Position numbers and translations under genes: made by a program. A stretch of 64,000 nt of DNA. It comes from an uncultured Clostridia bacterium (GTDB taxonomy: Bacteria > Bacillota > Clostridia > TANB77 > CAG-508). The stretch spans positions 954 to 64,953 of the forward strand of contig CALXND010000001.1 in assembly GCA_944389655.1 (NCBI GenBank), written 5' to 3'. Of the stretch, positions 1 through 64,000 are shown piece by piece. How positions within the stretch are numbered: position 1 is the first letter of the stretch; the number at the start of each line of letters is the position of its first letter. The notes under the pieces were generated by a model. That model worked only from the letters and a program-made list of their open reading frames with translations. It was not told the origin of the DNA and ran no database searches.

Positions 1-96
1 TGCATTTTTCGTCATATTGCCTTCTCCTCTCTTAATATAAGAATATTATAATGTTATGTTAATTATAGCATTTGATGTGACAAAAAGTCAAATTAA

Positions 97-2052
97 TTAT
101 AAGTTCCCCTCAAGTTCTTTTATTTTATCTCTTAATTCTGCTGCCTTTTCAAATTCCATATTTGCTGCATATTTAAGCATTTCATCAGTTAATTTGTTTA
201 TTACATCTTCAATAGTTTCATCTTTACCAATATTGTATTTAGTTTCCGCTTCTTCTATAATACTTGCCTTAATAGAATCTCTAACAGATTTCTGAATAGT
301 TTTTGGTGTAATTCCATGTGCTTCATTATATTCCTGCTGAATTCGTCTTCTTCTATTCGTCTCAGAAATTGCTTTTTCCATAGATTCTGTCAGTTCATCT
401 GCATACATTATAACTTTTCCATCAGTATTTCTTGCTGCACGTCCAATTGTTTGTATTAATGAACGTTCTGAACGAAGAAATCCTTCCTTATCAGCATCCA
501 AAATTGCAACCAAAGAAACTTCTGGAATATCCAGACCTTCTCTTAAAAGATTAATTCCAACCAGCACGTCAAATTCTCCTAGCCTTAAAGAACGAATTAT
601 TTCCATTCTTTCCAAAGCTTTAATATCTGAATGCATATATCTTACCTTTATATCAATTCCAGCTAAGTAGGCAGTTAAATCTTCTGCCATTTTTTTAGTT
701 AGAGTAGTAACTAAAACTCTTTCGTTCTTTTCTACTCTTTGTCTTATTTGTTCTATTAAATCATCTATTTGATTTTCAACAGGTTTAACATCTATTTTAG
801 GATCTAGTAATCCTGTAGGTCTTATAATTTGTTCTACAACATTTTCTTTTGAGTGTTCCTTCTCATAATCTGCTGGTGTTGCACTTACAAAAATAACTTG
901 ATTAATTCTTTCCTCAAACTCATTAAATTTTAGCGGTCTATTATCAAAAGCAGACGGCAACCTAAATCCATATTTTACCAAAGATTCTTTTCTTGCTCTA
1001 TCTCCATTATACATTGCTCTTACCTGTGGAATAGTAGCATGTGATTCATCTATTAATAGTAGAAAGTCTTTTGGGAAATAATCAAAAAGAGTAAATGGCG
1101 CACTTCCTGGCTCTCTACCACTAATATGTCTAGAATAGTTTTCTATTCCTTGGCAAAAACCTGTTTCCTTCATCATTTCTATATCAAAGTTTGTCCTCTC
1201 CTCTATTCTTTGTGCTTCAATTAATTTTCCGTTATCTTTAAAATATTTTATTCGTTCTTGCAACTCTTCTTCTATAGTGTGTATTGCTCTTTCCATTTTA
1301 TCTTGAGTTGTAACATAATGAGAATTTGGGAATATCATAACATGATTTCTTGTAGCAATTACTTTGCCTGTCAATGGATTTATTTCAGAAATTTTTTCTA
1401 TCTCATCTCCCCAGAATTCTACTCTTATTGCACTTTCACTCTCATCAGATGGATATATTTCCAAAATATCTCCCTTTGCTCTAAAAGTACCTCTTTTGAA
1501 GTCTAGCTCATTTCTGCTATACTGCATTGTAACTAGCTTTTTCATTATTTCGTTTCTTTCTTTTTGCATACCAGGTCTTAATGAAACAATCATGTGTTCG
1601 TAATCAATTGGATCACCTAGTCCATATATGCATGACACAGATGCAACAATTATTACATCTTTTGTCTCAAACAAAGCAGCTGTAGCAGAGTGACGTAATT
1701 TATCTATTTCGTCATTAATAGAAGCATCTTTTTCTATGTATGTGTCCGATGATGCTATATATGCTTCTGGCTGATAATAATCGTAGTATGACACAAAATA
1801 CTCAACATTGTTTTCTGGGAAAAACTCTTTGAATTCACTATATAATTGCCCTGCTAATGTCTTATTATGGGCTAAAACAAGTGTTGGTTTTTGTACTTTT
1901 TGTATTATATTTGCCATCGTAAATGTTTTTCCAGAACCTGTAACACCAAGTAATGTCTGATATTTCTTACCTTCCATAACTCCTTTTGATAAATATTCAA
2001 TTGCCTGTGGCTGGTCGCCTGTTGGTTTATATTCTGAATGTAATTTAAACAT
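97..2052 (-). CDS. uvrB: Excinuclease ABC subunit B (UvrB), full length, 651 aa
   Basis: Translation begins [21 protein letters not shown], has the P-loop GVTGSGKT and helicase-like motifs, and is of UvrB length. Stop codon is TAA. Confidence 0.95.
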
Positions 2053-2410
2053 TTCTACCTATACTCCTTAAATTATAATCTCTATTAACCTAAAATTAGT
2101 GTAATTGCTTTAAAAACTTATCATTTTTTCGTGTAATTTATATGCAAAACCTCCGATTTTTTCATGATTTTTAGTAGCTTTTAGTAACATAATATACCTT
2201 TACGCGAATTGGGTCACAAACTTTATTTTTTTAAACTATTTAACACTAAATAAAATTATTTAATATTAAATAATTTAAACATATTATTTATATCATATTT
2301 TGGGTAAAAATACAATAAATTCCACATCTTATTACCATAAGATATATTAAATTTTTTCTAAAGCAAAAAAGAATGATAATCAATATTATATCATTCTTCT
2401 TGTATTTTCT

Positions 2411-2446
2411 GTAATTTCTTGGTCGTTTTTTCGACCAAGAAATTAC
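2411..2446. terminator. Perfect 15-bp stem hairpin (gtaatttcttggtcg / loop tttttt / cgaccaagaaattac) downstream of the minus-strand HAD-fusion gene pair
   Basis: Perfect palindrome read from the sequence. Its position fits a bidirectional terminator after the minus-strand operon ending near 2700. Confidence 0.6.
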
Positions 2447-2699
2447 TTTAATATTTTCCAATTTCCCTTTTTAGTAGATCCCTCTCTTGTTATTATATTA
2501 TTTTCTTTCAAAACCGCTATATGATATTTTACTTTTTCATTTATTACTTGGCTATTATTAATATCTAATTTTGTGCTGTCTAAAATAAAATCTACTTTAT
2601 GCTTTTCTAATATATTTAATAAATTTTCTCCAGTTTCTAAATTGTCTCTTTGTAATAAAGTTTTCTACCATTTTTCAATTAATTCCGTGCTCTTTTCTA

Positions 2700-3335
2700 A
2701 ATAAAATTATTAATAATATTTAATAGCTCATCAAAATTCTTGCACGATTTACAATTTTTAAAACTATTATGCATGCTAATAAATTCAAAATTACAATTTT
2801 TAGCAAATTCATAATCAGTATATGAATCTCCAATAACAATTGAATCATTTGATATTTCATCATTTATATCTTTTTCTATTATATCAACAACTTTAGAATT
2901 GGGTTTCTTTATATCATTTAGTGAATAATCCCTATAAAATATATATTCAAACTTTTCTGTTAGGTTATATTCTTTTAATATAAACTCTATCTACTTAGGA
3001 CTTGAATTAGAAATCATAATTAAAGGTATCTTACAATTTTCAATAAAAGAAATGGCATCATCTTCTATTACAATTTGTTTATTTTTATATTTTTTGTAAT
3101 ATTCTATAAATTCTACTTCACTAAAATTCTCGTACCATTTCTCATACTCTTTTTCATTAATTCCTAAAAGTTTTAATCTTGTATTTCTACTTTTAAAATC
3201 ATTATTATTATAAATTTCATCTGGATTAGCTACATTATTATACTCTAGCCATTTTAACATAACAGATTTTAATCTATTATCATACTTGTGAATAGTGATG
3301 GTATCTTCTAAATCTATTAAAATATACTTACTCAA
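2700..3335 (-). pseudogene. HAD-superfamily hydrolase (phosphatase-like) interrupted by an in-frame TAG at 2991-2993
   Basis: The 2991..3335 ORF (MSKYILIDLEDTI, HAD motif I D-x-D-x-T, then ISNSS) continues in the same frame after the amber codon as IEFILKEYNLTEKFEYIF...SIVIGDSYTD (HAD motif IV) ending DELLNIINNFI*, by manual translation. There is no Met near the downstream part, so it is not a separate gene. Confidence 0.55.
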
Positions 3336-5532
3336 AATATCCCTCTTGAAGCTTTCTACCTATAGTACATCCCACATTATGTTTTTTTAATTTTTCCATT
3401 TCTTCTTTTGTACTAATACCACCAACACAATTAAATATTTTCTTAGTTAATTTTGAGTATTTTATAGCATTATCCAGATCTCCACCTGAAGCCTTACCAT
3501 CATGTTCTACTGAAACATAGTTAAATTCAGAACAATAGGGTTCAAATAGTTTTATTTTCTCTGGAATATTAACAACAGTATTTGTTCTTCTATCAATACT
3601 ATCTAATCCTACAATGATTTTTTCAGGTTCAAAATCTTTAAGCAACTCTGGAGTTGCATGAGTACCTATAATTACTTTTTCAGCCCCCATATCTAATAGC
3701 TTTTGTATTTCTTCTTTTTTTCTAATACCTCCACCAACACGAACCTTTTTTATTTTCATAATCTCTCTAATAATTTCTAAACTTTGACTCTCTCCATAAA
3801 ATCTATCTAAATCAATTATATTTACTTTTGGATAATCTCTAATAATACTTATCGCCTTTTGTATTGGATATTTTTCTAAATATCTAATTTTTTTATTCAT
3901 TATATCCATGCTTAAAACAAAATTAGAATCATACTTTACTAATGAATCAAATGAAATATTATTCATTTCACAAATACTTTTTCCTCTATTATAAAGTAAT
4001 TCTATATCATCTAAAAATTGATTTTGAAATCCATAACTTCTGAGTTTTTTAATATAATCTTTATGATTATTACAAAGTGTACATACTAAATCATCAGTTG
4101 TAGTATGATGGCGAGTAGATACATAAGTTTTATAATCTATATTCTCTAAAATCGAAAAATCTTTATTTTTATCCATATATTCATAGCTGATTTCTAGTGT
4201 TCCTGTTTTAACGTTTATATTTTTTTTAGTAAATATTTCTTTTAATATAATTAACGTTTGACCTGTACCTATATTACCGTCAAATATTTCAATATTGCTT
4301 GGAAAGCTATTATTTATGCTAATATTATTAAGAGTTATTTTTCCTTCATCATATAATTGTTTCATATTTTGATCATGTACACCAAATTTTACATATGAAT
4401 AATCTGTACCATGCAAAATTTTAAAAAATGGGCCAATTAAAATCGCAGAATATAAAGGACAAACAATATGATTAGCATCATGAATATTAGATATTGTCTT
4501 ATAAAGTAACATTTTATGGTCACCCTCAATTAATCTATTCTCAACATAAACATCATTATCAGTTTTTTGTAATGAAAAACGTGGAGTATCAATTACTTTA
4601 TTTCTTAAACACTCTATGATATTTTTAACATCTTCTTCCATACATTTTTGAGAAACATCAATATTATTAATTTCTCTATTTAATGCTCTTTTATAATCTT
4701 CATAAAAAATTCGGTAACTAGCATTTAACATATATTCACAAACGATAAATGCCTTTTTAATTTCTAATGGAAATAATTTTTTCAAATTTTCTCTAAAATC
4801 AACTAATTCATTATAAGTTTTTTTTGCATAATATTCATTTGATCTACTTACAAATAAACCATCATTAATTTTACTAACTAAATTTTCTATATTTTCTGAA
4901 TTATTTAATTTAATTAATCCTAGATAATCAAAATCATTTTCTTTTAATAAATCATCATTTTCTTCAATAATTTTCTTAGATTTCGTATTAATACTCTTAA
5001 ACTTATCAGTAGTAGCCCATGCTAGATGACTTAAACAATGCTTAACTTTTTCTTTTCTTAACAACTCCTTGTCTGGATTAACTCCTAATATGTTATAAAA
5101 TAATTCTATTTTTTCTTTTGTATCTAACACATGAATTTCCAAAGCACTATAATCAACTTCTGGAATATCATATCTTGAACAACAAAAGTCTATAAAATAA
5201 ATTTCATCATTATAATATAAAATATTTTCTTTATGAAGATCTCCATGTACGAATACTTTCCCATCTCTAATATGACTATGAATTTTTTTTATGGCATTGG
5301 CTAATTTTTCAACAATTTCATCAGTAATCTCTATTTCATTTAAAGTTTTCCCCTTGATTTTTTCTATTATAATTGTGTTTGTATTATCATCACACTCAAT
5401 AAATTTGGGAATATTTTCTTTTAAAAGGCTATATGCATATTTTTCATTTTCATACATACCGTTGCTTTCTTTAACAATTTTAATTATATTATTATTATCT
5501 TCATCAATGTAATTAATTCTTCTTATCCCCAT
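3328..5532 (-). CDS. Multidomain protein: N-terminal small kinase-like domain (HGDLHKENIL...YFIDF), central PRTase-like domain (IEIFDGNIGTGQTLIIL), C-terminal HisA/HisF-like (beta-alpha)8 barrel (VRVGGGIRKKEEIQKLLDMGAEKVIIGT and CVGGISTKEEMEKLKKHNVGCTIG)
   Basis: Motifs read directly from the translation. The start is placed at MGIRRINY because GGAGGT lies 5 nt upstream; the longer track ORF starts at MALCAKRSDGMEV. Overlaps the HAD gene by 8 nt, so they are probably co-transcribed. Confidence 0.65.
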   Translation of the reverse strand: MGIRRINYIDEDNNNIIKIVKESNGMYENEKYAYSLLKENIPKFIECDDNTNTIIIEKIKGKTLNEIEITDEIVEKLANAIKKIHSHIRDGKVFVHGDLHKENILYYNDEIYFIDFCCSRYDIPEVDYSALEIHVLDTKEKIELFYNILGVNPDKELLRKEKVKHCLSHLAWATTDKFKSINTKSKKIIEENDDLLKENDFDYLGLIKLNNSENIENLVSKINDGLFVSRSNEYYAKKTYNELVDFRENLKKLFPLEIKKAFIVCEYMLNASYRIFYEDYKRALNREINNIDVSQKCMEEDVKNIIECLRNKVIDTPRFSLQKTDNDVYVENRLIEGDHKMLLYKTISNIHDANHIVCPLYSAILIGPFFKILHGTDYSYVKFGVHDQNMKQLYDEGKITLNNISINNSFPSNIEIFDGNIGTGQTLIILKEIFTKKNINVKTGTLEISYEYMDKNKDFSILENIDYKTYVSTRHHTTTDDLVCTLCNNHKDYIKKLRSYGFQNQFLDDIELLYNRGKSICEMNNISFDSLVKYDSNFVLSMDIMNKKIRYLEKYPIQKAISIIRDYPKVNIIDLDRFYGESQSLEIIREIMKIKKVRVGGGIRKKEEIQKLLDMGAEKVIIGTHATPELLKDFEPEKIIVGLDSIDRRTNTVVNIPEKIKLFEPYCSEFNYVSVEHDGKASGGDLDNAIKYSKLTKKIFNCVGGISTKEEMEKLKKHNVGCTIGRKLQEGYFE

Positions 5533-5649
5533 AATAACCTCCATTCCGTCGCTACGCTTGGCACAAAGTGCCATGAAAAATCTTTATTTTCTGGGTTAAC
5601 GACTATTTTTATTTATTAAGTTTCCATAACATGATATAATATCTCCCAG

Positions 5650-7190
5650 AATATATAAATTAACTACAGAGCACGGGGAGGTGAGTAGAATATTATCTCA
5701 ACCTCATTTGGGTAAAAATCCGCATAATAACAGGTGTCGAATATCTTTTCAAGTACAAATAAGTGGCGCTTCTAAGCCTGCACACTAATCATTGTTAAAC
5801 AAATTCTCTGTTTAGTGCTAGATATTCAGTCAATGTTTATATATTCTAAAATTCATTTTTAGGAAGTATATACCAATGTTAAAAATTGTATATCCTATTT
5901 GTTGTGGCGTCGATGTCCACAAGAGGTTTATTGTTGCAACCATTGCATTTACCAATGATAAAAATATCACTTCTTATATTACAAAAAGATTTGATACTTA
6001 CAACGAAGACCTTGAAATATTTAAAGATTGGCTTCTTGAACACAACTGTAAAGATGTTTGCATGGAATCTACCGGCAAGTACTATATTCCTATTTACAAC
6101 GTTTTAGAAGATTATGTTCATGTTATCGTAGCTAATCCTAAATATGTCAAGGCCATTCGTGGTAAAAAAACTGATAAGAAAGACTCTGTTTGGATTGCTG
6201 ACTTATTCAAGCATGACTTAGTTCCTGGAAGTTATATTCCACCTAAGCCTATCAGAAAATTACGTGAATTGTTTCGTTATCGTTTTAAATTAGTGAACAA
6301 CCGTACTTCTGAAAGAAACCGTTTACAAAATTGTTTAACTGTTTCAAATATCCAATTAGCTTCTGTTCTTACCGACATGGCAGGTAAATCTGCTCAAGCT
6401 ATTATTAATTATATCACAACTTGTGACACTTTTGATATAGATTATTGCAAATCTTTATTAAAAGGTTCTGCTAAATCAAAAGCTGATGATGTAATAAAAG
6501 CCATTGTTGGATATTCTATTAGTGATGAACAATCTACTAAAATTGATGTATGCACAAAACATCAGAAGAATTTGGATGAACATATTCAAGATGTTCAAGA
6601 TAAAATTTATGAGTTAGCAAAACCTTATCAAAAACAAATTGATCACATTTGTACTTGCCCTGGTTTCAGTAAAGACTCAGCTATTTATACTATAGATGAA
6701 ATTGGTGTTTATATGACAGCTTTTAAATCAGCTAAACATCTTTGCTCTTGGGCTGGTCTTACACCTCAAAATAATGAAAGTGCTGGTAAGAAAAAGTCTG
6801 TACATATCAGTAGAGCAGGTGTTTATCTTAAACCACTTCTCATAGAATGTGTAAACAATGCCATTAAGAAAAAGGATAATCCATATTTTAAAAATAAATA
6901 TGATAGAATTAAAAAACATCGAGGTCACAAAAGAGCTATTGTTGCTATATCAAGAATGATGCTTACTTGTGTCTATCACATGCTTTTAAAAGATGAAGAT
7001 TTCAATCCTTGTGATTTAGATTACACCGAAATACCAGAAGAAGTTTTTGAAAATCGCAAACAAAAATACATCGACAGTGCAATTTTCTTACTTCAAAAAC
7101 AAGGCTTTACAATTACCAAAGATGATGTTATTTATGCAACTAAATAAACCTATTTATTAAATTAATTTAATATTTTTTTACACAGTAGTA
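5650..7190 (+). mobile_element. IS110-family insertion sequence (boundaries approximate)
   Basis: Carries an IS110-type transposase gene preceded by ~250 bp of leader with GC-rich structured segments typical of this family. IS110 elements lack clear terminal inverted repeats, so the ends cannot be fixed by eye. Confidence 0.5.
5876..7147 (+). CDS. IS110-family transposase (DEDD-type), 423 aa
   Basis: N-terminus MLKIVYPICCGVDVHKRFIVATI and the C-terminal region with AGLTPQNNESAGKKKS...HRGHKRAIVAISRMML are characteristic of IS110/IS1111-family transposases. Confidence 0.9.
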   Translation: MLKIVYPICCGVDVHKRFIVATIAFTNDKNITSYITKRFDTYNEDLEIFKDWLLEHNCKDVCMESTGKYYIPIYNVLEDYVHVIVANPKYVKAIRGKKTDKKDSVWIADLFKHDLVPGSYIPPKPIRKLRELFRYRFKLVNNRTSERNRLQNCLTVSNIQLASVLTDMAGKSAQAIINYITTCDTFDIDYCKSLLKGSAKSKADDVIKAIVGYSISDEQSTKIDVCTKHQKNLDEHIQDVQDKIYELAKPYQKQIDHICTCPGFSKDSAIYTIDEIGVYMTAFKSAKHLCSWAGLTPQNNESAGKKKSVHISRAGVYLKPLLIECVNNAIKKKDNPYFKNKYDRIKKHRGHKRAIVAISRMMLTCVYHMLLKDEDFNPCDLDYTEIPEEVFENRKQKYIDSAIFLLQKQGFTITKDDVIYATK

Positions 7191-7717
7191 AATTTTTAAA
7201 ATTTTAACCGCTACTGTTATTAATCATGCTCTTTTTTAATTTTTCTTTTTTCACACTAACCTCCTCTTTTTTAAAATTAATCATAATATTCACTTGTTTC
7301 ATTTGTAAAATCATTTACTACAAATAATACTAGATTGATTTTTTGTATTACGTTTCATCTGTTAGTGTTAATAATAATTTTAGAAAAACAATTGCTAGTT
7401 TTTTTAGAACCATATATTACAACGAATTTTTGCTCAGATGGAGAAGCAGCAATATTAATGGAAAACTTAGTGCTGTGCGTTTCTTGATTGTTTATTATTT
7501 CAGTATTTCTTTTTCAGTAAGCAATCTAGGTGATTTTATAATTTTGTATTCCGCTTTATTATCCTCAAGTGGATTTACACAAATTTGGTCACAAACTTTT
7601 TTGTTCATTTAGGTTTATTTAGTTTTTTTAGGGTTATTTCGTCATTTTTTCTCAAACTAATTAAAACTAAAAGAGTCTAAAAGTGCCTATTTAAAGCCAT
7701 TCTTGAGAGTGGTCATA

Positions 7718-7984
7718 CTAACTAACAAAATACTCCACGTTGTTCTCTGGGAAGAATTCTTTGAACTCTGAATAGAGTTGTCCAGCTAGTGTTTTATTGT
7801 GTGCAAGCACCAATGTTGGCTTCTGTACTTGCTGTATTATGTTAGCCATTGTAAAGGTCTTTCCAGAGCCTGTAACACCTAGAAGTGTCTGGTACTTCTT
7901 TCCTTCTTTTATTCCATTTGATAAATATTCTATCGCTTTAGGTTGGTCTCCTGTTGGCTTATAATCTGAATGTAATTTAAACAT
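7718..7984 (-). pseudogene. uvrB: Truncated 5' fragment (88 codons) of a second, diverged uvrB copy
   Basis: [88 protein letters not shown] is colinear with UvrB residues 1-88 of the 97..2052 gene. DNA identity is about 80%, with a 19-bp identical block across the start codon. The sequence beyond 7718 is unrelated to uvrB. Confidence 0.85.
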
Positions 7985-8030
7985 ATCAACTATCCTTTCA
8001 TAAAACTAAATCTTATTTTATCACTTTTAT

Positions 8031-8065
8031 ATAAAAAGTACAAGGCTAATTTAAAACCTTGTACT
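8031..8065 (-). terminator. Rho-independent terminator of the SASP gene (stem agtacaagg/ccttgtact followed by a T-run on the minus strand)
   Basis: A 9-bp stem with an 11-nt loop sits immediately downstream of the SASP stop, followed by TTTTTAT on the minus strand. Confidence 0.6.
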
Positions 8066-8072
8066 TGCATTA

Positions 8073-8249
8073 CTAGCTATTTTCGGTGCTTCTATTTGCT
8101 ATTTCTATAGCTTTTGTAACTATATTACCACATGTTTTTGATGGTACATTTCCCCATCCTCCGTCTTGTTTTACTTGATCAAAAACACCTAGTTCCTTAG
8201 CAATTTCCTCTCTCAATTTATCAGAAATAATAGTTTTATGATTAGACAT
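8073..8249 (-). CDS. Alpha/beta-type small acid-soluble spore protein (SASP), 58 aa
   Basis: MSNHKTIISDKLREEIAKELGVFDQVKQDGGWGNVPSKTCGNIVTKAIEIA matches the two conserved SASP blocks (EIA.ElGV... and G.vGGeiTKrlv-like). Start is set at MSN with AGGGAGGT 6 nt upstream; the track ORF is longer. Confidence 0.85.
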   Translation of the reverse strand: MSNHKTIISDKLREEIAKELGVFDQVKQDGGWGNVPSKTCGNIVTKAIEIANRSTENS

Positions 8250-8562
8250 AACTGTTACCTCCCTAAAATCAATCTTTAAGATTATACAATTTTTCAATTC
8301 TTATTTATGAGTAATAATTTTAAATAAAGTTAATTATTCTTAAATTTACAAATTAAAACTTCTATTTTTTTGATTTATCCACACATAAATTCTATAAAAA
8401 TGAAAAATCGCTTTTAATCGGATATTCTAATTAAAATTATTTTGTGTACAATAATTTATAATATTTATTATAATATCCGTCATTATTATTTTAACCTTTT
8501 ATAGAAAAAATATTTTTTTATTTTATAGAAAATTTAACAATTTTTTCCACGCAAAAATTTTA

Positions 8563-8583
8563 GACGCCTCTAGGTGAGGCTTC
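8563..8583 (-). terminator. Putative terminator hairpin (gacgcctc-taggt-gaggcttc) after the 8637..9002 gene
   Basis: An imperfect GC hairpin followed by a T-rich tract on the minus strand. Confidence 0.4.
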
Positions 8584-8636
8584 TATTTTTCTTGCAAGAT
8601 ACTTCTTGCAGTTTACTTATTTTCTGATGTCACTCC

Positions 8637-9002
8637 TCATTCTTCTCCTTTTGTTAATAATTCATGTTTTGGTACATAAATAATTGCAATTAGTGTATTG
8701 CTATTATGCTTAACGGTTTGGATGTATTTTTCCTTTGCATGCATTATTGAGATTTTAACACAGTTGCAATCTCTTGATTTAGATTCGTCAGCTATTACTT
8801 CAAGATACTCTATTTCTTGATTTTCTAATAACGTTTTAACATCCTGCTTTGAAGGTAAATATACTTGAAAAGCTTCCCAATCAATATCTTCGCAGCATAT
8901 TGATTTCATGCACTCATCGATTAATATCTCCAAATTATTCCGTTCTTCTTTTTCCAGCTCCTCTAAGATTTCTTCAATCCTAATAGTCTTGCTTTCCTTC
9001 AT
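8637..9002 (-). CDS. Hypothetical Cys-containing protein, 121 aa
   Basis: Uninterrupted ORF in the dominant orientation. No motif recognised. Confidence 0.45.
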   Translation of the reverse strand: MKESKTIRIEEILEELEKEERNNLEILIDECMKSICCEDIDWEAFQVYLPSKQDVKTLLENQEIEYLEVIADESKSRDCNCVKISIMHAKEKYIQTVKHNSNTLIAIIYVPKHELLTKGEE

Positions 9003-9122
9003 AGTGTTTTCCTCCTTAGAAAATAAGTTTTATAAAATATACAACTTAGTATATAATTAATTTTATCATTTTAAATGAGTTATGTCAATCTTGTGCAACT
9101 TTCTATTTATTCATTATATAAT

Positions 9123-9680
9123 TTACCCTATCTTTTCAATATCAATCCTTGCATTTTCATATTCTACATCTTCAAGAGATAAACCTCCAAGTTGTAATAC
9201 ATCGCCTGCATTTAGTCTTAATATAACAGTAGCAGTTAAAGTATATCTATTATTTACTATTTCCTCCGAAAGAACTGCTCCTTCATTTAAAGTATCTGTT
9301 TGAGGAACATTATTAACCAATAATATTGCATTAAAATTAAATCTTCCATCCACTGCTTGGTCTACCCCTGTAAGACTATAAGAAATTTGATAAATTCCAT
9401 CTTCATTTATATTAATTTGACTTGTTCCAGGAGTATGAGTTAGTGCTGTTCCTTCTTCTATTTGATTTTCACTAAAATTTATAATAACATTGCCTTCTGA
9501 TGTATTGTCACCAGGCCTTGCAACTGCCACTAAAATATCTTTTTGCACATTTGGATTATTCATACTAATAAATATTATAATCGCAATTACCAAAAATATA
9601 AGAGTAAAAATTGAAATAACCTTTACCATATTACAAATATTGCACTTATTGTACTTATCACACTTCATATCACACTTCAT
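9123..9680 (-). CDS. Membrane-anchored protein with Cys-rich N-terminus (MKCDMKCDKYNKCNICN), one TM helix and a C1q/TNF-like, BclA C-terminal-domain-like, beta-sandwich domain
   Basis: The C-terminal segment (IYQISYSLTG...FNFNAILLVNNVPQ...TLTATVILRLNAGDVLQL) resembles the globular C-terminal domain of exosporium BclA-type proteins, but there are no collagen-like GXX repeats. The hydrophobic stretch VISIFTLIFLVIAIIIFI is the anchor. Confidence 0.5.
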   Translation of the reverse strand: MKCDMKCDKYNKCNICNMVKVISIFTLIFLVIAIIIFISMNNPNVQKDILVAVARPGDNTSEGNVIINFSENQIEEGTALTHTPGTSQININEDGIYQISYSLTGVDQAVDGRFNFNAILLVNNVPQTDTLNEGAVLSEEIVNNRYTLTATVILRLNAGDVLQLGGLSLEDVEYENARIDIEKIG

Positions 9681-9725
9681 AAAAAACCTCCTCTTTACAT
9701 ATTTTATGAGGTTTTTAAATAAAAA

Positions 9726-9829
9726 GTGAGCAAAAGGGGTCAGACCCTAATTGCGCAAAAAAGCTTGTATCTCTTGCTATTACTGTATTATAGCATTTGC
9801 GCAATTAGGGTCTGACCCCTTTTGCTCAC
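9726..9829. repeat. Extended copy of the GC-rich palindrome family: two 34-bp perfect inverted arms (gtgagcaaaaggggtcagaccctaattgcgcaaa / tttgcgcaattagggtctgaccccttttgctcac) flanking a 36-bp spacer
   Basis: Read directly from the sequence. Each arm is itself related to the TTGCGCAAATGGGGTCAGACCCCATTTGCGCAA unit found elsewhere in the window. Confidence 0.85.
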
Positions 9830-9830
9830 T

Positions 9831-10493
9831 TTAAAAGATTATTCCACTTCCATAATCGTGAATTTCTAACCCTTTAAAGTCTATTAAATTCAAATTGTAT
9901 TTTTTTAAGTGCTCACAAATTTTTTCTCTATTGTTTAATTTTGAACCATCTCCAAATAATACAAAGTTATTGTCAAATACTAATGTTGCGCCACCTATAA
10001 AGCCATGCATTTTTGATTCTTCTCCACTTTTTTGAAGCAATTTTATATTGTTCTCTTCTACATATAAAGCATCAATGCCATTGGCTCTTAATACTTTTTC
10101 TATTCCCTTATCTGATGTTATACATGAGTTACTACTTGTTATTGCTATTGAACATTTTACATAGCCTTGTTTTACTAAAATATTAGGTTTTATGCTTTTA
10201 TCTGTATAATCGCTTCCTATTATATTATTTCCTATTTGGCAACAATTATATTTAACATCTTTTGGATATTCTTTTCCTACATTTTCTTGCCCCATTTTAA
10301 AAGAACTATTTTTATATGGAGCATTTGGTGCTGATATAATTTTATTATTTATTTTGCAATAAAATATATCACTATGGCCAGATATTTCTTCGTACACATC
10401 ATCTGATAATGGTAATTTTACTATATTAAAGTGTTTACTTAAATAATTATATTCTTTTTCTCTTATTCGTGTGTCTATTATTAAATTATTCAC
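9831..10493 (-). CDS. Hypothetical protein, 220 aa
   Basis: Uninterrupted ORF ending 2 bp from the palindromic element. No confident family assignment. Confidence 0.5.
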   Translation of the reverse strand: MNNLIIDTRIREKEYNYLSKHFNIVKLPLSDDVYEEISGHSDIFYCKINNKIISAPNAPYKNSSFKMGQENVGKEYPKDVKYNCCQIGNNIIGSDYTDKSIKPNILVKQGYVKCSIAITSSNSCITSDKGIEKVLRANGIDALYVEENNIKLLQKSGEESKMHGFIGGATLVFDNNFVLFGDGSKLNNREKICEHLKKYNLNLIDFKGLEIHDYGSGIIF

Positions 10494-10565
10494 TTTTATC
10501 GTTCCTTTTCAAAGTATTAAATTCTTTTATCTTAAAAAATCCAGATACAAGTAAATTAAACAACA

Positions 10566-11240
10566 TTAAACTCCTGCATTTCCACTTAGCATAAGTCCAG
10601 CATACGCTGTTGAATATTCTGCTGTTATTTCTTTTACAATTTGTTTTTCTTCTTCCATTAAGTTTCGACCTAGATGAGACATTCTCTTATCTAATTTATG
10701 TGTCATTTTAGCACATTCTTTAAGTTCTTTTTTTACACCTTTTGGAATTTGTTTATTATATTTATAATTAATTTTGTGTTCTAAGCTTGCCCAAAAATCC
10801 ATCGCCATTGTTCTTATTTGAATTTCTACCTTTACCTCAATTGTTCCTACTGATAAACTTACAGGAACAGATAATATTAAGTGGTAACTAGAGTATCCAC
10901 TTTCCTTTGGTGTTGTAACATAATCTTTCTTTTTTAGTATGGTAAGATCTGGCATGTTTTCTAGCATTTCTACTATTTTAAATATATCTGGTATAAATGA
11001 GCATATTATCCTTATACCTGCAACATCATTAATAGTTTTTACTAAGTTTTCGTATGTTGGGTCTAAACCTTTCTTTTTTAGCTTTTTGTTAATACTTTCT
11101 TTGCTCTTAATTCTACTACTTACATGTTCTATTGGATTGTATTTATGTAGTGTTTTAAATTCGTTATTTATAATATCTATTTTTGTTTCCATTTGTTTTA
11201 ACGCAGCTGTATACATAAGTGTAAGTCTCTTATATTCCAT
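10566..11240 (-). CDS. relQ: Small alarmone synthetase (RelA/SpoT-domain GTP pyrophosphokinase, RelQ/YjbM-like), 224 aa
   Basis: Synthetase-domain motifs GIRIICSF, EIQIRTMAMDFWASLEHKINYKY and a C-terminal helix, at the size of single-domain SAS proteins. Confidence 0.8.
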   Translation of the reverse strand: MEYKRLTLMYTAALKQMETKIDIINNEFKTLHKYNPIEHVSSRIKSKESINKKLKKKGLDPTYENLVKTINDVAGIRIICSFIPDIFKIVEMLENMPDLTILKKKDYVTTPKESGYSSYHLILSVPVSLSVGTIEVKVEIQIRTMAMDFWASLEHKINYKYNKQIPKGVKKELKECAKMTHKLDKRMSHLGRNLMEEEKQIVKEITAEYSTAYAGLMLSGNAGV

Positions 11241-11403
11241 ATCTTCTTGCAGTTTATCTTCCTTTTTAACTACTATATCTTCTATGGCTAATCAACTCCC
11301 TTCGTATATATTTATACACCACTTTTATGTCCATTATGTGTAAATTTGCTGTTTATTTAAAGTTTTTATATTTTTTAATTCATGACTTATAAAGTTTTAT
11401 ACT

Positions 11404-11594
11404 AGTCATAGTTAATATATTTAAAATTTGTTTCAAATATGTCGGTCAAGATGATTTTCAAACTAATTCTAAAGAAATTTTTGCAGCGCCCTCAACAAAC
11501 TTGAGATTCCCTACAAAAATTTCTCAAGAATTAGTATTTTCAAATCACATTCCATTCCATATTCTCACAAATTTTAAATATATTAACTATGACT
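11404..11594. mobile_element. MITE-like element, copy 1 (191 bp, 27-bp perfect TIRs agtcatagttaatatatttaaaatttg / caaattttaaatatattaactatgact)
   Basis: Same element found at 28274..28469 (inverted orientation) and 60433..60622. It has a conserved GC-rich core, ttgcagcgccctca...gattccctacaaaaatttctcaagaattagta. Confidence 0.75.
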
Positions 11595-11631
11595 TTAGCT
11601 AAAGGAACTTTGTAAGTCGTGGATTTTAGTA

Positions 11632-12816
11632 TTAAAACGTATCTTCTAAATTTTTCTCTTTTAATTTATTGTTTGTGTTTTCTTCAATTATCGCATACAA
11701 AATTGAAACTACTGGAAGTCCTACAATCATACCCATTATGCCAAATAAGCTTCCTCCAATTGTAATTGCAACCAGCACCCAAATGCTTGGAAGACCAATA
11801 TTTTTTCCTACAACATGTGGATAAATTAGGTTTCCTTCTACTTGTTGAAGTACTATTATAAATAAAATAAATATTAATGCTTTAATTGGGTCGATTGCTA
11901 CTATTAGTACTGCACCAATAAATCCAGATATAAATGCTCCAACTATTGGAATAAATGCTGTTATTGCAGTAAGTGCTCCTATTGGCCCTGCATATGGAAT
12001 TCCTAAAATAAACATACCTATAGCACATAGTGAGCCTAGTATTACTGCTTCTTTTGCTTGCCCTGTTAAAAAGCTTCTAAATGAATCTCTAGCAAGTCTG
12101 CTAACTTTTATAATATAGTCTGCTTTTTCTTTTGTGCAACGCGCATATATAAATTTCTTTGCTTGCAATTTTAGATTTTCCTTATTTGCTAAAATATATA
12201 CTGCAAATATTATTGATATAAAGAAGTTTACAATATTTGATAATAGGCTAGATACTTGGTTTATTGTGATATTTAATACATCTTTAGATAAATTCATTAT
12301 TCCATTTTTTAATGCTTCTGTATCTATATGTATATTTTGTATAAAATTATTTATATCTGGAAATCTTTGCGTAATATCAATTGCAAAATTTTTGGCATCT
12401 TCTAAAAAATTTGGTATATTGCTTATTAAGTTTTTTATAACCTCTACAAATTGTGGAATTATTAATACTAAAATTATAGTTATTACAGCTATTATTGTAA
12501 TTATTGAAAGTGCTATAGAAAATGGTCTTTTTATTTTGTTTGTTCTTGTTACATTACTTTTTCCATCTGGTTTTACAGTTTTAGAGCTTTTATCGGCGTT
12601 TTTCTTTCTTGACTTGAATATTTTGTTTTCATATATGCTCATAAATATATTTAAAATAAATGCTATTGCTAATCCCCATATAAACGGAGAAATAATGTTT
12701 AGGAACTCTTTTACGCCTCCCCATACTGGACCAATGTTTAAAAGTGCTACTAATAAAACTATAGCTATTACAACAATTTTTATAATTTGCTTTGTATTTT
12801 CTTTATCTAGCTTCAT
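11632..12816 (-). CDS. AI-2E family transporter (PerM/UPF0118-type permease), 394 aa
   Basis: Polytopic membrane protein with the family's large cytoplasmic loop (KENLKLQAKKFIYARCTKEKADYIIKVSRLARDSFRSFLTGQAKEAVILG). Confidence 0.8.
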   Translation of the reverse strand: MKLDKENTKQIIKIVVIAIVLLVALLNIGPVWGGVKEFLNIISPFIWGLAIAFILNIFMSIYENKIFKSRKKNADKSSKTVKPDGKSNVTRTNKIKRPFSIALSIITIIAVITIILVLIIPQFVEVIKNLISNIPNFLEDAKNFAIDITQRFPDINNFIQNIHIDTEALKNGIMNLSKDVLNITINQVSSLLSNIVNFFISIIFAVYILANKENLKLQAKKFIYARCTKEKADYIIKVSRLARDSFRSFLTGQAKEAVILGSLCAIGMFILGIPYAGPIGALTAITAFIPIVGAFISGFIGAVLIVAIDPIKALIFILFIIVLQQVEGNLIYPHVVGKNIGLPSIWVLVAITIGGSLFGIMGMIVGLPVVSILYAIIEENTNNKLKEKNLEDTF

Positions 12817-12833
12817 AATCTACATACTCCTTT

Positions 12834-14276
12834 TTAATATATTCCTATTTTTTTCATATAATTAATATATGCATTATCTATATTTTTCCATGTTTCTATC
12901 TCATTTTCCAAGGCTTCTATGTTAAGATGTTGACCACTAACATCTTCGTAGTAATTAATAATACTTTTCTTAAATTCTATTGGGGTTCTACCAATAATTC
13001 TTGCAATATCATCATATTTATTACCAACGCCACCAAAACCAAAGTCTATAAACGCTGTTACTTTATTATTATCATCAATTAATATGTTACTGGAATTCAA
13101 GTCTCCGTGAACTAAACAAGTAGAATTCTCATTTTTTACATTATTTTTAAATTTCCAAAATTTCATATCTTCTTCACTAACATGACGTTTTAATAATTCA
13201 TCTAAGAAGTTTTTTAATTCTAAGTTCATATCATTTAGTGATATTTCATTTTTGGATATAATATTTTCGTATGCTGTTTTTAAATCTTTTTCACTAAAGT
13301 CTAATTTATGTAATTGATACATGAATTTAGCTACATCTTCTGATACATTATTAATTTCATTTTCAGTCAATTCATTCATTTTTTCAGCAAGTGTAACTCC
13401 TTCTATTTTCTTATGCATACTAAAAGGTCTGCCTTGCTTATCAAATTTAAGTTCTAGTTTTACCGTATTGTAATTTGTCTTTTCATAAATGTAATTTGAA
13501 AATATGTAATCTTTTATTATTGTTTTTGACCAAAATTCATCACGTGGAAATCTAAAAAAATATTCTCCATCAGGCGTTTTAGCATTATATACTATATTTG
13601 TCCAACCAGTAGATATTTTAGTAAGTCTATTAATTGTTTTTCTCACTAATACTTCTTTTATTATTTTTTCAAAATCGTCATTTTCTTCAAAATATATTTT
13701 TTTATCTATAGGAAACACGCTCCTTCTTTTTTCTTCTATCAGGATTTTTTTAACTAAATCTAAAATTTTATCTTCTGAATTCTTATCATAATTGTTGTAT
13801 ATTATATAGTCAAATTTATTTTTAAGTTTTTCGTTGCTTATTACATTGTTGTAATGTTCTTCCATTTCTAATAATCGTTCTTTTTCTTTTGACTTTTCCA
13901 AATTTCTTTCAGTAATTTTGGATTTTGCAATATCTATATCTTGTGGAAAAATATATATTGTCTTAATATCTGGTCGTACTTTTTTCCAATCATCTATTGT
14001 AGTATAGTGCATTTCAAAAACCATATTTTCTTTTGAATATATATCTTCACTAAGATATGCATATGTACCCCCAAAAACATCAAAAGAATATGCAATTTTA
14101 TTTTCGGCTTTTAATTTTTCTATTTCTTCTTTTGTCATAAATAAACCGTTTTTTTCTCCTGGTCTCTTTTTCCTGGTTCGTATTGTTCTTACTTTTTTAA
14201 ATCCTAATTTTTCTGATATTTTTTCTACATAGTATGATTTACCTACACATGTAATTCCAACTAGAGCAAGTAACAT
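12834..14276 (-). CDS. Fusion protein: N-terminal guanylate-kinase-like P-loop domain (GITCVGKS...RTIRTRKKRPGEKNG) plus C-terminal aminoglycoside/choline-kinase-type phosphotransferase domain (VHGDLNSSNILIDDNNKVTAFIDFGFGG)
   Basis: Motifs seen in the translation. Start is placed at MLLALVG with AAAGGAGG 5 nt upstream and a ggtataat -10 element; the track ORF starts 18 codons earlier. Confidence 0.65.
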   Translation of the reverse strand: MLLALVGITCVGKSYYVEKISEKLGFKKVRTIRTRKKRPGEKNGLFMTKEEIEKLKAENKIAYSFDVFGGTYAYLSEDIYSKENMVFEMHYTTIDDWKKVRPDIKTIYIFPQDIDIAKSKITERNLEKSKEKERLLEMEEHYNNVISNEKLKNKFDYIIYNNYDKNSEDKILDLVKKILIEEKRRSVFPIDKKIYFEENDDFEKIIKEVLVRKTINRLTKISTGWTNIVYNAKTPDGEYFFRFPRDEFWSKTIIKDYIFSNYIYEKTNYNTVKLELKFDKQGRPFSMHKKIEGVTLAEKMNELTENEINNVSEDVAKFMYQLHKLDFSEKDLKTAYENIISKNEISLNDMNLELKNFLDELLKRHVSEEDMKFWKFKNNVKNENSTCLVHGDLNSSNILIDDNNKVTAFIDFGFGGVGNKYDDIARIIGRTPIEFKKSIINYYEDVSGQHLNIEALENEIETWKNIDNAYINYMKKIGIY

Positions 14277-14394
14277 ATTTGCCTCCTTTGCTATATTTGC
14301 GATTATACCATATTGTATGTTAAATGGCAAATGTGTTCAAAATGCAATAAAAATCGCCAAAATTAGCTAATAAATAGTTTTATATTCTTCTGTA

Positions 14395-14631
14395 GACCAA
14401 AGCTGTATGGTTTTTATAAAATGTAGTAATTTTCATTTAAGCCAAATATTATATGATTTTTATTTTTGATTGGAGTGCTTAAGGTGGGGACCGACAAGTT
14501 TACAAACTGTTATACGAGGATATTTCCGAGTATTTACAGTTTGTACGCAGTTGGGGGCCGGAAATCAAAAATCAAAATTATATAATATTTGGCTTAATAA
14601 ACATATTTAATAGAACCATACAGCTTTGGTC
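14395..14631. repeat. Large nested palindromic element: 18-bp perfect outer IRs (gaccaaagctgtatggtt / aaccatacagctttggtc), ~70-bp near-perfect inner arms, ~90-bp GC-rich core (ggagtgcttaaggtggggacc...cagtttgtacgcagttgggggcc)
   Basis: Read from the sequence. The core is about 85% identical to the reverse complement of 30480..30575, and a partial arm copy occurs at 18499..18560. Confidence 0.8.
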
Positions 14632-14651
14632 GGCTTTTAAAGTTTTAACCA

Positions 14652-16952
14652 TTAAATAGCATCTCTTGTTAATCTCAAACTATTCAAAGTTACAGTAATG
14701 CTACTTAATGTCATTGCAATTGATGCAAGCATTGGGTTCATTGTTATTCCAGCAAAGTGAAATACTCCCATTGCAATTGGTATCATACAAACATTATAAA
14801 AGAATGCCCAAAATAGATTTTGTTTTATGTTTCTAACTGTTCTTTTGCTAATATTGATTAATTTATCTATTTTTTCCAAATTATCACTCATCAAAACCAC
14901 ATCACTGCTATCCATTGCTATATCTGTCCCACTGCCTACTGCTACTCCAATATCGGCAGTTACTAAACTTACACTATCATTAATTCCATCACCGCACATC
15001 ATAACCATTCCTTGTTCTTTTAGGTGCTTTACTTGATTGGCTTTTTCTTTTGGTAATACATTTGCTATAACTTTATGTATTCCTACTTCATGTGCTATTA
15101 CATCTGCTGTTCTTTCATTATCTCCTGTAAGCATTACTACTTCTATATTTTTTGTTTGTAGTTTTTTTATTGCTTCTTTTGAATTTTCCTTTATTGTATC
15201 TTTAAGGCCAATTAGTGCTATTAATTTCTCGTTTTCTGCAACAAATATAATGCTATTGCCATTTGTCTCCAGTTCTTTTTCGTCTTCTAATGCAAAATCT
15301 ATTGCAATATTGTTTTGATTCATTAATTTATTGTTTCCTACCAAATAACTATTTCCATTATATTTTGCTTTAATTCCATAGCCTGCTATATTCTTAAATT
15401 CTTCTACATTTTCTGGCTCTATATTTTTTTCTTTAGCATAGTTTACTACACCTCTTGCTATTGGATGTTCTGATTTGTTCTCTATGCTTGCTACTATTTT
15501 TATTATTTTTGCATTTTCTACACTTAATACTCCATTTTCTGTGTTTTGTTCTACCTCTGCTTCCTCGACTTGCTTTCTTTCTGCTTCTGTGTCTATTTTT
15601 GCTTTATTTTCGTCTTCTAAATAATTGTATATCTTACTTACACTTAATTTACCTTGTGTAATTGTTCCTGTTTTATCAAAGACTACTATTTTAGCCTTGT
15701 GCGCATTTTCTAGGCTTTCACTATTTTTTATTAGTATTCCGTTTTTACTTGCTAAACCAGATGATGCAACTATTGCAAGTGGCGTGGCCAATCCCAAACT
15801 GCATGGGCAAGCAACTACAAGTACTGTTATTAAAACATTAATTGAAAACGCAATATCTCTTCCAATTATTAACCATACACATGCAGCAAGAATTGCTAAA
15901 ATAATTATTGCCGGAACAAAATATCCGCTTATCTTATCTGCTATTTTGGCGATAGGAGCTTTTGTATTTGTAGCTTCCACTACCATCTTTACAATTTCTG
16001 ATACTGTAGAATCTCTTCCTATTTTTTCTGCTTTATACTTTATCCATCCCTCATAATTAATACTTCCTGCAATTACTTTGTTTCCTACTTCCTTTTTGGC
16101 AGGGATACTTTCCCCTGTGATAAATGCTTCATTTATGTGTGTTACGCCTTCTATTACTTCGCCATCTACTGCTATTTTTTCTCCTGGTTTACAAACCACA
16201 ATATCTCCTTTTGATATTTCGTCTAGTGTTACTTGCTTTTCTTTTCCATCTTTTATTACTGTAGCTTTATTAGGTGTTATAAGCATTAGGCTTTGTATTG
16301 CTTCTTTGGTTTTATCTTTATTTCTATTTTCTACATATCTTCCAATATTTATAAAGAATAGTATAATTACAACAGATTCATAATACAGTCTTTCTACATA
16401 TTCATGGCTTCCTCTTATTATCATATATGTACCATATACGCTATATAAAAAGCTACTTAATACTCCAAGCATAACTAGTGTGTCCATGTTGGCGGTTTTG
16501 TGTATAAGATTTTTATATCCATTTTTTAGAATATCTCTTCCAAGATACATAGCAAAAGCGCTAAACAATGCTAGTATAACCGTATAATTAATTGGGTTTG
16601 TGTGCATACTGAATACAGGTATTTCTGGAAGACCTATCATATGAGCCATAGCAATATATAATGTTAAAATTGCTATTGCCGTAAAAATCCACAATTTGTA
16701 TTTTCCTCTAGATTTTTTCTTTTCTTCTTTTTCTAATTTATCAATTCCTAAACTTTCAAATCCAGCTTTTGCAACAAACTTTTCTATTTGCCCTACATCT
16801 AGTTTGTTTTCGTCATATTCTATACTAGCATTATTCATAACTAAATTCACACTGGCATTTAGTATTCCGTCTTGTTTGTTTAAGTATTTTTCTAAACCAC
16901 TTGAACAAGCACTGCATGTCATTCCATCTATTTTTAATAATACTTTTTTCAT
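14652..16952 (-). CDS. copA: Copper-translocating P1B-type ATPase (CopA), 766 aa
   Basis: N-terminal HMA domain GMTCSACS, membrane CPC motif (ACPCSLGLATP), DKTGT phosphorylation site and the GDGINDS hinge. Confidence 0.9.
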   Translation of the reverse strand: MKKVLLKIDGMTCSACSSGLEKYLNKQDGILNASVNLVMNNASIEYDENKLDVGQIEKFVAKAGFESLGIDKLEKEEKKKSRGKYKLWIFTAIAILTLYIAMAHMIGLPEIPVFSMHTNPINYTVILALFSAFAMYLGRDILKNGYKNLIHKTANMDTLVMLGVLSSFLYSVYGTYMIIRGSHEYVERLYYESVVIILFFINIGRYVENRNKDKTKEAIQSLMLITPNKATVIKDGKEKQVTLDEISKGDIVVCKPGEKIAVDGEVIEGVTHINEAFITGESIPAKKEVGNKVIAGSINYEGWIKYKAEKIGRDSTVSEIVKMVVEATNTKAPIAKIADKISGYFVPAIIILAILAACVWLIIGRDIAFSINVLITVLVVACPCSLGLATPLAIVASSGLASKNGILIKNSESLENAHKAKIVVFDKTGTITQGKLSVSKIYNYLEDENKAKIDTEAERKQVEEAEVEQNTENGVLSVENAKIIKIVASIENKSEHPIARGVVNYAKEKNIEPENVEEFKNIAGYGIKAKYNGNSYLVGNNKLMNQNNIAIDFALEDEKELETNGNSIIFVAENEKLIALIGLKDTIKENSKEAIKKLQTKNIEVVMLTGDNERTADVIAHEVGIHKVIANVLPKEKANQVKHLKEQGMVMMCGDGINDSVSLVTADIGVAVGSGTDIAMDSSDVVLMSDNLEKIDKLINISKRTVRNIKQNLFWAFFYNVCMIPIAMGVFHFAGITMNPMLASIAMTLSSITVTLNSLRLTRDAI

Positions 16953-17060
16953 TTATATTTAGCCTCCTTTCGTGTTAATTAAATTTATATGTTTACTTAA
17001 CATTATCCTTTCAGCATAGAGATTTACAACTGACTTATGTAATTATTAAAAGTAATTTTC

Positions 17061-17267
17061 TTATTCTGCTTCAAAGCCTGCATCTTCTACTGCTTCTTTT
17101 ATTTCGTCTATGCTTATTTGTTCTTCATTATACTTTATTTCTGCATTTGCACTTTCTAAACTTACATGTGCTTCTTCTATTCCATCTTGATTATTTAGCA
17201 CCTTTTCTAATCTTGTACTACAGCTTGTACAATGCATTCCTTTTATTTTTAAAACTATATTTTCCAT
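17061..17267 (-). CDS. copZ: Copper chaperone CopZ (HMA domain), 68 aa
   Basis: MENIVLKIKGMHCTSCSTRLEKVL with GGAGG 6 nt upstream. The longer track ORF (MRKWGQTPFAQ...) is a read-through of the palindromic repeat. Confidence 0.85.
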   Translation of the reverse strand: MENIVLKIKGMHCTSCSTRLEKVLNNQDGIEEAHVSLESANAEIKYNEEQISIDEIKEAVEDAGFEAE

Positions 17268-17311
17268 TTTTACCTCCATTCGAGCTGATTTAGCTCCTTT
17301 ACCTAATAACC

Positions 17312-17346
17312 TTTGCGCAAATGGGGTCTGACCCCATTTGCGCAAA
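17312..17346. repeat. GC-rich palindrome copy (tttgcgcaaatggggtctgaccccatttgcgcaaa)
   Basis: Perfect 35-bp palindrome between the flavodoxin-like gene end and the copZ start. Likely terminator hairpin on either strand. Confidence 0.9.
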
Positions 17347-17348
17347 TA

Positions 17349-17984
17349 CTATCTAATGAAATTTGTTAAATTTACTTTTTCTTGTTCTGGTGGATTTATT
17401 CCTTTTTCTTTTCCTGCTTCAATACATTTTAAATAGTATGCCATATTTTTTCCAAGTATTCTCATTATTTGCATTCCTTCTTCATCTTTTCTTACATCTT
17501 CTGGAGTTGCTCCATGTACCATATTCCAGTATCTTGAAGATATAATTGGCATTTGAGTTATTCCAAAGTATTTGTTTAATTGGTCATATGTAGCAGTTGT
17601 TCCAGCTCTTCTTGCAGATATAACTGTAGCAGCTGGTTTAAACAAAAACCTATCAATTTTTCCACCATTTGAAGCGGAATAAAACACTCTGTCCATAAAA
17701 GATGTAATTGCTCCTGTTGCTCCTGCATAATGTACTGGACTTCCAAATATAAATCCATCTGCTTCTTTAGCTTTTTCTACAAATTCATTTACTACATCGT
17801 CGAATACACATTTTCCTGTTTTGCTACATGTTTTACAGGCAATGCAACCTGCAATTGGTTTATTTCCTACCCAGAAAATTTCTGTATCTATACCCTCTTC
17901 ATTTAAAGCTTTAGATACTTCTTTCAAAGCTGTGTATGTACATCCTTCCTTATGTGGTCCCCCATTGACTAATAAAACTTTCAT
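17349..17984 (-). CDS. Flavodoxin-like fold iron-sulfur flavoprotein (NADPH-dependent FMN reductase-like), 211 aa
   Basis: MKVLLVNGGPHKEGCTYT N-terminus, a CIACKTCSKTGKC cysteine cluster and a GSPVHYAG FMN-binding-like motif. Confidence 0.7.
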   Translation of the reverse strand: MKVLLVNGGPHKEGCTYTALKEVSKALNEEGIDTEIFWVGNKPIAGCIACKTCSKTGKCVFDDVVNEFVEKAKEADGFIFGSPVHYAGATGAITSFMDRVFYSASNGGKIDRFLFKPAATVISARRAGTTATYDQLNKYFGITQMPIISSRYWNMVHGATPEDVRKDEEGMQIMRILGKNMAYYLKCIEAGKEKGINPPEQEKVNLTNFIR

Positions 17985-18614
17985 TTTGACTCCTTTCTTT
18001 AATCATTGATTACTTTTTTAGATTTTAATTTGCAATTCATTTTCTAGTATTAAATGAATTGCAATTGGTTACAGTATAATGGTTTTAGGACCAGCAAAGT
18101 ACAAAAAACTTGAAAAATATACATATACTTTGCTTTAATTTTGTTATTAAATACCACTATCCTGTAACTGCAATTATTTTTACCTTTTTAATTATATTTA
18201 TTAACCCTTGTATTAATGTTACAATTTATTGTTGAATTTTTCCTTTACAGTTATTATTTTAATGATTTAATTGCTTTTACAGTATTATATCAAATACAAT
18301 CAAATAACAACTTACAGTTACTATTTGCTACTGATGCGCTTAATTCAGATTTTCTTTCGCAACTTGATTTATCATATTAGCATAGTCTTTTAATTTTTCA
18401 TCTAACCTCGTTTGGCACTTTACAAATACTTTAACTAATTTGCTTACATCATCTGTAGTCTGTGCATAATATAATGCTTCTTTATATTCTTTATTGTACT
18501 CATTATCTTATTTGGCTTAATAAACATATTTATTAAAACCATACAGCTTTGGTCTATAGAAGAATATAAAACCATTATATTGTAACTGTTTTTCTATTAA
18601 AACTTTAATTCGTA

Positions 18615-19724
18615 TTATAATTTAATTACTTTCTCCCAAGATAAGTTTGGCTTTCCAAAATGACCATAATTTGTTGTTTTTGTATAAATCGGTTCTTTTA
18701 AATTTAAATACTCTATAATGCCACTTGGAGTTAAATTAAAGTTTTCTTTAATTAGTATTACTAATTCTTCCTCTGTCTTTGTTCCTGTTCCAAATGTATT
18801 TATATAAATAGACAAAGGTTCTTCCATTCCTATAGCATATGATACTTGTATTTCACATTTTTTTGCATAACCATTTGCAACTATATTTTTTGCTATATGA
18901 CGAAGCATATATGTCGCACTACGATCAACTTTGCTAGCATCTTTTCCAGAAAAAGCCCCTCCTCCATGCCTAGCGTATCCACCATATGTATCTACTATTA
19001 TTTTTCTACCAGTAAGCCCAGTGTCTCCAAGTGGTCCACCAATTACAAACCTACCTGTTGGATTTATATAGATTTTTGTATTTTCGTCCATCATTTCTTT
19101 TGGTACAATAATGTCTATTATGTTTGTAATAACATCTTTCTTTAATACTTCTTGACTTACTTCTGCATTATGCTGTGTGGAAATTAATATTGTTTCTATT
19201 CTTTTTGGAATTTCGTTTTCGTATTCTACTGTTACTTGAACTTTTCCATCTGGCCTTAAATATGGTATTATTCCTTCTTTACGCACATCTGACAGCCTTT
19301 TAGATAGTTTATGTGCCATATCTATTGCATATGGCATATAGTTTTCTGTTTCGTCTGAAGCATAACCAAACATAATACCTTGGTCTCCTGCTCCACCAAT
19401 ATCTACCCCCATTGCAATGTCTGCACTTTGCTTTGTGATATTTACATCTATTTTACATGTTCTATAGTCCATATCTAATTTAGCATTATCATATCCGATT
19501 TGTTTAATTGTTCTTCTTACTAGTTCTTCTACATTTATTTGTGCATTAGCACTTACTTGTCCTGCAATTGTAACAGTATTGCCTGAGACAAAGGTCTCCA
19601 CTGCTACTCTAGCATTTTTATCTTGTTTTAAGTATTCATCCAGTATGCTATCTGAAATTAGGTCTGCTAATTTGTCTGGATGTCCTTCCGTTACACTCTC
19701 TGATGTAAAAAAATATTTATTCAT
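18615..19724 (-). CDS. metK: S-adenosylmethionine synthetase (MetK), 369 aa
   Basis: N-terminal [18 protein letters not shown] and the C-terminal GGGAFSGKD and [17 protein letters not shown] motifs. Confidence 0.95.
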
Positions 19725-19804
19725 TTATTTGTCCTCCTATGTTTTTATTTTCTGTGTGACTTTTTATCAAACTTTTCATCAAGATGTTCAAGTAAAAATA
19801 TATT

Positions 19805-22800
19805 TTATTCACTTCTAAGTGCTAATACTGGATCTTCCTTTGCAGCTTTTCTAGATGGAATTATTCCTCCAATTAAAGTAAGTACAATGCTTAGAATAAC
19901 TAAAATAATTCCTGCCATAATTGGTAGTGAAGCTTTAACATCTACTCCATTTGATATTACGGCTATAATTTGATTTATCGGAATTAGTAAAATTAAAGTA
20001 AGTCCTACTCCAATTATTCCCGCTAATGCACCGATAATGATAGTTTCCGCATTAAATACTTGTGATACATTATGTTTAGATGCTCCCATTGCTCTTAGTA
20101 TACCAATTTCCTTCTTACGTTCTAATACACTAATATATGTTATTACTCCTATCATAATAGAAGATACTACTAACGATATTGCCACAAACGCAATTAAAAC
20201 ATAACTTATTGTATCAACAATGGTTGTAACTGAGCTCATTAATGTCCCTACCATATCCGAAAATGAAATTATTTTATCTTCGTCTCCATTTTCCTCCATA
20301 CGAGAATTATATTCATTAAGTATATTCGTAATTGCTTTATTCCCTTCAAAATCTCTTGGATAAATATCAATTCCGCTAGGTTCGTCCATACTTGTATAAT
20401 TTAGTTTTTTTAAGTTACTATCATAGGTTACACTTTCTTTTGACATTAAGGTATTAAACAATTCTGATAATTCTTCCTCATTCATTTTTATTTTAAAAGC
20501 ATTTATAAAAGTATTCTCATCTATACTAATAGCTCCTGCTATAGAGGTGCTTAATTCTTTAACACTTGCCTCCATCTGCTTCTGTAAGCCTTTGCTAACA
20601 CTTCCTATTACATTTTGCATGTATTCTTCCATTATTGTAGATATTTGTTTATCTAAGCTTTGTGATTTTACTATTTGTGATATATTTTTTAATATAATAT
20701 TTTTTGCTTCGTCTGAGTCTAAGTATTCCATAAGATACTGATTTAATTCTTTTATACTTACTAGTTCATTTTCTTTTACATATTTTTCGTAACCCGCTAA
20801 AACTTCGGTCATAATATCTTGTAATTGCTCTTGTGAAATAGTCAAACTACCATTTTCCTTTATTATTTCTTCTAATTTGTTGTTTAATAAGTCATTTGCT
20901 TCTTTTGATTGTAGATATTCTGATAATTGTTTTCCTATTTGCGCTATATTAGCCTCTGGTTTATTTTTTACATATTCTTCATATCCGTTTAAAAAGTCAC
21001 TTATTATTAATTGTATGTCTTTACTTGATATAGAGATTTTTATATTATTTAGTACATCATCTATATCTAATGCTGGTAATGAATTTTGTGTTAATACATT
21101 ATTTAGGTTTCCAAAATTCACTTTTATTTTTGACTCATCTATTTTAAAAGCTGAACCAATTGCATTTGTGTCCACATCAATTAAAGAATTCATGTCAAAA
21201 GATTCATCTTCTTCGGTATCATCGAATCTTTTTCCTGTAAATACATTAATTTCTGGATTAGCTAATTGTTCTTGTACTATTTTGCTATTCTGTGCATTAT
21301 TAATAGTATATTCCGTTAATTCTGCTGGATAATAAATTCCACTAGATAGCATGATGCTTGTAGCTCCTTCTTTTGGTTGAACTATACCAACTATTTCTAA
21401 GTCTTCTCCATTTTTCACAATATTTTCCATGTATTTTGTATTATCTGTCTTATCACGCCAAATTTTATATTCTTTATCGTATTCGTAACAATCACTAATA
21501 TCAATTAATTTAAACTTTGTTCCTAAAATATCTTCATATGAGTATGAGCCTAAATTATCAGGTGTGGTCACCTCTTCACCATTAGAAAATTGCTTGACTA
21601 ATTCTTCTAGCTCACTATAATCTCTTAAATTAAGAGCATATAATAGGAAATCACTAATATCTCCTTGAGATGAAAGTACTAAAATGCATTCATTATAATT
21701 TGTAGGCCAATGTCCTGCTTTTACATCATATTGGCTCTCATACAGGCTTTTATCCTTAGGCATTTGAAAAAATACATCTGTACTCATCATACTAGACATC
21801 ATACTATTACTAGATGCCTCTGATCCCATTCCTAAACTAGAAAAAGTAATGTCTGGATTTATCTGTCTTATATTTTCAGTATCTGAACTATAAATTATTG
21901 GAGTAACATCATATGTATATTCAATAGCTTTAGCATAATCGTATATCTTACTTGCATCACTTTCTAAATACTGTTTTAGTGACTTTAGGTCATTAGAACC
22001 TATACTAGAAAACATACTTGTTATGCTTTTACTTACATTAATACCTTTATTTTCTTCGTCTTCCTCATCATTCTTTACCCCCATTATTAAAGAGCTTATA
22101 TCTATTCCTGAACTTTGTATTTGAAGCGGATATTCAGATAGTGTGTCTTCTTCTACAGATTTAATATATCGATTAACTCCATTCGATAACGATAATATTA
22201 ATGCTATTCCAATAATTCCAATTGAGCCAGCAAAAGATGTTAGAATTGTTCTTCCTTTTTTAGTTCTTAGATTGTTAAAACTCAAAGATAAAGATGTTAA
22301 GAATGACATTGTAGTTTTTCCTAATTTTTTATGTATTGGCTCTTTAGTTTTTCCAGCTTCTACTATATATGGATTTGTATCTGAAAGGATTTTTCCATCT
22401 TTAATATTTACAATTCTTGTTGCATAATCTCTGGCTAAATCGGGATTATGTGTTACCATGACCACTAAACGATCTTTTGCTACTTCTTTTAATAAGTCCA
22501 TAACCTGAATACTGGTATCACTATCCAATGCTCCTGTTGGTTCATCTGCTAGAACTATATCAGGGTCATTTACTAAAGCTCTTGCAATGGCCACTCTTTG
22601 CATTTGACCTCCTGATAACTGATTTGGCTTTTTATGAATTTGGTTTGCGAGTCCTACTTTTTCCAGTGCTTTTATTGCTTTTTGTCTACGACCTTTTTTT
22701 GATACTCCTGATATAGTCAATGCTAACTCTACATTAGCTAAAATAGTTTGATGTGGTATTAGATTGTAACTTTGAAATACAAATCCTATTGTATGATTAC

Positions 22801-23041
22801 GATATGAGTCCCAATCTCTATCTCTATATTTTTTAGTAGATATACCATTAATTATTAAATCTCCTTTGTCGTATCGGTCTAAGCCACCAATAATATTTAG
22901 GAGTGTTGTTTTTCCAGACCCACTTGGGCCAAGAATTGCAACAAATTCATTATCTCTTAAGTTAAGACTTACATCATCTAATGCCTTTTGAATTAAGTCT
23001 CCGGTTTTATATTGTTTATGGATATTTTTTATTTGTAACAT
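19805..23041 (-). CDS. Fused ABC transporter ATP-binding domain plus FtsX-type permease (MacB-like) with very large extracytoplasmic region, 1078 aa
   Basis: N-terminal Walker A GPSGSGKTT, LSGGQ signature and Walker B DEPTGALD. C-terminal FtsX 4-TM module. The middle region contains an internal tandem duplication (DFLNGYEEYVKNK...LQSKEANDLLNNKLEEII versus EVLAGYEKYVKEN...LDSDEAKNIILKNISQIV). Confidence 0.8.
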   Translation of the reverse strand: MLQIKNIHKQYKTGDLIQKALDDVSLNLRDNEFVAILGPSGSGKTTLLNIIGGLDRYDKGDLIINGISTKKYRDRDWDSYRNHTIGFVFQSYNLIPHQTILANVELALTISGVSKKGRRQKAIKALEKVGLANQIHKKPNQLSGGQMQRVAIARALVNDPDIVLADEPTGALDSDTSIQVMDLLKEVAKDRLVVMVTHNPDLARDYATRIVNIKDGKILSDTNPYIVEAGKTKEPIHKKLGKTTMSFLTSLSLSFNNLRTKKGRTILTSFAGSIGIIGIALILSLSNGVNRYIKSVEEDTLSEYPLQIQSSGIDISSLIMGVKNDEEDEENKGINVSKSITSMFSSIGSNDLKSLKQYLESDASKIYDYAKAIEYTYDVTPIIYSSDTENIRQINPDITFSSLGMGSEASSNSMMSSMMSTDVFFQMPKDKSLYESQYDVKAGHWPTNYNECILVLSSQGDISDFLLYALNLRDYSELEELVKQFSNGEEVTTPDNLGSYSYEDILGTKFKLIDISDCYEYDKEYKIWRDKTDNTKYMENIVKNGEDLEIVGIVQPKEGATSIMLSSGIYYPAELTEYTINNAQNSKIVQEQLANPEINVFTGKRFDDTEEDESFDMNSLIDVDTNAIGSAFKIDESKIKVNFGNLNNVLTQNSLPALDIDDVLNNIKISISSKDIQLIISDFLNGYEEYVKNKPEANIAQIGKQLSEYLQSKEANDLLNNKLEEIIKENGSLTISQEQLQDIMTEVLAGYEKYVKENELVSIKELNQYLMEYLDSDEAKNIILKNISQIVKSQSLDKQISTIMEEYMQNVIGSVSKGLQKQMEASVKELSTSIAGAISIDENTFINAFKIKMNEEELSELFNTLMSKESVTYDSNLKKLNYTSMDEPSGIDIYPRDFEGNKAITNILNEYNSRMEENGDEDKIISFSDMVGTLMSSVTTIVDTISYVLIAFVAISLVVSSIMIGVITYISVLERKKEIGILRAMGASKHNVSQVFNAETIIIGALAGIIGVGLTLILLIPINQIIAVISNGVDVKASLPIMAGIILVILSIVLTLIGGIIPSRKAAKEDPVLALRSE

Positions 23042-23056
23042 AGTTGGTCTCCTCTT

Positions 23057-25577
23057 CTAAGTTTGATTTGTTTCTACCTCGTCTGAGATTTCATCTTCAA
23101 GTCCAGCATCATTTTCTGCTTCGTCTGGCTCTTCTGGTTCCTCAATGATAGTAGTATTTTCCTCTGGTTCTACTTCATTGACTGAGCTAGATTGATTATC
23201 TTCTGTTGTTGTATTTTCTGTTACTATATTTTCTGGCTCTGAAACTTGTTCTTCATCTTCTATATCGTTAACTTCTTCGTCTTCATATGTTGTTACATTC
23301 TCATCTACTTTTGGAGCTTCTTCATCATCATTTGGGTTAAGTTTTAAATCCTCATTTTTATATACATATACTTTATCGTCGTCGTCTTCCTTTTCTGTAG
23401 TGTTATTTTGTGATGTAAGTTTGCTTCCAGAGTGCTTTGTGCATAAATCTGGCACAGTTCCCCATAAGAAATATTCTTGATATACATTTTTGCATCCTGT
23501 TTTTGCTACCATTCCAGTATCTTTACATATATTAACTATTTCTACTCTATTTGGTATTTCAAATCTTTCACTTGCTAATCCATTATGCACTCTTCTCATT
23601 ACATTTGCCCATATTATACCTGCTGGATTTTGATTGTTGTAATAAATTGTTTCATTTTGGTCAAATCCAAACCAAGTTACTGCTGTATAATATGGCGTAA
23701 AACCGCATAACCATTTGTCGTAGTTTTCGTCTGTTGTTCCTGTTTTTGTTGCAACATCAATTCCAGATATAGAGCAGTATGTTGCTGTTCCATATGTTCC
23801 TTCTACTGGTTGTTTTAATAGTTGTTTTACTACATATGCAACTTCTTTAGAAAATACTCTTTTTGTTTTTTGTTTTGCTTCTATTATGTTTCTTCCCTTT
23901 GCATTAGTAATTGCAGTATAAAATGTAGGTTCTATATATACTCCATCATTTGCAATAGTCGCATATGCTGCTGCCATTTCCAAAGGTGTAATTCCATTTT
24001 CTATTCCTCCTAATGCAAGTGCTAAATTTTCGTCTCCTGAGGTTAACGATGTAATTCCCATGTTTTCTAAATAGGTTATTGCTCTTTTGGGTGTAACTTG
24101 CTCCATCATTTCCACAAACGGAATATTTTGAGAAGATTCCAATGCTCTCCTTACAGTTATTTTTCCTAAATAACCTCCATCGCTGTTTTTAGGATTATAA
24201 TTTCCTGGGAAAGTTGTTTTTTTATCATTATACATTGTTGAAGCTGTAAATACTTTTTTATCTATTCCTGGAACTAAAACTGCAAGTGGTTTTATACTTG
24301 ACCCAGTTTGTCTCAAACTTTGTGTTGCTCTATTTAATCCTCTAAAAGTTTCTTTTTCCCCAAGTCCTCCTGTACATGCTAACACCTCTCCTGTTTTATG
24401 GTCTATTATTACCATTGCTGCTTGAGATGTGGTTTCTCCATCTTGTGAGTCTAACACATATTGGCTTTTTAAAAATTCTTTTTCTGTTTCTTTTTGTATA
24501 TCTGCATCTTGTGTACTATGTATAGTTAATCCTGACAAATACAAAAAGTTCTTTGCGCCTTCCTCCGAAAGATGTTTTTCTTCTGATATATCTTCTATTA
24601 CATCTGCTATTAATGCATCTGTATGATATGAGTAAATGGAACTTTCCCTTTTTATCTCTCCTTGCTTAAAGTTTAAGCCTTCATCTACTTCTTCTATTGC
24701 ATCATCATATTCATCTTGCGTTATTTTTTCCAATTCTAGCATCTTTTGTAAAACTGTTGATGTTCTTTTGTTTATTAATTCTTTATTATCATCGTCTCCA
24801 AATGGGTTATATGAATTAGGCGAATTATTTATTCCTGCTAGATATGCACATTCTGCAAGTGATAAGTCAGATACATCTTTATCAAAATAGTACTTGCTAC
24901 CTGCCTGAACCCCATAAACATTTGGTCCAACATATATAACATTTAAGTACATCTCCAAAATTTCTTCTTTTGAAAAATATCTTTCTAGTAAAAATGCTTT
25001 CCACCATTCTTTCACTTTACGAGTAATTGAATCTGTATTGTCTCCTGTTAAGTTTTTAACCAATTGTTGAGTTATTGTACTACCTCCATATGAAGAATTT
25101 CCAAAATGTGTAACATATGAGAGTATAGCTCCTGCCGTTCTTTTAATATCAATTCCCCAATGAGAATAATATCTTTCATCTTCTATTGATACATATGCAT
25201 CTGTTAAATATTGTGGCATTTCTTCAATATCTACTGTTAGCTTCTTTTGCTCTGAACCGAAGTGTTGCTAGTACATTACCATCTATATCTACAACAACTG
25301 AATTTTTGTTTGTAAACATGTTTTCTGTTAAGTCTTTCCATGTATATGCTGATACTCCTAATGTAATTCCTAGTATTACAAGCATTATTAATATGATTAT
25401 AAAAATAAATTTTTTTATTTTTTTCTTTCTATTTTTTGTAATATCTTTATTGTGCTTTGATTTATTTTGATTATTTATTTTTTTTGTTTCTTGTCTTTCA
25501 CGTTTTTCTTTTTCTTGTTTCATTTTTAATACTGATTTTGGAATTTCGTCTTCGTTTGATTTTAGTCTTTTAGCCAT
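23057..25577 (-). pseudogene. Class A penicillin-binding protein (GT51 transglycosylase plus transpeptidase, PBP1A-type) split by a frameshift near 25254-25262
   Basis: The 117-aa ORF (TM anchor ...DIDGNVLATL) and the 720-aa ORF (EDERYYSHWGID GT51 motif, transpeptidase, acidic C-terminal tail) belong to one gene. Manual translation shows the downstream frame reads FGSEQKKLTVDIEEMPQYL (conserved GT51 N-terminus) before its ATG, while the upstream frame ends RFRAKEANSRY*. The shift lies in gaaccgaa at about 25254-25261. Confidence 0.7.
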
Positions 25578-25697
25578 ATATTATTATCGCCTCCTTGCTA
25601 GCTTATATTTTATCTCGAATATGCAATTTTTTCAATAGGAATAAATTAAGATTATCTTAAATTAGTTAGCGGATAATAGTTTTAAAGGAGTCTAAAT

Positions 25698-25958
25698 TCA
25701 ATTAGACTCCTTTAATGCAACTATAAGCTCATTTACTTGAACCTCTGTCTTTACACCTTTATATGTATATTTAGCCCCTGTAAAATATACACGATATCCT
25801 ATATCTTCTAGACGTGTCCTACACAATTTCAAAAATTCATCAGTTTCGTCCTCGGATAAATTTTGTTTCACTCTTATTTCATAAAATGTTATTACTATTT
25901 TATCTGGATTATTTTTTATTTTTTCATCTAAATAATTTATTATCTCTTGTGTTGTCAT
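25698..25958 (-). CDS. Hypothetical small protein (about 86 aa from MTTQEIINYL)
   Basis: ORF in the dominant orientation. The track N-terminal extension runs into the palindromic repeat at 25981..26012. Confidence 0.4.
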   Translation of the reverse strand: MTTQEIINYLDEKIKNNPDKIVITFYEIRVKQNLSEDETDEFLKLCRTRLEDIGYRVYFTGAKYTYKGVKTEVQVNELIVALKESN

Positions 25959-25980
25959 ATGCTCTCTCTCCTTTGTTCTT

Positions 25981-26012
25981 TTGCGCAAATGGGGTCAGAC
26001 CCCATTTGCGCA
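25981..26012. repeat. GC-rich palindrome copy (ttgcgcaaatggggtcagaccccatttgcgca)
   Basis: Perfect palindrome read from the sequence, lying between two minus-strand genes. Confidence 0.9.
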
Positions 26013-26014
26013 TT

Positions 26015-27166
26015 TTATCTAATTTTCCTTACTAACTCAGTCATTTGAGCCATGTTTTCTTCTTTTAATCTTGATTTAATTGTTACCATTGGCTCTATTA
26101 TTCCTATATCTTTCATTTCGCCTAATATGTTTTTCATCGTTCGTCCAGCTGATGGCGCCCACGAACCGTTTTCTATTATTCCTACTTTTCTTTTTTGGTA
26201 ATTTCTTTCTTTTAATCTATTTAAAAATTGTTCCATAGGCGGAAATACTCCTGCATTATAACTTGAGGCTGCAAGTATTAGTTTTGGAAATCTAAATGCA
26301 TTTGCAACTGCTTCTGCCCAGTCATCTTTTGTAAGGTCACATACTATTACATTTTTTTCGCCTTTTTCTTTTAACATTTCCGCTAATACATTTGCTGCAT
26401 CTAATGTATTACCATATATTGAACTGACTGCTATTAATGTTCCTTCTTCTTCTGGCTCATAGCTACTCCATTTATTGTATTTATCTATGTAATATGCTGA
26501 ATTTTCTTTTAATATTGGCCCATGAAGCGGACATATCATTTTTATATCAAGTGTTTTTGCTTTATTTAGTAAAGCTTGTACTTGCATTCCATATTTTCCT
26601 ACAATTCCTATATAGTATCTTCTTGCTTCTGTTATCCAATCATCTTCTATTTCTAATGAGCCAAATTTTCCAAATGCATCTGCCGTAAATAATATTTTTT
26701 CTGTTTGCTCATATGTTACCATTACTTCTGGCCAATGAACCATAGGTGCCATAAAGAACTGCAAAGTATGTGTTCCAAGGTTTAAAGTATCACCTTCTTG
26801 TACAACGATTTTTCTTGCTTCAATATCTATATCAAAAAAGTTTGACAATATATTAAATGTAAATTGATTTCCTACAATTTTCATGTTTGGATATTTTTTA
26901 GCAAGCAATCCTATATTATATGCATGGTCTGGCTCCATGTGTGATACTATAAGATAATCTAGTTCTTCTCCATTTAGCGTTTCATCTAATTTTTTTAACC
27001 ACAATTCCGTTACTCCCTCATCAACTGTGTCTAAAATAGCATTTTTTTCATCTTTTATAACATATGAGTTATAGCTCATCCCATTTTTTATATTATATTG
27101 GCTCTCGAATATTTTTTGCTTATTATTACTCGCACCAATCCAGATTATATCATTAGAAATTTCCAT
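26015..27166 (-). CDS. Flavodiiron protein (metallo-beta-lactamase-like diiron domain plus flavodoxin domain; FprA/rubredoxin-oxygen oxidoreductase type), 383 aa
   Basis: Contains the SHMEPDH diiron ligand motif and a C-terminal flavodoxin-like domain, at typical FDP length. Confidence 0.85.
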   Translation of the reverse strand: MEISNDIIWIGASNNKQKIFESQYNIKNGMSYNSYVIKDEKNAILDTVDEGVTELWLKKLDETLNGEELDYLIVSHMEPDHAYNIGLLAKKYPNMKIVGNQFTFNILSNFFDIDIEARKIVVQEGDTLNLGTHTLQFFMAPMVHWPEVMVTYEQTEKILFTADAFGKFGSLEIEDDWITEARRYYIGIVGKYGMQVQALLNKAKTLDIKMICPLHGPILKENSAYYIDKYNKWSSYEPEEEGTLIAVSSIYGNTLDAANVLAEMLKEKGEKNVIVCDLTKDDWAEAVANAFRFPKLILAASSYNAGVFPPMEQFLNRLKERNYQKRKVGIIENGSWAPSAGRTMKNILGEMKDIGIIEPMVTIKSRLKEENMAQMTELVRKIR

Positions 27167-27429
27167 ATTTTTTCTCCTTCCTTAGTATATTTTTTGCTCA
27201 ATATATGATAGCACATTTTTATAATTTTTGCCATATTAATTTAATAATATTTTTTCTATAACTTCTATACAACAAAAAGAACATCTACATTGTTTATAAA
27301 TGTTCTTCTTTTAATTAGTTATATTAATTGTAAATTTGTTGCTTTGATTTATATTTTATTAGAATTTTAAACTGCTTCAAACTTAAAACAGTTTAACAGT
27401 ACCAATTATCCCAAAGTTATTATCTACAC

Positions 27430-28134
27430 TTAATTACCACCTTGTTCTAAAATCTTTTCGGCTTCTTCCTCTGTTAAAAAACCATTATCTATCATTTTTT
27501 CTGCCACTTGTCTTTGACGCTGTTTAGCTAAATCTGGATTAGCAGTAGGTGCATATGCACTTGGGGCATTTGGTATTCCTGCAAGCATTATACATTCATA
27601 ATCCGTCATATCTTCTGGTTCTTTTCCCCAATAACCTCTTGTTGCTTCTTTGACTGTATAGTATCCGTCCCCAAAATAACTAGTATTTAAGTATAACTCT
27701 AAAATTTCATTTTTATTATATGCTTTTTCTATATCAAATGCCATAAATACTTCTGCAACTTTTCTAGTTATCTTCTTTTCTTGAGTAAAATACATATTTT
27801 TAGAAAGTTGTTGTGTTATTGTGCTACCTCCTTCTACAAAAGACATGGCTTTTATGTCGTTTATCGCTGCACGTCCTATTGCAAATATATCTATTCCGTT
27901 ATGAGAAAAGAAACGTTTATCTTCTACACTAATTACTGCGTTTATATACATCTGTGGTAACTCATCTATAGTAGTATAATCTTCTTTTTCTCGTATTTCT
28001 GCTACTTTTTCTTCTAATGGAACCGCTTCTATAGCTTCCTTATACATTCCATATCCAGCTCCCACATAAACTAAACAAATGCTTAAACCTATAAGAAGAA
28101 TGATTAATAAAACTTTCAATATTTTTTTGAACAT
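27430..28134 (-). CDS. Monofunctional peptidoglycan transglycosylase (GT51, MtgA-like) with N-terminal TM anchor, 234 aa
   Basis: GT51 motifs (ISVEDKRFFSHNGID, GGSTITQQLSKN) with no transpeptidase domain. Confidence 0.8.
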   Translation of the reverse strand: MFKKILKVLLIILLIGLSICLVYVGAGYGMYKEAIEAVPLEEKVAEIREKEDYTTIDELPQMYINAVISVEDKRFFSHNGIDIFAIGRAAINDIKAMSFVEGGSTITQQLSKNMYFTQEKKITRKVAEVFMAFDIEKAYNKNEILELYLNTSYFGDGYYTVKEATRGYWGKEPEDMTDYECIMLAGIPNAPSAYAPTANPDLAKQRQRQVAEKMIDNGFLTEEEAEKILEQGGN

Positions 28135-28273
28135 ATGTTATCACCTCAATTTCTGCGAATTGTACTCTTTATTTAATAATACTACTATTTCTTGCTTTTT
28201 TCCATCATTTATTCTAAATTAAATCTTACATTTTGGTAAGATGTTACAATTCACGGTCATTTCTATTTAGCAT

Positions 28274-28469
28274 AGTCAGAATTAATTTATTCAAAATTTG
28301 TGAAAATATGGAATAGAATATGATTTGAGAATACTAATTCTTTAAAAATTCTTGTAGGGAATCTCGTGCTTTGCCGTGAGGGGCGCCACAAAAATTTCTT
28401 TAGAATTAGTACGAAAATCAGCTTGACCGACATATTTGAAACAATATTTTTAATATATTAATTCTGACT
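28274..28469. mobile_element. MITE-like element, copy 2 (inverted orientation relative to copy 1)
   Basis: TIRs agtcagaattaatttattcaaaatttg ... tatttttaatatattaattctgact. The core is the reverse complement of the 11404..11594 core. Confidence 0.7.
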
Positions 28470-28516
28470 TTATACCAAAACTTTATTGGGCGGTAAATTG
28501 TAACAGTAAGACTTTT

Positions 28517-29737
28517 CTACTTCAAATACCTCACATTAAACCTAGTACCTTTTCCTATTTCTGATTCAACTGTTATATAGCCGTTATCATTTTCTATTAT
28601 CGTTTTGGCAAGTGCTAAACCTATTCCTATACTATCTTTATTTGAGTTTTTAGCTTTATAAAATCTTTCAAATATATGCTTTAAATCCTTTTTATCCATT
28701 CCGCAGCCATTATCTTGAATTGTTATTCCACAATACACATTATTTTCTTCGTAGTTAATATATATTTTACTTTTTTCCTTTGAATATTCCACGCAATTTT
28801 TTATTATATTAGTTATTGCTTCTACTTGCCATTTAGCATCACAATTCACATGAGGTTCTATATTTGTTTTATTTTCTATTACTATCTCAATATTTTTTAA
28901 ATCGCATATAGGCATAACATTTTGCACAGCTGTATTTATAATGTATTGTAATTCTGTATCGTTTTTGTTAAACTTTATAGTATTTGCATCAAACTTTGAT
29001 AGTTTAAGAAGAGCTTGAATAAAAAAGTTTATATTTGCAGTTTCCCTGTATATGCTTTTAATAAAATCATTTCGTGTTTCTTTATTCATGTCTTGATTGT
29101 CCAAAAGATTATCAAGCATTATCATAATAGATGTTAATGGAGTTTTTAATTGATGTGATATATCTTCCAATGACTTTTTTAGAGTCATTTTATCTCTTTT
29201 AGAATTTTCGCTTTGTTCTTTAAGCATCACTGTTATTTTGTATAGTTCATTTTTCAAAATTGATAATTCATCCTCATCATTCTCTTGTATGTTTAAATTA
29301 TATATGCCCCTATTTATTTCTTTTATATATTCAGTTATTTCTTGCACCTTTTTGTTTTGGCTTTTATCATACATTATAAAAACGAAAAGTAATGACAGCA
29401 ATAATATAATTAATATGCCAATATTTAAACTTAAAAATAGTTTATGTTCATGGTTATTTATTAATATAGAGGATTCTTTTTCTATATCTATTCCATATTG
29501 CCTTAGCATGTCCCTCTCATTTGCATTGTTATTTAAGATTTCTATAATTTCGTTAACGTCTACATCTGGATACTTTTCTTTTATATTTACAATTATCCTA
29601 TTTATTGCTATATTTGTATTTTTGTTATACTCGATATATTGCACAATATTTAATATGGTCAAAATAACTGCAAAAATTATAAATACTATACTTGTTATAA
29701 TAATATATTTTTTTAGATTAATCTTATTCTTCATCAA
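28517..29737 (-). CDS. Sensor histidine kinase (2 TM, ~65-aa extracytoplasmic loop, HisKA plus HATPase_c), 406 aa
   Basis: H-box ISHQLKTPLTSI and the G-box region GIGLALAKTIIENDNGYITVESEIGKGTRF. Confidence 0.85.
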   Translation of the reverse strand: MMKNKINLKKYIIITSIVFIIFAVILTILNIVQYIEYNKNTNIAINRIIVNIKEKYPDVDVNEIIEILNNNANERDMLRQYGIDIEKESSILINNHEHKLFLSLNIGILIILLLSLLFVFIMYDKSQNKKVQEITEYIKEINRGIYNLNIQENDEDELSILKNELYKITVMLKEQSENSKRDKMTLKKSLEDISHQLKTPLTSIMIMLDNLLDNQDMNKETRNDFIKSIYRETANINFFIQALLKLSKFDANTIKFNKNDTELQYIINTAVQNVMPICDLKNIEIVIENKTNIEPHVNCDAKWQVEAITNIIKNCVEYSKEKSKIYINYEENNVYCGITIQDNGCGMDKKDLKHIFERFYKAKNSNKDSIGIGLALAKTIIENDNGYITVESEIGKGTRFNVRYLK

Positions 29738-30377
29738 TTCTATACCCCACGCCTTTTATTGTTGTAATTATTGGAGTCTCAAGTTTCTGCCTAATTCTTT
29801 TCATGTATACAGTAACAGTGTTATCATACACATCGTTACCTGTCCAATCCCATATTTTTTCTATTATATATTCTCGTGAAACTACTTTATTTAGATTAGT
29901 AAATAATAACATTAATATCTTTAATTCTAAAGCTGAAAATGAAATTTCTTTTTCAGCTTTGTATATACACATTTTATCTAAATCACATTTTATATTTTTA
30001 ATTTTTACAATATTGTTTTTCTTCTCTCTCATACATATCTTATTTATTCTTGCAATTAACTCTCTGGTTGAAAATGGCTTTGTTATATAATCTTCTGCCC
30101 CCAGTTCTAATCCCATTACGACATCATCTTCATCGTCTCTAGCTGTTAAAAATATTGTTTTTATATTGTACTTTTCTTTTATTTTTTTATACAGTTCAAA
30201 GCCATTTCCATCAGGTAATGACACGTCGAGTATTATTAATCCTATTTTTTCTTTTTGCAATATCTGTATTGTTTCTTTTACATCTTCTGCTATTATAACC
30301 TCGTAACTTTTTTGCTCCAGGCTATATTTTAAGGCTGTTGATATAGATTTATTGTCTTCTACTAATAAGATCTGCAT
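29724..30377 (-). CDS. OmpR-family response regulator, 217 aa
   Basis: Receiver domain MQILLVEDN...LDVSLPDGNGFEL and a winged-helix C-terminus (TVYMKRIRQKLE...IKGVGYRI). Confidence 0.9.
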   Translation of the reverse strand: MQILLVEDNKSISTALKYSLEQKSYEVIIAEDVKETIQILQKEKIGLIILDVSLPDGNGFELYKKIKEKYNIKTIFLTARDDEDDVVMGLELGAEDYITKPFSTRELIARINKICMREKKNNIVKIKNIKCDLDKMCIYKAEKEISFSALELKILMLLFTNLNKVVSREYIIEKIWDWTGNDVYDNTVTVYMKRIRQKLETPIITTIKGVGYRIDEE

Positions 30378-30393
30378 TTATGTTTCCTCCATT

Positions 30394-30646
30394 TTGCGCT
30401 GGTTGGGGGACTTAGCTTATTTTGCGCAATCTTCATCATATTTTAAATGTTAATTTATATATTTTTTCTTTTTAGTCTTCGGCCCCCAGCATCGTACAAA
30501 CTGTAAAATTCCACTAACGTGTATTTAACAGTTTGTAAACTTGCTGGTCCCCACCTTAAGCACTCCGACTAAAAATAAAAAATATATAAATTAACTAAAA
30601 ATTCAAATAATATTTGCGCAAAATAAGCCCGTCGCCAACCAGCGCA
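30394..30646. repeat. Composite palindromic element inside the ABC/TCS operon: outer IRs ttgcgctggttggggg.../...ccaaccagcgca enclosing a copy of the GC-rich core shared with 14395..14631
   Basis: Left arm ttgcgctggttgggggacttagcttattttgcgcaa, right arm ttgcgcaaaataagcccgtcgccaaccagcgca. The internal segment cttcggcccccagcatcgtacaaactgtaaaa...cttgctggtccccaccttaagcactcc is the reverse complement of the 14470..14560 core. Confidence 0.8.
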
Positions 30647-33268
30647 TTAAATATTTTCTTTTCTAATGGTTTCTATAATATTTTGTTTATTTATTTTGCT
30701 TATCGCAAATTTCATTATTATAAATATTATAGCAAGTACAAATACCGAAGCGGCAATGATCGCACCAATTGGCCATATGAAGCCAAAGTCCAAAGATTTG
30801 GCAAATGCTTTATATATTGCAAATGAAGCAATTAGTCCTAAAACAATTCCATATAGTAAGGCTTTAAATGAGTAAAATACTGTTTCTAGATTTATCATTT
30901 TATTAAATTCTTTCCTTGTCATTCCAATACTTTTTAGCATTGCAAATTCTTTTTGTCTTAGCTCTATATTGGACGTTAATGTATTAAATATGTTTGTTAC
31001 TCCTATTAAAGTAATAACTACAATAAATCCATATGCAAATATTGATGTTAATAACCTTACTGCCTGATAAAACTTCACTTGTTTATCAATGTTTTGAACG
31101 GTACAATCATGATATGTTTCAGAAAGATTTCTTTCTACCTCTGTTGGATTTTCCACATTTATTGCTATGTCTGTAGGTTCAAAGTCTATTCTATCTTTAT
31201 ATCCATCTACATTTATTATGATAGCACCATTTCCATATGTTGCACCTTCTAATCCACTTGGCATTTTGTCTGTAATTTCCGCTATTTCTAGGTCGAATTT
31301 TTCTCCGTTTAATTCACCTTTTAGCGTATCTCCTTTTTTGTAATTATAGGTCCTTCCTCTAATTGTTGTCCCATCTTCCTGGTAAATATTTGAATAATCA
31401 TTAAATATTATTTTATCTTTTACAGTATTATAATTTAAATTAAGCTCTTTTGCAAACTTTTTAAAATCTTTATTATCTAAACCTATAACAGTAGCTTGTG
31501 GTGCATATTCATCAGTTTCATTATATCCCATTTTTTCTATAGCAAAATCAGATACAATATTTTCATCTTGTAGTGTCATGAAAGCAGACTCTTCTCTATG
31601 TGATACACCATAAATTAGAGTATAATCTTCAAACTTCTCGTTATGCAATATATCTAGTAACTCTTCCCCTCCTGTTTTGGTTGAAATTACTTTAATATTG
31701 TAGTCATAATCTTCATAATATCCCCCCATAGCTTCAAATGCATATGTAATTAACGTAGATGTTGCAATAAATATAAATACGCTAATAGCAATTGATACTA
31801 CAGTGGTTCTATATTTCTTTTTACTTCTTTTTAAGTTTTTATATGCTATTACTCCACCAATTCCAAATATCTTTTTAATTATTTTTGGTGATTTTACTTT
31901 TTTACTATTTACTTTTATCTCTTTAGTGCTTCTTATTGCTTCTAAAGGTGTTACCTTTCTTGCTTTTCTTGCAGCGGACAAACAAGATAAGTAGACCGTT
32001 ACTATTCCTAACATAGCAGCTATAATAATTGGTAAAATAGATATACTAAACACAACTTCTACATCTACAACTCCATTTAGAATTTTCCTTACAATTATTA
32101 CTAAAATGTATACAGCTAATATCCCTGCTAATATTCCAACTGGTATACCAATTAGACTTAAAAGCATTCCTTCCTCTATTACGCTTTTTTTAATTTGTTT
32201 CTTAGTTGCACCAACACTAGATAACATTCCATACATTTTTATTTTTTCTGTTAATGATATCGAAAACGCATTTTTAATACAATACACACTTGTTATCATT
32301 ATAATTACAATTGCTACGATTGCAACTGCAAAAATCATTGCTATAGTAGAATCGCTTGCACTTAAAGCTTCCCAATTTAACAAATCATAATTTATAGAAT
32401 AAACATAATCGGTATCAGCAAAATTTCCAGAGTTTAGTTCTAAGCCTATCATCTCTTTAAAATCTTCCTCACAGTTTCGTGGATTACTAAGAGCAATATA
32501 AATATCCTTTTTTCCTTCTTCTAATCCATTTGTAATGCATGCAAAACCTGCATCTTGTATGAAAGATATTCTCCTTATAGGCATATCATTGTTTGATACA
32601 AAACCTACTATAGTAAACTCTCTGCTAAAATTTACTTTTAAATTTTCCTCTGTTATTCTTTGTGGCTCACTAATATTTTCTCCTATAACAAGTTCGTTAC
32701 TTGTAGTTTTTTGACTCCCATCTGGTTTATATGCATATTCATAAGGTAAATAGTCCCATCCTGAATTAATATATTCCTCTCCTGCATATCTGTCACCTAA
32801 ATTTAATGTGACTTTATCTCCTATTTTATATTCCTTTGTAGAATATTTTAATATATCTTCATTAATTAATATTTCATTACTATTCTCTGGATATCTACCA
32901 TCTATTAACTCAAGATGCATATTATCAAAACTATTCATATCCATTGAATATAAATGAATATACGGTCTATCACTATTAGTGTTGCCCTCAAGATTAGAAT
33001 ATCCAACATCTTTTACTACATTTACATCTTTTACATCACGATTATTTCTGAATTTTTCTGCATCCTCATTAGTCACATTAGACAATTTCAAATGATAATA
33101 TCCAGTATCTTTAACAATAGTCTCAACCATACTTCTTTGAAGGCTCGTAGCCATTCCTGCCACAGCACAAATAAGAGCTGTTGATAATACTATTCCAATA
33201 ATTGTGCCTATAGTTCTTTTTTTGTTTAGCTTAAAGCTTCTCACAGTAAGCTTTTTAAAAATATTCAT
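30647..33268 (-). CDS. ABC transporter permease with two FtsX-type modules, each carrying a large extracytoplasmic domain (YbbP/MacB-duplicated type), about 873 aa
   Basis: Hydropathy by eye shows TM1, ECD1 (~250 aa), 3 TM, TM5, ECD2 (~220 aa), 3 TM. Start is set at MNIFKK with GGAAGGAG upstream; the track start MRRGRSKG reads into the repeat. Confidence 0.8.
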   Translation of the reverse strand: MNIFKKLTVRSFKLNKKRTIGTIIGIVLSTALICAVAGMATSLQRSMVETIVKDTGYYHLKLSNVTNEDAEKFRNNRDVKDVNVVKDVGYSNLEGNTNSDRPYIHLYSMDMNSFDNMHLELIDGRYPENSNEILINEDILKYSTKEYKIGDKVTLNLGDRYAGEEYINSGWDYLPYEYAYKPDGSQKTTSNELVIGENISEPQRITEENLKVNFSREFTIVGFVSNNDMPIRRISFIQDAGFACITNGLEEGKKDIYIALSNPRNCEEDFKEMIGLELNSGNFADTDYVYSINYDLLNWEALSASDSTIAMIFAVAIVAIVIIMITSVYCIKNAFSISLTEKIKMYGMLSSVGATKKQIKKSVIEEGMLLSLIGIPVGILAGILAVYILVIIVRKILNGVVDVEVVFSISILPIIIAAMLGIVTVYLSCLSAARKARKVTPLEAIRSTKEIKVNSKKVKSPKIIKKIFGIGGVIAYKNLKRSKKKYRTTVVSIAISVFIFIATSTLITYAFEAMGGYYEDYDYNIKVISTKTGGEELLDILHNEKFEDYTLIYGVSHREESAFMTLQDENIVSDFAIEKMGYNETDEYAPQATVIGLDNKDFKKFAKELNLNYNTVKDKIIFNDYSNIYQEDGTTIRGRTYNYKKGDTLKGELNGEKFDLEIAEITDKMPSGLEGATYGNGAIIINVDGYKDRIDFEPTDIAINVENPTEVERNLSETYHDCTVQNIDKQVKFYQAVRLLTSIFAYGFIVVITLIGVTNIFNTLTSNIELRQKEFAMLKSIGMTRKEFNKMINLETVFYSFKALLYGIVLGLIASFAIYKAFAKSLDFGFIWPIGAIIAASVFVLAIIFIIMKFAISKINKQNIIETIRKENI

Positions 33269-33284
33269 ACCTTTACTCCTTCCT

Positions 33285-33397
33285 CTGCGCAATTGGGGAC
33301 GGGCTTGTTTTGCGCAAGTTTAGTTATGTTTATAATTATAAATTTACTATAAAATAATAATATTTGCGCAAAACAAGCCCGTCCCCAATTGCGCAAA
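33285..33397. repeat. Palindrome-family variant pair (ctgcgcaattggggacgggcttgttttgcgcaa ... ttgcgcaaaacaagcccgtccccaattgcgcaaa) flanking a 46-bp AT-rich spacer
   Basis: Perfect 33-bp inverted arms read from the sequence. Confidence 0.85.
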
Positions 33398-33435
33398 ATG
33401 GTATTGTAATCATTCGTTCTACTGCGTTTTGGAGA

Positions 33436-33467
33436 TTGCGCAAATAGGGTCTGACCCTATTTGCGCA
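33436..33467. repeat. GC-rich palindrome copy (ttgcgcaaatagggtctgaccctatttgcgca)
   Basis: Perfect palindrome, a variant of the family consensus (tagggtctgaccctat). Confidence 0.9.
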
Positions 33468-34122
33468 TTTTTCCGTCCTCTATTTCTATGACTCTATCTG
33501 CTATTTTTGCAATTTCTATATTATGTGTAATCATAATAATAGTTTGCTTATATTCTTTGTTAGATTTTTTTAATAAATTTATTATTTCGTCACTTGATTT
33601 TGAATCTAAATTTCCTGTTGGTTCATCGGCTAGTATTATGCTTGGGTTTGTAATTATTGCTCTTCCAATTGATGTTCGTTGTTGTTGTCCACCAGAAAGT
33701 TCATTTGGTAAATGCTTCCTCCTTGTTTCTAATCCAAGTGTTTTTAATAAATTATTTAATTCTTGTTTATCCACTTTTCTATTATCTAAATCACAAGGAA
33801 GAGTTATATTTTCCTCTACATTTAATATTGGAATTAAATTATAGAATTGATATATTAACCCCACTTGTCTTCTCCTAAAAATTGCTAAATTATCGTCATT
33901 CATTTTGTATATATCTTTGCCATCTATAAATACTTTTCCACTGGTTGGCCTATCTACACCTCCAATTAAATGTAGTAGTGTGGACTTTCCACTTCCACTT
34001 GCTCCAACTATCGCAACAAACTCTCCTTTGTCTACTGTAAATGAGATGTTGTCTATTGCAACTACTTTAGATTCGTCTTTTCCATATACTTTAGTTAAAT
34101 TCTCTACTCTTAGTATTTCCAT
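33457..34122 (-). CDS. ABC transporter ATP-binding protein (partner of the 30647..33268 permease), about 221 aa
   Basis: Walker A GASGSGKST, LSGGQQQR signature and Walker B ILADEPTGNLD. The track start is a GTG; ATG MEILRV with AAAGGGTG upstream is preferred. Confidence 0.9.
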   Translation of the reverse strand: MEILRVENLTKVYGKDESKVVAIDNISFTVDKGEFVAIVGASGSGKSTLLHLIGGVDRPTSGKVFIDGKDIYKMNDDNLAIFRRRQVGLIYQFYNLIPILNVEENITLPCDLDNRKVDKQELNNLLKTLGLETRRKHLPNELSGGQQQRTSIGRAIITNPSIILADEPTGNLDSKSSDEIINLLKKSNKEYKQTIIMITHNIEIAKIADRVIEIEDGKMRK

Positions 34123-34140
34123 ACGTTTCACCCTTTCTTA

Positions 34141-34170
34141 GTGCAATTGGGGACTGTCCCCAATTGCACT
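34141..34170. repeat. 30-bp perfect palindrome gtgcaattggggactgtccccaattgcac (palindrome-family variant)
   Basis: Read from the sequence, immediately upstream of the ABC ATPase start. Confidence 0.85.
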
Positions 34171-34474
34171 CTTATTTTTCTTAATTATACAATTTCTAAA
34201 GTGACAGGTAAGTGACAAAGAAAAAATTATAAGAATTTTTTATTGTATAGAAACAATTGTCTCTTCAATTGATATTTTAGTGCTTTTAATGATTTTTTTC
34301 CTATATAACAAAATTAGGTTTCCTTGGGCTGTGCATATTTGCGAAGCAAAATGCACATGTATGCGTCGAAAGCTCTGCTTTCGCTAACGCACACCTTTCT
34401 TATAAATAAAAAGAACAGTACGTATGAAATTTAATTAATACTTACTGTTCTTTTTATTTTAAGCAAATTCTTGC

Positions 34475-34969
34475 TTAGTCTTTTTCATCAACTACTATTT
34501 CTTGTATAGCAATTACAATTGAGCCTGTATTAGGACTATATACACTCTCAAAATATGGTATATTTTTCAAAAGTTCTGCCATATACTCTAATGTAAGTGT
34601 GGGCTCTATTGTTAATATTTCAAAGTTTTCCATAATTTCTACCATGTACTGTAAATCCTGATAAAAAACGGAGTTTTTTATATCATTGGTAGTACTCCAA
34701 GTTACATTTTCTTTCTGTTTTGAAAACATGACTTCACAATAAAAATGACTATCTTCTTCAAATAATCGCACTTCTTTAACCCATAAGTCTAGATTGTCTG
34801 TGGAATTTGTAGAAGAGGCAAAAATTTGTATACACATGGATGCATAATTTTCTGCATCTTCCCTTATTTTTTTCTTTTTTTCTTCTTCTTTTTTTCTAAT
34901 TTCATTTAACTTATCTTGCCGAGCCTTATAAACAGCTTCCGCAAAACTTCCTAATTTTGTCTGTTCCAT
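34475..34969 (-). CDS. Hypothetical protein, 164 aa
   Basis: ORF in the dominant orientation with a lysine/glutamate-rich N-terminus. No motif recognised. Confidence 0.4.
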   Translation of the reverse strand: MEQTKLGSFAEAVYKARQDKLNEIRKKEEEKKKKIREDAENYASMCIQIFASSTNSTDNLDLWVKEVRLFEEDSHFYCEVMFSKQKENVTWSTTNDIKNSVFYQDLQYMVEIMENFEILTIEPTLTLEYMAELLKNIPYFESVYSPNTGSIVIAIQEIVVDEKD

Positions 34970-35296
34970 ATTTTTTCCTCCTATATAATAGTTGACTACT
35001 TTTAATAAGTTACATAACTATTTTATCATATCTTACATGAATTTTCAAGATTTACCTCATTAAACCATTGCATAATGATTTATGAATAAAGTTTTTAAAA
35101 TTTATTTTAGAATAAAATAGTAGATATACTTCTTTGTCTTTTGTTAATTCAGTTTCTCTTCTACAATTTCTATGCCTACTTAATATTTTTGTGTGACCAA
35201 TATGAATTCGTATTTTAATAAATTTCTTAGTAACATTATATTTTCTTTCTTATTGAATATAATATTAAAAGTGTATTTTATTTAAAGGAGGTTATA

Positions 35297-36199
35297 ATGT
35301 TTGATAATTATCCATGTATCCCATATATAGGATACAAAGACGAAAATGTAAGAACCCCAATTACTTTTCCTGCTCAACATCAAGCTTTTCAGCCAGGTTT
35401 AGAATATGAGATGAAGCCACAACCAATTTTTGATAATCCCAATTATATTCCGGGCCAAAAATTGCAAGATAAGGTAGTTGTCATTTCTGGTGGAGATAGT
35501 GGCATTGGCCGTGCTATTAGCTTACTTTTTGCTAAAGAAGGTGCCGATATCGTAATAAGCTATCTTAATGAACACGAAGATGCTAATTATACTAAAAGTC
35601 TAGTAGAAAGTTGTGGTAGAAGGTGCATATTAATACCAGGTGATTTACGTGATGAAAATTTGTCAACTTATATTGCAGATACTACCATGAATTGTTTTGG
35701 AAAAATTGATGTTTTAATAAATAATTGTGGTGTTCAATTTCCTCAAAATAGTATTTTAGATATTACAAGTCAACAATTACGAGACACTTTTGAAACAAAT
35801 ATCTTTACTTTTTTCTATTTAACTAAAGCTATTCTTCCTCACATGCAAGCAAATAGTAGCATTATAAATACTACATCCATTACTGCTTTTGATGGCAAAA
35901 AAAATTTAATTGACTATTCTGCTACAAAAGGTGCTATTACAGTGTTTACAAAGTCTCTTTCTTTATCTTTAGCCGATCAAAAGATAAGAGTAAATGCAGT
36001 TGCTCCCGGACCTATATGGACACCTCTTATTCCTTCTTCTTTTAATGAGCAGGAAGTAGAAATATTTGGTACCGAAACTCCATTAAAAAGAGCTGGTCAA
36101 CCTTTTGAACTAGCGCCAGCTTATTTATATTTAGCAAGTGATGACTCAAGATATGTTACAGGCCAGATTATTCACGTAAATGGTGGAACTATTGTATAA
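35297..36199 (+). CDS. Short-chain dehydrogenase/reductase (YhdF/YghA-like SDR), 300 aa
   Basis: Rossmann motif VISGGDSGIGRA, the NNCG motif and the catalytic Y-x-x-x-K (YSATKGA). GGAGG lies 6 nt upstream. One of the few plus-strand genes. Confidence 0.85.
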   Translation: MFDNYPCIPYIGYKDENVRTPITFPAQHQAFQPGLEYEMKPQPIFDNPNYIPGQKLQDKVVVISGGDSGIGRAISLLFAKEGADIVISYLNEHEDANYTKSLVESCGRRCILIPGDLRDENLSTYIADTTMNCFGKIDVLINNCGVQFPQNSILDITSQQLRDTFETNIFTFFYLTKAILPHMQANSSIINTTSITAFDGKKNLIDYSATKGAITVFTKSLSLSLADQKIRVNAVAPGPIWTPLIPSSFNEQEVEIFGTETPLKRAGQPFELAPAYLYLASDDSRYVTGQIIHVNGGTIV

Positions 36200-36282
36200 A
36201 TTGCTAAAATTAAGCAGCTTCGAGCAGCTTTGTTTTATGTATACATAAAGATAAATTGGGATCTGTCCCCAATTTATCATCT

Positions 36283-37059
36283 TTAACCTAGTGCTACATC
36301 CAAAATCATCATTATAACAAACCCTATTGCCACTCCTATTGTGCCAATATCTGTATGTTCTCCTTCTTGAGCCTCTGGTATTAACTCTTCTACTACAACA
36401 TAAATCATTGCGCCTGCTGCAAATGACAATATATATGGTAGTATTGGCAAAATAGTACTTGTAATTAGTATAGTAATAATTGCCCCTATTGGCTCTACTA
36501 TTCCAGATAGCATTCCATATATAAATGCTTTTGGTTTAGATACACCCTCTGCTCGTAAAGGCATTGAAATAATTGCTCCTTCTGGAAAGTTTTGTATTGC
36601 TATACCTATTGATAATGCCAATGCCCCTGCAAATGTTATACTGGTGCTTCCTGTCATCATTCCTGCCAAAACTACTCCCACTGCCATTCCCTCTGGAATG
36701 TTATGTAGTGTTACTGCAAAAACCATCATTGTAGAGTTTTTTAGTTTTGCTTTTAGTCCCTCTGGCTTAGTTGTTTTCATATGTAAGTGCGGTATAATAT
36801 GGTCCAGCATGAGCAAAAATAATATTCCTATAGAGAAACCTAATGCAGATGGAATCCACGCTACATGTCCTTGTTCTTCCGCCATGTCCATGGCTGGTAT
36901 TAAAAGTGACCATATTGATGCTGCCATCATTACTCCTGCTGCAAATCCTAATAGTAACTTTTCTATTTTTTTATTTATTTCCTTTTTCATAAAAAATACC
37001 ATTGCGGAACCAAGTGTGGTTCCTAAAAAAGGAATTAGTAGACCTAGTGCTATGTTCAT
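36283..37059 (-). CDS. zupT: ZIP-family divalent metal transporter (ZupT-like), 258 aa
   Basis: Eight-TM profile with the conserved HNIPEG (LHNIPEGMAVG) and NFPEGA motifs. Confidence 0.85.
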   Translation of the reverse strand: MNIALGLLIPFLGTTLGSAMVFFMKKEINKKIEKLLLGFAAGVMMAASIWSLLIPAMDMAEEQGHVAWIPSALGFSIGILFLLMLDHIIPHLHMKTTKPEGLKAKLKNSTMMVFAVTLHNIPEGMAVGVVLAGMMTGSTSITFAGALALSIGIAIQNFPEGAIISMPLRAEGVSKPKAFIYGMLSGIVEPIGAIITILITSTILPILPYILSFAAGAMIYVVVEELIPEAQEGEHTDIGTIGVAIGFVIMMILDVALG

Positions 37060-37175
37060 TTTTAAATCTCCTCTCTTACAGATTTTTCAATTCTTTTCTA
37101 ATTGTATAAAAAAATCTTCTCTTTATTGGGTATTTTAGTACTTCTAACAATTTTTTCTGTACAACAAGGTTAATT

Positions 37176-39101
37176 TTATAATAAGTTATTATTTAGTTCT
37201 TCCCATTTTATCATTTTGCTTTCTATTTCTTCATTCATCTCCTGAATTTTGTCTTGTAATTCTTTTAATTTTACATAGTCTGTACTAATTTCTTCTTGTA
37301 TCATTTCTTGCTTTGTTTTTTTAATTTTTTCCTCAATTTCTTCTATTTCTTTTTCTAATTTAGTGATTTTATTTTTTGTTCTGTTTTTTTCTTTATTAAT
37401 AAAATATGTATTTTCTTTTTTGTTTGAAGTGGTTTTAGTATTTTCTTCCTTCAATTCATTATTGCCTAAGTTTAATTTCACATCTTGCCTATCAAGGTCT
37501 TCCTTCTTGTGCATATATTCTTCATATGTACCTTTAAAATAAGTCACCTTGCCCGGCTTAAATATTAGCAAGCTATCTGCAATTTTATTTACAAAATATC
37601 TATCATGAGAAACGAAAATCATAGTCCCTTTATACTCACTTAATATATTTTCTAAACTTTCCTTACCTACAATGTCCATATGATTAGTAGGTTCATCAAG
37701 TAAAAGTAAATTTGGACCCTTTTTAAAGATTTTGCATAATTGTAAGCGTCCTTTTTCTCCTCCTGAAAGCACTTTTATTTTTTTGAAAACATCTTCTCCC
37801 GAGAATAGAAATGTTCCTAAAATAGTACGTATTTGCGTTGTAGTAAGGTTTGGAAAACTTTCGTAAAATTCATCAAATACAGTATTTCCTTCATTTGAAA
37901 ATTCCATTTGTTGATCAAAATATCCTTTTTTTACATGATACCCATACTCGAATTCACCACCAAGTTTTGGTATGTCTCCATTAAGTGTTTTTAGTAAAGT
38001 AGATTTACCAATTCCATTCTCTCCTATTACAGCAAGTTTCTGCCCTTTATATAGTTCAAATGATATTTTTTGAATAGGCTTATTATACCCAATTTGTAGC
38101 TCTTTAGCCGTTAGTACCATTTTTCCACTTTCTATCTCTATATTAAAATTAGTATGAAATGTTTTTAAATCGTATTTGTTCGGTTCATCTATAATATTCA
38201 TTCTTTCTATCTGCTTTAGTTTAGATAGTGCCATTTTTGCCTTCGTGGGCTTGTACCTAAACCTATCTGCTATAGCTTGTAATCTTTTTATTTCTTCTTG
38301 CTGATATTCATAGTCTTTTAATTGTTTTTCATAATTTATTCTTTTTTGCTTTTCAAATTCTGTATAATTTCCTGTATATTCTTTTATATTTCCATATTCT
38401 ATTTCATAAACTTTATTTACGATTTTATTTAAGAACATTCTATCATGAGATACTATTACCACTGCATTTGGATAGGTTTTTAAGTAATTTTCTAGCCATT
38501 CTATTGCTGTAATATCTAAATGATTTGTTGGTTCGTCTAAAAGTAATATATCTGGTTTGCTAAGTAATAACTTTAAAAATGCTATTTTAGTTTTTTGCCC
38601 TCCTGAGAACTCATTTATTTTTTTGTATTTGTCCTCTTCTGAAAAACCAAATTTCTTTATTGCAATTTCATATTCTTTCTTATAAGTATATCCGCCAATC
38701 TGCTCTAATCTGTCTACACTATTTGTGTAGTCTTTAATTAGTTCGTCGCTTTGATTAGTCTCAAGCTCTTTTTGAAGTCTTTTTAGTTTTTCCTCCAATT
38801 CAGTTATAGGTTTATATACTTTTAAAATTTCTTCAATCATACTACAATTTGAATTTTCAAATTCGATTTGCTTTAAATATCCAATTTGTGGTGTCCCTTG
38901 TTTATATACTCCAAATTTTTCTGTTCCTATGCCCTCTTCTAACATAGAATTATCTACAATTGCCTTTAATAGAGTGGTCTTTCCGCTTCCATTTCTCCCA
39001 ACAATTGCAATTTTATCTTTTTCCTTTATTTCAAAATTTATTTCTTCTATTATTGTCTCTGCTCCTAATGTAATCATGCCATTTACTATTTTGTAGTTCA
39101 T
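37176..39101 (-). CDS. ABC-F family ATPase (two tandem ABC domains plus C-terminal coiled-coil), 641 aa
   Basis: Two Walker A sites (GRNGSGKTT, GENGIGKST), two LSGG signatures, no TM segments, and a K/E-rich C-terminal tail. Confidence 0.85.
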   Translation of the reverse strand: MNYKIVNGMITLGAETIIEEINFEIKEKDKIAIVGRNGSGKTTLLKAIVDNSMLEEGIGTEKFGVYKQGTPQIGYLKQIEFENSNCSMIEEILKVYKPITELEEKLKRLQKELETNQSDELIKDYTNSVDRLEQIGGYTYKKEYEIAIKKFGFSEEDKYKKINEFSGGQKTKIAFLKLLLSKPDILLLDEPTNHLDITAIEWLENYLKTYPNAVVIVSHDRMFLNKIVNKVYEIEYGNIKEYTGNYTEFEKQKRINYEKQLKDYEYQQEEIKRLQAIADRFRYKPTKAKMALSKLKQIERMNIIDEPNKYDLKTFHTNFNIEIESGKMVLTAKELQIGYNKPIQKISFELYKGQKLAVIGENGIGKSTLLKTLNGDIPKLGGEFEYGYHVKKGYFDQQMEFSNEGNTVFDEFYESFPNLTTTQIRTILGTFLFSGEDVFKKIKVLSGGEKGRLQLCKIFKKGPNLLLLDEPTNHMDIVGKESLENILSEYKGTMIFVSHDRYFVNKIADSLLIFKPGKVTYFKGTYEEYMHKKEDLDRQDVKLNLGNNELKEENTKTTSNKKENTYFINKEKNRTKNKITKLEKEIEEIEEKIKKTKQEMIQEEISTDYVKLKELQDKIQEMNEEIESKMIKWEELNNNLL

Positions 39102-39124
39102 TTTTATGTACTTTCCTTTCTGCG

Positions 39125-39622
39125 TTATACAAAGTTTATTTCTTTTACATTATCTTCTATTAAAAACTCTATTTCTTCATGAGTCCCTTTTGCTTCTATT
39201 ATTTGGTCTGTAGGTAGTTTTAAATATGTACCTTCTGCATTTGCTAATACATTTCCATGAATGTCTAATATTTTTGCTTCTGCCTTTAGAAACTTTGGTG
39301 TGGATTTAATAACACTGCCTACACCAATTAAATCCTCTCCATATGGTACTGGTTTCCTATATTCTGTATTTAGCTTCATGGTTACTGCGAATTGACTCTC
39401 GTCTTCTACCCAGTAAGCTCTTAAACCTAGCTCATCTAACATTGCAGTAATTAAACCTCCATGAACTCTCCCTGGATAGCTTTGGTGAATGTCTTGAAAT
39501 TTAAACTTGGTCATTACTGTATTGTCCTCCATGCTATAAAAAGCTGCTTGCACTCCAAATTTATTTTCTACACCACATATTGCACACATTTTACTATTTT
39601 TTTGTTTATTTACTACTTTCAT
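39125..39622 (-). CDS. Hotdog-fold thioesterase (PaaI/YbgC-like), 165 aa
   Basis: VHGGLITAMLDE motif in the central helix. Confidence 0.7.
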   Translation of the reverse strand: MKVVNKQKNSKMCAICGVENKFGVQAAFYSMEDNTVMTKFKFQDIHQSYPGRVHGGLITAMLDELGLRAYWVEDESQFAVTMKLNTEYRKPVPYGEDLIGVGSVIKSTPKFLKAEAKILDIHGNVLANAEGTYLKLPTDQIIEAKGTHEEIEFLIEDNVKEINFV

Positions 39623-39821
39623 TTTCTAATCCCAATCCTTTCCTAAATTGTATGTTACGATTCACAGCCTATTTCTTAAAGCTACTCCAAATATTATATT
39701 TCTCTTAAGTAGTTCCACGTGTATTCATCTAACAGCAAGGGAAAGCGGATTTTGTATAGATTATTTTTAATTAGATGTGAATTGTAACCGTTCCTTTTTT
39801 AGCCTAGATAATATATGTTTT

Positions 39822-40728
39822 TTATTCTCGTATTACTTTTATTGCCTCTGGTAAGCATCTTACTGTGTCCGATGCTATCATACTTATATCTGTATATTTT
39901 TTCTCAGCTATTTCTCCTGCTAGTCCATTAATATATGCTCCTGCTGATATAGTAAGTAAGTCCGCCTCATCAAAGCCAAGAAGCCCCACCAAAATACCTG
40001 ATAGTACATCTCCGCTTCCTGCTGTTGCCATTCCACTACAACCGTCTCTTTACTAAATATACTGTTTTGCCATCTGTTATAACCGTTGTAGGACCTTTTA
40101 AAAGCAATATGATATTATATTCTTTTGCAAATCCCCTTGCTATATTTATTTCATTTCCTTTAATACCTTCTATTTTTATTTTGCTTAGTCTCTCAAATTC
40201 TTTTAAGTGCGGAGTAAGAATTACTTTGCATTTGGTACTTTTAAGAATATTCATATTCATTCTAGCCAAAGTATTTAAACCATCGGCATCTATTACAACT
40301 GGCAGATTATAGTTTGTTAAAATATATTGTAATATCTTTTCATATTCTTTGCTTTCTCCCCAGCCCATTCCTATTGCAAGTGCCTTTAACTTATTTAGTG
40401 CCTTATCTATTTGTTTATCTACAAATTGCATTTTGCCATCTTTATCATCGATGGTAAACATGGTTTGTTCTAGCAAATATGGTGCTACTATATTTGAAAT
40501 TTCTTTTGGTACAATAAGTCTTGTTACTCCACAACCTGCTCTCATTGATGCTGCACTTAAATTTGCAAGTTTTACTGCTCCTGAATATTCTAAAGAGCCT
40601 CCCATTATGCCAATGTACCCATAATCTCCCTTGTTAGTATCACTTAATCTTTGTTTAAATTTACTTTTTAAGTCTTTTGCTTCTATTTCGTATACGCCAT
40701 CACTTATAGTCTTCATTATAAAATTCAT
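39822..40728 (-). pseudogene. nnr: NAD(P)H-hydrate dehydratase (YjeF C-terminal/Nnr2 carbohydrate-kinase family) split by a +/-1 frameshift at 40031-40040
   Basis: The upstream ORF (GDYGYIGIMGGSLEYSGAVKLA ... VITDGKTVYLVKRRL*) and the downstream 69-aa ORF (MATAGSGDVLSGILVGLL, the conserved C-terminal motif) are one gene. The two frames join if one A is removed from the run in gtaaagagacgg, giving ...VYLVRDGCSGMATAGSGD. The N-terminal start is uncertain; it is set after the overlap with the upstream gene. Confidence 0.65.
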
Positions 40729-40822
40729 TCCTTTCTCGCTTTGCTCAAAGGCACACATAGTTATAAAAGAATGTTCTTTCAAACTAAAGCCCCTTTCGTT
40801 TGACCTAGTTTTATTCTTATTA

Positions 40823-43054
40823 CTAATTTTCATCTTTGCTACTGTCTTGTTTTGTTTTCTTTTGAATAAATTTTTCAAATTCTTCTTTTTTTATTGGTTT
40901 TGAGTAATAATACCCTTGTATTATATCACATTCTCTTTCTAGTAAATAATCTCGTTGTTCTTTTGTTTCAACTCCTTCTGCGATTGTAGTTAATTTTAAT
41001 TCTTTTGCAATTGTTAATATATAGTCTACAATGTTTTTATCATTTTTTCCAATTTTATCTATAAAAGATTTATCTATTTTTAAAATGTCAGCAGGCATGT
41101 CTTGAATTGTGCTTAGTGAAGAATAGCCTGTTCCAAAATCGTCTATTGAAATTTTAAACCCTAATTTTTTCATCTTATTCATTATTCCAATTATATCGAT
41201 TCCATCTTCTATAGTAGCACTTTCGGTAATCTCTAAATCTATATTATTTGGATTAATATTATATTTAGCTGCAATCATTCTATATTTTTCCAAAAAATGT
41301 TCATCTAAAAAGTGTTCTCTGGATACATTTACAGATATAGTTATTTCATCTCCATATTTTTCTTTCCATATTTTCATATCACTGCATACCTGCTCAAAAA
41401 TATACACATCTAATTTTAATATAAACTTATTCTTCTCGAATATTGGAATAAATTCATTTGGAGGAATCATTTTTCCATTATGCTTCCATCTTACTAATGC
41501 CTCGGCACCATATAAGGTCTCATCATTAGTATAAATTTGGGGCTGGTAGTATACTATAAACTCCTTTTTCATTAAAGCTTGATACATTTCATTTTCTATT
41601 TCGCTTTCTTTTTCTAATTTCTGCTCCATTTTTTTGTCATATATATGAAATTTATCATACACATCGCCTTTTGATGCCGAATGTGCAATAATTGCCTTAT
41701 CCATTATTTCTGAAATATTAGCATCGCTTTCTGTTAGTTGGTATACCCCCATATTTACTGAAAGATTATATACATTGTTTTCAATTCTAAGATTTTCGAT
41801 ATTTTTAACTATCTTTTTTAAAATTTCTCTTATTTTCTCATCATACTCAAATAAGCTGGCAAAATAATCATTTGAATATCTGCATATTAGGCTGTTTTCT
41901 CCTAATATTTCTTGAAGCTTTTCTGCTATTCCTTTTAGAATGTCGTCTCCCACTTTATATCCATATGCTTTATTTATCATTTTAAATTTGTTTATGTCTA
42001 GTACCAAAATGTATTGATTGCTCTTCACACCCTTTTCTAGAATTTCCTGACCTGTTTTTCTAAAGTAATAAATATTGCCTTTGCCTGTTACTGGGTCTAT
42101 ATACGCATATTCAAAGAGTTTTTTCTGCTTTTTGTTATTTTCAATTACTATATAAATGCAAATTGCTAAAATGATAAATATTACAATTACAGCTGCAATA
42201 AAAGTTGTAAGAAGCGCTTTGTTTGCTTCCCCTGCTATGGCTTTAGCAGGAATAAATGTAACTATTGTCCAATCGTTTGCTCCAATTGGTTCATACACCA
42301 TATAATAATTTCCATTTGTAGTTTGAAGTGTTCTTGTCCCTGATACACCGTTTTTTATATTCTCTTCTACAACATTTTTATTTGTTATAAATCTTTCCTT
42401 TGAGCCACCAGCAAGCATTCGCTCTATATTATTTATTAAATTTCCAGTACCTTTATTGGTATTTGCTGATACAACTATATTTCCGGCTGTATCTACAATA
42501 TAACTAAATCCTTTCCCCTCAAATATCTTATTTGAAAATATATTTTTGTATGAATCTGTCTTAACAATTAAAAGAATTGCTATTTTTTGTTTTTTTAGTT
42601 CTATAGCTTGTGAATATATATTAATTTCTTGTCCATCTATTTTACTTATTTTATTCTCTGAAATATGAATTTCATTATTTGAAAAAAAGTTGTCCTTTTC
42701 ATCTAAGTAATTTACTTCGTGCCCATCATTTGTTATTGTTCGTCCATCCTCATACATTATTGCCATTCTTATAAAATGGCTTGTGATATCGCTTCTTTCG
42801 TACATATCAAATATTTTTTCAGGATTTACAATATTGTCCATTATAATTTCATTTGTAACAGATTGTAAAATTGCTTTCTGCTCTGTTATCTCTGTCTTTA
42901 AATTACTTGCATCGTTTTTGACAATAGTTTCTATACTATTGTTACTATTTGCTTCTATTTTCTCTAGCATGTATGTCATATACGCTATACCTATAGCTAC
43001 TAAAATAAGAAATATAATAATTATTAAAATAATTTGTTTCTTGTTATCCTTCAT
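40823..43054 (-). CDS. Signalling protein with N-terminal TM, Cache-like periplasmic sensor, degenerate GGDEF domain (RYSNDYF in place of GGDEF) and EAL phosphodiesterase domain, 743 aa
   Basis: EAL motifs (YGAEALVRW, DDFGTGYSSL, KIDKSFI) are present. The GGDEF signature is replaced by SNDYF, so the protein is predicted to be a c-di-GMP phosphodiesterase. Confidence 0.85.
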   Translation of the reverse strand: MKDNKKQIILIIIIFLILVAIGIAYMTYMLEKIEANSNNSIETIVKNDASNLKTEITEQKAILQSVTNEIIMDNIVNPEKIFDMYERSDITSHFIRMAIMYEDGRTITNDGHEVNYLDEKDNFFSNNEIHISENKISKIDGQEINIYSQAIELKKQKIAILLIVKTDSYKNIFSNKIFEGKGFSYIVDTAGNIVVSANTNKGTGNLINNIERMLAGGSKERFITNKNVVEENIKNGVSGTRTLQTTNGNYYMVYEPIGANDWTIVTFIPAKAIAGEANKALLTTFIAAVIVIFIILAICIYIVIENNKKQKKLFEYAYIDPVTGKGNIYYFRKTGQEILEKGVKSNQYILVLDINKFKMINKAYGYKVGDDILKGIAEKLQEILGENSLICRYSNDYFASLFEYDEKIREILKKIVKNIENLRIENNVYNLSVNMGVYQLTESDANISEIMDKAIIAHSASKGDVYDKFHIYDKKMEQKLEKESEIENEMYQALMKKEFIVYYQPQIYTNDETLYGAEALVRWKHNGKMIPPNEFIPIFEKNKFILKLDVYIFEQVCSDMKIWKEKYGDEITISVNVSREHFLDEHFLEKYRMIAAKYNINPNNIDLEITESATIEDGIDIIGIMNKMKKLGFKISIDDFGTGYSSLSTIQDMPADILKIDKSFIDKIGKNDKNIVDYILTIAKELKLTTIAEGVETKEQRDYLLERECDIIQGYYYSKPIKKEEFEKFIQKKTKQDSSKDEN

Positions 43055-43066
43055 AATCTCTCCATG

Positions 43067-43097
43067 ATGCGCAATTGGGGACGGGTTTATTTTGCGC
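43067..43097. repeat. Palindrome-family variant (tgcgcaattggggacgggtttattttgcgca)
   Basis: Related to the 33285..33317 arm, upstream of the GGDEF-EAL gene. Confidence 0.8.
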
Positions 43098-43217
43098 AGT
43101 TTTATTCAAATATTTTTAATTAATTCGTAATATTTTTAATAATGTAATTTTTAATTTAAAGAGAAGTTAGTTTAGCTTATAATTTTATATTGAATCAGGT
43201 AATGCAGTAATATCTAA

Positions 43218-44087
43218 CTAAACGCGAGTTTTTGCGCAAAAGGGGGCTGACCCCATTTGCGCAAATTTTTCCATGTCTCTTCTTCCTTCTTCATATAACT
43301 TTCTTAGTTTCTCTTTATCTTTTTCAAGCCTTGATACAGTTACAGGTACTTCTGGTGCCACAACAAATATTCTACCTTGTTTTTCTAGCTCATTTATGTG
43401 TTCTTTTAGTGCGTTATATCTTTCTGGCATGGTACATAATTTTTCTACTAGTTTTGGGTATTTATGGTAGACTCTTTTATATACTCTTTTCATTGTATTT
43501 GATATTTCTGGCTTTCTATAGTTTCTATCTCGTGTAAGTACTACTAAAATGTTCTTATGACCTTGCTTTATTGCCCAATCTACTGGTATTGGCATTGTTA
43601 TTGCTCCATCTAGATAGTGGTTGTTCCCTATTTTTACCATTTTTGAGCAAAGTGGCATGCTTGATGATGCTTGCACTACTTTGAATATATCTCCTCTACA
43701 TTCATTTTTTTCTACGTATTCTGTAGTTCCTTTTTCACAATTTGTTATTACTGAAATGAATTTTTGCTTTGATTCTTTAAATGTATCATAGTTAAACGGA
43801 TTATCTTCTTTTGAGATTTTATTAAATAGATAATCATAGCCTATTAATCCGCCTTCTTTTCTAAGGGCTTTTAGCCCTATATATCTAGGATTGTCACAGT
43901 ATTCTATGTTTATATCTTTACTTCTGCTTTGTTGTTTTGATATGTAATTCATCCCTGTGAGCGCTCCTGCTGATACTCCTAGTACATAATTGGCCTCTAT
44001 TTTATATTTCATTAATACGTCTAATACTCCTGAGGTGTATACGCTTCTTAATGCTCCACCTTCTAATATTAATGTTAGTTCTTGCAT
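43218..44087 (-). CDS. Patatin-like phospholipase, 289 aa (C-terminal ~15 codons encoded by a palindromic repeat)
   Basis: Oxyanion hole GGALRS and nucleophile elbow GVSAGA (G-x-S-x-G). The stop codon lies inside the palindrome at 43231..43265. Confidence 0.8.
   Translation of the reverse strand: MQELTLILEGGALRSVYTSGVLDVLMKYKIEANYVLGVSAGALTGMNYISKQQSRSKDINIEYCDNPRYIGLKALRKEGGLIGYDYLFNKISKEDNPFNYDTFKESKQKFISVITNCEKGTTEYVEKNECRGDIFKVVQASSSMPLCSKMVKIGNNHYLDGAITMPIPVDWAIKQGHKNILVVLTRDRNYRKPEISNTMKRVYKRVYHKYPKLVEKLCTMPERYNALKEHINELEKQGRIFVVAPEVPVTVSRLEKDKEKLRKLYEEGRRDMEKFAQMGSAPFCAKTRV
43231..43265. repeat. GC-rich palindrome copy (tttgcgcaaaagggggctgaccccatttgcgcaaa)
   Basis: Near-perfect palindrome read from the sequence. 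Confidence 0.9.
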
Positions 44088-44436
44088 GAGTTTATCACCT
44101 TCTTAAGTTTTATTTATTAATTATTATAACATTTATTTTCATTTTTACTAGTATTTTTTTGCATTTTTTATTTAGTATTGTTACATGAGAATGGTGTTGC
44201 ATCTTATAAAGAGCGAAAGCATAGTAATTATAATATTTTTATTGCTATGCTTTCGCTTAAACGCTTATTATAAAGCCATTATCTTGTAACATAACTTGTA
44301 ACATAAAATTTAATGAATTTTATCAATTTTGTAGACAAAAGAGAAAGAATATTGTAGAATAATTAACATAGGAAATGAGAATAAGCAGATGTGGTTTTGC
44401 CACCAATTTTTACGATTCTTCGTAGGAGGGGTGGTG

Positions 44437-44556
44437 ATGTTTATGGTTAAAGTGATACTATTTTTAATATTATCGTTAATGTTATCTTTAACATCAAACG
44501 TTGCCTTGACAGCAGTTCTTTACAAGAGCTGGGTTGATAAGCCACTACATAAATAA
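44437..44556 (+). CDS. Small hydrophobic ORF, 39 aa (MFMVKVILFLILSLMLSLTSNVALTAVLYKSWVDKPLHK)
   Basis: AGGAGG lies 8 nt upstream of the ATG. A hairpin (ctcacatc...ggtgtgag) plus T-run follows immediately after the stop, and the ORF sits between ggttttgcc...ggcaaaacc inverted motifs. Not in the six-frame track because it is under 60 aa. Confidence 0.45.
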   Translation: MFMVKVILFLILSLMLSLTSNVALTAVLYKSWVDKPLHK

Positions 44557-44759
44557 AAAAAGCTCACATCTGTAACTTTGGCGAGTTAGGTGTGAGTTTT
44601 TACAACTAATTTCGGCAAAACCACGTTTGTGGTTTCTCCATTTCCTATATTTATTATAATCTATTTATAAGTAAGAAGTCAAGAAATATGGTAAAGTTTT
44701 AAAAAATAATAATCTTCCCTACAAATTACAATAAATAGATTAAGAAGATAGGAGTAAAA

Positions 44760-44942
44760 ATGGCAGTTATTTCAATTTTAGGAATAATTTTAATATTAGT
44801 TATACCATATATAACGGCAGGCATAATAATATGTGTAATAAGATCCAAATCGATAAAGAGTAAAGGACTTAAAATTCTAATTATTCTAATTATTTTGCTC
44901 TGTGCATGTGCAATATTATGCAAAGTAGCAAAAATTTCATAA
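44760..44942 (+). CDS. Small membrane protein, 60 aa (two hydrophobic helices, K-rich loop)
   Basis: AGGAG lies 7 nt upstream of the ATG. It overlaps an antisense 65-aa track ORF that is taken to be spurious. Confidence 0.4.
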   Translation: MAVISILGIILILVIPYITAGIIICVIRSKSIKSKGLKILIILIILLCACAILCKVAKIS

Positions 44943-44951
44943 TAGGTAATA

Positions 44952-45503
44952 TTACAAAGTCCTAGCTACCTTGCATGGATTTCCATAAGCAATAGAATTA
45001 GCTGGTATGCTTTTGGTTACTACACTGCCTGCCCCTATTGTGCAATTGTCACCTATTGCAACTCCTGGAAGGATTGTTACATTTCCACCAATCCATACAT
45101 TATTGCCAATTTTTACTGGGCTTGCATATTCTAATCCTTTATTTCTTTGGACTACATCTATAGGATGATGTGCTGTATAAATTCCGCAATTTGGAGCTAT
45201 AAATACATTGTTTCCTATTATTACTTTAGCAGCATCAAGAATAATAAGATTATGATTAGAATAAAAATTCTCCCCTATTTCTATATTATATCCATAGTCA
45301 CACATGAATGGCTGTTCTATTAAAAAATTTTTTCCTATTTTTCCTACTATTCCTCTTATTAAAGCTGCCCTTTCTTCCATCTTAGATGGTCGTATATTAT
45401 TATAATCAAAGCATAAATCTTGTGCCTTAATCATTTCTGCCCTTAACTCTTCATCATAATTTGGATTGTATATTTCCCCATTTTCTCTTTTTTGCTTTTC
45501 TGT
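44952..45503 (-). CDS. maa: Sugar O-acetyltransferase (maltose/galactoside acetyltransferase family, hexapeptide-repeat), 183 aa
   Basis: Left-handed beta-helix hexapeptide repeats (IGNNVFIAPNCGIY...IGNNVWIGGNVTILPGVAIGDNCTIGAGSVV). Start is set at MTEKQK with GGAGG 6 nt upstream. Confidence 0.85.
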   Translation of the reverse strand, partial: TEKQKRENGEIYNPNYDEELRAEMIKAQDLCFDYNNIRPSKMEERAALIRGIVGKIGKNFLIEQPFMCDYGYNIEIGENFYSNHNLIILDAAKVIIGNNVFIAPNCGIYTAHHPIDVVQRNKGLEYASPVKIGNNVWIGGNVTILPGVAIGDNCTIGAGSVVTKSIPANSIAYGNPCKVARTL

Positions 45504-45547
45504 CATATTAACCTCCATTTGTAAAAATTTATCCTCTAACAAATATT

Positions 45548-47266
45548 TTACTTTACAAACTCTATATCGTTTATTCTCATAAAGTGTTCTCCACCAATAA
45601 TGTTTTTTACATTATAACCATTTTGCTTTAATATCATACAGGCAATATAACTCCTTAGGCCTGTATAGCAGTGTACATATATTTCTCTTGTCTTATCAAC
45701 TTTTTCTAAGTTTTCTCTTAGCACATCTAATGGAATATGTACAGCTTCTTTTAAATGCCCTCTTCTATATTCTAAATCTGTTCTAACATCAAGAATATAT
45801 GGCTTATCTCCATTTTCTATTTTTTCTTTTATTTTTTCCACATAAATATTAGATACCAAACCATCGATTTCGTTTTCTATACTATTTCCTAAAATATTTA
45901 TAGGACTTTTAGCAGAAGAAAATGGTGGAGCATAGCATAATTCTAGTTCTGATAAATCGTGTGCAGTTAAATCCATTCTAATTGCTGTTGCTAAGATGTC
46001 TGTTATCTTATCTACTCCTTCTTTGCCCCATACCGCAGCTCCTAAAATTTTTCCAGTTTCTGGTTTATAAATAGCTTTAATTGTTATCTGTGTTGCCCCA
46101 GGGTAATACGTAGCATGAGAATATGGAGTTATAATCATTTTTTTATATGGTATTTTATTTGCAATGCAAGTAGCTTCATTAATTCCTGTCATAGCTAAAT
46201 TATTATTAAATATTTTTATTATGCTACTTCCAACCGTTCCTTCATAACTAGCTTCTTTTCCGCAAATATCATTGGCCACCACTCTTGCCTGTTTATTAGC
46301 CGGACCTGCTAATGGAATGTATGCCGGTAATTTTGTAACATAATTTGTAACTTGAATTGCATCACCTAAAGCATATATATCTTTGTCTGATGTCTTCATC
46401 TTGCTATTTACAATAATACTTTTTTTATTATTTAATTCAAGACCAGCTTCTTCTGCTAGTTTACTTTCTGGTCTAACTCCCATACATAAAATTACCAAGT
46501 CTGCTAATACTTCCTTTTGACTTTGATTCTCTTCTAATGTAATAGTTAAATTTTCATCTGTTTTTTCTATTTTATTTACACTTGTCTTTAGCATAATATT
46601 AATTCCATTTTTTATTAGTGTGTGATGTACAAAGCCTGACATATCCTTATCTAATGGTGGAATTAGATGATTTTCTCTTTCTATAATAGATATTGTTGGT
46701 TGGTAGTTTTTCGTATTATTTTCTCTGTTTAAAGATTTTTTTAATTCCTCTCCAAAGCTTTTTATATTTTCTGCTACTTCTACTCCAATATATCCTCCAC
46801 CTATAATGTATATATTTTCTGGTCTTATTTGCTTCAAATATTCTTTTATTTTTACAGAATCATCTACATTTCTTAGTGTAAAAATTTTGTTATCATCAAC
46901 TCCACTAAATGGGTTGATTGGCTCAGCTCCTGGAGACAATACTAATTTATCAAATGTTTCTTCATATTGCTTATTATTTCTTAAGTCTTTCACTAATACT
47001 TTTTTATTTTTTCTATCTATTTTTATTACTTCGGATTTTATTTTTACATCAATATTAAATCTTTCCTTAAAACTTTCTGGTGTTTGTAGTAATAAATCCT
47101 GTTTTTCTTTTATAACATCTCCTACGTAATATGGAAGGCCACAATTTGCAAATGAAACAAATGAGCCTCTTTCAAAGATTATAATTTCTGCGTTTTCATT
47201 AAGTCTTCTTAATCTTGTGGCAGTTGTTGCTCCGCCAGCTACTCCTCCAACAATAACAACTTTCAT
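45548..47266 (-). CDS. CoA-disulfide reductase / NADH oxidase family flavoprotein with C-terminal rhodanese domain, 572 aa
   Basis: FAD-binding GGVAGGATTA, redox Cys in SFANCGLPY, and a C-terminal rhodanese module with active-site CYTGLRS. Confidence 0.85.
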   Translation of the reverse strand: MKVVIVGGVAGGATTATRLRRLNENAEIIIFERGSFVSFANCGLPYYVGDVIKEKQDLLLQTPESFKERFNIDVKIKSEVIKIDRKNKKVLVKDLRNNKQYEETFDKLVLSPGAEPINPFSGVDDNKIFTLRNVDDSVKIKEYLKQIRPENIYIIGGGYIGVEVAENIKSFGEELKKSLNRENNTKNYQPTISIIERENHLIPPLDKDMSGFVHHTLIKNGINIMLKTSVNKIEKTDENLTITLEENQSQKEVLADLVILCMGVRPESKLAEEAGLELNNKKSIIVNSKMKTSDKDIYALGDAIQVTNYVTKLPAYIPLAGPANKQARVVANDICGKEASYEGTVGSSIIKIFNNNLAMTGINEATCIANKIPYKKMIITPYSHATYYPGATQITIKAIYKPETGKILGAAVWGKEGVDKITDILATAIRMDLTAHDLSELELCYAPPFSSAKSPINILGNSIENEIDGLVSNIYVEKIKEKIENGDKPYILDVRTDLEYRRGHLKEAVHIPLDVLRENLEKVDKTREIYVHCYTGLRSYIACMILKQNGYNVKNIIGGEHFMRINDIEFVK

Positions 47267-47351
47267 AATTTTTCTCCTTAATATTAAATTTTATAAAAAT
47301 TTAGCTACACGATTATTTTAATATATTTCTTTACTTTTTTCAATAATTCTT

Positions 47352-48185
47352 TTAATCTGTTTCTCCAGCAATTACTACAAATCTGCCATCATCTACATGA
47401 TATGCACAGGTAATAAGTGTAATTAGTTCATCTCCATACTTGGCTGTATTTTTTGTGTCATATAATGAAGCTTCTTTTGCTTGCTTAACAAAATTATTAT
47501 ATTCTTTCTCACTTTTTGAATTTATAAAGTCATAATATCTAAATGCATTTTTCTCTTTCTGATTATACACTTTTGATTTAAATGCAGATATTATTTCGTA
47601 CTCTTTATCTTCTTTTTCTGTAGTAAATCTAATGGCTTTATGTTTTTTATAAAAATCTTCTTTTGCATATTTAAGCAAATCTTTAAACATCTGTCCATTT
47701 ACCAAGTTATGACCATATATAATTAAATTATTGCTTTTAATATCCCAGTCATATGATTTATCTAAGAATATAGACCCCTTTTCTGTTTTTTGTTTTTTAT
47801 AATTATGGTCTAAATAATAATTATTATCTTTACCCTGCAAAACTGGATAATTTATATTCGTTCCTTCTATTTCAATCCAGCCAACAATATCTGAATTTAT
47901 TTCTTGTAATTTCCCTACTTTAAGCATTCTTTCCTTTTTCTCTTGCTCCTTTTCCTTCTTTGCTTCTTCTTCCTTCCTAATAATATTCTCCTTTTCTTGT
48001 TCTTCTTCTTGCGCTCTAATCTCATTTAGTTCTGCATCTGTAAGGATAATTTCATTTAGCAACCTACTTTCTTCTATGGCTTCTTGTCCTAACAAAAAAA
48101 TCCTTATAATATATGTAAAAGCCACTACAATTATTATTATAAGAATAAAACAAATAATTATTTTAACTTTACTTCTTTTTTTCAT
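47352..48185 (-). CDS. srtB: Class B sortase, 277 aa
   Basis: N-terminal membrane anchor, catalytic TLITCAYHV (TLXTC) motif and conserved His in the IIYGHNL region. Confidence 0.8.
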   Translation of the reverse strand: MKKRSKVKIIICFILIIIIVVAFTYIIRIFLLGQEAIEESRLLNEIILTDAELNEIRAQEEEQEKENIIRKEEEAKKEKEQEKKERMLKVGKLQEINSDIVGWIEIEGTNINYPVLQGKDNNYYLDHNYKKQKTEKGSIFLDKSYDWDIKSNNLIIYGHNLVNGQMFKDLLKYAKEDFYKKHKAIRFTTEKEDKEYEIISAFKSKVYNQKEKNAFRYYDFINSKSEKEYNNFVKQAKEASLYDTKNTAKYGDELITLITCAYHVDDGRFVVIAGETD

Positions 48186-48509
48186 TTCCGCTCCTATATT
48201 TATGTAGATTTAAGTCATACATTTCTTTTATGTGTCTATTCTTAATTTAGCAACATTCTTTAATAGAATCATTCTAGTATATGAAGAATCAAATTTTTAT
48301 TTACACGAACAATAGCGAGCTTTTTAAATTTTTTCTTTATTTTTAGTATTTTAAAGTCCGCATTATTGTTCGTGTGCCAAATTTTACATTGTAAAATTTG
48401 CGTGCATTTGGCATATCCGTTCTAGCAAACGTAAAATCTTCAGTTTTTCCGTTTGCTAGAACAAATTTTGGCAATTAATTTCTAAATAAGTTATTATCCT
48501 ATAAACGCA

Positions 48510-49643
48510 TTATCTTCTTTTCATATATACTAAACCTGCTGTTGCTCCAATTATTGCTATAACTGCTATTCCCAAATAATTATCTACTCCTGTTTTAGGC
48601 ACATCATCTTTTTCTGGTTCTTCTACTACTGGTTTTTCCTCTTCTGGTTCTTTTTGTGTCTCGTCTATTTTAGCAATTCTTGCATAAATTGTTGTATCAT
48701 TTGTTAATTTTGTGCTAAAATCAAATTTGTTTTTATATTCTTGTTCTGTATAAAAGCCTTCTATTTCATATCCTTCTTCTATGCTTACGCCTTCCTTCAA
48801 TTGTCCTTCGGTAACTGTGCTTCCCTCATCTACTATAATTTGTTTTTTTACTTCTCCACCTATCATTAATGTTACAATAACTTTTTTTGCTTCGTTTGTA
48901 TTAGGTGTTGCATTTTCTGGTATGGCACTTTCAGATATAACATTATTATCTTTATCTGTTAAAACAACCTTATCATCAGTAATTACTATTTTATTTGTTG
49001 TAGAATCTGTATTTGTTATAGTAAAGTCTGTAAGATTTCCATTATCTGCTGGTCTTACTACATTTTCATTTGAATCAGATGTTAATGTTCCATTCATAAC
49101 TAGTGTTGGGTTATTTGTAGCTGATGCTCCTTTGTCTATTTCTATACCATTATTAGCTCCAGTACCATTCGTACCTAAATGAAGGTCTATTATCTCTAAA
49201 TAACCTCCATTTACTAATACTCCACCATATTTAAATCCAGTTATTGAAACGTTATTTAATATTACAGTTGCACCGTCATAAGATTGTACACCATATTTAG
49301 GTCCATTATTTAGATTTATATCTTTTAATGTAAGATTTCCATCTGCTAATTGTGCTGTAAACATAGTTTGATTTCCAGATGTAGATGTCCAATCAGTAGA
49401 ACCAGCTATTGTATAGCCATTGCCGTCAATTGTTAGTTTCTTTTGAATTACAATTGGTTTTGTAACAGTAATATTATTTTGAATTTCTACTGTTCCACCA
49501 TCATCTACATTTTGTATTGCAGTTATTAAAGATTCTTCATCTGTCGCATTTTCTACACTTGCGGCATTACTTATGTTAGAAAAAATAACTAATGCTGATA
49601 TTATTGTAAATAAAATGAGCATTAATTTTGTCCAAGTTTTCAT
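48510..49643 (-). CDS. Cell-wall-anchored surface protein with right-handed beta-helix-like region and C-terminal sorting signal (PKTG plus hydrophobic segment plus KRR), 377 aa
   Basis: Signal peptide at the N-terminus. C-terminus is DVPKTGVDNYLGIAVIAIIGATAGLVYMKRR, the classic sortase substrate architecture. Lies adjacent to the sortase B gene. Confidence 0.75.
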   Translation of the reverse strand: MKTWTKLMLILFTIISALVIFSNISNAASVENATDEESLITAIQNVDDGGTVEIQNNITVTKPIVIQKKLTIDGNGYTIAGSTDWTSTSGNQTMFTAQLADGNLTLKDINLNNGPKYGVQSYDGATVILNNVSITGFKYGGVLVNGGYLEIIDLHLGTNGTGANNGIEIDKGASATNNPTLVMNGTLTSDSNENVVRPADNGNLTDFTITNTDSTTNKIVITDDKVVLTDKDNNVISESAIPENATPNTNEAKKVIVTLMIGGEVKKQIIVDEGSTVTEGQLKEGVSIEEGYEIEGFYTEQEYKNKFDFSTKLTNDTTIYARIAKIDETQKEPEEEKPVVEEPEKDDVPKTGVDNYLGIAVIAIIGATAGLVYMKRR

Positions 49644-50168
49644 ATTTAATCCCTTTCCTTTCTTAAGGTACTAACTTGGGTTTGAAAAAAAAATTAAACT
49701 TTGAGCATTCAAAATAAATTTAAAATTTATGAGGCGTACTTTGTGTACGTTGTTTAAATTTTAAATAAAGTTTGTGGGCGCCAAAATTATAATTATTTTT
49801 CAACCTTTACCTCATAAAATTTATTAATAGAAAAATATCTATTCTCATTTTTATTGTTGCTCATTTTTCTTTTTTTATTTACGAAACAAAAATTTTTCGT
49901 TTATTAATTTTTTCCAAATTTTTTTGTTTTCTTATTGTATAAAAAAGAGACTATTGAAACTTAAGCTAGATTTTAATTCCACTTTAAAGTTTAATAGCCT
50001 TTTTAAGTGTATAGGGAAAATCGACTTTTACTTTGATATTTGAATATTTCTAACGATTTTTCCGCATACAACAAGGTTAGGCTACCTTGGGCCGTCCGAG
50101 CAAAGCGAGGACATATATTTCGCCGTTGCTCCAGAGACTAGCCCTGCGAAATGCCTTTCTTACAATTT

Positions 50169-51854
50169 TTAATTGATTACTGCCCAAGTCTTTCCGCTAT
50201 CTGTTGTTTTATATGTTGTTTTAGAGCCATCATACGAAATATTTTCAATGGTTCCTTCATTCATACTTGTAAATTCTATCTCTGCTCCTCTATTTATTCT
50301 TATTCTACTTTTTTCTTCTTTCTGTGTTGTCCATGTTTTACCTCCATCAGTTGTCCTTGATGCTCGTATATGTTCTCTTTGACCTAACTCTGTTCCAGTA
50401 CATATCATTGCTATTCCATTTTCTTTATCAAAAAATTTTAAATAAACTATATATCCTCCTGTATCTTTAATTTGTCCAATTTGCCATGTTTTGCCATCAT
50501 CGTCAGAGTAAATCAGACCAATTAAGTCATTGGTACTTACATTTTCAAAAATCATTTTGTTATTGTCCATATAATAACTATTGCTAGGAAATTCTTCATC
50601 AGTCTGATATATATTGGCAAAATCATATGGTATTTCTGACCAGCTTTCTCCATAATTAGATGTTACATAAACTTTTTGTTCCACTAATCTATATCCATAC
50701 TGCTCATCTAATCTTTTTGAGTAATTTTGCAAATTTGTTTCAACATAATTACTAGGATTTAAAATAAAATAAGTTATAGTTAATATTGCAATTATCAAAG
50801 CAAGGATTATTACAATATGTAGAATTGACTTATTATTTTTTACTTCGTCGCTATCTTTATCTTCTAATTTCTTATCTGTTGCCTCATTGTTAATATTTTT
50901 ACTTTTAACTTCTTTTACTTTTTTAATAATAATATATGTAAAATAGAAAATTGCACTAAATACAATTCCCAAAAGTCCAATTTTACAGCAATCGCTAATC
51001 ATACTTGTTGCTGTTCGTGGATTTATTTTTTGTGCATAACTACCAATAAATAGTAACACAGTTATAACTGCATAAAATATAAAGTGCTTTCTTTTCATAC
51101 CTTTGTTTTTATTTAATATTCTACCAGTAAGACTACCTATAAAATTTAAAAATATGTATCCACAAATATCATCTAACCATAACAATCCATGACGATAATT
51201 AAACCATTTTGCAACAAGTAAAATAGGTATCATAAAAATTGTAGGAACGAAAAATGCTTTATTATTTAATCCATATACAGCGCCTATTAAATATGTTCCA
51301 ATAATTATTGTGTAATAATAAATATCACCTCCACGATTTTTTGAAAGCATAGGTACTACACATAATAAGAATGCAAGCACAACTATTGAAAGTATAAAGT
51401 AACCTATTTTTATAAGAGCTTTTATTGGATTTTTTGAGATAAGTAGATATGTTGTTAAAGCTATAAATAAAGTAGCTGTTACTATAATAATTCCCCAATA
51501 TATATTTTTGCCATTTATTGAGTTTTCAGAAATTTCCTGGTTAGCACTTATTCCCAAATTATGTTTTGTTATTTCATAATTACTAATTTTTCCTTCATAC
51601 ATATAATAAATATTTATTTTGCTTTCTTCCCTTGTAACTATTTTCACAGAGTATGTTCCTATATTTGGAAGTGCATTTGTTACTTTAGAAAGTCCTTCTT
51701 TAATGTCAATGCTCTGGTTACTATTACAAAATAATATTTCTTTTTGTTTTAAATTTTGTAAACTAAATATTTCTAAACACATTAATGTTATAAATATTAT
51801 AATTAAAACAATTAATTTTATTTTTGTTTTTCTGTTCATTTTTTCACCTTCCAT
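50169..51854 (-). CDS. Polytopic membrane protein with C-terminal BNR/Asp-box repeat (beta-propeller-like) domain, 561 aa
   Basis: Several S-x-D-x-G-x-T-W-type repeats (SDDDGKTW, TTDGGKTW, TDSGKTW) in the C-terminal 200 aa, after a block of 6-8 TM helices. Confidence 0.6.
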   Translation of the reverse strand: MEGEKMNRKTKIKLIVLIIIFITLMCLEIFSLQNLKQKEILFCNSNQSIDIKEGLSKVTNALPNIGTYSVKIVTREESKINIYYMYEGKISNYEITKHNLGISANQEISENSINGKNIYWGIIIVTATLFIALTTYLLISKNPIKALIKIGYFILSIVVLAFLLCVVPMLSKNRGGDIYYYTIIIGTYLIGAVYGLNNKAFFVPTIFMIPILLVAKWFNYRHGLLWLDDICGYIFLNFIGSLTGRILNKNKGMKRKHFIFYAVITVLLFIGSYAQKINPRTATSMISDCCKIGLLGIVFSAIFYFTYIIIKKVKEVKSKNINNEATDKKLEDKDSDEVKNNKSILHIVIILALIIAILTITYFILNPSNYVETNLQNYSKRLDEQYGYRLVEQKVYVTSNYGESWSEIPYDFANIYQTDEEFPSNSYYMDNNKMIFENVSTNDLIGLIYSDDDGKTWQIGQIKDTGGYIVYLKFFDKENGIAMICTGTELGQREHIRASRTTDGGKTWTTQKEEKSRIRINRGAEIEFTSMNEGTIENISYDGSKTTYKTTDSGKTWAVIN

Positions 51855-52008
51855 TGATATTTTTATCTATTATATCAAATGTAGTAAAGTCTATCTATAT
51901 TTTGGGCAAAAACTTAATATAATGTAATATATTTATTATAATTTTAAACTCTAAAACGTAAAAAGCAGAACTTTATTGTGTTCTGCCTCTTTACTTATAT
52001 ATTTTGCT

Positions 52009-54630
52009 CTATCTTGGATTTTTAATTGCTGCTTGTGCTGCTGCAAGGCGTGCTATTGGAACTCTAAATGGTGAACAAGATACATATGTTAGACCAATTC
52101 TATGGCAATATTCCACAGTTGGTGGATTTCCTCCATGTTCTCCGCAAATTCCAAGCTCTATGTCTGGTCTTGTTTGCCTTCCTAATTTTACAGCATGTTC
52201 TACTAACTTACCAACTCCATCTTCATCTATTCTTGCAAACGGATCAAAATCGTAAATATTTTTTGAATAATATTCTCCTAAGAATTTACCTGCGTCATCA
52301 CGGCTAAATCCAAATGTCATTTGTGTTAAATCGTTTGTTCCAAATGAGAAAAATTCTGCTTCTTTTGCAATTTTGTCTGCTATTAATGTAGCTCTTGGAA
52401 TTTCTATCATTGTTCCAACCATGTATTTAATATTCATTCCTGCTTCTTCTAACATTTCGTTTGCAGTTTTCGTAATTATATTTTTTACATATACCAGCTC
52501 TTTATAGTCACCAACTAGAGGTATCATTATTTCAGGTTTTACTTCTATTCCTTCTTTTTTAACATTTATTGCTGCACCTATTATAGCTTTTGTTTGCATT
52601 ACTCCAATTTCTGGGTATGTTACATCTAGCCTACAGCCTCTATGTCCCATCATTGGGTTAAATTCATGCAATCCTGTTACAATGTTTTTTAGTTCTTCAA
52701 AAGTCATTCCCATGTCTTTTGCTAAAGCTTCTATTTCGTCATCCGTATGTGGAAGAAATTCATGTAGTGGAGGATCTAATAATCTTATTGTTACTGGAAG
52801 ACCTTTCATCTCTCTAAATAATCCTTCAAAATCTCCTCTTTGCATTGGAAGTATTTTATCTAATGCCTTTTCTCTTTGTTCCTTTGTCTTAGATACAATC
52901 ATTTCTCTAATTGCAGCTATTCTTTCTGGAGCAAAAAACATATGCTCTGTTCTACATAAGCCTATACCTTCAGCACCAAATTCATAAGCTTGTTTTGCAT
53001 CCTTTGGTGTATCTGCATTTGTTCTTACTTCCATTTGTCTATATCTATCTGCCCATTCCATAAATTTAGCAAAATTTCCTGTTACCTGCGCACTAACTGT
53101 ATCTATTTTTTCTCCATACACATTTCCTGTGCTTCCATCTAGTGAAATCCAATCTCCCTCATGATAAGTATTGCCGTTTACAGAAAATGTTCCTTCTTCT
53201 TCATTTACAGTTATCTCTGAGCAACCAGATACACAACAAGTTCCCATTCCTCTTGCTACAACTGCTGCATGTGATGTCATACCTCCTCTTACAGTAAGTA
53301 TTCCATGGCACACATGCATACCATCTATATCTTCTGGAGATGTTTCAAGTCTTACTAATATTAAGTCTTTTTCTCCTGCTTCATGCTTTTTTAGTGCCTC
53401 TTCTGCTGTAAATACAACTTTTCCTGTTGCTGCTCCTGGTGATGCTGCAAGTCCCTTTGCAATATGTTTAGCTTTTTTTAATTTTTCCTCATCAAAATTT
53501 GGGTGCAACAATTGATCTAGTTGGTTTGGCTCAACTCTTAGAACAGCTTCTTTTTCTGTTATCATTCCCTCATTTACTAAATCTACTGCTATTTGTAGTG
53601 CTGCTGTTGCTGTTCTTTTTCCATTTCTTGTTTGAAGGAAATATAACTTTCCATTTTCTATTGTAAATTCCATATCTTGCATATCTTTGTAATGTTTTTC
53701 TAGCTTATTTGCATACATTACAAAATCTTGATATGCTTCCATGTCTGTTTCTTTTAATGTTTCAATTGGAAGTGGTGTACGAATTCCTGCAACAACATCT
53801 TCACCTTGCGCATTCATTAAGTATTCACCAAATATCTTATTTTCTCCTGTAGCTGGGTTACGAGAAAATGCAACGCCAGTACCACAGTCTTCTCCCATAT
53901 TTCCAAATACCATTTCTTGAACATTAACAGCTGTTCCCCAACTACTTGGTATATCATTTAAACGTCTATATGTTATTGCCCTTGGGTTGTTCCATGAACG
54001 AAATACTGCTGTTACAGCTTCAATTAGTTGTTCTTCTGGATTACTTGGAAATTCTTCTCCGTGCTCTTTTTTATATATTCCCTTAAATATTTTTACTAAT
54101 TCTTTTAGAGCATCTGCATTAAGCTCTGTATCAAGCTTTACGCCTTTTAATTTTTTTACTTTATCTATTTCTTCTTCAAATAGCGATTTTGGTATTTCCA
54201 TTACAACATCACTAAACATTTGAATAAACCTTCTGTAGCTATCATATGCAAATCTTTCGTTCTTTTTTGCCATTGCTTCCACTACTCTTTCATTAAGCCC
54301 AAGATTTAATATTGTATCCATCATTCCTGGCATTGAAGCTCTTGCGCCAGAACGCACAGACACAAGAAGTGGATTTTCTGGATTTCCAAATGTTTTGCCT
54401 GTCATTCTTTCTAGTTCTCTTAAACTATTAAATATTTGTGTTTTTACAGTCTCTGATACTGTCTCCCCATTATTATAATATTCAATACATGCTTCTGTAG
54501 TTATTGTAAATCCTTGTGGAATTGGAAGTCCTAAATTTGTCATTTCTGCTAAGTTTGCTCCCTTTCCACCAAGCAGTTCTCTCATTGAAGCATTTCCCTC
54601 TCTAAATAAGTATACATACTTTTTATCCAT
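52009..54630 (-). CDS. ppdK: Pyruvate, phosphate dikinase, 873 aa
   Basis: N-terminal ATP-grasp, central phosphohistidine swivel (GGMTSHAAVVARGMG) and C-terminal PEP-utilising TIM barrel (RTNDLTQ region). Full PPDK length. Confidence 0.95.
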   Translation of the reverse strand: MDKKYVYLFREGNASMRELLGGKGANLAEMTNLGLPIPQGFTITTEACIEYYNNGETVSETVKTQIFNSLRELERMTGKTFGNPENPLLVSVRSGARASMPGMMDTILNLGLNERVVEAMAKKNERFAYDSYRRFIQMFSDVVMEIPKSLFEEEIDKVKKLKGVKLDTELNADALKELVKIFKGIYKKEHGEEFPSNPEEQLIEAVTAVFRSWNNPRAITYRRLNDIPSSWGTAVNVQEMVFGNMGEDCGTGVAFSRNPATGENKIFGEYLMNAQGEDVVAGIRTPLPIETLKETDMEAYQDFVMYANKLEKHYKDMQDMEFTIENGKLYFLQTRNGKRTATAALQIAVDLVNEGMITEKEAVLRVEPNQLDQLLHPNFDEEKLKKAKHIAKGLAASPGAATGKVVFTAEEALKKHEAGEKDLILVRLETSPEDIDGMHVCHGILTVRGGMTSHAAVVARGMGTCCVSGCSEITVNEEEGTFSVNGNTYHEGDWISLDGSTGNVYGEKIDTVSAQVTGNFAKFMEWADRYRQMEVRTNADTPKDAKQAYEFGAEGIGLCRTEHMFFAPERIAAIREMIVSKTKEQREKALDKILPMQRGDFEGLFREMKGLPVTIRLLDPPLHEFLPHTDDEIEALAKDMGMTFEELKNIVTGLHEFNPMMGHRGCRLDVTYPEIGVMQTKAIIGAAINVKKEGIEVKPEIMIPLVGDYKELVYVKNIITKTANEMLEEAGMNIKYMVGTMIEIPRATLIADKIAKEAEFFSFGTNDLTQMTFGFSRDDAGKFLGEYYSKNIYDFDPFARIDEDGVGKLVEHAVKLGRQTRPDIELGICGEHGGNPPTVEYCHRIGLTYVSCSPFRVPIARLAAAQAAIKNPR

Positions 54631-54827
54631 ATTTACATCGTTCCTTTCTCTAGGCTTGAATTTGCTTAATTCTTCCTATTATATCTTTTGCATTTTTTAA
54701 CATTTTATACTGCTTTTGTAAATTTTTTCTATAATTATTATATATGTAAGTCTTCAAATTGTAAATAAAAAATGTTAAGAAATTTTATATTTTAAGTATA
54801 TAAAATTAATTTTTCGAATCATTAAAG

Positions 54828-55017
54828 TTATCCACAGACAAAATTCTCATTTTTTGTATAATTTTATATAAAACTTCTCTTTATAAGTTACTTTTTGACA
54901 TTATGTTACATTATTATTCGATTTTTTTAAATAAAATTTATCCACATATATGTGGATAATGTGGATAACTCTGTGAATAACTATAAACAGTGGGTTTGGT
55001 TTTCAAAGTTATCCACA
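54828..55017. promoter_or_regulatory. Cluster of six DnaA boxes (five perfect TTATCCACA/TGTGGATAA, one TGTGAATAA) upstream of ppdK and downstream of polC
   Basis: Boxes at 54828-54836, 54938-54946, 54951-54959, 54960-54968, 54972-54980 (one mismatch) and 55009-55017. An AT-rich tract lies at 54900-54937. Read directly from the sequence. Confidence 0.65.
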
Positions 55018-55102
55018 TTAATATTTGCAATTTTTTATGAAAACTGCTTATTTTGTTACTTTTTGTTTTGTTAAAGGCATTATGTAATTTTCTGTCGAAA
55101 AC

Positions 55103-55135
55103 TGCGCAAAAGGGGTCTGACCCCATTTGCGCAAA
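55103..55135. repeat. GC-rich palindrome copy (tgcgcaaaaggggtctgaccccatttgcgcaaa) immediately downstream of polC
   Basis: Near-perfect palindrome read from the sequence. Confidence 0.9.
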
Positions 55136-58100
55136 TTATCCAAATAAACTCATTTGATTGCTTTGGCTCATTCCCTTTAAACAGCCAACTCTATCTAATA
55201 GTTCTATAACTGATTTTCCTATTTTTGAACGTATTTTCATATCGTCTATTGACATGAATTTGCCATCTTGCTTTGCTGTGTCTATTCCTTCTGCTGCTAC
55301 TGTTCCAAGTCCTGGTATACTGTTTAATGGTGGACGAATTCCTTCCTCTTCTACTAGGAATTTTGTTGCATGTGATTTATATAAATCTATTGGCAAGAAT
55401 TTTATTCCTCTTTCATACATTTCTAGTACTAGTTCTAATATTGCATACATGTTTTTGTCTTTTGTGGTTGCACTATTACCTGCTAAGTCTATTTCTTTCA
55501 TTTTGTTTATAACTTTTTCTTTGCCGTAGCACATGATGTCGCTATCAAATTCGTCTGCTCTAATTGTAAAATATGCTGCATAATACGCTTCCGGCTTATG
55601 TACTTTAAACCACGCTATCCTGAATGCATTTGTTACATAGGCTGCTGCATGGGCCTTTGGGAACATGTATTTTATTTTTTCACATGATTTTATATACCAT
55701 TCTGGTACGTCATGTTCCTTCATTATGCCTACAAATTCTGCCCATTTTTCTGGATCTTTTAATGCTTTTCCTTTACGTACTGTTTCCATTATTTTAAATG
55801 CTTTGTTTGGAGGAACTCCTTTTTTTATTAGGTATATCATTATATCATCACGGCAACAGATTGCCTCATTTAAGGTTACTGTTCCTTCTTCTATTAAGCT
55901 TTGTGCATTATTTAACCATACGTCTGTACCATGTGATAAACCTGAAATACGTATTAGCTCATCAAATGTGGTTGGTTTTGTATCCACAAGCATTCCTCTT
56001 ACAAATTTTGTTCCGAACTCTGGTATGCCATAGCTTCCTACCTTAGATTTTATTTGTTCCGGTGTTACTCCAAGCGCATCTGTTGAACTAAAGATTGACA
56101 TTGTTTCTTTATCATCAAGTGGAACTTTGGTTGGGTCTATTCCTGTTATATCATATAGCATTCTTATCATTGTAGGATCATCATGACCAAGTATATCAAG
56201 TTTTAATAAGTTTTGGTCGATTGAGTGGTAATCAAAGTGTGTTGTGATTATATCCGAGTTTGGATCATCTGCCGGATGTTGTACTGGGCAGAATTCATAA
56301 ATTTCTCTTCCTTTTGGTACAACTATAATTCCACCAGGGTGCTGTCCTGTTGTTCTTTTTATTCCAGTGCATCCTTGTGCTATTCTTAGTACCTCGGCAT
56401 TGTTTACTGGTATTCCTCTTTCTTCGTAATATTTCTTTACATATCCATATGCAGTTTTATCTGCAACCGTACCAACTGTCCCAGCTTTAAATGTTGTTCC
56501 CTTTCCAAATATTACCTCTGTATATCTATGTGCTTTTGCTTGATACTCTCCTGAAAAGTTTAAGTCTATATCTGGCTCTTTGTCACCGTTAAATCCAAGG
56601 AATGTTTCAAAAGGTATATCTATTCCGTCCTTAACCATCTTAGTTCCACATTTTGGGCAATTCTTATCAGGCAAGTCAAATCCACACGCATAGCTATAAT
56701 CTGTAAAATCAGAATATTTACATTGAGGGCACCTATAATGTGGAGGTAATGAGTTTACTTCTGTTATACCTGTTGCATATGCTGCAAATGATGAACCAAC
56801 AGAACCTCTAGAACCAACAATATATCCATCCTCATTTGATTTCCACACCAGCTTTTGAGCTATTATATACATTACTGAGAATCCATTTTTTATAATTGAA
56901 TCTAATTCTTTGCTTAGTCTTTCTTCAACCAAGTCAGGTAATGGATCTCCATAAAGCTCATGAGCCTTTTTATATGCAATATCTTTTATTGTTTGCTCGC
57001 AACCATCAATATGTGGTGGACATTTCTCTGGTGAGATTGGACTTATTTTCTCACACATATCTGATATTTTGTTTGTATTTGTTACAACTACTTCATATGC
57101 CTTTTCTTCTCCTAAGTATTCAAATTCTTTTAGCATTTCCTCTGTAGTACGAAGGTATAATGGTGCTTGTTCGTCTGCATCATCATACCCTTGTCCAGCC
57201 ATTAAAATACGTCTATATATTTCGTCTTGTGGGTCCATAAAGTGAACATCGCAAGTTGCTACTACTGGTTTGCCTAGCTTGTCTCCTATCTCTACTATTT
57301 TCTTATTTATATCTTCTAAACCTTTTACGTCTGCTACTGTTCCATTTCTAACCATAAACATATTATTTCCAAGTGGTTGTATTTCTAAATAATCATAATC
57401 TGATGCAATTGCATCTATTTCTTCGTCTGTTTTTCCTGCAACAATTGCTCTATACAATTCCCCTGCTTCGCATGCACTCCCTAGAATTAAACCTTCTGAG
57501 TATTTTTTGTATAATGATTTTAATATTCTAGGTTTTTTATAGAAATAATCTAAATGTGAGTATGATATTAACTTATATAGATTTTTTAATCCTACATAGT
57601 TTTGTGCTAAGATAATTGCATGATATGTTGGGAGTCTTCTAAAATCTGTTTTCCCTGCACATAATTTATCTATGTCCTCTATTTTTTTAGCACCTTTTTC
57701 TTTAAGCATATTTATCATAACATTAAATACTTTTACTGTCGTGTCCACATCATCTAATGCTCTATGAGCCACTTCTACCTTAATTCCTAAGTTTTCGGCA
57801 ATTATTCCTAATTTATATTTCTTATAATCTGGAAATAGCTCTTTTGATAGTCTTAATGTATCTAAATATGTATTATCCAAGTTATACCCAAGTTGTTTAG
57901 CGTTATATTTTAAAAAACCTATATCAAAATCCGCGTTATGCGCTACTAAAACACTATCTCCCAAGAAATCCATAAGCTTTGGAAATACCGTTTCTATTGT
58001 TTCCGCATCTTTTACCATATCATCTGTAATGTTTGTAACTTCTACAACTCTTTGAGGAATAGGTTTCTCAGGGTTTACAAAACATGAAAACTCCTCCAAA

Positions 58101-59524
58101 ACCTCTCCATTTTTTATTTTCATTACTCCAATTTCAGTTATTTTTTCTGTTCTAAATGAAAAACCTGTTGTCTCCAAATCAAGTACACAATATGTAGTAT
58201 CTATTTCCTGTCCTTTTGGGAATGATACAACTGGAGTTCTATCTGGTGCTAAATATGCTTCAACTCCATAAATAACTTTTAAATCTGGATGGTCTTTTTC
58301 CAAATATTTATGCGCTTCTGGAAAAGCTTGTACAACTCCATGGTCAGTTATTGCAATTGATTTCATTCCCCATTTTACCGCTCTTTTTAATAGGTCTGTA
58401 GCAGATGTCATTCCATCCATTTGGCTCATCTGTGTGTGCATATGAAGCTCTACTCTCTTTTCTTTCGCATTATCCATTCTAATTTGCTTCTTTAATCCTG
58501 TACTTTCAATTATTACATTTGCTATTACGCCTAACTCTTTAGCAAATGGGTCAAATTGCGCTGTACCTTCTAGTTTTATTCCTTTTGCGCCCTTTAACCT
58601 TTTTATTAAATCCTTTGATTTGTCTCCTTCCGAAAATGCCTTACAGGTAATTGTACTTGAACCATCATACAAATCAAACATTACAAGTACTTTTCCACTT
58701 TTTAACTCTCGCGAATCTATATTCAATATTTCTCCATCAAGTTGAACTTTTCCACTATCCACACTTAAATCTGCAATTTTTACTAATTGTTCTTTTAATT
58801 TTAAGCTTCTGCCAAAAATTAAAGGAGAGGCTTCTTGCTCTTTTTCATTTGTAGGCATTTCTATCGAAACACTTACTTCTCCAGAATTATTTACCTGAAC
58901 CTTACTCTTGTCGCCAGATTGTTCTTTTGATTCTACATCTCTGTTTGCTATTTCGGCTACTTCACCTGCTTGCTCTGCTTCTCTTTGTGCTTGCATAATT
59001 GCTTCTCTTTCAAGGTTAATTGCATGTTCCATATATTGTTTTACAGCTTCTTCTGTAATATTTTCAATAAAAATAATTTTGTATTTTAGGCCATATATAT
59101 CCTCTATAATTTTAGATAGTATTTTATCAAAGCCCTTTGCTTCTATAACCATCTTACCTTTCATAGCCATATTTACAATTATTTTATCACCTTCTATTTC
59201 AATATTACTATTCTTTAAAAAAGCTTTACTAAGAGGGTGTTTATGCGCCATATAGCAAATTACAAGATTCCATTCTTTTTTTATGTCTACATCAATTGGT
59301 TTTGAATACTCTACTTTTATATTTACTTCAAATATATTAAACCTATTTTTTAAATACTGCTCAAATTTGTATATATCTTCTATTTTTATAAAATCATCTG
59401 CTGTTATAATTAATTCTAGTTTATTCGTTTTTTTAAACAAATTTATTGATTTTATCTTACTTGCATTCAAAGAAAAACTATTTGAATCATAGTCTTTAAA
59501 AATTTCTTTTATTGTTTTATCCAT
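55136..59524 (-). CDS. polC: DNA polymerase III PolC-type (Gram-positive replicative polymerase), 1462 aa
   Basis: Length and domain order fit PolC: OB domain, PHP domain, inserted DEDDh 3'-5' exonuclease (YCVLDLETTG, HNADFD) and polymerase core. Confidence 0.95.
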   Translation of the reverse strand: MDKTIKEIFKDYDSNSFSLNASKIKSINLFKKTNKLELIITADDFIKIEDIYKFEQYLKNRFNIFEVNIKVEYSKPIDVDIKKEWNLVICYMAHKHPLSKAFLKNSNIEIEGDKIIVNMAMKGKMVIEAKGFDKILSKIIEDIYGLKYKIIFIENITEEAVKQYMEHAINLEREAIMQAQREAEQAGEVAEIANRDVESKEQSGDKSKVQVNNSGEVSVSIEMPTNEKEQEASPLIFGRSLKLKEQLVKIADLSVDSGKVQLDGEILNIDSRELKSGKVLVMFDLYDGSSTITCKAFSEGDKSKDLIKRLKGAKGIKLEGTAQFDPFAKELGVIANVIIESTGLKKQIRMDNAKEKRVELHMHTQMSQMDGMTSATDLLKRAVKWGMKSIAITDHGVVQAFPEAHKYLEKDHPDLKVIYGVEAYLAPDRTPVVSFPKGQEIDTTYCVLDLETTGFSFRTEKITEIGVMKIKNGEVLEEFSCFVNPEKPIPQRVVEVTNITDDMVKDAETIETVFPKLMDFLGDSVLVAHNADFDIGFLKYNAKQLGYNLDNTYLDTLRLSKELFPDYKKYKLGIIAENLGIKVEVAHRALDDVDTTVKVFNVMINMLKEKGAKKIEDIDKLCAGKTDFRRLPTYHAIILAQNYVGLKNLYKLISYSHLDYFYKKPRILKSLYKKYSEGLILGSACEAGELYRAIVAGKTDEEIDAIASDYDYLEIQPLGNNMFMVRNGTVADVKGLEDINKKIVEIGDKLGKPVVATCDVHFMDPQDEIYRRILMAGQGYDDADEQAPLYLRTTEEMLKEFEYLGEEKAYEVVVTNTNKISDMCEKISPISPEKCPPHIDGCEQTIKDIAYKKAHELYGDPLPDLVEERLSKELDSIIKNGFSVMYIIAQKLVWKSNEDGYIVGSRGSVGSSFAAYATGITEVNSLPPHYRCPQCKYSDFTDYSYACGFDLPDKNCPKCGTKMVKDGIDIPFETFLGFNGDKEPDIDLNFSGEYQAKAHRYTEVIFGKGTTFKAGTVGTVADKTAYGYVKKYYEERGIPVNNAEVLRIAQGCTGIKRTTGQHPGGIIVVPKGREIYEFCPVQHPADDPNSDIITTHFDYHSIDQNLLKLDILGHDDPTMIRMLYDITGIDPTKVPLDDKETMSIFSSTDALGVTPEQIKSKVGSYGIPEFGTKFVRGMLVDTKPTTFDELIRISGLSHGTDVWLNNAQSLIEEGTVTLNEAICCRDDIMIYLIKKGVPPNKAFKIMETVRKGKALKDPEKWAEFVGIMKEHDVPEWYIKSCEKIKYMFPKAHAAAYVTNAFRIAWFKVHKPEAYYAAYFTIRADEFDSDIMCYGKEKVINKMKEIDLAGNSATTKDKNMYAILELVLEMYERGIKFLPIDLYKSHATKFLVEEEGIRPPLNSIPGLGTVAAEGIDTAKQDGKFMSIDDMKIRSKIGKSVIELLDRVGCLKGMSQSNQMSLFG

Positions 59525-59544
59525 TTGTTAATTTGCCCCCTTAT

Positions 59545-59643
59545 TTGCGCTGGTTGAGGGCAGACTTATTTTGCATAACCTTCATCATGTTTTTAATTGT
59601 TAATTTATATATGAGCAAAACAAGCACATCCTCAACCAGCGCA
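59545..59643. repeat. Palindromic element between polC and rseP (ttgcgctggttgagggcagacttattttgca ... gagcaaaacaagcacatcctcaaccagcgca), same architecture as 30394..30646 without the large core
   Basis: Outer inverted repeats tgcgctggttgagg / cctcaaccagcgca read from the sequence. Confidence 0.75.
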
Positions 59644-59645
59644 TT

Positions 59646-60380
59646 TTATTGTAGTATTCTTCCTACATCATTGAATGCCACATAAACTGATAATGTTATA
59701 AGTACTAAAAAGCCTAGTAATTGAAGCTTTAGCTCAAAGTTTTCTTTTAGTGGTTTTCTTCTAATTAATTCTATAATATATATTAATATTTTTCCCCCAT
59801 CAAGTGGTGGAAATGGCAATAAATTTGTAACTCCTAATGACATTGACACCAAAGCCATTATATAAAAGAAATCCAATAAGCCATTTGTTTGTGCCACTAC
59901 TTGAGAAATTCCTATTGGACCCATAAAGTCATTTACAGTCACTCCTCCAGTAAATATTAATTTTATACTCTCTACCATTGCCATTACAAAATTACCTGTT
60001 GATGTAATTGCTTTTGCTATATTTCCTGTTAATATTGTTGCTATTATAATATATAAGATTAACGCAAAAATTATATTTACTAAGCCTCCTGCTGCAACTA
60101 TAGCTATTTTTTTAGGTATACTTGCTTTACTAAAAGAGCCTTCCTCTTCTGAACGCTCTTCTTCTCCTAGCATACTTACATATCCTCCAAGCGGAATAAG
60201 TCTAACCATATATTTAGTTTTTTCTGTCTCTTTTTTCCATAAAATTGGCCCAAACCCTATAGAGAATTCTTTTACTTTAACCCTACATAATCGTGCAACT
60301 AAGAAATGTCCTGTTTCATGAATTAATACTAGAAATCCTAGTATTATAATTATTTTTAAAGCTGCTATAATAAAACCCAT
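59646..60380 (-). CDS. rseP: Site-2 protease of the M50 family (RseP/RasP position) lacking a PDZ domain, about 244 aa
   Basis: HETGH zincin motif in TM1 and a C-terminal NLLPFPPLDGG motif. Only ~245 aa, against ~420 aa for PDZ-containing RseP. ATG start MGFIIA is preferred over the track's GTG. Confidence 0.75.
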   Translation of the reverse strand: MGFIIAALKIIIILGFLVLIHETGHFLVARLCRVKVKEFSIGFGPILWKKETEKTKYMVRLIPLGGYVSMLGEEERSEEEGSFSKASIPKKIAIVAAGGLVNIIFALILYIIIATILTGNIAKAITSTGNFVMAMVESIKLIFTGGVTVNDFMGPIGISQVVAQTNGLLDFFYIMALVSMSLGVTNLLPFPPLDGGKILIYIIELIRRKPLKENFELKLQLLGFLVLITLSVYVAFNDVGRILQ

Positions 60381-60432
60381 ACACACGTCCTTTTATGTTA
60401 CTTATCACAGTATAATAACGTTTTTGCCTGAT

Positions 60433-60622
60433 GTCAGAGTTAATATATTAAAAATATGCAAACGAATATGTCGGTCAAGCTGATTTTCGAACTAATTCTA
60501 AAGAAATTTTTGCAGCGCCCTCAGCCAGCAGAGATTCCCTACAAAAATTTCTCAAGAATTAGTAACTTCAAATCACATTCCATTCCATATTCTCACATAT
60601 TTTGAATATATTAACTCTGACT
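60433..60622. mobile_element. MITE-like element, copy 3, between cdsA and rseP
   Basis: TIRs gtcagagttaatatattaaaaatatg ... catattttgaatatattaactctgac. About 90% identical to copy 1 over the core. Confidence 0.7.
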
Positions 60623-60730
60623 ATAGTAAAAGGGGTTATACTGTGATAAGTACCATCTTTATTATTGACTTTCAATCGTATATAAACTTAATTGTAGTCA
60701 TTTATTAATTTAAGAAATCCATTTAATAAA

Positions 60731-61537
60731 TTATATTATACATAGTAAAAAATATGCAAAAGGCAAGATAAATATTACACTGTCTATTCTGTCTAGAAGA
60801 CCACCATGCCCTGGTATTAAATTACTATAATCTTTTATACCGCAGTGTCTTTTAACACTTGATGCTGCTAAATCTCCAATTTGGCTAATTATGCTTAAGA
60901 ATACAGCAATTCCAAATGCATATATATAGCTAATTCCTAAATTCCAAATTGCATTTATTGCTAATGTATACGTCATGCAAAAGAATATTGAGCCTAAAAT
61001 TCCTCCTACACATCCTTCCACAGATTTCTTTGGGCTGATTTCTGTAAATTTGTGTTTTCCTAAATTTTTTCCAATAAAATATGCAAAAATATCAGTTCCC
61101 CATGCAGCAAAAAACACATACCAAATTAGTATTCTACCATTGTTTAGGCTGTCTCTAATAAGTGGTGCAAACATTAGAAAAAATACAACATAGCATAATC
61201 CTAATAATGATATTGCAATATCCGTAATATTTCTTTTTAATGATGTTACAACTACTTGTGTAAATAAAGCTAATACATTCATAAGTATTAATAATGTTAT
61301 AGATGGTAAAACATATTCATTTGGAATAAGATGTATACAGCAAATGAGTCCTGCTGTTATGTATCCCGGCCATTGAATTGGATTTGCTTTTTCTCTAAAT
61401 GCTTTATAAAATTCATGCAGGCTCATTATTGCTACAATTGCTATAAATACATCAAATACATATTTATTTCCAAATATTAATATAACTGCAAATATTGGAA
61501 AAAGTGTTAATCCTGATATAATTCTCTTTATGTTCAT
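60731..61537 (-). CDS. cdsA: Phosphatidate cytidylyltransferase (CdsA), 268 aa
   Basis: Polytopic membrane protein with the C-terminal CTP-transferase signature (SxxKRxxGxKDxSxxIPGHGGxxDRxDS). Confidence 0.9.
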   Translation of the reverse strand: MNIKRIISGLTLFPIFAVILIFGNKYVFDVFIAIVAIMSLHEFYKAFREKANPIQWPGYITAGLICCIHLIPNEYVLPSITLLILMNVLALFTQVVVTSLKRNITDIAISLLGLCYVVFFLMFAPLIRDSLNNGRILIWYVFFAAWGTDIFAYFIGKNLGKHKFTEISPKKSVEGCVGGILGSIFFCMTYTLAINAIWNLGISYIYAFGIAVFLSIISQIGDLAASSVKRHCGIKDYSNLIPGHGGLLDRIDSVIFILPFAYFLLCII

Positions 61538-61559
61538 TTTTTATCCCTTTCATGTTGGT

Positions 61560-62282
61560 TTATTTGCCACCAAATTTTCTATTTCTTTTTTCAAATGTAG
61601 AAATCGCTTTCAATAAATCTTCTTCTGTAAAATCTGGCCAATACTTATCTAAAAATAAGAATTCTGTATATGCAAGTTGCCACAATAGAAAGTTACTTAT
61701 TCTTAATTCTCCTCCAGTTCTTATTAGAAGATCTGGATCTGGCTCTCCTTTTGTATATAAATTTTGTGAAACCATTTCTTCGTTTATTTGTTCTATATTT
61801 ATTTCTTCATTTTTGACTGCTTTTGAAATATTTTGTACAGCCCTTACAATTTCACTTCTTCCTCCATAATTAAATGCAATATTTAAAGTAAGCCCTGTAT
61901 TATTTTTTGATTTTTCTACTATTTTTTTTATACTATTTTTTAAGCCACTATCTAGCTCTTCTATGTTTCCTAAAACTCTTATTTTAATATTTCTTAGACT
62001 TTCTCTGTTTAAAAATTTATCTAAATAATTATTAAGAAGAATCATTAATGCTCCAATTTCTTCTCTTGTTCTCTTCCAATTCTCTGTCGAAAATGCATAT
62101 ACTGTTAAATATTTTAGTCTTATTTCATTTGCATATGATGCAATTTTTTCCAAAGTCTCTGCTCCCGCTTTATGGCCAAGTTTTGTTTCAATTTTCTTTT
62201 CTTTTGCCCATCTTCTATTTCCATCCATTATTATACCTATATGTTTAGGCATAAGACTTTTATCTATATCATTTATTGTCAT
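61560..62282 (-). CDS. uppS: Isoprenyl transferase / undecaprenyl diphosphate synthase (UppS), 240 aa
   Basis: HIGIIMDGNRRWA N-terminal motif and the FSTENWKR and RTGGELRISNFLLWQ motifs. Confidence 0.9.
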   Translation of the reverse strand: MTINDIDKSLMPKHIGIIMDGNRRWAKEKKIETKLGHKAGAETLEKIASYANEIRLKYLTVYAFSTENWKRTREEIGALMILLNNYLDKFLNRESLRNIKIRVLGNIEELDSGLKNSIKKIVEKSKNNTGLTLNIAFNYGGRSEIVRAVQNISKAVKNEEINIEQINEEMVSQNLYTKGEPDPDLLIRTGGELRISNFLLWQLAYTEFLFLDKYWPDFTEEDLLKAISTFEKRNRKFGGK

Positions 62283-62326
62283 TTAAATCTCCTTACTTAT
62301 CAATTTGTCTGTTATCTTTATGTCCT

Positions 62327-62875
62327 TTATATACTCATAACTTCCTTTTCTTTTTTCTCTAAAATTTTGCCTACTTCTTCAACATATTTGTCTGTTAATT
62401 TTTGAATATCATCTTCTGCAACTTTTAGCTCATCCTCTGACATTTCAGAGTTTTTTTGCATTGATTTAGCTTCATCTATTGCTTCTCTTCTTATACTTCT
62501 TACTGCAACTTTTGCCTCTTCTGCCATTTTTCTAATATCTTTTACTATCTCTTTCCTTCTTTCTTCATTTAACTCTGGGAAAGTAAGTCTTATTACTTTT
62601 CCGTCATTATTTGGATTAATTCCTATATCTGATTTTAAAATTTCTTTTTCTATTTCTTTTAATACGCTAGCATCCCAAGGTTGAATTACAATCATTCTTG
62701 CTTCTGGAACTGATATACCAGCAACTTGATTAATTGGTGTTTGTGTTCCATAATAATCAATTGAAATTTTATTTAATATTGCTGGATTTGCTCTTCCAGC
62801 TCTTATTTCTGATAAATTTTCCTCATATACACTAATTGTTTTTTTCATTTTTTCTTCAAATTTGTTATAATCCAT
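62327..62875 (-). CDS. frr: Ribosome recycling factor, 182 aa
   Basis: Typical length and conserved blocks (RAGRANP..., IRRDANDE-like region). Confidence 0.95.
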   Translation of the reverse strand: MDYNKFEEKMKKTISVYEENLSEIRAGRANPAILNKISIDYYGTQTPINQVAGISVPEARMIVIQPWDASVLKEIEKEILKSDIGINPNNDGKVIRLTFPELNEERRKEIVKDIRKMAEEAKVAVRSIRREAIDEAKSMQKNSEMSEDELKVAEDDIQKLTDKYVEEVGKILEKKEKEVMSI

Positions 62876-63013
62876 AATTCTATTTGTACAAGCTTTTTTC
62901 TTGTACTCTCCTTTCCTTATTTATATTTAATTCTATTTCATTAATCTTAGGCCTATTTGGCAGTTTCTTATGTTTATTATTTCTGCCAAAGTGGTCTGTT
63001 TCCGATGGCATTA

Positions 63014-63727
63014 TTATTGTATTAAAGTGCCCACTTTTTCGCCTTTTACAATTTTTATAATATTATCTGGCTTTGCAATTTCAAATACTATTAGTTTTAT
63101 ATTATTATCTCTACATAAAGATATTGCAGTAGCATCCATTACCTTTAGGTTACCTGCTAATATATCCGTATAAGATATTTCGTCATATTTTACGGCGTCT
63201 TTATCATTTTTAGGATCTGCTGAATATACTCCATCTATTGTTTTTCCAACTAATATTACTTCTGCATCTATTTCTGCTGCTCTTAATGCTGCTGCTGTGT
63301 CTGTAGTAAAATATGGATTGCCTGTTCCACATCCAAAAATTACTACTCTTCCTTTTTCTAAGTGTCTTACTGCTCTTCTTTTTATATATGGTTCTGCTAT
63401 TTCTCGCATTTCTATCGCTGTTTGAAGCCTAGTAAATACTCCTTTTTCTTCTAATGCATTTTGAAGTGCTAATCCATTCATTGTTGTTGCAAGCATTCCC
63501 ATATAATCTGATGTGGTTCTTTCCATTTTTTTGTTTGCACCTCTCCAAAAATTTCCTCCACCAACAACTACTGCCACTTCTGTTTTCATTTTTACAAGTT
63601 CTTTTATTTGTTCACAAATTTTATCCACTGTTTCTGTGTCAATCCCCATTTTGCTATTTCCTGCTAATGCTTCTCCACTTAGCTTTAGCAAAATTCTCTT
63701 GTATTTGTTTTCTGGCACTTTTAACAC
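63014..63727 (-). CDS. pyrH: UMP kinase, 237 aa
   Basis: [13 protein letters not shown]-terminal motif and the GGGNFWRG and [17 protein letters not shown] motifs. Confidence 0.95.
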
Positions 63728-64000
63728 TCTCCTTACAATTTATTTTAACTGCCATATATTCTATCATAGTTTTGTTGTTTTTGGTATAATTTTATTAAAT
63801 TTTTTTAATTCTTTTGTTACATTCTGTATTCGCTAATATTTTTTTCATTTTGAGAAATAATATAAACTAAGGGAGAATAACTTATGAACCAAATATTAAT
63901 TTGTAAAAATGATAGAAAAAACTATATTAAATATCAAATTTTATTTTTTATATTTGTATTAATTATCTGTGCCTCTATTATATTTTTATTTGTTAATATT

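Follow-up and report, generated by a model that had tools for sequence, protein, structure and literature searches.

A second uvrB 5' end upstream of the intact gene in an uncultured Clostridia bacterium: probable trace of a mobile island integrated at uvrB codon 88/89

The 64,000-nt stretch of DNA analysed here (the window), from an uncultured Clostridia bacterium, raises the question of why the 5' end of uvrB is present twice. Intact uvrB (97..2052, minus strand) codes for a 651-aa protein with the complete set of UvrB domains (ORF list, Pfam), and an 88-codon copy of its 5' end (7718..7984, minus strand) is located 5.9 kb upstream. The self-BLAST of the window gives 79.7% DNA identity over 266 nt (1793-2058 vs 7725-7990), and 82 of the 88 encoded residues are shared with the UvrB N terminus, which bears out the colinearity reported in the initial annotation. 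The homology begins at the ATG, and the regions upstream of the two starts are unrelated. The sequence beyond the fragment had been described as unrelated to uvrB; this is nearly true, but weak homology runs about 15 nt past the fragment stop, where TAC of codon 89 is changed to TAG, and the 12-mer AATGACGAAATA past the fragment end is collinear with uvrB nt ~335. Since the same arrangement is found at 98-100% identity in contigs of several other metagenome samples, it is not an assembly artefact.

The 19-nt block at the start codon, CTGAATGTAATTTAAACAT, proposed earlier as a possible crossover core, occurs exactly twice in the window (0.01 occurrences expected). It encodes MFKLHS, and 32 of 80 species-level loci have it at the start of uvrB. 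The block is conserved coding sequence and not the crossover core; the crossover is placed at codon 88/89.

Comparison with loci of other genomes (L numbers) revealed that the intact gene is a mosaic. Its first ~260 nt (1793..2052, minus strand) and ~270 nt of upstream sequence are ~95% identical (95.4% for the 5' end) to locus L036 of another species, vs 78% for the remainder of the gene, whose closest relative is L001 (86.5%). Along the gene, the identity values for L036 are 90-100% over nt 1-240 and 72-85% thereafter; those for L001 are uniform at ~85%. The switch is sharp and occurs at GAGTATTTTGT. Intact uvrB looks functional, and the identity comparisons show that its 5' end is of different origin from the rest, approximately codons 1-87 being element-borne and the rest host sequence.

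The fragment, identified by its ORF, Pfam and identity comparisons, is itself chimeric. Its nt 1-90 (7895-7984) match the species' own sequence, and nt 91-260 (7725-7894) belong to the L018/L004/L010 type, with 93-100% identity to L018/L010. The upstream region (7985..8072, minus strand), with the terminator of a SASP gene (8036-8066), is native and is identical in L091, where another, conjugative element comes after the fragment. Of the initial description as a displaced native 5' fragment, "displaced" stands and "native" fails beyond nt 90, where the sequence matches element-borne copies. Such a chimeric fragment points to an earlier round of element integration before the present island. 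Among the same-species contigs, the short L081 departs from the window 20 nt upstream of the fragment ATG.

These relationships bear on the simplest alternative, that a second uvrB or a tandem duplication was truncated by a rearrangement and the intervening genes were inserted later. The same-strand orientation of the direct repeats, the open reading frame retained by the fragment and weak collinear similarity up to ~nt 350 of uvrB would fit such an origin. The two copies are, however, not each other's closest relatives: they are 80% identical to each other vs 93-100% to other genomes, the intact 5' end being closest to L036 (95%) and fragment nt 91-260 to L018/L010. Neither is thus a diverged copy of the other. 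The unrelated upstream regions also speak against duplication, none of the loci compared contains a second full-length uvrB, and truncation at this very point is seen beside mobile-element genes in dozens of unrelated contexts. The reading of the fragment as a relic of a second, truncated uvrB is largely refuted, and we regard an origin by duplication as very improbable.

The recurrence of the truncation point is extensive. Dozens of different ORFs for a truncated UvrB N terminus are found in public metagenomes; the best 120 database matches to the fragment include 31 protein clusters of exactly 88 aa, and ~70 clusters leave UvrB within residues 89-93, as read from the tails listed. The junction at codon 88/89 was also located in L063, L091, L093-L097, L099, and L106. 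In L095, L097-L099, and L101-L105 the fragment is followed by genes of conjugative elements, coding for HTH_36, T4SS pilin, PrgI, VirB4-like ATPase, TrbL, M23 peptidase, sortase, and adhesins. Smaller arrangements comprise the fragment, RhuM and phosphatase genes and intact uvrB (L063), or the fragment, a 5.1-kb island without integrase and intact uvrB (L106/L108). In L093 the order is fragment, 4.4-kb island, an ORF for the C-terminal part of a Phage_integrase protein lacking the N-terminal arm-binding part, intact uvrB, and uvrA. A 440-aa tyrosine integrase with Arm-DNA-bind_4, SAM-like, and catalytic domains is encoded directly upstream of uvrB in L004 and L018. No locus was recovered in which a complete integrase lies together with both attL and attR of a single element.

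Pairs of loci allow host and element to be distinguished. The host fragments of L091 and L101 are 78-89% identical, and from nt 262 on the two sequences are 100% identical. In L095 and L096 the host flank and the fragment are alike, and the elements differ after ...TTCGTTTCATAG. L091 has the same flank upstream of the fragment as the window, but with a conjugative element. Judged from these alignments, one element occurs in different hosts and different elements occur at one host 5' end, the switch always falling at codon 88/89.

The junctions are defined by comparing the attL and attR sequences of the window, L063, L093, and L106. The shared core GAGTATTTTGT is present at 7725-7735 and 1793-1803. 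The attR core region GAGTATTTTGTGTCATA (1787..1803, minus strand) ends at TA of codon 89, and in the attL core region GAGTATTTTGTTAGTTA (7719..7735, minus strand) codon 89 is TAG; the target site inside uvrB is located at codon 88/89, within GARTAYTTYGTN-NNN-TA. The presumed overlap differs between attL and attR (GTTAGT vs GTGTCA), which would require either an integrase tolerant of heterology or a later change.

The element has two arms. The P arm (2053..2330, minus strand) is the element-borne uvrB upstream region, homologous to the uvrB upstream regions of L035-L037, L062, L063, and others up to a sharp left boundary. It comprises two inverted copies of TTACAC(G/T)AA (2095-2104 and 2127-2136), the repeat D2a, AAGTTTGTGACCCAATTCGCGTAA (2200-2223), and a conserved promoter-like module (2256-2320) that in L093 is present downstream of the integrase pseudogene. 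The P' arm (7555..7717, minus strand), at the left end of the element, is shared with the sequence after the fragment in L063 (85% identity) and L096 (78%) and contains the repeat D2b, AAGTTTGTGACCAAATTTGTGTAA (7575-7598). The short arm repeats ATTCGTGTAA/TTACACGAA are part of this 24-nt D2 repeat present on both arms, and four of the six arm-repeat matches in the 64 kb are within the two arms. This repeat type is found in the window, L063, L096, and L004/L018, another type (ATTCGTCC/GGACGA) is found in L093 and L106, and the type co-varies between attL and attR. The short repeats are probably arm-type integrase-binding sites. For an arm site, however, D2a is distant from the core (~430 nt), and it overlaps a promoter-like hexamer pair; it could therefore be regulatory.

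With a probability of roughly 85%, the segment from ~7720 to ~1790 is an integrated mobile island belonging to a family with tyrosine integrases and an integration site at uvrB codon 88/89. The mosaic gene, the recurrent junctions and the uvrB-adjacent integrases all favor the earlier proposal, in which the 5' part of uvrB is the target of an integrative element that brings a replacement 5' end. The circular form of such an element would carry its own promoter and uvrB codons 1-88 beside the attachment site. Insertion would join these codons in frame to host codons 89-651 at attR, so that uvrB stays functional, and would leave the former host promoter and first 88 codons at attL, where the displaced fragment often runs into a TAG supplied by the element. 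Before arrival of the present element, homologous recombination between the two 260-bp repeats may have removed an earlier one.

Homologous recombination could also be considered as the cause of the insertion itself: circular DNA carrying a uvrB 5' segment would enter in the Campbell manner, by general recombination, without integrase or core. Exchange inside the 260-bp repeat does occur, as evidenced by the switch of origin at ~nt 90 of the fragment, the uvrB 5' end differs in its affinities from the rest of the gene at many loci, and the window without an integrase would fit this mechanism. It would, however, not explain why the displaced copy ends at codon 88/89 in every context examined, in many hosts and with no fewer than four unrelated types of element, and partners only 80-90% identical are poor substrates for RecA. 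The integrases with arm-binding domains adjoining the site and the co-variation of arm repeats between the two ends likewise argue against insertion of the Campbell type, which we consider unlikely. Integration at a fixed core by a tyrosine integrase remains the preferred reading.

The interval contains the HAD and fusion-protein genes and the IS110 transposase mentioned in the initial annotation. The cargo operon ends with a terminator-like hairpin (2411..2446). The HAD-family hydrolase gene (2697..3335, minus strand) is a pseudogene with an in-frame TAG at 2988-2990 and matches PF00702 (37.7 bits) only when read across this codon. The adjacent gene (3328..5574, minus strand) encodes a 748-aa fusion protein, recognized by Pfam and NCBIfam, with a Bud32/RIO-like kinase N terminus and a HisA/HisF-like barrel at the C terminus; PADLOC gave no convincing match for it.

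The 423-aa product of the ORF at 5876..7147 (plus strand) is an IS110-family (DEDD) transposase, with Pfam domains PF01548 (DEDD_Tnp_IS110) and PF02371 (Transposase_20) and an NF033542 score in NCBIfam of 226.8 bits (cut-off 140). With no further copy for comparison, the IS may extend from roughly 5600 to 7200; in 5640-5875, considered for a structured guide RNA, the predicted fold is no better than that of shuffled sequences (z = -1.5), and there is no Rfam match. IS110 enzymes are site-specific and RNA-guided, as also in the NCBIfam name of the family, and the interval contains no other recombinase gene, so that RNA-guided insertion of a composite segment or an IS-mediated rearrangement might be thought to have produced the arrangement. 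The IS is, however, internal to the island, with ~450 nt between it and the left junction and ~3.8 kb on the right side, and is present in one copy in the window, at this site only. Homologous junctions without IS110 are found in the conjugative elements and in L063, L096, L093, and L106, the islands of L063, L096, and L106 being analogous to that of the window. An origin of the whole arrangement through IS110 is extremely unlikely; the ORF has the domains of the family but did not cause the uvrB duplication, and IS110 is a secondary passenger inserted in the island, not its integrase.

The island has no gene for an integrase or excisionase and none for conjugation; tblastn and HMM searches detected no tyrosine recombinase across the full 64-kb window. 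The lost integrase, the IS110 insertion and the HAD pseudogene indicate that the island is a decayed or non-autonomous remnant. The window copy is most likely immobile; at best, a related element could mobilize it in trans or in cis. Several samples show it to be fixed in the species. Among the contigs of this species no empty site was detected, every longer one carrying the island; in other genomes, other islands or elements occupy the site.

Compared with known systems, uvrB is a new target gene for an already known sort of element. In terms of ICE/IME features, the window island has a core at a fixed position and a restored target gene and lacks a recombinase of its own, so that it is not a complete member of the SXT-prfC/dusA type. 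The site is common to different elements and an element is common to different hosts (L095/L096, L091/window, L091/L101). A type IV secretion/conjugation module, absent in the window island, follows this junction in L095, L097, and L101-L103.

The conjugative elements of the SXT/R391 group enter the 5' end of prfC in Gammaproteobacteria, whereas the target here is uvrB in uncultured low-GC gut Clostridia; the replaced segment, with 88 codons and the Walker A motif, is long and strongly conserved at the protein level, and the window island, unlike SXT/R391, has neither integrase nor transfer genes. Phage 21 and e14 at icd, as well as elements in tRNA genes, carry a duplicate of the displaced part of their target. 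Their insertion likewise yields a functional mosaic gene and, at one of the junctions, a partial copy that has diverged, but they replace 3' ends, whereas the uvrB elements replace the 5' end and the promoter. The CIMEs formed by accretion, such as those related to ICESt1/ICESt3 at fda of Streptococcus thermophilus, are also integrase-less islands with attL/attR-like flanks at an ICE site, where repeated integration makes tandem arrays. The presence in L093 of an integrase pseudogene and an element-type upstream region before the "displaced" fragment resembles such accretion, although CIMEs of this type use a 3' end target and the uvrB elements a 5' end. The dusA-specific family unites prophages, mobilizable islands and conjugative elements at one site (PMC8409611). 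Members of this family (e.g., IMEVchUSA3; Farrugia et al.) replace ~35 codons vs 88 in uvrB, differ in target gene and phylum, and are backed by experiment.

The displaced ORF keeps its native promoter region, a ribosome-binding site and the Walker A motif; it is intact in dozens of lineages and often closed by the TAG of the element. It is conceivable, if improbable, that it is expressed as a UvrB N-terminal peptide modulating nucleotide excision repair or the DNA-damage response, and that islands with both arms form a cargo pool. Such a peptide would tie the behavior of the element to DNA damage in the host, and the integrase-less islands with both arms in the window, L063, and L106 would hold cargo, partly defence-like, which related conjugative elements mobilize from the uvrB site.

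The window itself contains an ordinary decayed island. Its significance lies in pointing to uvrB codon 88/89 as an integration site, of which literature searches gave no description, for diverse small islands and conjugative elements of uncultured gut Clostridia with small genomes. Through repeated swapping of the uvrB promoter and first 88 codons, the 5' end has in many species a history different from that of the remaining gene, and uvrB should be used with caution as a phylogenetic marker in this clade. Short "UvrB" ORFs should be annotated as att-site scars rather than paralogues, and the uvrB site is a useful spot to seek cargo and defence genes.

The intact uvrB gene (97..2052, minus strand) encodes a 651-aa protein with ResIII/DEAD, UvrB_inter, Helicase_C, UvrB and UVR domains. 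As the initial annotation had it, the 88-codon ORF at 7718..7984 (minus strand) is colinear with uvrB codons 1–88, sharing 82 of the 88 residues, and self-BLAST gave 79.7% DNA identity over 266 nt, in line with the stated value of about 80%. The copies are homologous from the ATG onward, with unrelated sequence upstream of each. The 19-nt block at the start codon, which occurs exactly twice in the window, had been considered a possible att-like crossover core, but it is conserved coding sequence for MFKLHS, present in 32 of 80 species loci, and every junction maps to the opposite end of the fragment. Scaffold_383 of ERZ28614938 is identical to the window, and the same arrangement recurs at 98–99.9% identity in contigs from other samples, indicating that it is real and stable in the species.

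When the 88-aa ORF was used as a query, the best 120 database matches were all short proteins. Among them, 31 clusters are exactly 88 aa long, and in about 70 of the 120 clusters, according to tails read by eye, divergence from UvrB begins within residues 89–93. Some 105-aa versions continue through downstream sequence like that of the window, with the tail ...QKWLYLATFSPF, so that a TAG at codon 89 is frequent, not universal. The short uvrB fragment is thus one of many such junction scars, which form a large family.

In loci fetched from other genomes or samples (numbered with the prefix L), the fragment is followed by various contents. In L095, L097–L099 and L101–L105 it adjoins a conjugative element of more than 10 kb, encoding an HTH_36 protein, T4SS pilin, PrgI, a VirB4-like ATPase, TrbL, an M23 peptidase, sortase and adhesins, and in L110–L113 another element of more than 10 kb. 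L093 has a 4.4-kb island here, with a Phage_integrase ORF at its end, and then intact uvrB and uvrA; a 5.1-kb integrase-less island with a radical-SAM/adenosine-deaminase fusion and a NUDIX gene precedes intact uvrB in L106/L108; and RhuM and histidine phosphatase genes precede uvrB in L063. Directly upstream of uvrB, L004 and L018 encode a 440-aa integrase with arm-DNA-binding, SAM-like and catalytic domains. In no single locus among those examined were attL, a complete integrase and attR found together. The fusion and NUDIX genes of L106 (10907–15073) and L108 (3189–7355) gave weak PADLOC matches to CARF_ADA and PDC-S07, from which this cargo may be defence-related. RhuM-family genes (PF13310) lie directly after the 24-nt repeat D2, described below, or directly upstream of uvrB in L059 (520–1542 and 2237–3192), L062 (8843–9847), L063 (8250–9254), L019, L043, L066 and L047/L048 (8963–9991); the RhuM ORF of L047/L048 starts with the first 44 nt (~15 codons) of uvrB, and L059 contains successive cassettes delimited by three D2 copies.

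All left junctions read ...GARTAYTTYGTN-(TCA/AGT)-TAG-TAYG.... When the window's attL (GTTAGT-TA-GTATGACC) is compared with its attR (GTGTCA-TA-CTACGAT), the exchange maps to the TA of codon 89 or immediately ahead of it. The host fragments of L091 and L101 are only 78–89% identical, yet the two loci are 100% identical from nt 262 onward and thus carry the same conjugative element in different hosts. Conversely, the host flank and the fragment are common to L095 and L096, and the elements past the junction differ. L091 has the upstream flank of the window and the first 90 nt, but the conjugative element in place of the window's island. Judged from these alignments, the pattern would be the product of a dedicated integrase, not of general recombination or of a rearrangement that happened once.

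The other end of the island lies inside the intact gene, which is mosaic. Eighty species-level uvrB relatives, all from uncultured gut Clostridia, were fetched, and their first 260 nt were compared apart from the rest. The first 260 nt of the intact uvrB are 95.4% identical to L036 and 90–92% to L035, L037, L039, L051 and L027, whereas beyond 260 nt the identity to the same six loci is only 78%, and the closest of the 80 relatives are L001 (86.5%), L062 and L063. In the alignment, near-identity to L036 runs from about 270 nt upstream of the ATG (2320) to GAGTATTTTGT (1803–1793), past which the window follows the L001/L062/L063 type; in successive 60-nt bins, identity to L036 is 100, 97, 90 and 93%, then 85, 83, 78 and 72%. 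This switch of affinity indicates that the 5' end of uvrB and its upstream region were imported. The mosaic boundary coincides in position with the end of the displaced fragment. The initial annotation offered the alternative that the fragment is the relic of a truncated second uvrB; this, like a tandem duplication, is ruled out because the two copies differ in their affinities and the same junction recurs elsewhere. Many species-representative MAGs carry a one-base uvrB frameshift near the Walker A codons (~40–44; L059–L063, L066, L067, L072, L073, L075, L076, L078 and L079), and some of them a second around codon ~80. A CTCGG-like string (e.g., GGCTCTCGGGAAAAC) is often inserted, and the pattern resembles a systematic error of assembly or polishing.

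Both ends of the island contain the 24-nt repeat D2 (AAGTTTGTGACCCAATTCGTGTAA), located ~170 nt upstream of the intact uvrB (D2a, 2200–2223) and, in the same orientation, ~120 nt past the fragment (D2b, 7575–7598). Two more inverted copies (TTACACGAA) of its 3' half, ATTCGTGTAA, are found upstream of uvrB, and four of the six one-mismatch matches to the D2 half in the 64-kb window lie in the two arm regions. L063 and L096 have a D2-type motif at each end, and L004/L018 have one beside the integrase; L093 and L106 have ATTCGTCC/GGACGA at both ends instead. Since the repeat type co-varies between the ends and the integrase has an arm-binding domain, these repeats are probably arm-type integrase-binding sites. 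A simple promoter role for D2 was rejected: a promoter-like match of 9/12 overlaps D2a, but neither D2b nor the other copies agree with such a role. The left arm of the window's island shows 85% identity to its counterpart in L063 and 78% to the one in L096. A conserved promoter-like module (2256–2320) is common to many loci, and its copy in L093 closely follows an integrase pseudogene on the downstream side; an integrase was probably once present in the window where the cargo now ends.

The fragment had also been proposed to be the displaced native 5' end of uvrB. This holds for nt 1–90, which are 96–100% identical to L091, a locus with the same species flank. It does not hold for nt 91–240, which are only 73–80% identical to L091 and 93–100% to the 5' end of uvrB in L018, L004 and L010; in two of these loci it adjoins an integrase. 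The fragment of L091 itself shows a uniform identity of ~86% to L001, as does the remainder of the gene, and therefore looks native. Pure homologous (Campbell) insertion would account for internal chimeras, but leaves the fixed end at codon 88/89 unexplained. With integrase-mediated insertion, the simplest reading of the chimeric fragment is a three-step history: an earlier L018-type element would have integrated, homologous recombination between the two 260-bp repeats, crossing over near nt 90, would then have removed it, and the present element would have integrated thereafter. Tandem accretion, a related case, is seen in L093. An element-type upstream region and a frameshifted integrase (8498–9682) precede its "displaced" fragment, and a 281-aa C-terminal integrase ORF overlapping an HTH_38 ORF (13359–14388) lies upstream of its intact uvrB; two integrase relics in one locus point to accretion and decay at this site.

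Look-ups by UvrB and by the fragment gave occupied sites only, with no same-species empty site, and a look-up by the SASP protein encoded next to the fragment gave only a 1.6-kb contig, L081. This contig is 99.8% identical to window positions 8892..8005 and then diverges 20 nt upstream of the fragment ATG; the divergent sequence (L081 889–1617) has no match in the window or any fetched locus. L081 possibly represents a variant strain that carries a different insertion, or a rearrangement, beside the SASP gene. The native neighbours of the fragment are this alpha/beta-type SASP gene (8073–8297) and a gene for a BclA C-terminal-domain protein (9123–9680), suggesting that the host, whose relatives are uncultured and have small genomes, is probably a spore-former. 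Imperfect palindromic intergenic repeats of 70–270 nt occur at 9723–9832, 11377–11625, 14395–14631, 28266–28487, 30395–30646, 33286–33395, 34396–34466 and 60395–60656. They form at least two families (11377/28266/60395 and 14395/30395/18509) and may be MITE-like or REP-like elements. An Rfam scan of positions 1–12000 yielded only spurious miRNA-family matches (MIR405, MIR6288), caused by these long palindromes.

All of the longer same-species contigs contain the island. Its HAD hydrolase gene (2697–3335, minus strand) is interrupted by a single in-frame TAG (2988–2990); translation through this codon gives a 212-aa product, both halves of which match PF00702, with the DxDxT and GDSYTD motifs among the matched parts. 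Other same-species contigs have the same 114-aa HAD call, which suggests that the nonsense codon is fixed. The adjacent gene (3328–5574, minus strand) encodes a 748-aa fusion of a Bud32/RIO-like kinase (residues ~40–150) and a HisA/HisF-like TIM barrel (residues ~570–746), separated by ~400 residues with no domain assignment. PADLOC found no convincing defence-system match for the cargo of the window, and its GC content of 22–24%, only slightly under that of the flanks, is not diagnostic. On the opposite strand, within positions 5575–7250, lies a transposase gene of the RNA-guided IS110 family (5876–7147, plus strand), whose exact protein was found nowhere but at this site; the fold of the upstream region (5640–5875) is unremarkable. 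IS110 was dismissed as the cause of the arrangement, being internal to the island, absent from homologous junctions and single-copy in the window. Contigs L086, L087, L089 and L090, from other samples, break at window positions 7098–7120, in the IS110 3' end, which suggests repeat copies or strain heterogeneity.

No integrase was detected in the whole window by tblastn or with an HMM built from five integrases, and no integrase remnants in 2330–2990 or 7148–7717 by tblastn, tblastx or HMM. The window's island likewise has no conjugation genes, and the window no RhuM or other cargo in common with the L063 island. The island is best regarded as a decayed derivative that lacks an integrase, much like those of L063 and L106.

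The mechanism proposed for the island family is that of SXT/R391 in prfC and of dusA-specific integrative elements, with a further resemblance to integrase-less CIMEs and to accretion at ICE sites. Analogues for dusA and prfC were found in the literature, and no report of uvrB as an integration site. The family is therefore a known kind of element with a new target gene and host group, uvrB and gut Clostridia, of which the window itself holds only a degenerate copy.

Follow-up and report, generated by a model that had tools for sequence, protein, structure and literature searches.

A candidate mobile cassette centred on a kinase, phosphoribosyltransferase-like and HisA-like fusion gene in an uncultured Clostridia bacterium

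What does a protein do that carries a kinase-like, a phosphoribosyltransferase (PRT)-like and a HisA-like domain in one chain, and is encoded next to a HAD-type phosphatase gene in an accessory segment beside uvrB? The locus was analysed within a window of 64,000 nucleotides, the whole stretch of DNA under study. The best overall explanation, predicted chemistry included, is that it represents a small mobile metabolic cassette, and we give this about an even chance of being correct. Judging from sequence comparison, the product would most likely be a ribose-derived amine compound of an undescribed kind, which could serve as a specialised metabolite, as a signal or in a conflict function. The initial annotation had proposed a pathway for a ribosylated small molecule; recurrent gene combinations among the relatives (see below) support that interpretation, with product and acceptor standing as predictions.

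The minus-strand reading frame is open from 3328 to 5574, the latter position falling within the end of an IS110 element, while the ATG at 5532 is the start common to all full-length relatives and gives a protein of 734 aa (Table 1). An AF2 model of the full-length protein has a pLDDT of 83. All three proposed domains are borne out, each by sequence profiles and structure comparison, and both the PRTase and the HisA folds are found in the middle and C-terminal regions. The domain ranges first suggested were roughly right, except that the PRT region is larger (aa 186-535 rather than ~330-480). The overlap with the HAD frame and the neighbours named at the outset, uvrB (97-2052) and the IS110 transposase, were also confirmed. 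The protein reaches no NCBIfam equivalog cutoff and is not routinely annotated, in agreement with the view that it is not a described enzyme; no model in Pfam, NCBIfam or PADLOC matched the family specifically, and literature searches for the kinase-PRT-HisA architecture returned nothing specific and no paper describing the family. Rfam gave no riboswitch and no other RNA family in the cassette region or the whole 64-kb window, and a promoter scan (51 sites, 47 expected) performed no better than chance.

Table 1. Positions of the cassette, its protein motifs and the surrounding island in the window.
Feature	Position	Strand	Remarks
Fusion gene (kinase + PRT-like + HisA-like domains)	3328..5532	-	734 aa; ATG start at 5532 kept in relatives
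Kinase domain	4963..5532	-	aa 1-190; eukaryotic-like kinase/APH/choline-kinase fold
Kinase catalytic loop	5224-5247		HGDLHKEN
Kinase metal-binding motif	within 5185-5199		IDF
PRT domain	3928..4977	-	aa 186-535; divergent type I, helical N-terminal bundle then PRT core
PRT loop	4420-4440		LIGPFFK
PRT loop	4366-4386		FGVHDQN
PRPP loop of PRT domain	4255-4293		IEIFDGNIGTGQT
HisA/PriA-like (beta-alpha)8 barrel	3331..3927	-	aa 536-734
Barrel motif	3898-3915		LSMDIM (D543)
Barrel motif	3802-3819		IIDLDR
Barrel motif	3721-3741		RVGGGIR
Barrel motif	3655-3672		IIGTHA
Barrel motif	3589-3612		VGLDSIDR (D644)
Barrel motif	3478-3507		EHDGKASGGD
Barrel motif	3412-3429		CVGGIS
Barrel motif	3349-3366		TIGRKL
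HAD-superfamily phosphatase gene	2697..3335	-	TTG start; TAG-interrupted; overlaps fusion gene by 8 nt (3328-3335)
Accessory island (HAD pseudogene, fusion gene, IS110)	2053..7717		between uvrB remnant and intact uvrB
Island-borne replacement uvrB 5' end	1691..2052	-	
Displaced uvrB 5'-end remnant	7718..7984	-	88 codons
IS110-family insertion sequence	5543..7235	+	1693 bp; transposase 5876-7147

The N-terminal domain has the HxDxxxxN catalytic loop, followed further on by an Asp for metal binding, and its Pfam matches to the APH/choline-kinase/RIO-Bud32 group exceed the cutoff. Identity with Bud32 was rejected on score (48.3 bits against an equivalog cutoff of 125) and on genomic context; no gene for Kae1, the partner of Bud32, neighbours it in the window. 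A faint match to Fructosamin_kin (E 0.05, far under its cutoff) bears on one alternative, namely that the locus salvages, repairs or catabolises ready-made ribosylamines or Amadori (ribulosamine) compounds by means of a fructosamine/ribulosamine-kinase-like kinase, a phosphatase and a barrel that works in reverse or for repair. The set of kinase, phosphatase and Amadori isomerase recalls the logic of deglycation, and the gut-anaerobe hosts are exposed to glycated compounds. However, no transporter or deglycase is adjacent, and salvage leaves unexplained why a predicted PRPP-binding PRT domain should accompany the barrel more constantly than any other part. We consider it very unlikely.

The PRT domain contains a Rossmann-like PRT core fold and, among type I PRTases, lies nearest to HGPRT, APRT and PurF; identity as an HPRT was rejected on score cutoffs and genomic context. 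A PRPP loop is defined by four hydrophobic residues, two acidic residues and xx(T/S)GxT. The consensus of the wider PRT family is DDNxGTGxT, while the loop of the window protein, IEIFDGNIGTGQT, has one acidic residue, with D-G in place of D-D. UPRTases can carry a single acidic residue at this place; from its sequence, the activity of the window domain would not be assured. Pfam PF00156 did not match this domain at E values up to 10, although it matched 25 of 79 homologues (best 3e-8), and a profile of the family matched only PRTase-fold chains in the PDB. The window protein is thus a predicted PRTase by way of this transitive link plus structure, with no direct Pfam PRTase match. Only ~120-140 of 350 residues align with the matched solved PRTases, which do not cover a helical extension of ~150 aa. 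A Foldseek search of viral structures with the PRT model gave nothing under E 0.05.

The C-terminal domain adopts a HisA/HisF-type (beta-alpha)8 fold and scores above the gathering threshold of Pfam His_biosynth. D543, D644, G600-R604, G623-T624, D678-G684, G704-G705 and G725 do not vary among 14 aligned sequences. Alignment with HisA and PriA matches the beta5 Asp and the motifs of the phosphate sites, and the beta1 Asp was assigned by its position in the AF2 model; the barrel keeps both catalytic Asp residues (beta1, beta5) and both phosphate-binding sites (GGGIR / IGT and DG..G / GG / G). A further alternative is that the protein belongs to ordinary primary metabolism, as a HisA (or PriA/TrpF) joined to a kinase and to a PRTase of purine salvage, and is simply a histidine, tryptophan or purine enzyme that has been mis-seen. 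The only name given by the sources to any relatives, and to few of them, is an automatic 'ProFAR isomerase' label from JGI pipelines, and the top PDB sequence matches are HisA and HGPRT. Against this, a true HisA was rejected (TIGR00007, 73.4 bits against 228.95, with no his genes nearby), as was the PriA/hisA-trpF equivalog (30.5 bits against 306). Trp and pur genes are likewise missing from the vicinity, the helical PRT extension lies outside the matched solved PRTases, and the family is horizontally mobile and extremely rare, occurring in 4 of 185,579 species genomes. The probability of this explanation is close to negligible.

The PRT family as a whole has 126 representatives among 1.84 billion proteins; its hosts are gut anaerobes, with relatives also in archaea. 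In distant relatives, at two loci (L003, L101), the kinase, PRT-HisA and HAD each have a gene of their own; these genes overlap and follow one another as kinase / PRT-HisA / HAD, and orthology supports matching the separate kinase gene to the kinase domain of the fusion. L006 has PRT-HisA followed by HAD and no kinase, L100 has PRT and HisA as adjacent genes in that order, and L014 has a translationally coupled series HisA / PRT / HAD / PurA-like / NUDIX. Further PRT-HisA fusions are P0019, P0020, P0036 and P0141; P0117 is a HAD-PRT fusion, and in P0052 a LigD 3'-phosphoesterase domain is joined to the PRT. On an archaeal contig (L096) PRT-HisA stands on its own among housekeeping genes. Since HAD is missing from L001, L096 and L098, and the kinase from L006 and L096, the PRT and HisA-like domains are the sole constant parts and the core of the system, often accompanied by HAD and the kinase. 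The functional tie suggested earlier between the three domains and the HAD protein is strongly supported, the same parts recurring as adjacent or overlapping genes or in other fusions. At L001 the fusion gene is clustered with genes running in the same direction for NUDIX and GNAT proteins, a sugar 3-dehydrogenase-like enzyme, an aminotransferase of the DegT/PseC type and an ATP-grasp ligase, a content that fits the further modification of a product of the keto- or amino-sugar kind.

Under the metabolic-cassette explanation, the large gene would fuse three enzymes for which other organisms have neighbouring genes in that order, and HAD would supply a fourth step. The kinase would phosphorylate the acceptor or its precursor, a step that would be optional because some relatives have no kinase. 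The PRT domain would then take 5-phosphoribose from PRPP and attach it to the acceptor through nitrogen, most likely that of an exocyclic or primary amine, so that an N-(5-phosphoribosyl)amine results. An Amadori rearrangement in the HisA-like barrel would convert this to a 1-amino-1-deoxy-ribulose-5-phosphate derivative, from which HAD would strip the phosphate. Because both HisA phosphate half-sites are conserved, the substrate may carry two phosphates; examples would be nucleotides and phosphorylated amino alcohols. A point against the scheme is that it contains both a kinase and a phosphatase, an apparent redundancy unless the two work at different positions.

The closest precedents are HisG...HisA and TrpD-TrpF/PriA, in which PRPP-dependent N-phosphoribosylation (here predicted) likewise precedes an Amadori isomerase of the HisA/PriA/TrpF type. 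HisG and TrpD belong to the structurally distinct ATP-PRT and TrpD/nucleoside-phosphorylase-type classes, whereas the PRT here has a type I fold; moreover, both steps lie in one chain with a kinase, HAD follows, and the downstream His/Trp enzymes are missing. A second comparison is with nucleoside antibiotics that use a PRT together with a phosphatase or NUDIX enzyme, such as angustmycin (adenine phosphoallulosyltransferase, PDB 7f06) and tubercidin (TubE PRT, TubG Nudix; PMC6112128). These pathways contain no Amadori isomerase and occur in actinomycetes, whereas the cassette has no base-biosynthesis genes and is found in gut Clostridia and archaea. Two summaries (PMC7824862, PMC5512222) describe, after Anantharaman, Iyer and Aravind (2012), a Ter-associated PRTase and HAD module with a predicted, never characterised, nucleoside-like metabolite. 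It resembles the cassette as a small pathway of PRTase and HAD phosphoesterase on mobile elements with a link to conflict, but these summaries mention neither a HisA-like barrel nor a kinase. No TerD, TerB, TerC or TelA neighbour occurs in any locus examined. The window protein matched none of the Ter-linked PRTase models in Pfam, which we take to be PRTase_1, PRTase_2 (PF15609) and PRTase_3, and one remote PRT member reached 18.5 bits with PRTase_2 (cutoff 28.8).

A remote clade of the PRT family may point to the nature of the acceptor. In 50 of its 76 loci, with at least 10 different flanking contexts, a Phage_30_3/NADAR gene lies directly upstream of the PRT gene, though these counts overstate independence, many of the loci coming from the same few gut species. 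The NADAR-like neighbour was recognised through Pfam Phage_30_3 and the literature; its profile found nothing among PDB sequences. An ITP/XTPase gene (PF01931) adjoins the pair, on either side depending on context. NADAR enzymes cut N-glycosidic bonds to exocyclic amines, as in ADP-ribosyl-guanine, and the substrates of the NADAR protein YbiA are phosphoribosylamino-pyrimidines (PMC11257639, PMC11543638). The pairing therefore speaks for a PRT product that is N-ribosylated at an exocyclic amine.

The same pairing raises the alternative of a conflict system of the toxin-antitoxin or phage-defence type, in which nucleobases, within nucleotides or nucleic acids, would be phosphoribosylated by the PRT at an exocyclic amine, a PRPP-dependent equivalent of ADP-ribosylation by DarT1; NADAR in the remote clade would reverse the modification, or here the HisA-like barrel and HAD would convert and neutralise it, and the kinase would regulate. 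The arrangement resembles DarT1-NADAR (PMC11543638, PMC11257639), and the ITP/XTPase next to the pair, like the NUDIX and PurA-like genes of L014, indicates purine nucleotides. The LigD-domain fusion is in keeping with it, as are the weak kinase-domain matches to TCAD9 and PD-T4-6. The cassette is also mobile and patchy, with serine recombinases beside L009, L015 and L054, a restriction-modification system at L012, MazE at L003, T4SS genes at L001 and Imm5-like/CYTH genes at L101. On the other side, PADLOC found no significant match to any defence model, its one marginal hit on the fusion protein being PD-T4-6 at the kinase loop (E 0.0045), and the 64-kb window has no NADAR-like reading frame. 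Housekeeping genes surround the archaeal copy, and the context of L001 looks biosynthetic. Searches of the phage and plasmid collections turned up no relatives: megablast of the cassette against plasmids and tblastn of the PRT domain and the remote member P0028 against both collections gave no match. The close-family alignment found nothing in IMG/VR. The remote-clade alignment found one IMG/VR locus, which probably adjoins a prophage rather than lying inside one, because a serine recombinase is next to it. To our knowledge, type I PRTases act on small-molecule acceptors in all characterised cases. On balance a conflict system is an unlikely alternative.

More unlikely still is the bolder proposal that the PRT family represents a new reaction class, the PRPP-dependent phosphoribosylation of nucleobase exocyclic amines in nucleotides or perhaps nucleic acids, which NADAR would erase and the HisA-like barrel would lock through Amadori rearrangement before dephosphorylation by HAD. 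If true, it would mirror, with PRPP as donor, the NAD-based conflict chemistry of DarT/NADAR; mobile cassettes would carry it in gut Firmicutes, and it would occur in archaea too. As a partnership between a NADAR N-glycosidase and a transferase predicted to load a ribose-phosphate-type group onto an exocyclic amine, the remote clade, with its fixed upstream gp30.3-like NADAR, parallels DarT1-NADAR (DarTG1) and phage AdfN (T4 gp30.3). DarT1, however, is an ADP-ribosyltransferase using NAD+, whereas the present domain has a PRTase fold and presumably uses PRPP, and the window clade has the HisA-like barrel and HAD in place of NADAR. In E. coli, ybiA (NADAR) and ybiB (TrpD2, PRT-like) are found in the LexA-controlled dinG operon (PMC11125620), so that a NADAR N-glycosidase again shares its locus with a PRT-like protein; YbiB differs in its TrpD-type PRT fold and has no HisA-like partner.

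If the metabolic-cassette explanation holds, this would be a third, independent use of 'phosphoribosylate an amine, then Amadori', seen earlier only in histidine and tryptophan synthesis, and carried here by a self-contained mobile cassette of gut anaerobes. A PRTase family with 126 representatives, as yet uncharacterised, would be defined, orphan gp30.3-like NADARs would gain a candidate cognate 'writer', and a ribulosamine-type metabolite or base modification would be expected in the human gut microbiome. The fusion would act as a Rosetta stone, naming four activities that belong together.

The copy of the cassette in the window has itself been altered. The HAD partner had been taken for an ordinary gene, overlooking a nonsense codon: an in-frame TAG at 2991-2993 (codon 115), where 4 of 4 aligned relatives have TGG (Trp). 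A HAD enzyme requires motifs I (DxDxT), II (S/T), III (K) and IV (GDxxxD) within one intact polypeptide, but here the product is limited to 114 aa and stops after motif II. Translation through the TAG restores all four motifs and a Pfam Hydrolase match of 37.7 bits (cutoff 26.4), and the genes of relatives are intact at 209-213 aa. A recoded TAG was rejected, given TGG in all four relatives and a single G>A change; the gene here is a pseudogene or yields a truncated product. As for IS110, it is present as described, but is more than a neighbour, being inserted 10 nt upstream of the ATG of the fusion gene with GGAGGTTA on both flanks. The transposase matches DEDD_Tnp_IS110 (2.8e-23) and Transposase_20 (4.1e-14), placing it in the IS110 family; the element occurs once in the window, and the 1693-bp insertion is missing from the 96.6%-identical cassette of L007. 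With a nonsense codon in HAD and IS110 parting the fusion gene from its upstream region, this copy is probably impaired.

Horizontal acquisition, as first suspected, is supported by the 96.6% identity to the L007 cassette, given that the host UvrB proteins are only 63.5% identical overall, and by the lower GC content of the cassette (21-25% against 30-33% in the flanks). No integrase lies in the island, and no tRNA gene offers a site for integration. The uvrB remnant is 78% DNA-identical to the first 287 nt region of intact uvrB, and the first 89 codons of the latter are 95.5% identical at the protein level to the L007 copy, where the arrangement of remnant and replacement is also found. The island makes a clear case of an element that has no integrase, inserts into uvrB and brings along a replacement 5' end.

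The cassette, made up of the fusion gene and the HAD phosphatase gene downstream of it, joins known enzyme folds into an undescribed pathway; on a minority reading it would be categorically new. The fusion protein matched no specific model in Pfam, NCBIfam or PADLOC, and no paper describing a kinase-PRT-HisA / HAD cassette was found in the literature (PRT, phosphoribosyltransferase). The nearest known logic is that of HisG with HisA and TrpD with TrpF. Of described predictions and pathways, two come closest: the 'nucleoside-like metabolite' module, in which a Ter-linked PRTase occurs with a HAD, and nucleoside-antibiotic pathways where a PRT works alongside a phosphatase or NUDIX protein. None of these has this PRT family, the PRT-HisA fusion or the four-part order, and neither does DarT1-NADAR, an analogy for the remote PRT clade only.

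The fusion gene lies within a minus-strand ORF extending from 5574 to 3328. All full-length relatives have 734 aa and begin at the position matching the ATG at 5532, which therefore marks the gene start. The initial annotation had called the kinase, PRT and HisA-like domains correctly, and its account of the 8-nt overlap and the genomic context also holds, but the HAD gene is a pseudogene, a defect not noticed there, and the IS110 element, listed there as a neighbour, is inserted at the start of the fusion gene. The read-through HAD translation is a HAD-type hydrolase (Pfam Hydrolase, 37.7 bits vs a cutoff of 26.4), interrupted by an in-frame TAG at 2991-2993 (codon 115). This codon is TGG (Trp) in 4/4 aligned relatives, and only 27 of 639 nt differ from the nearest relative, L007 (host of a nearly identical cassette), so the TAG arose by nonsense mutation, through one G>A change. 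The product ends after motif II, with motifs III and IV lost. The IS110 element (1693 bp, missing from L007, the sole copy in the 64-kb window) lies 10 nt upstream of the fusion ATG. Since GGAGGTTA is present on both sides of it, the ribosome-binding site is preserved and the upstream region displaced by 1.7 kb. Together, nonsense codon and insertion suggest that the cassette is decaying in this genome.

Features of the cassette, its island and the adjoining genes
Feature	Position	Strand	Details
uvrB	97-2052	-	
HAD frame	3335 (TTG start) to 2697	-	8-nt overlap with stop codon of fusion gene
Fusion gene	3328-5532	-	
IS110 element	5543-7235		
IS110-type transposase	5876-7147	+	DEDD_Tnp_IS110 2.8e-23, Transposase_20 4.1e-14
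uvrB 5' end duplicate	7718-7984	-	88 codons
alpha/beta SASP	8073-8297		
BclA_C-like protein	9123-9680		
DUF6873	9831-10493		
small RelA_SpoT-type alarmone synthetase	10566-11240		
AI-2E family transporter	11632-12816		
TTTGCGCAAATGGGGTCWGAC-core repeat copies	9723-9759 / 9796-9832, 17312-17346, 25980-26000, 33435-33455, 55115-55135		

By blastn against L007 the cassette (2671-5542) is 96.6% identical. Identity falls to about 82% over the roughly 750 bp that adjoin it on either side, and the remaining uvrB has no match. The UvrB proteins of the two hosts are 63.5% identical as a whole vs 95.5% over the first 89 residues, the latter figure being for the 5' copy joined to the intact gene (1691-2052). 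The two uvrB 5' copies in the window share 78% DNA identity, and the cassette has 21-25% GC vs 30-33% in the flanks. Our reading is that a small, integrase-less island entered uvrB near codon 88, bringing its own replacement uvrB 5' end and leaving the displaced original as the 88-codon remnant, and that its transfer between divergent hosts was recent. Elsewhere, relatives occupy unrelated sites, some adjoining large serine recombinases. Between the HAD pseudogene and uvrB there is a hairpin with a perfect 15-bp stem (GTAATTTCTTGGTCG/CGACCAAGAAATTAC, 2411-2446), bordering a ~230-bp segment (2439-2670) missing from the L007 island.

The close family is tiny, with 17 clusters at 90% identity among 5.8 billion proteins. 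In 185,579 species genomes it has 4 loci, each in a MAG from uncultured Clostridia or Tenericutes. Its parts occur as three overlapping genes (kinase, PRT-HisA and HAD; loci L003 and L101), as PRT-HisA then HAD (L006), as PRT then HisA (L100), as kinase-PRT-HisA without HAD (L001, L098), and as PRT-HisA alone (L096). There are also a HAD-PRT fusion (P0117) and a LigD-phosphoesterase-PRT fusion (P0052). The separate kinases of L101 (42% identity, 5e-49) and L003 (33%, 5e-18) are orthologous to the N-terminus of the window fusion. The PRT and HisA-like pair is the constant core, with HAD and kinase as frequent additions. The order is kinase, PRT, HisA, HAD, with L014 listed as HisA, PRT, HAD; this translationally coupled operon (206-4360) continues with PurA-like and NUDIX genes. 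Its PurA-like protein scores 390 bits vs an equivalog cutoff of 402, a near-canonical PurA paralogue, and the operon hints at a purine-nucleotide acceptor. A 558-aa PRT-HisA fusion with neither kinase nor HAD is found in L096 (7001-8677) and L097 (4716-6392); the L096 contig, with exosome, proteasome-alpha, Rpp14, L24e, S28e and L7Ae genes as neighbours, is plainly archaeal. In L001 the fusion gene belongs to a co-directional cluster, with NUDIX and GNAT genes upstream and a sugar-3-dehydrogenase-like GFO/IDH/MocA enzyme, a DegT/PseC-type aminotransferase and an ATP-grasp ligase downstream, a set that seems suited to modifying a keto or amino sugar further.

The four enzymes are identified by fold and motif, and their order and coupling are conserved. 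The earlier interpretation of the cassette as a candidate pathway that makes or modifies a ribosylated small molecule or nucleotide is supported, and a scheme can be proposed for which the chances are roughly even. The kinase would phosphorylate an acceptor or precursor, the PRT would move 5-phosphoribose from PRPP onto an amine nitrogen, the HisA-like barrel would carry out an Amadori rearrangement to an aminodeoxyribulose-5-phosphate, and HAD would dephosphorylate the product. Since both HisA phosphate sites are kept, the barrel's substrate may be a bisphosphate. A nucleotide acceptor would fit this and agree with the presence of purine-nucleotide enzymes in remote contexts; a phosphorylated amino alcohol would also fit, in keeping with the kinase's resemblance in fold to choline/ethanolamine kinases.

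The remote branch offers a lead on the PRT product. When metagenomes were scanned with the stand-alone PRT clade, 80 loci emerged, mostly from human gut, and in 50 of 76 the gene directly upstream on the same strand is Pfam Phage_30_3 (1.7e-27), a gp30.3-like NADAR. Across L016-L091 the genes that flank this pair differ, with at least 10 distinct contexts, and it is often beside an ITP/XTPase (PF01931) on a side that varies between contexts; no description of this pairing was found in the literature. The substrates of YbiA-type NADARs are phosphoribosylamino-pyrimidines. These enzymes cleave N-glycosidic bonds of reactive riboflavin-pathway intermediates, and AdfN, the NADAR-family glycohydrolase known as gp30.3 in T4, takes ADP-ribose off guanine (PMC11257639, PMC11543638). 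The ybiA-ybiB neighbourhood of E. coli (NADAR and TrpD2 PRT-like) is a loose parallel (PMC11125620). Two different PRT partners, NADAR and HisA-like, thus both act on ribose at an exocyclic or secondary amine, indirectly supporting an N-(5-phosphoribosyl)amine as the probable PRT product, rather than a ring-nitrogen nucleotide. A conflict system, in which the PRT would target a nucleobase amine and its partners erase or lock the mark, is unlikely. Any reading besides these two has little probability.

Two remote loci (L078, L080) encode a 796-aa protein with the PRT domain C-terminal to a ~400-aa region of no identified family. Upstream are a radical-SAM/SPASM-like enzyme, judged by eye from a CxxxCxxC motif, and a 244-aa protein of no known family; downstream is a NADAR gene.

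Past the island, the genes at 8073-12816 are ordinary spore-former genes. Also dispersed through the window is a repeat, apparently a REP-like element, whose core is TTTGCGCAAATGGGGTCWGAC (7 matches at ≤3 mismatches vs 0.01 expected). In one instance it forms a perfect 37-nt inverted repeat, the source of a spurious Rfam match to MIR405. Diverged copies lie near both island ends, at 2180-2230 and 7555-7605.

Follow-up and report, generated by a model that had tools for sequence, protein, structure and literature searches.

What are the GC-rich palindromes that recur at gene ends in this AT-rich gut Firmicute, and do they act in the mRNA or are they simply DNA that multiplies? Families of small palindromic repeats have been studied in depth in Proteobacteria; here we describe one that has recently expanded within a single species, an uncultured Firmicute of the gut. 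Operon junctions that are filled in one genome and empty in another also provide a natural test of how a very stable intercistronic hairpin affects a polycistronic mRNA. The analysis covers a 64-kb stretch of DNA, here called the window, together with related loci and strains; the sequence of the window species that was covered amounts to about 72 kb.

The palindromic unit and its two architectures

The repeat unit is 33 nt long and has the form TTGCGCAA-N17-TTGCGCAA with the apex GGGGWCNGWCCCC (apex pattern GGGGWC-N-GWCCCC). Sixteen copies of the unit are found at 10 loci in the window, where none are expected by chance. The original prediction of near-identical palindromes is confirmed: matches to the consensus with at most three mismatches are located at 17313, 25981, 33436, 43232 and 55102, on both strands because the consensus is palindromic, while 100 shuffled sequences gave 0 matches. 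An inverted-repeat scan of the window recovered every perfect arm of 15-17 bp as well as both doubled copies, whose arms are 100% complementary in E1 and 89% complementary over 45 nt in E4, see Table 1. The variants proposed at 34140-34170, 36250-36278 and 43068-43098 are also real. The half-site TGCGCAAWWRGGG, allowing one mismatch, gives 18 matches versus 0.27 expected; one of these, at 45032 within a gene, is probably due to chance. TGCGCA occurs 23 times versus 3.3 expected, with 20 of the occurrences inside elements, and all 14 TTGCGCAA octamers of the window lie within elements.

Two architectures can be distinguished. Five perfect, near-identical singlets are located at unrelated loci and have 28-32 of the 33 positions in common. 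Four doublets of about 110 bp (98-110 bp; E10 is longer) consist of two inverted units with an AT-rich spacer between them. This second form was not recognised in the original prediction, and the doublets at 30395-30646 and 59546-59643 are additions to its list. The inverted arrangement is found in E1, E4, E9 and E10, and in the elements of the related loci L013 and L015. The doublets are predicted to fold into stems of 34-40 bp with energies of -39 to -72 kcal/mol, and their arms are 89-100% complementary even where the single arm is an imperfect palindrome. Across loci, doublet arms agree at 22-29 of the 33 positions, i.e., less well than the singlets. Arms of type B keep TTGCGCAA at both ends, although their interior palindromy is lost.

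In E1 only, a TGnTATAAT motif can be seen by eye in the doublet loop; a consensus scan for a full -35/-10 promoter in this loop found none. Promoters in doublet loops as a general feature were rejected, as promoter-like matches in the region are no commoner than in shuffled sequences.

Table 1. Palindromic elements of the window, their surroundings and predicted folding energies.
Element	Position	Strand	Form	Surroundings	Fold (kcal/mol)
E1	9723..9832	-	110-bp doublet, two inverted 33-nt units; 37-nt perfectly complementary arms, 36-nt AT-rich loop with TGCTATAAT	starts 1 nt past the DUF6873 gene stop; then UUUUUAUUU	-72.1 (z -13.5)
E2	17312..17346	-	compact singlet, perfect 17-bp palindrome	FMN-reductase stop 3 nt upstream, copZ on the other side	-29.4
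E3	25982..26012	-	compact singlet	flavo-diiron (FprA-like) stop 2 nt before, 86-aa gene ATG 23 nt after	-24.9
E10	30395..30646	-	TGCGCTGGTTG-subfamily doublet; nested, unrelated ~150-bp MITE-like insert in the loop	immediately past the permease stop; response-regulator ATG 17 nt after its end	
E4	33286..33395	-	110-bp doublet, arms TGCGCAATTGGGGACGGGCTTGTTTTGCGCAA and complement	permease ATG 17 nt after its end	-71.4 (z -14)
E4a	33437..33467	-	compact singlet; TAG stop within ATAGGG, mirrored by CCCTAT on the opposite arm	covers the ABC ATPase stop and last 3-4 codons	
E5	34140..34170	-	compact variant GTGCAATTGGGGACAGTCCCCAATTGCAC	ABC ATPase gene leader, 17-18 nt before the ATG; TGTATAAT motif upstream	-23.9
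E6	36250..36278	-	degenerate variant, GATAAATTGGGGACAGATCCCAATTTATC + UUU; terminator-like	between convergent genes	
E7R	43068..43098	-	lone type-B arm CTGCGCAAAATAAACCCGTCCCCAATTGCGCA	13 nt before the GGDEF-EAL gene ATG	-7.8 alone (weak, not significant)
E7a	43231..43265	-	compact singlet	in the 3' end of the patatin-like gene; encodes ...FAQMGSAPFCAK, past the Pfam domain end (residue 275)	
E8	55103..55133	-	compact singlet; tail GUUUUCGAC, a weak U-tract	2 nt past the polC stop, 505-nt intergenic region	-23.5
E9	59546..59643	-	TGCGCTGGTTG-subfamily doublet, spacer homologous to the E10 spacer	fills the rseP-polC junction, 2 nt past the stop and 21 nt before the ATG	-39.4

Placement between genes and turnover among relatives

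As predicted, all window copies are either intergenic or cover the last codons of a gene (ABC ATPase and patatin). Eight of the 10 loci lie in junctions with a residual spacer of at most 60 nt, which make up 3.8% of the intergenic nucleotides (p = 2e-10). The description of the copies as gene-end elements is only half of the picture. They do sit at 3' ends, but they adjoin the Shine-Dalgarno sequence (SD) of the next gene just as much, and the distance from stem to ATG is exactly 17 nt in five cases. The SD is never sequestered and always lies just outside the stem. The flanking genes are functionally unrelated and form no coherent regulon.

The repeats also mislead ORF calling, as had been anticipated. 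The TTG starts of the longest ORFs for copZ, the 86-aa gene and the permease fall inside palindromes, and gene calls on contigs of the same species start these three downstream, at ATG codons with a ribosome-binding site (RBS) ahead. C-termini can be encoded by the repeat as well. The ABC ATPase ends in ...EDGKMRK* in the window and in ...EDGKIIREN* in a relative without the element, so the final residues of the window protein and its stop codon come from the palindrome. Stop codons provided by the end of a REP have been described before (PMC3733652). In annotation, such palindromes give false TTG/ATG starts, false small ORFs, altered C-termini and the appearance of a terminator on the wrong strand.

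Expansion of the family is recent and confined to this one species, and copies have been gained, lost and replaced at orthologous junctions. In the relative L023, where the proteins at the compared bce junctions are 72-93% identical, the bceA-bceB junction is empty and 32 nt long, compared with 188 nt in the window (E4), and the bceB-bceR junction is empty and 30 nt long, compared with 269 nt (E10). The rseP-polC junction is empty (52 nt) in L035, while L013 has a doublet at the same junction; at the position of E8 after polC, L035 has an unrelated canonical terminator. In L027, compact copies follow metK and ABC-F, sites that have no copy in the window, and L024 contains one decayed copy. The unit density is 16 per 64 kb in the window versus 0-2 per 16-45 kb in five related species.

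Between strains, the elements are a hot spot for palindrome-specific change, i.e., centre flips and slippage. The centre nucleotide of E2 is flipped from A to T in strain L022, and that of E3 is T in the window and L016 but A in L017-L022, while the flanks of both elements are 98-100% identical between strains. In the left arm of E4, a 25-nt stretch is tandemly duplicated in strain L017, and in strain L018 the E6 site is occupied by a different hairpin with a related apex. The hairpins are conserved no better than their flanks. Taken together, the empty sites in relatives, the copies elsewhere and the strain differences reveal a recently expanded, turnover-prone repeat. As closely related strains can be told apart by centre flips, duplications and replaced hairpins, the elements may be useful as strain-typing markers.

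Genome, metagenome and viral contig collections scanned with the degenerate palindrome GCGCAANNNGGGNCNGNCCCNNNTTGCGC gave 12 single matches, all in DNA of 53-76% GC, that look like unrelated terminators; thus, the family was not found outside in the collections scanned with this form. Rfam 15 at the gathering threshold gave 0 matches across the whole window, a literature sequence search with the core strings of the family returned nothing relevant, and in blastn searches of plasmid and phage sequences the E4 region had no more than chance matches, in the AT-rich spacer.

Intercistronic hairpins, terminators or neutral DNA

We suggest, with a probability of about 0.55, that the elements are a lineage-specific family of the REP/REPIN type that is tolerated or co-opted as non-terminating intercistronic mRNA hairpins; a copy would be a terminator only if a U-tract comes after it. 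The surviving copies would lie in transcribed stop-to-RBS gaps of co-directional genes and form very stable hairpins in the mRNA. Without a 3' U-tract, the operon-internal hairpins should not terminate transcription, and their most likely role between two cistrons would be as stability and processing elements. Compact hairpins could block 3'-5' exonucleases for the upstream cistron or provide a 5' stem for the downstream cistron, while RNase III would cleave the long perfect duplexes and thereby uncouple the cistrons on either side. Only the U-tract copies, which close operons or separate convergent genes, would then be terminators. We infer co-transcription, processing and stabilisation from the sequence.

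Intercistronic stem-loops with stabilising or processing functions are known from the E. coli malE-malF REP, B. subtilis cggR-gapA and the RNase III sites of phage T7. As in these, a stable stem is located between the end of a cistron and the next SD, which is left free. The known examples are single evolved sites, whereas the window elements are a repeated family.

Folding agrees with the predicted dispersed REP/BIME-like family of stable hairpins: the RNA hairpins have predicted energies of about -24 to -72 kcal/mol and z-scores of -5 to -14. Compensatory changes are found at 8 of the 16 pairs with 90% of the cells paired, which none of 500 shuffles reach, and the L013 doublet differs from E9 by three double substitutions in the outer stem. 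However, templated correction should also produce covariation within a palindrome of DNA, even with no selection on the RNA. Of the transition-type mismatches, 15 are compatible with a G:U pair in the mRNA and 3 with one in the antisense strand; this bias could in part come from strand-biased C>T mutation, and against a 60:40 null the p-value is about 0.03.

The same elements could instead be purely selfish or neutral DNA palindromes, spread and homogenised at the DNA level by hairpin-dependent transposition, template switching or gene conversion; they would persist between stop and RBS only because insertion does no harm there, and would have no role in the RNA. We consider this unlikely. It agrees with the species-specific expansion next to empty orthologous sites, with the decaying copies (L024, E6 and E7R), with between-strain mutation of hairpins at least as fast as that of the flanks, and with centre flips and slippage, which are typical of palindrome instability; the perfect identity between the arms of E1, despite imperfect pairing within each arm, also fits templated copying. 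Neutrality is harder to reconcile with the 15:3 bias towards G:U compatibility in the mRNA, and with U-tracts that are present at operon ends and absent from operon-internal copies. The strong enrichment in tight junctions also argues against neutral DNA, though a survivorship filter could yield the same; the enrichment could also come from a target preference for A-rich/purine-rich sequence and not from function.

The original prediction saw bidirectional terminators in the palindromes, and this does not hold as a general rule. With a U-tract defined in the usual way as at least 5 U in the 8 nt past the stem, only 4 of 17 distinct elements (including L015, L018 and L027b) have one on the mRNA strand, namely E1, E6 and the variants in L015 and L018, while the tract of E8 is weak. 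A sense U-tract is limited to copies that close an operon or separate convergent genes. It is absent where co-directional genes are tightly spaced, for example inside the bceAB-RS-like operon, and the copies at bceA/bceB/bceR, rseP/polC, FprA/86-aa and in L027 run into a purine-rich SD instead of U. Like intrinsic terminators, the elements have GC-rich stems straight after stop codons, a minority (E1, E6 and the variants in L015 and L018) combines a 5' A-tract with a 3' U-tract, and after polC E8 is the sole hairpin besides a DnaA-box palindrome. However, the ordinary terminators of this genome have individually evolved, AT-rich stems with clear U-tracts that are unrelated to the family, whose stems of 14-40 bp are almost identical across loci, and most copies lie inside operons. 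That the family in general ends transcription of the upstream gene, on either strand, is therefore quite improbable.

The hairpin with a sense-side A-run at its 5' end could also form a canonical intrinsic terminator for a polymerase arriving head-on and thereby limit any pervasive antisense transcription, which we judge very unlikely to be its role. On the sense strand, 10 of the 17 elements have at least 5 A within the 8 nt preceding the element, AAAA is directly adjacent in 8 of 17 versus about 0.5-2 expected, and the consensus scan labels 25982, 33437 and 34140 as + strand terminators. However, A makes up 50-60% of the sense strand in the stop-to-SD spacers of this lineage and the run is extended by the TAA stop, so much of the A-run enrichment is local composition. 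Moreover, the A-run of E4a is already present in the orthologous coding sequence (GGAAAGAT, L023).

The idea that TTGCGCAA is a protein-binding half-site is not supported. Operators for a dimeric DNA-binding protein that would read the palindromic octamers 25 bp apart could explain why both ends of type-B arms keep TTGCGCAA after the interior palindromy is lost, and E5 does lie just downstream of a -10-like motif. Nevertheless, the octamer never occurs alone, it is swapped for GTGCAATT, TGCGCTGG, TGAGCCAA or GATAAATT in variants that keep the stem, most copies are placed between stop codon and SD rather than at promoters, the adjacent genes have no common function, and 91-97% identity over 33 nt is typical of repeats and not of regulon sites. 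Such operators would be a highly improbable explanation. In CsoR/CopY operator sites a C-run precedes a G-run; the order is opposite in the element upstream of copZ, and a CsoR or CopY operator was rejected there.

Comparison with known repeat families

The GC-rich palindromes of this AT-rich gut Firmicute are a young family specific to the species; they resemble the REP/REPIN elements known from Proteobacteria and do not represent a new kind of element. The reference REP systems are those of E. coli and Pseudomonas, associated with RAYT genes (PMC3337134, PMC3116915, PMC3733652), and the architecture that defines a REPIN is an inverted REP doublet forming a hairpin (PMC3337134). Both families are dispersed, extragenic, imperfect-to-perfect palindromes of 20-40 nt that often adjoin or supply stop codons, their inverted doublets form one hairpin of ~90-110 nt, and their content is species-specific with rapid turnover; the known roles of REPs as mRNA 3' stabilisers match the positions of the window elements. 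However, the singlets of the window are perfectly palindromic and vary less than the doublets, which is the reverse of the REPIN expectation that singlets are decaying remnants, and the host is a low-GC Firmicute that probably forms spores. In a 2013 survey of tagged REPs, whose units end on one side in a conserved, unpaired tetranucleotide (GTAG or CGTC), Firmicutes were not among the phyla with such repeats (PMC3733652).

The flanks of the 17 elements show no consistent GTAG/CGTC tag: the lone flanking GTAG (L027b) is a stop codon, and CGTC is only found internally, at the apex of type-B arms. Neither the ORFs of the window nor the genes called in about 250 kb from related loci include a RAYT or IS200/IS605-like Y1 transposase. 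Direct repeats at the elements are not consistent, with isolated possible target duplications of TAAGA at E5, AATAA at E9 and AAA at E3. Thus, membership in the RAYT-REP family is unproven. The sole transposase of the window belongs to the IS110 family (5876-7147, PF01548); its flanks lack the motif, and this family has no matching inverted repeats. Candidate routes for the spread are hairpin-dependent single-strand transposition (RAYT or IS200/IS605-like) and template switching. It can also be speculated, though we find it rather unlikely, that this is a RAYT-independent REPIN-like system in a Firmicute, in which the perfect 33-nt palindrome would be the active unit, invert in place (centre-base flip-flop), be targeted to A-rich stop/RBS junctions, and serve as a sense-silent, antisense (head-on) terminator and operon mRNA processing site.

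Integron attC sites were rejected, because the elements lie next to housekeeping genes and lack R'/R'' core sites. Compared with bacterial MITEs, no parent IS with matching inverted repeats is found in the sequence examined, each inverted repeat is itself palindromic, and the 33-nt singlets are far smaller and lack the terminal inverted arms, which are 33-45 nt long in the 98-110-bp doublets. Correia elements duplicate TA, unlike the window elements with no consistent target-site duplication, and are cleaved by RNase III according to work cited in PMC3733652. Nevertheless, the doublets share with Correia/NEMIS (Neisseria), RUP, BOX, ERIC and EFAR-type MITEs a size of ~100-150 bp, non-coding sequence and terminal inverted repeats, and also insertion beside genes, co-transcription (predicted for the doublets), long duplex folds, presence/absence differences between strains and nested insertions.

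Anatomy of the palindromes and their host

The original prediction described a dispersed family of GC-rich palindromes at gene ends, and this observation was confirmed. The consensus, searched with at most three mismatches, recovers copies at 17313, 25981, 33436, 43232 and 55102, while shuffled sequences give none. An inverted-repeat scan of the window finds perfect arms of 15-17 bp around one central base. Half-site matches number 18 against 0.27 expected, TGCGCA is seven-fold over-represented, and the TTGCGCAA octamers of the window all lie inside elements. With a profile made from nine units, every copy is recovered, as are the 34140 and 36250 variants and, in other species, weak copies.

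The elements (E1-E10, E4a and E7a) have two forms built from one 33-nt unit, singlets and doublets. Variant cores of the family are GTGCAATTGGGGWCNGWCCCCAATTGCAC and TGAGCCAATGGGGAC. Doublets are 98-110 bp long, with the exception of E10, into whose loop an unrelated repeat is nested. Their arms are individually poor palindromes that are 89-100% complementary arm-to-arm; an inverted REP doublet that folds as a hairpin is the architecture called REPIN in Pseudomonas (PMC3337134). RNA folding predicts -23 to -29 kcal/mol for singlets and stems of 34-40 bp with -39 to -72 kcal/mol for doublets, with z-scores of -5 to -14. A subfamily is made up of E9 and E10, which have in common an altered outer stem, TGCGCTGGTTG/CAACCAGCGCA in place of TGCGCAATTG/CAATTGCGCA, as well as the spacer sequence.

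Repeat elements of the window, by family
Feature	Members	Coordinates	Description
Singlets	E2, E3, E4a, E7a, E8		near-perfect palindromes TTGCGCAAATGGGGTC-N-GACCCCATTTGCGCAA; 28-32 of 33 positions common
Variants	E5, E6		apex same as in singlets, AATTGGGGAC-A-GTCCCCAATT
Doublet	E1	9723-9832	two inverted units, AT-rich spacer between
Doublet	E4	33286-33395	two inverted units, AT-rich spacer between
Doublet	E9	59546-59643	two inverted units, AT-rich spacer between
Doublet	E10	30395-30646	two inverted units, AT-rich spacer between
Second, MITE-like family		11436-11605; 28135-28516; 60465-60633	three intergenic regions
Third repeat family		14331-14651; 18504-18554; 30440-30570	

The window has a GC content of 29%, and GC skew and AT skew of the + strand are both strongly negative. 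Nearly all genes, including pyrH-frr-uppS-cdsA-rseP-polC, ppdK, a bceAB-RS-like module, copZ-copA, metK and uvrB, are on the - strand, which is the sense strand for the elements. The host is a low-GC Firmicute: PolC and sortases are encoded here, and an SASP gene is called on a same-species contig. The closest DNA comes from ENA and Logan gut-type metagenome assemblies, where contigs collinear with the window carry 96-100% identical copies of the FprA-like protein. In other species of the group identity is 81-91% for PolC and ~77% for FprA.

Gene junctions, termination and RNA

A REP/REPIN-like repeat, the family has recently colonised transcribed stop-to-RBS gaps. Eight of ten loci are in junctions whose spacer is 60 nt or less after removal of the element. 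Such spacers make up 3.8% of intergenic nucleotides, an enrichment with p = 2e-10 per nucleotide and 0.017 per junction. Elements start 0-7 nt 3' of the upstream stop or overlap it, and 13-23 nt separate the end of the stem from the downstream ATG (exactly 17 nt in E4, E5, E10 and in L013 and L027a, copies from other species). The SD lies just beyond the stem and is sequestered in no case. Where a junction is minimal, hugging stop and start at once is forced; a gene boundary is, however, also hugged in long intergenic regions, by E8, E5 and the copy of the related locus L015.

It had been proposed that the palindromes act as bidirectional terminators or mRNA stabilisers, in the manner of REP or BIME elements. 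This interpretation is partly supported, but termination is not supported as a general role. Requiring at least 5 U within an 8-nt sense tail, a U-tract is found only in E1, E6 and the variants of L015 and of the strain L018; 4 U are present in E8. Such copies stand at the ends of operons or between convergent genes (Fisher p about 0.001, post hoc), and operon-internal copies have no U-tract. Of the eleven other elements, ten have two U or fewer in the sense tail; the four T of E2 are scattered. In this genome and its relatives, ordinary terminators combine an AT-rich stem with a clear U-tract and show no relationship to the family.

Termination on the opposite strand is a minor rival. Many copies look terminator-like on the antisense strand, since on the sense strand the stem is preceded by an A-run: in 8 of 17 elements AAAA directly abuts the stem at its 5' side on the mRNA strand, a frequency above that expected even from the A-rich local composition. 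However, the A-run is partly local composition, as the stop-to-SD spacers are 50-60% A and the TAA stop adds to this, and the run at E4a is already present in the orthologous coding sequence. The A-runs could reflect a target preference, belong to the element, or have been selected for antisense termination. Runs of at least four A are seen, for example, at 26013-26018, 33468-33474 and 59644-59649, in L015 at 14350-14361 and in L027 at 1043-1052.

Pairing was analysed in 11 compact copies, drawn from three groups at species level. Of 16 stem pairs, 8 carry changes on both sides, with 90% of cells paired; 500 shuffles never gave values this high, and in shifted registers pairing drops to 23-47%. 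This covariation does not distinguish RNA selection from templated DNA correction. The kind of imperfect pair is informative about the strand. Among transition-type mismatches, 12 are G:U on the mRNA strand and 3 on the antisense strand, and all three inter-strain stem polymorphisms are wobble-compatible on the mRNA strand, giving 15:3 overall (one-sided p about 0.004 against 50:50, about 0.03 against a 60:40 mutational bias).

We consider the following mode of action the most likely for this REP/REPIN-like repeat in transcribed gaps. The survivors inside operons would be copies without a U-tract, so that RNA polymerase reads through them. In the mRNA, compact hairpins would block 3'-5' exonucleases or become 5' stems once cleaved. 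The perfect 34-40-bp duplexes of the doublets would be RNase III-type substrates, whose cleavage would uncouple adjacent cistrons. Parallels are E. coli REP stabilisers and the Correia elements, which RNase III processes (cited in PMC3733652). Copies that happen to carry a U-tract would serve as terminators.

The elements also affect gene calls, as had been predicted. The long-ORF TTG starts of copZ, an 86-aa gene and the permease fall within palindromes, and gene calls on same-species contigs use downstream ATGs with SD sequences for all three. At protein ends, E4a encodes the final residues and stop of an ABC ATPase (...GKMRK* in the window vs ...GKIIREN* in a relative), and E7a encodes the last ~14 residues of a patatin-like protein, past its Pfam domain.

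Turnover and relation to known repeats

Comparison with related loci shows a young family that is gained, lost and unstable. In other species (L023-L026) the bceA-bceB junction is 32 nt and bceB-bceR 30 nt, both without an element, against 188 and 269 nt in the window, for proteins 72-93% identical. The rseP-polC junction carries a doublet in the window and in L013 (PolC 91%) and is an empty 52-nt spacer in L035 (PolC 85%). Compact copies lie 3' of metK and of ABC-F in L027, where the window has none; L024 keeps a decayed copy, and L015 has a further doublet variant (TGAGCCAATGGGGAC...) 3' of polC. There are 16 units per 64 kb in the window vs 0-2 per locus set in five other species.

Between strains of the species, the sole change in E3 (centre 25997; L017-L022 compared) is the central base, T vs A, and the same A/T flip is found for E2 (centre 17329) in L022. 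Both flips, in two of two testable elements, sit in otherwise 98-100% identical DNA. They could be unconstrained loop mutations. However, a flip of the sole asymmetric base is what palindrome inversion would yield, and the flips look like such inversion, by template switching or cruciform processing. In the strain L017, TTGCGCAA direct repeats bound a tandem duplication of 25 nt; L018 has a different hairpin with a related apex in place of E6. Two changes are found in the right arm of E10, in a region 99.6-100% identical between the window and L022. On one ENA scaffold of the same species (L016 and L030), ~100 N stand exactly at the E6 hairpin, equivalent to 36200-36295 of the window; the palindromes seem to break short-read assemblies.

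Small dispersed palindromic repeats are a known kind, and what is unusual here is the Firmicute host, the perfect singlets, the centre flips and the tight placement at operon junctions. The family works like REP/REPIN, yet it cannot be assigned as RAYT-REP, since the elements have no GTAG/CGTC end tag and no gene for the RAYT transposase was seen in the ~72 kb of the species examined. A 2013 survey found tagged REPs in 8 phyla, without naming Firmicutes (PMC3733652). Uniformity is higher among singlets than among doublets, at odds with the REPIN model, and no consistent target duplication, as expected of MITEs, was found. In the window no IS matching the palindromes was found, its sole transposase being IS110-type, and Rfam contains no matching family. 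Pattern scans of species-representative genomes, JGI metagenomes and viral contigs gave only single, high-GC, unrelated-looking hairpins. High-GC genomes and metagenome contigs (L002, L005, L008, L011), among them unrelated Coriobacteriia, have single hairpins of the form GCGCAAAAGGGGTCTGACCCCTTTTGCGC; the recurring apex GGGGWCNGWCCCC may be a favoured stable apex and not homology.

Other repeats and features

The second family in the table is MITE-like and unrelated to the palindromes, with copies of ~250-300 bp, 92-97% identical, and 25-nt internal inverted repeats (ACTAATTCTAAAGAAATTTTTGCAG...). In the third, the ends contain ACCAAAGCTGTATGGTT and the inner hairpin is GC-rich (GGTGGGGACC...GGGGGCC); a copy of this inner part is nested, inverted, in the E10 doublet loop.

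The polC-ppdK intergenic region has five of the window's seven perfect DnaA boxes (TTATCCACA) within 190 nt (54828-55017), two of which together make a palindrome. L035 (PolC 85% identity) also has similar boxes 3' of polC (14560-14600). As cumulative GC skew does not turn in the window's region, it is probably not oriC but a DnaA-box cluster or a regulatory site.

A fragment ~5.9 kb away, 78% identical, duplicates the 5' end of uvrB (1772-2058 vs 7704-7990), with a second direct repeat just within (2180-2230 vs 7555-7605). The repeats flank an insert (2053-7700) with a transposase of the IS110 family (5876-7147), a protein of 748 aa and an ORF of 114 aa. In L023 and L026, genes of conjugative elements are found a few kb from an N-terminal fragment of uvrB. 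From the duplicated end bracketing the insert and these fragments in relatives, the uvrB 5' end looks like an integration hot spot. At 39623-40878, a carbohydrate-kinase gene (PF01256) is seemingly split or frameshifted, with coding-like sequence spanning a 413-nt 'intergenic' stretch; a same-species contig has two adjoining PF01256 calls of 265 and 69 aa.

Follow-up and report, generated by a model that had tools for sequence, protein, structure and literature searches.

We consider it reasonably probable that the large palindromes described here are copies of a high-copy MITE family of uncultured gut Clostridia, with a structured core that is under selection and with an orientation-dependent effect on neighbouring transcripts. 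Two whole copies, elements A and B, lie in the window, by which we mean the entire 64,000-nucleotide stretch of DNA that was analysed. The window is part of a metagenome scaffold and is 70–86% identical to the carrier MAGs in shared genes.

Two palindromes with a common core

All four palindromic features that a sequence-only reading had picked out in the window (14395–14631, 30394–30646, 59545–59643 and a partial arm at 18499–18560) were found, with the coordinates and sequences it gave. The outer 18-bp inverted repeat of element A, GACCAAAGCTGTATGGTT, is indeed perfect (14395–14412 paired with 14614–14631) and has a third copy at 18537–18554, against a chance expectation of 0.03. The inner arms, which had been described as near-perfect over ~70 bp, do form a stem, but one of 35 bp: the AT-rich 5' strand of this stem, P1 (14437–14471), is 94% complementary to the 3' strand (14563–14597), and a poorly paired internal loop of 24 × 16 nt separates P1 from the outer 18-bp stem. 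P1 encloses a conserved 91-nt core (14472–14562, score 130.8 bits with covariance model R1), whose G-rich strand is the plus strand.

The partial arm is confirmed as a solo right arm of the A type (18504–18590, plus strand, 92% identity to 14581–14631) just downstream of metK. Its similarity to A exceeds the 18-bp repeat that had been noticed and reaches a GTTAC-type terminus, its terminal sequence …ATTATATTGTAAC being the GTTACAAT terminus. Because A-type similarity runs out to such a terminus, we place the whole of element A at approximately 14363–14663 on the plus strand. Alignment with its closest relative, at locus L016, gives the same long-form MITE, with ends that are approximate and degenerate in A.

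Element B (30392–30646, G-rich strand on the minus strand) carries the core and P1 inside a different, REP-like outer palindrome. Its 89-nt core (30478–30566, 125.9 bits) lies between the 5' strand (30567–30595) and the 3' strand (30449–30477) of P1 as read on the minus strand, and the outer stem (TTGCGCTGGTTGGGGGAC…TTTTGCGCAA) pairs 30392–30429 with 30613–30646. The claim that the core of A recurs inverted in B holds, with 81–89% identity between 14449–14585 and 30455–30589, but the common part is larger than had been thought, since it includes the adjacent AT-rich stem: the shared module spans ~137 nt, with that stem around the asymmetric 91-nt core (GGAGTGCTTAAGGTGGGGACC … TTGGGGGCCGRA). 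The 21-mer GGAGTGCTTAAGGTGGGGACC occurs exactly twice in the window, at 14472 (plus) and 30546 (minus), with a chance expectation of 0.00 and no match in shuffled sequence. Folded whole, the two elements reach −84.5 and −108.9 kcal/mol, with z ~ −12 relative to shuffles.

The outer sequence of B, TGCGCTGGTTGRGG, brackets both 30394–30646 and 59545–59643. It had been said to occur alone between polC and rseP; the sequence is there, between polC and an M50 (RseP-like) peptidase gene, but as part of a B-type copy derived by internal deletion, which retains the whole left arm up to TTAATTTATATA and is without core, P1 and right inner arm. A further B-type outer palindrome at 33286–33395 (TGCGCAATTGGGGACGGGCTTGTTTTGCGCAA…) is core-less and retains part of one inner arm (TATAAATTTACTAT). 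The B-type shell is built from a REP-like outer stem, GCAAAAGGGGACGGGCTT…, followed by ~20 non-complementary nucleotides and then the inner stem.

Genomic context of the two copies

The genes around both elements are all on the minus strand. Element A follows copA (HMA/E1–E2 ATPase), and the right terminal sequence of A (14647–14663) contains the last three codons of copA together with its TAA stop (14652–14654, minus strand), the stop codon falling within the last 12 nt of the element. The end of the copA gene therefore appears to have been supplied by insertion of element A. Element B fills the gap from the stop codon of an FtsX-permease gene (30647–30649) to the GGAGG ribosome-binding site (30386–30390) of a response-regulator gene, which is paired with a histidine-kinase gene; the element ends 1–3 nt before the GGAGG. 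Both copies had been taken to sit inside operons. This is clearly so for B, between permease and regulator, whereas A is followed by a promoter match for the next gene: a near-consensus site with 11 of 12 positions matching (TTGCCA-17-TATAAT, plus a TG upstream) is found immediately downstream of A at 14302–14330 on the minus strand. Judging from this match, the kinase-like gene following copA may have its own promoter.

At the site orthologous to B, locus L046 (MAG CAMMEP) has an unrelated MITE instead. This MITE-like family (L046 770–1170, termini ACAATCCAACTAGTATGTATGTTT) has 14 copies among the sampled loci and occupies the same permease/regulator site as B.

Several other repeats occur in the window. 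About 10 REP-like intergenic hairpins share the consensus TTTGCGCAAATGGGGTCTGACCCCATTTGCGCAAA, with small GCAAATGGGGTC…GACCCCATTTGC forms; they include 9722–9759/9796–9832, 17312–17346, 25980–26012, 33436–33469, 43068–43104, 43233–43265 and 55103–55135. The motif TGGGG(A/T)C is common to these hairpins, to the outer stem of B and to the bulge of the core. The outer stem of B and the small hairpins of the window are short, extragenic, imperfect palindromes of high copy number without duplications, as REP/BIME repeats are; the core module is not of this kind. A second MITE family, at 28243–28504 with relatives at 11423–11605 and 60396–60639, has the same termini as the core-bearing MITEs, GTTACAATTCACGG, around an unrelated interior of ~230 nt, and a 135-nt element at 39654–39788 is bounded by the same GTTACAATTCACGG termini. 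A 287-nt direct repeat (1772–2058 and 7704–7990, 78% identity) probably arose by duplication of part of a gene, since its two copies match one and the same stretch of L046.

Termini and target duplications

Elements of the family are 140–320 nt long and non-coding, within the ~600-bp size limit of MITEs. The commonest form measures 190–206 nt and in most copies has the ends GTTACAATTCACRG / CYGTGAATTGTAAC; forms with GTTACAATTCACRG-type terminal inverted repeats span 190–300 nt. Beside GTTAC termini we found 8-bp duplications, seven of them perfect and seven near-perfect (7/8). The L016 relative of A, for example, has GTTAC-type ends and the 8-bp duplication CACAAAAT. Duplications of this length are the hallmark of a DDE transposase provided in trans, and by its terminal inverted repeats and 8-bp duplications the family is a MITE of the DDE type. 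The earlier proposal of composite, non-autonomous mobile elements is borne out by these terminal repeats and duplications in the relatives, by differing occupancy of sites and by more than 130 copies.

The window copies are less complete at their ends. In A the terminal inverted repeats are degenerate, and no target duplication is detectable at A or at B; window A is an old, degenerate copy of the long-form MITE. Elements with the B-type shell have no target duplication, and B is also without GTTAC termini. In both shells the core-less versions resemble internal deletions, and core subfamilies track shell type. An independent, nested insertion of the core was considered and set aside, as the core-less shell at L031, TTTTATAAAA, fits an AT or TA duplication and deletion of the hairpin equally well.

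One transposase system seems to move several cargo types. A transposase gene with matching ends was not found in 0.87 Mb of flanking sequence, and clustering of 728 ORFs in search of a parent element returned housekeeping paralogues only. Pairs of GTTAC termini 0.6–4 kb apart, which might have marked a parent element, proved to belong to two different MITEs with ordinary genes between them (RelA/SpoT, RelB, holin, Replic_Relax). A tblastn search of the sampled sequence for a Y1 transposase, with an IS200 TnpA query, gave no match, which is a weak negative. An IS200/IS605-type PATE was rejected as a description of the family, which has terminal inverted repeats, 8-bp duplications and a single hairpin.

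The core hairpin and its covariation

Every copy folds as a single long hairpin. From base to tip, as read on the G-rich strand, the AT-rich stem P1 is followed by a 3 × 3 purine loop (GGA/GRA), by P1b, in which G(U)GCUU pairs with GGGC-C, and by a 10-nt bulge, AAGGUGGGGA. Above the bulge come P2 (CCGAC/GUUGG), an internal loop (AAGUU/CGMW), P3 (UACAAACUGU/ACAGUUUGUA) and a variable apex of a few to ~130 nt, which contains no ORF even in the long-apex variants.

The pairing of the hairpin is conserved. Across 89 distinct copies, pairing is seen in 97.4% of cells and compensatory changes in 22 of 33 pairs; none of 500 shuffles matches the observed value, slid structures pair in only 36–49%, and the outcome is unchanged after P1b and divergent copies are added. 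P1b switches from GUGC/GCC to GUUC/GAAC, CGUC/GACG or GGAC/GUCC. Covariation is found in P1, P1b, P3 and the apex, and the 10-nt bulge with the 5' strand of P2 (CUUAAGGUGGGGACC) and UUGGGGG are nearly invariant. The structured module that the sequence-only reading had offered as an alternative is thus real, with conserved pairing and 22 pairs that change in compensation. To measure core conservation free of ascertainment, we used the 18 secondary copies, those that had not brought in their own locus: the full 21-mer is present in 2 of them and the 15-mer CTTAAGGTGGGGACC in 15. Constancy is greater in the core than in the termini, on which recognition by a transposase depends.

A recurrent variant, which makes up ~9% of copies and is spread over several types of arm, has GCCAAAGGGCC in place of GUUGGGGGCC / GTTGGGGGCC, which breaks P2; in this variant (L021, L027, L031, L039, L047, L078, L095 and L096) TTGG is exchanged for its complement CCAA plus an A. 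The 3'-strand variant showed no enrichment in sense-oriented copies (five antisense, two sense).

Several readings of the core sequence were rejected. A mini-ORF (GGAG-N8-GUG GGG ACC GAC AAG UUU ACA AAC UGU UAA) was discarded: in subfamilies that have lost 1 nt or carry CTTACAAAGTGTTT, the frame or the stop disappears and the pairing stays. The bulge AAGGUGGGGA shares all 10 nt with a universal segment of 16S rRNA, and this match was dropped, ~0.3 such matches being expected by chance. Hammerhead and twister core motifs do not fit, either by eye or by Rfam. An integron attC site was likewise dismissed: P2 (ACCGAC / GTTGGGG) misfits the R''/R' boxes (RYYYAAC / GTTRRRY), and the copies are dispersed singly between housekeeping genes instead of forming a cassette array.

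Copy number and host range

In a scan of species-representative genomes, the matches listed put the exact 21-mer in at least 113 stretches, all of them from 15 species-level MAGs assigned to uncultured Clostridia or Clostridium sp. With just 2 of the 18 secondary copies containing it, true copy numbers exceed the exact-match count several-fold. The covariance model, based on the 89 distinct copies, gave 118 matches in 0.71 Mb of MAG sequence and two in the window, at 131 and 126 bits, after which the best score was 21 bits. In all, more than 130 copies were seen, at 95 independent sites. The sequence-only reading had staked its proposal on further copies and on conserved pairing, and both are plentiful: at least 113 stretches and 22 compensatory pairs.

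All genomes examined are short-read MAGs. Several contigs start or stop inside the repeat, and in L006, L011, L029 and L033 matches lie less than ~100 nt from the contig start. Rfam, whose families include hammerhead, twister, pistol, hatchet, HDV-like, HEARO, 6S and Y RNA, gave no match over the window at gathering score, and chance miRNA-hairpin matches only at E up to 10. The element was not found in IMG/VR viral contigs, where three 15-mer matches in G+C-rich contigs had no surrounding element and are ascribed to chance; blastn of plasmid and phage collections gave no match, and the core sequence was not found on either strand in the searchable literature.

Strand preference and placement

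The two window copies differ in orientation, and the arrangement had accordingly been called orientation-independent. This holds for the pair but not for the family, in which the core is antisense to flanking genes at a ratio of 4:1. Where the flanking genes are co-directional, the G-rich strand is antisense to them at 45 of 57 independent sites and sense at 12 (p = 1.3e-5), and the bias is present in both shell types; at convergent and divergent sites it is weak (16 vs 11). Because the flanking genes always follow the majority direction of their locus, gene direction and presumed replication direction are inseparable as causes of the bias. Copies lie right against stop codons: between the centre of the core and a facing stop the median distance is 120 nt, roughly half the length of an element.

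Folding of the core in both orientations, a check proposed earlier, found the G-rich strand more stable in 89 of 89 copies (mean MFE −29.3 vs −21.7 kcal/mol). GNRA apical loops occur 15 times on the G-rich strand and never on the other, the P2 pair is a G.U in 66 of the 89 copies, P1b also has its G.U pairs on the G-rich strand, and both 3 × 3 loops are purine–purine there; all strand-specific features point to folding of this strand. The arms show no strand preference, G.T (38) and A.C (30) mismatches being balanced, so that for the arms a palindrome acting at the DNA level fits as well as RNA. As the best-folding strand is absent from most read-through mRNAs, a cis-acting RNA role would need antisense transcription or transcription of the element's own.

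A promoter consensus was not found within the elements. The suggestion that the hairpins attenuate read-through is unsupported, for there is no U-tract after the hairpin in either orientation and no terminator-like site in or next to A or B.

Conservation of orthologous insertions

Twelve independent insertions are shared at orthologous sites by different species. In these pairs the arms have diverged by 2.3% and the core by 1.5%, compared with 6.35% for the flanks (element vs flank odds ratio 0.30, p = 1e-16); codon positions 1, 2 and 3 of the same pairs differ by 4.0%, 2.2% and 15.2%, and other intergenic DNA by 7.1%. The copies had been picked for an intact core and the 21-mer was left out of the comparison; the arms are free of that selection. 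In one three-species alignment a 235-nt element has one substitution and one indel, and the adjoining genes differ by ~8%. The arms are copy-specific, so conversion from other copies cannot account for the low divergence. These results show that purifying selection acts on the retained copies as strongly as on second codon positions, and the core of ~90 bases probably has a function. In a comparison MITE family a single orthologous pair was available, at 2% divergence too close to be informative.

In two orthologous pairs, L042/L065 and L093/L102, the differences are equal in number on the two arms (3 + 3 and 8 + 8), which suggests that changes came in pairs or that a whole copy was replaced.

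Relation to known repeats

The nearest described analogue is bcr1, a MITE-like repeat of ~155 bp in the Bacillus cereus group. The bcr1 repeats, which are also from Firmicutes, are interspersed and non-coding, with short direct repeats and strain-variable positions, and their fold is kept by compensatory base changes (PMC3184786). The likeness lies in the short flanking direct repeats, the variable positions and the compensatory changes. However, the direct repeats of bcr1 are 5 bp long and it forms two independent stem-loops, whereas the Clostridia family has 8-bp repeats and a single long hairpin whose asymmetric bulge is invariant; the two are not similar in sequence. Transcription is documented for bcr1. 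The Correia/NEMIS repeats of Neisseria, ERIC and RUP are likewise gene-adjacent, high-copy elements of 100–200 bp with terminal repeats and duplications, forming long hairpins when transcribed (PMC3184786). In those families it is the termini that are conserved, in contrast to the Clostridia family, where the internal core varies less than the ends do. The target duplication of Correia and ERIC is TA, not 8 bp, and no counterpart of the known promoter or IHF sites was found in the Clostridia family.

The outer palindrome of B and the ~10 hairpins of the window resemble REP/BIME repeats in being short, G+C-containing and extragenic, in lacking duplications and in forming mosaic units. REPs are 20–40 nt long and tied to RAYT transposases and a 5' GTAG motif, and the 91-nt core has no REP equivalent. 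The BOX repeats of Streptococcus pneumoniae (boxA–boxB–boxC) also combine a common module with different flanking modules and a predicted stable fold, but their modules are in tandem, not nested palindromes, and are unrelated in sequence. IS200/IS605-derived PATEs share a strand-asymmetric hairpin, conserved unpaired bases and orientation bias; unlike the Clostridia family they are without terminal repeats or duplications and have separate left-end and right-end hairpins. The Clostridia repeat family belongs to the known class of structured bacterial MITEs and is new in its sequence, host range, 8-bp duplication and invariant asymmetric core.

Interpretation and alternatives

In the reading that we favour, forms with GTTAC ends would be mobilised by a DDE transposase acting in trans, and in B the same central module is carried inside a different, REP-like palindrome that makes no duplication. 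Each insertion would bring the core along, and the core may be a single-strand structure that binds protein or nucleic acid, RNA being rated more likely than DNA. Depending on orientation, the module could then affect neighbouring transcripts, and insertions that place the G-rich strand in an mRNA would mostly have been purged. The copies that remain may serve the host, or at least be constrained by it, as structured intergenic elements like REP or bcr1.

A simpler proposal is that the family is a purely selfish MITE without a role, its core the passenger of a recently amplified master copy and its apparent conservation the product of recent bursts and symmetrisation of the palindrome. High copy number, terminal repeats with duplications and many internally deleted derivatives are what such an element would leave, and the absence of strand-specific wobble in the arms and the failure to find promoter or terminator in the elements agree with it. 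We nevertheless regard it as quite unlikely: neutral decay predicts 7–15% divergence where copy-specific arms and unpaired loops are as conserved as second codon positions, symmetrisation should erase rather than preserve an asymmetric bulge, and neither the 4:1 orientation bias nor a core more constant than the transposase-recognised termini is expected of a passenger. If the core instead worked as a non-coding RNA made from the G-rich strand (protein-binding, a sponge or a small catalytic RNA) and spread within mobile palindromes, its copies would be transcribed on their own or antisense to their neighbours. The motifs confined to the G strand (GNRA loops, 15 vs 0; tandem G.A 3 × 3 loops; G.U pairs; lower MFE in 89 of 89), the invariant purine-rich bulge and the purifying selection in place all point this way. 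Yet no Rfam family matches, including all the self-cleaving ribozymes held there, and no consensus promoter was found within the elements. Moreover, GNA and GNRA loops, sheared G.A and G.T also stabilise hairpins of single-stranded DNA. We rate this proposal as unlikely.

Another possibility is that the core is a single-stranded DNA hairpin for an HUH/Y1 enzyme (IS200/IS605-like or REP/RAYT-like) or for a structure-specific recombinase, its orientation bias being coupled to replication. An asymmetric hairpin with a conserved bulge and a strand preference would suit such an enzyme, as would the TGGGG(A/T)C shared with REP-like hairpins of the same genomes, the B-type shell without target duplication and the coincidence of the bias with the majority gene direction. 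But terminal repeats and 8-bp duplications, which are not products of HUH elements, are present in the major forms, and there is little bias where genes converge or diverge (16 vs 11). The folding strand lies on the presumed leading-strand template, contrary to the rule for IS608, which is the opposite. Together with the lack of a Y1 match in the sampled sequence, a weak negative, this makes the proposal very unlikely. We think it most improbable that the hairpins are transcription terminators or attenuators between co-directional genes, even though they are very stable, lie directly after stop codons and are conserved in place as regulatory sites might be. They have no U-tract, their T-rich 5' arms and A-rich 3' arms read alike on both strands, no terminator-like sites occur in or beside A or B, and B stops 1–3 nt before the ribosome-binding site of the next gene of its operon.

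Beyond the favoured reading of a MITE family with a selected core lies a bolder form of it, which we put forward tentatively as possible though doubtful: the core would be a new class of structured module, likely an RNA of the G strand with the bulge AAGGUGGGGA as its binding or catalytic part, which has colonised at least two unrelated palindromes and become domesticated by its hosts. If true, this would explain both an evolution as slow as that of second codon positions and the constrained orientation.

Some consequences are practical. The repeat fragments short-read assemblies of the MAGs that carry it, and it lies inside operons and over stop codons, as at copA, which makes it relevant to annotation. 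MITEs are usually seen as decaying junk in which the ends alone are constrained, whereas here the interior is the most constant part. The core is asymmetric and strand-specific and is common to transposase-type and REP-type shells, and whole copies are better conserved between species than other intergenic DNA. If the same is true in closed genomes, the family would offer a tractable case, in abundant uncultured gut bacteria, of a mobile element that carries, or is becoming, a functional structured module.
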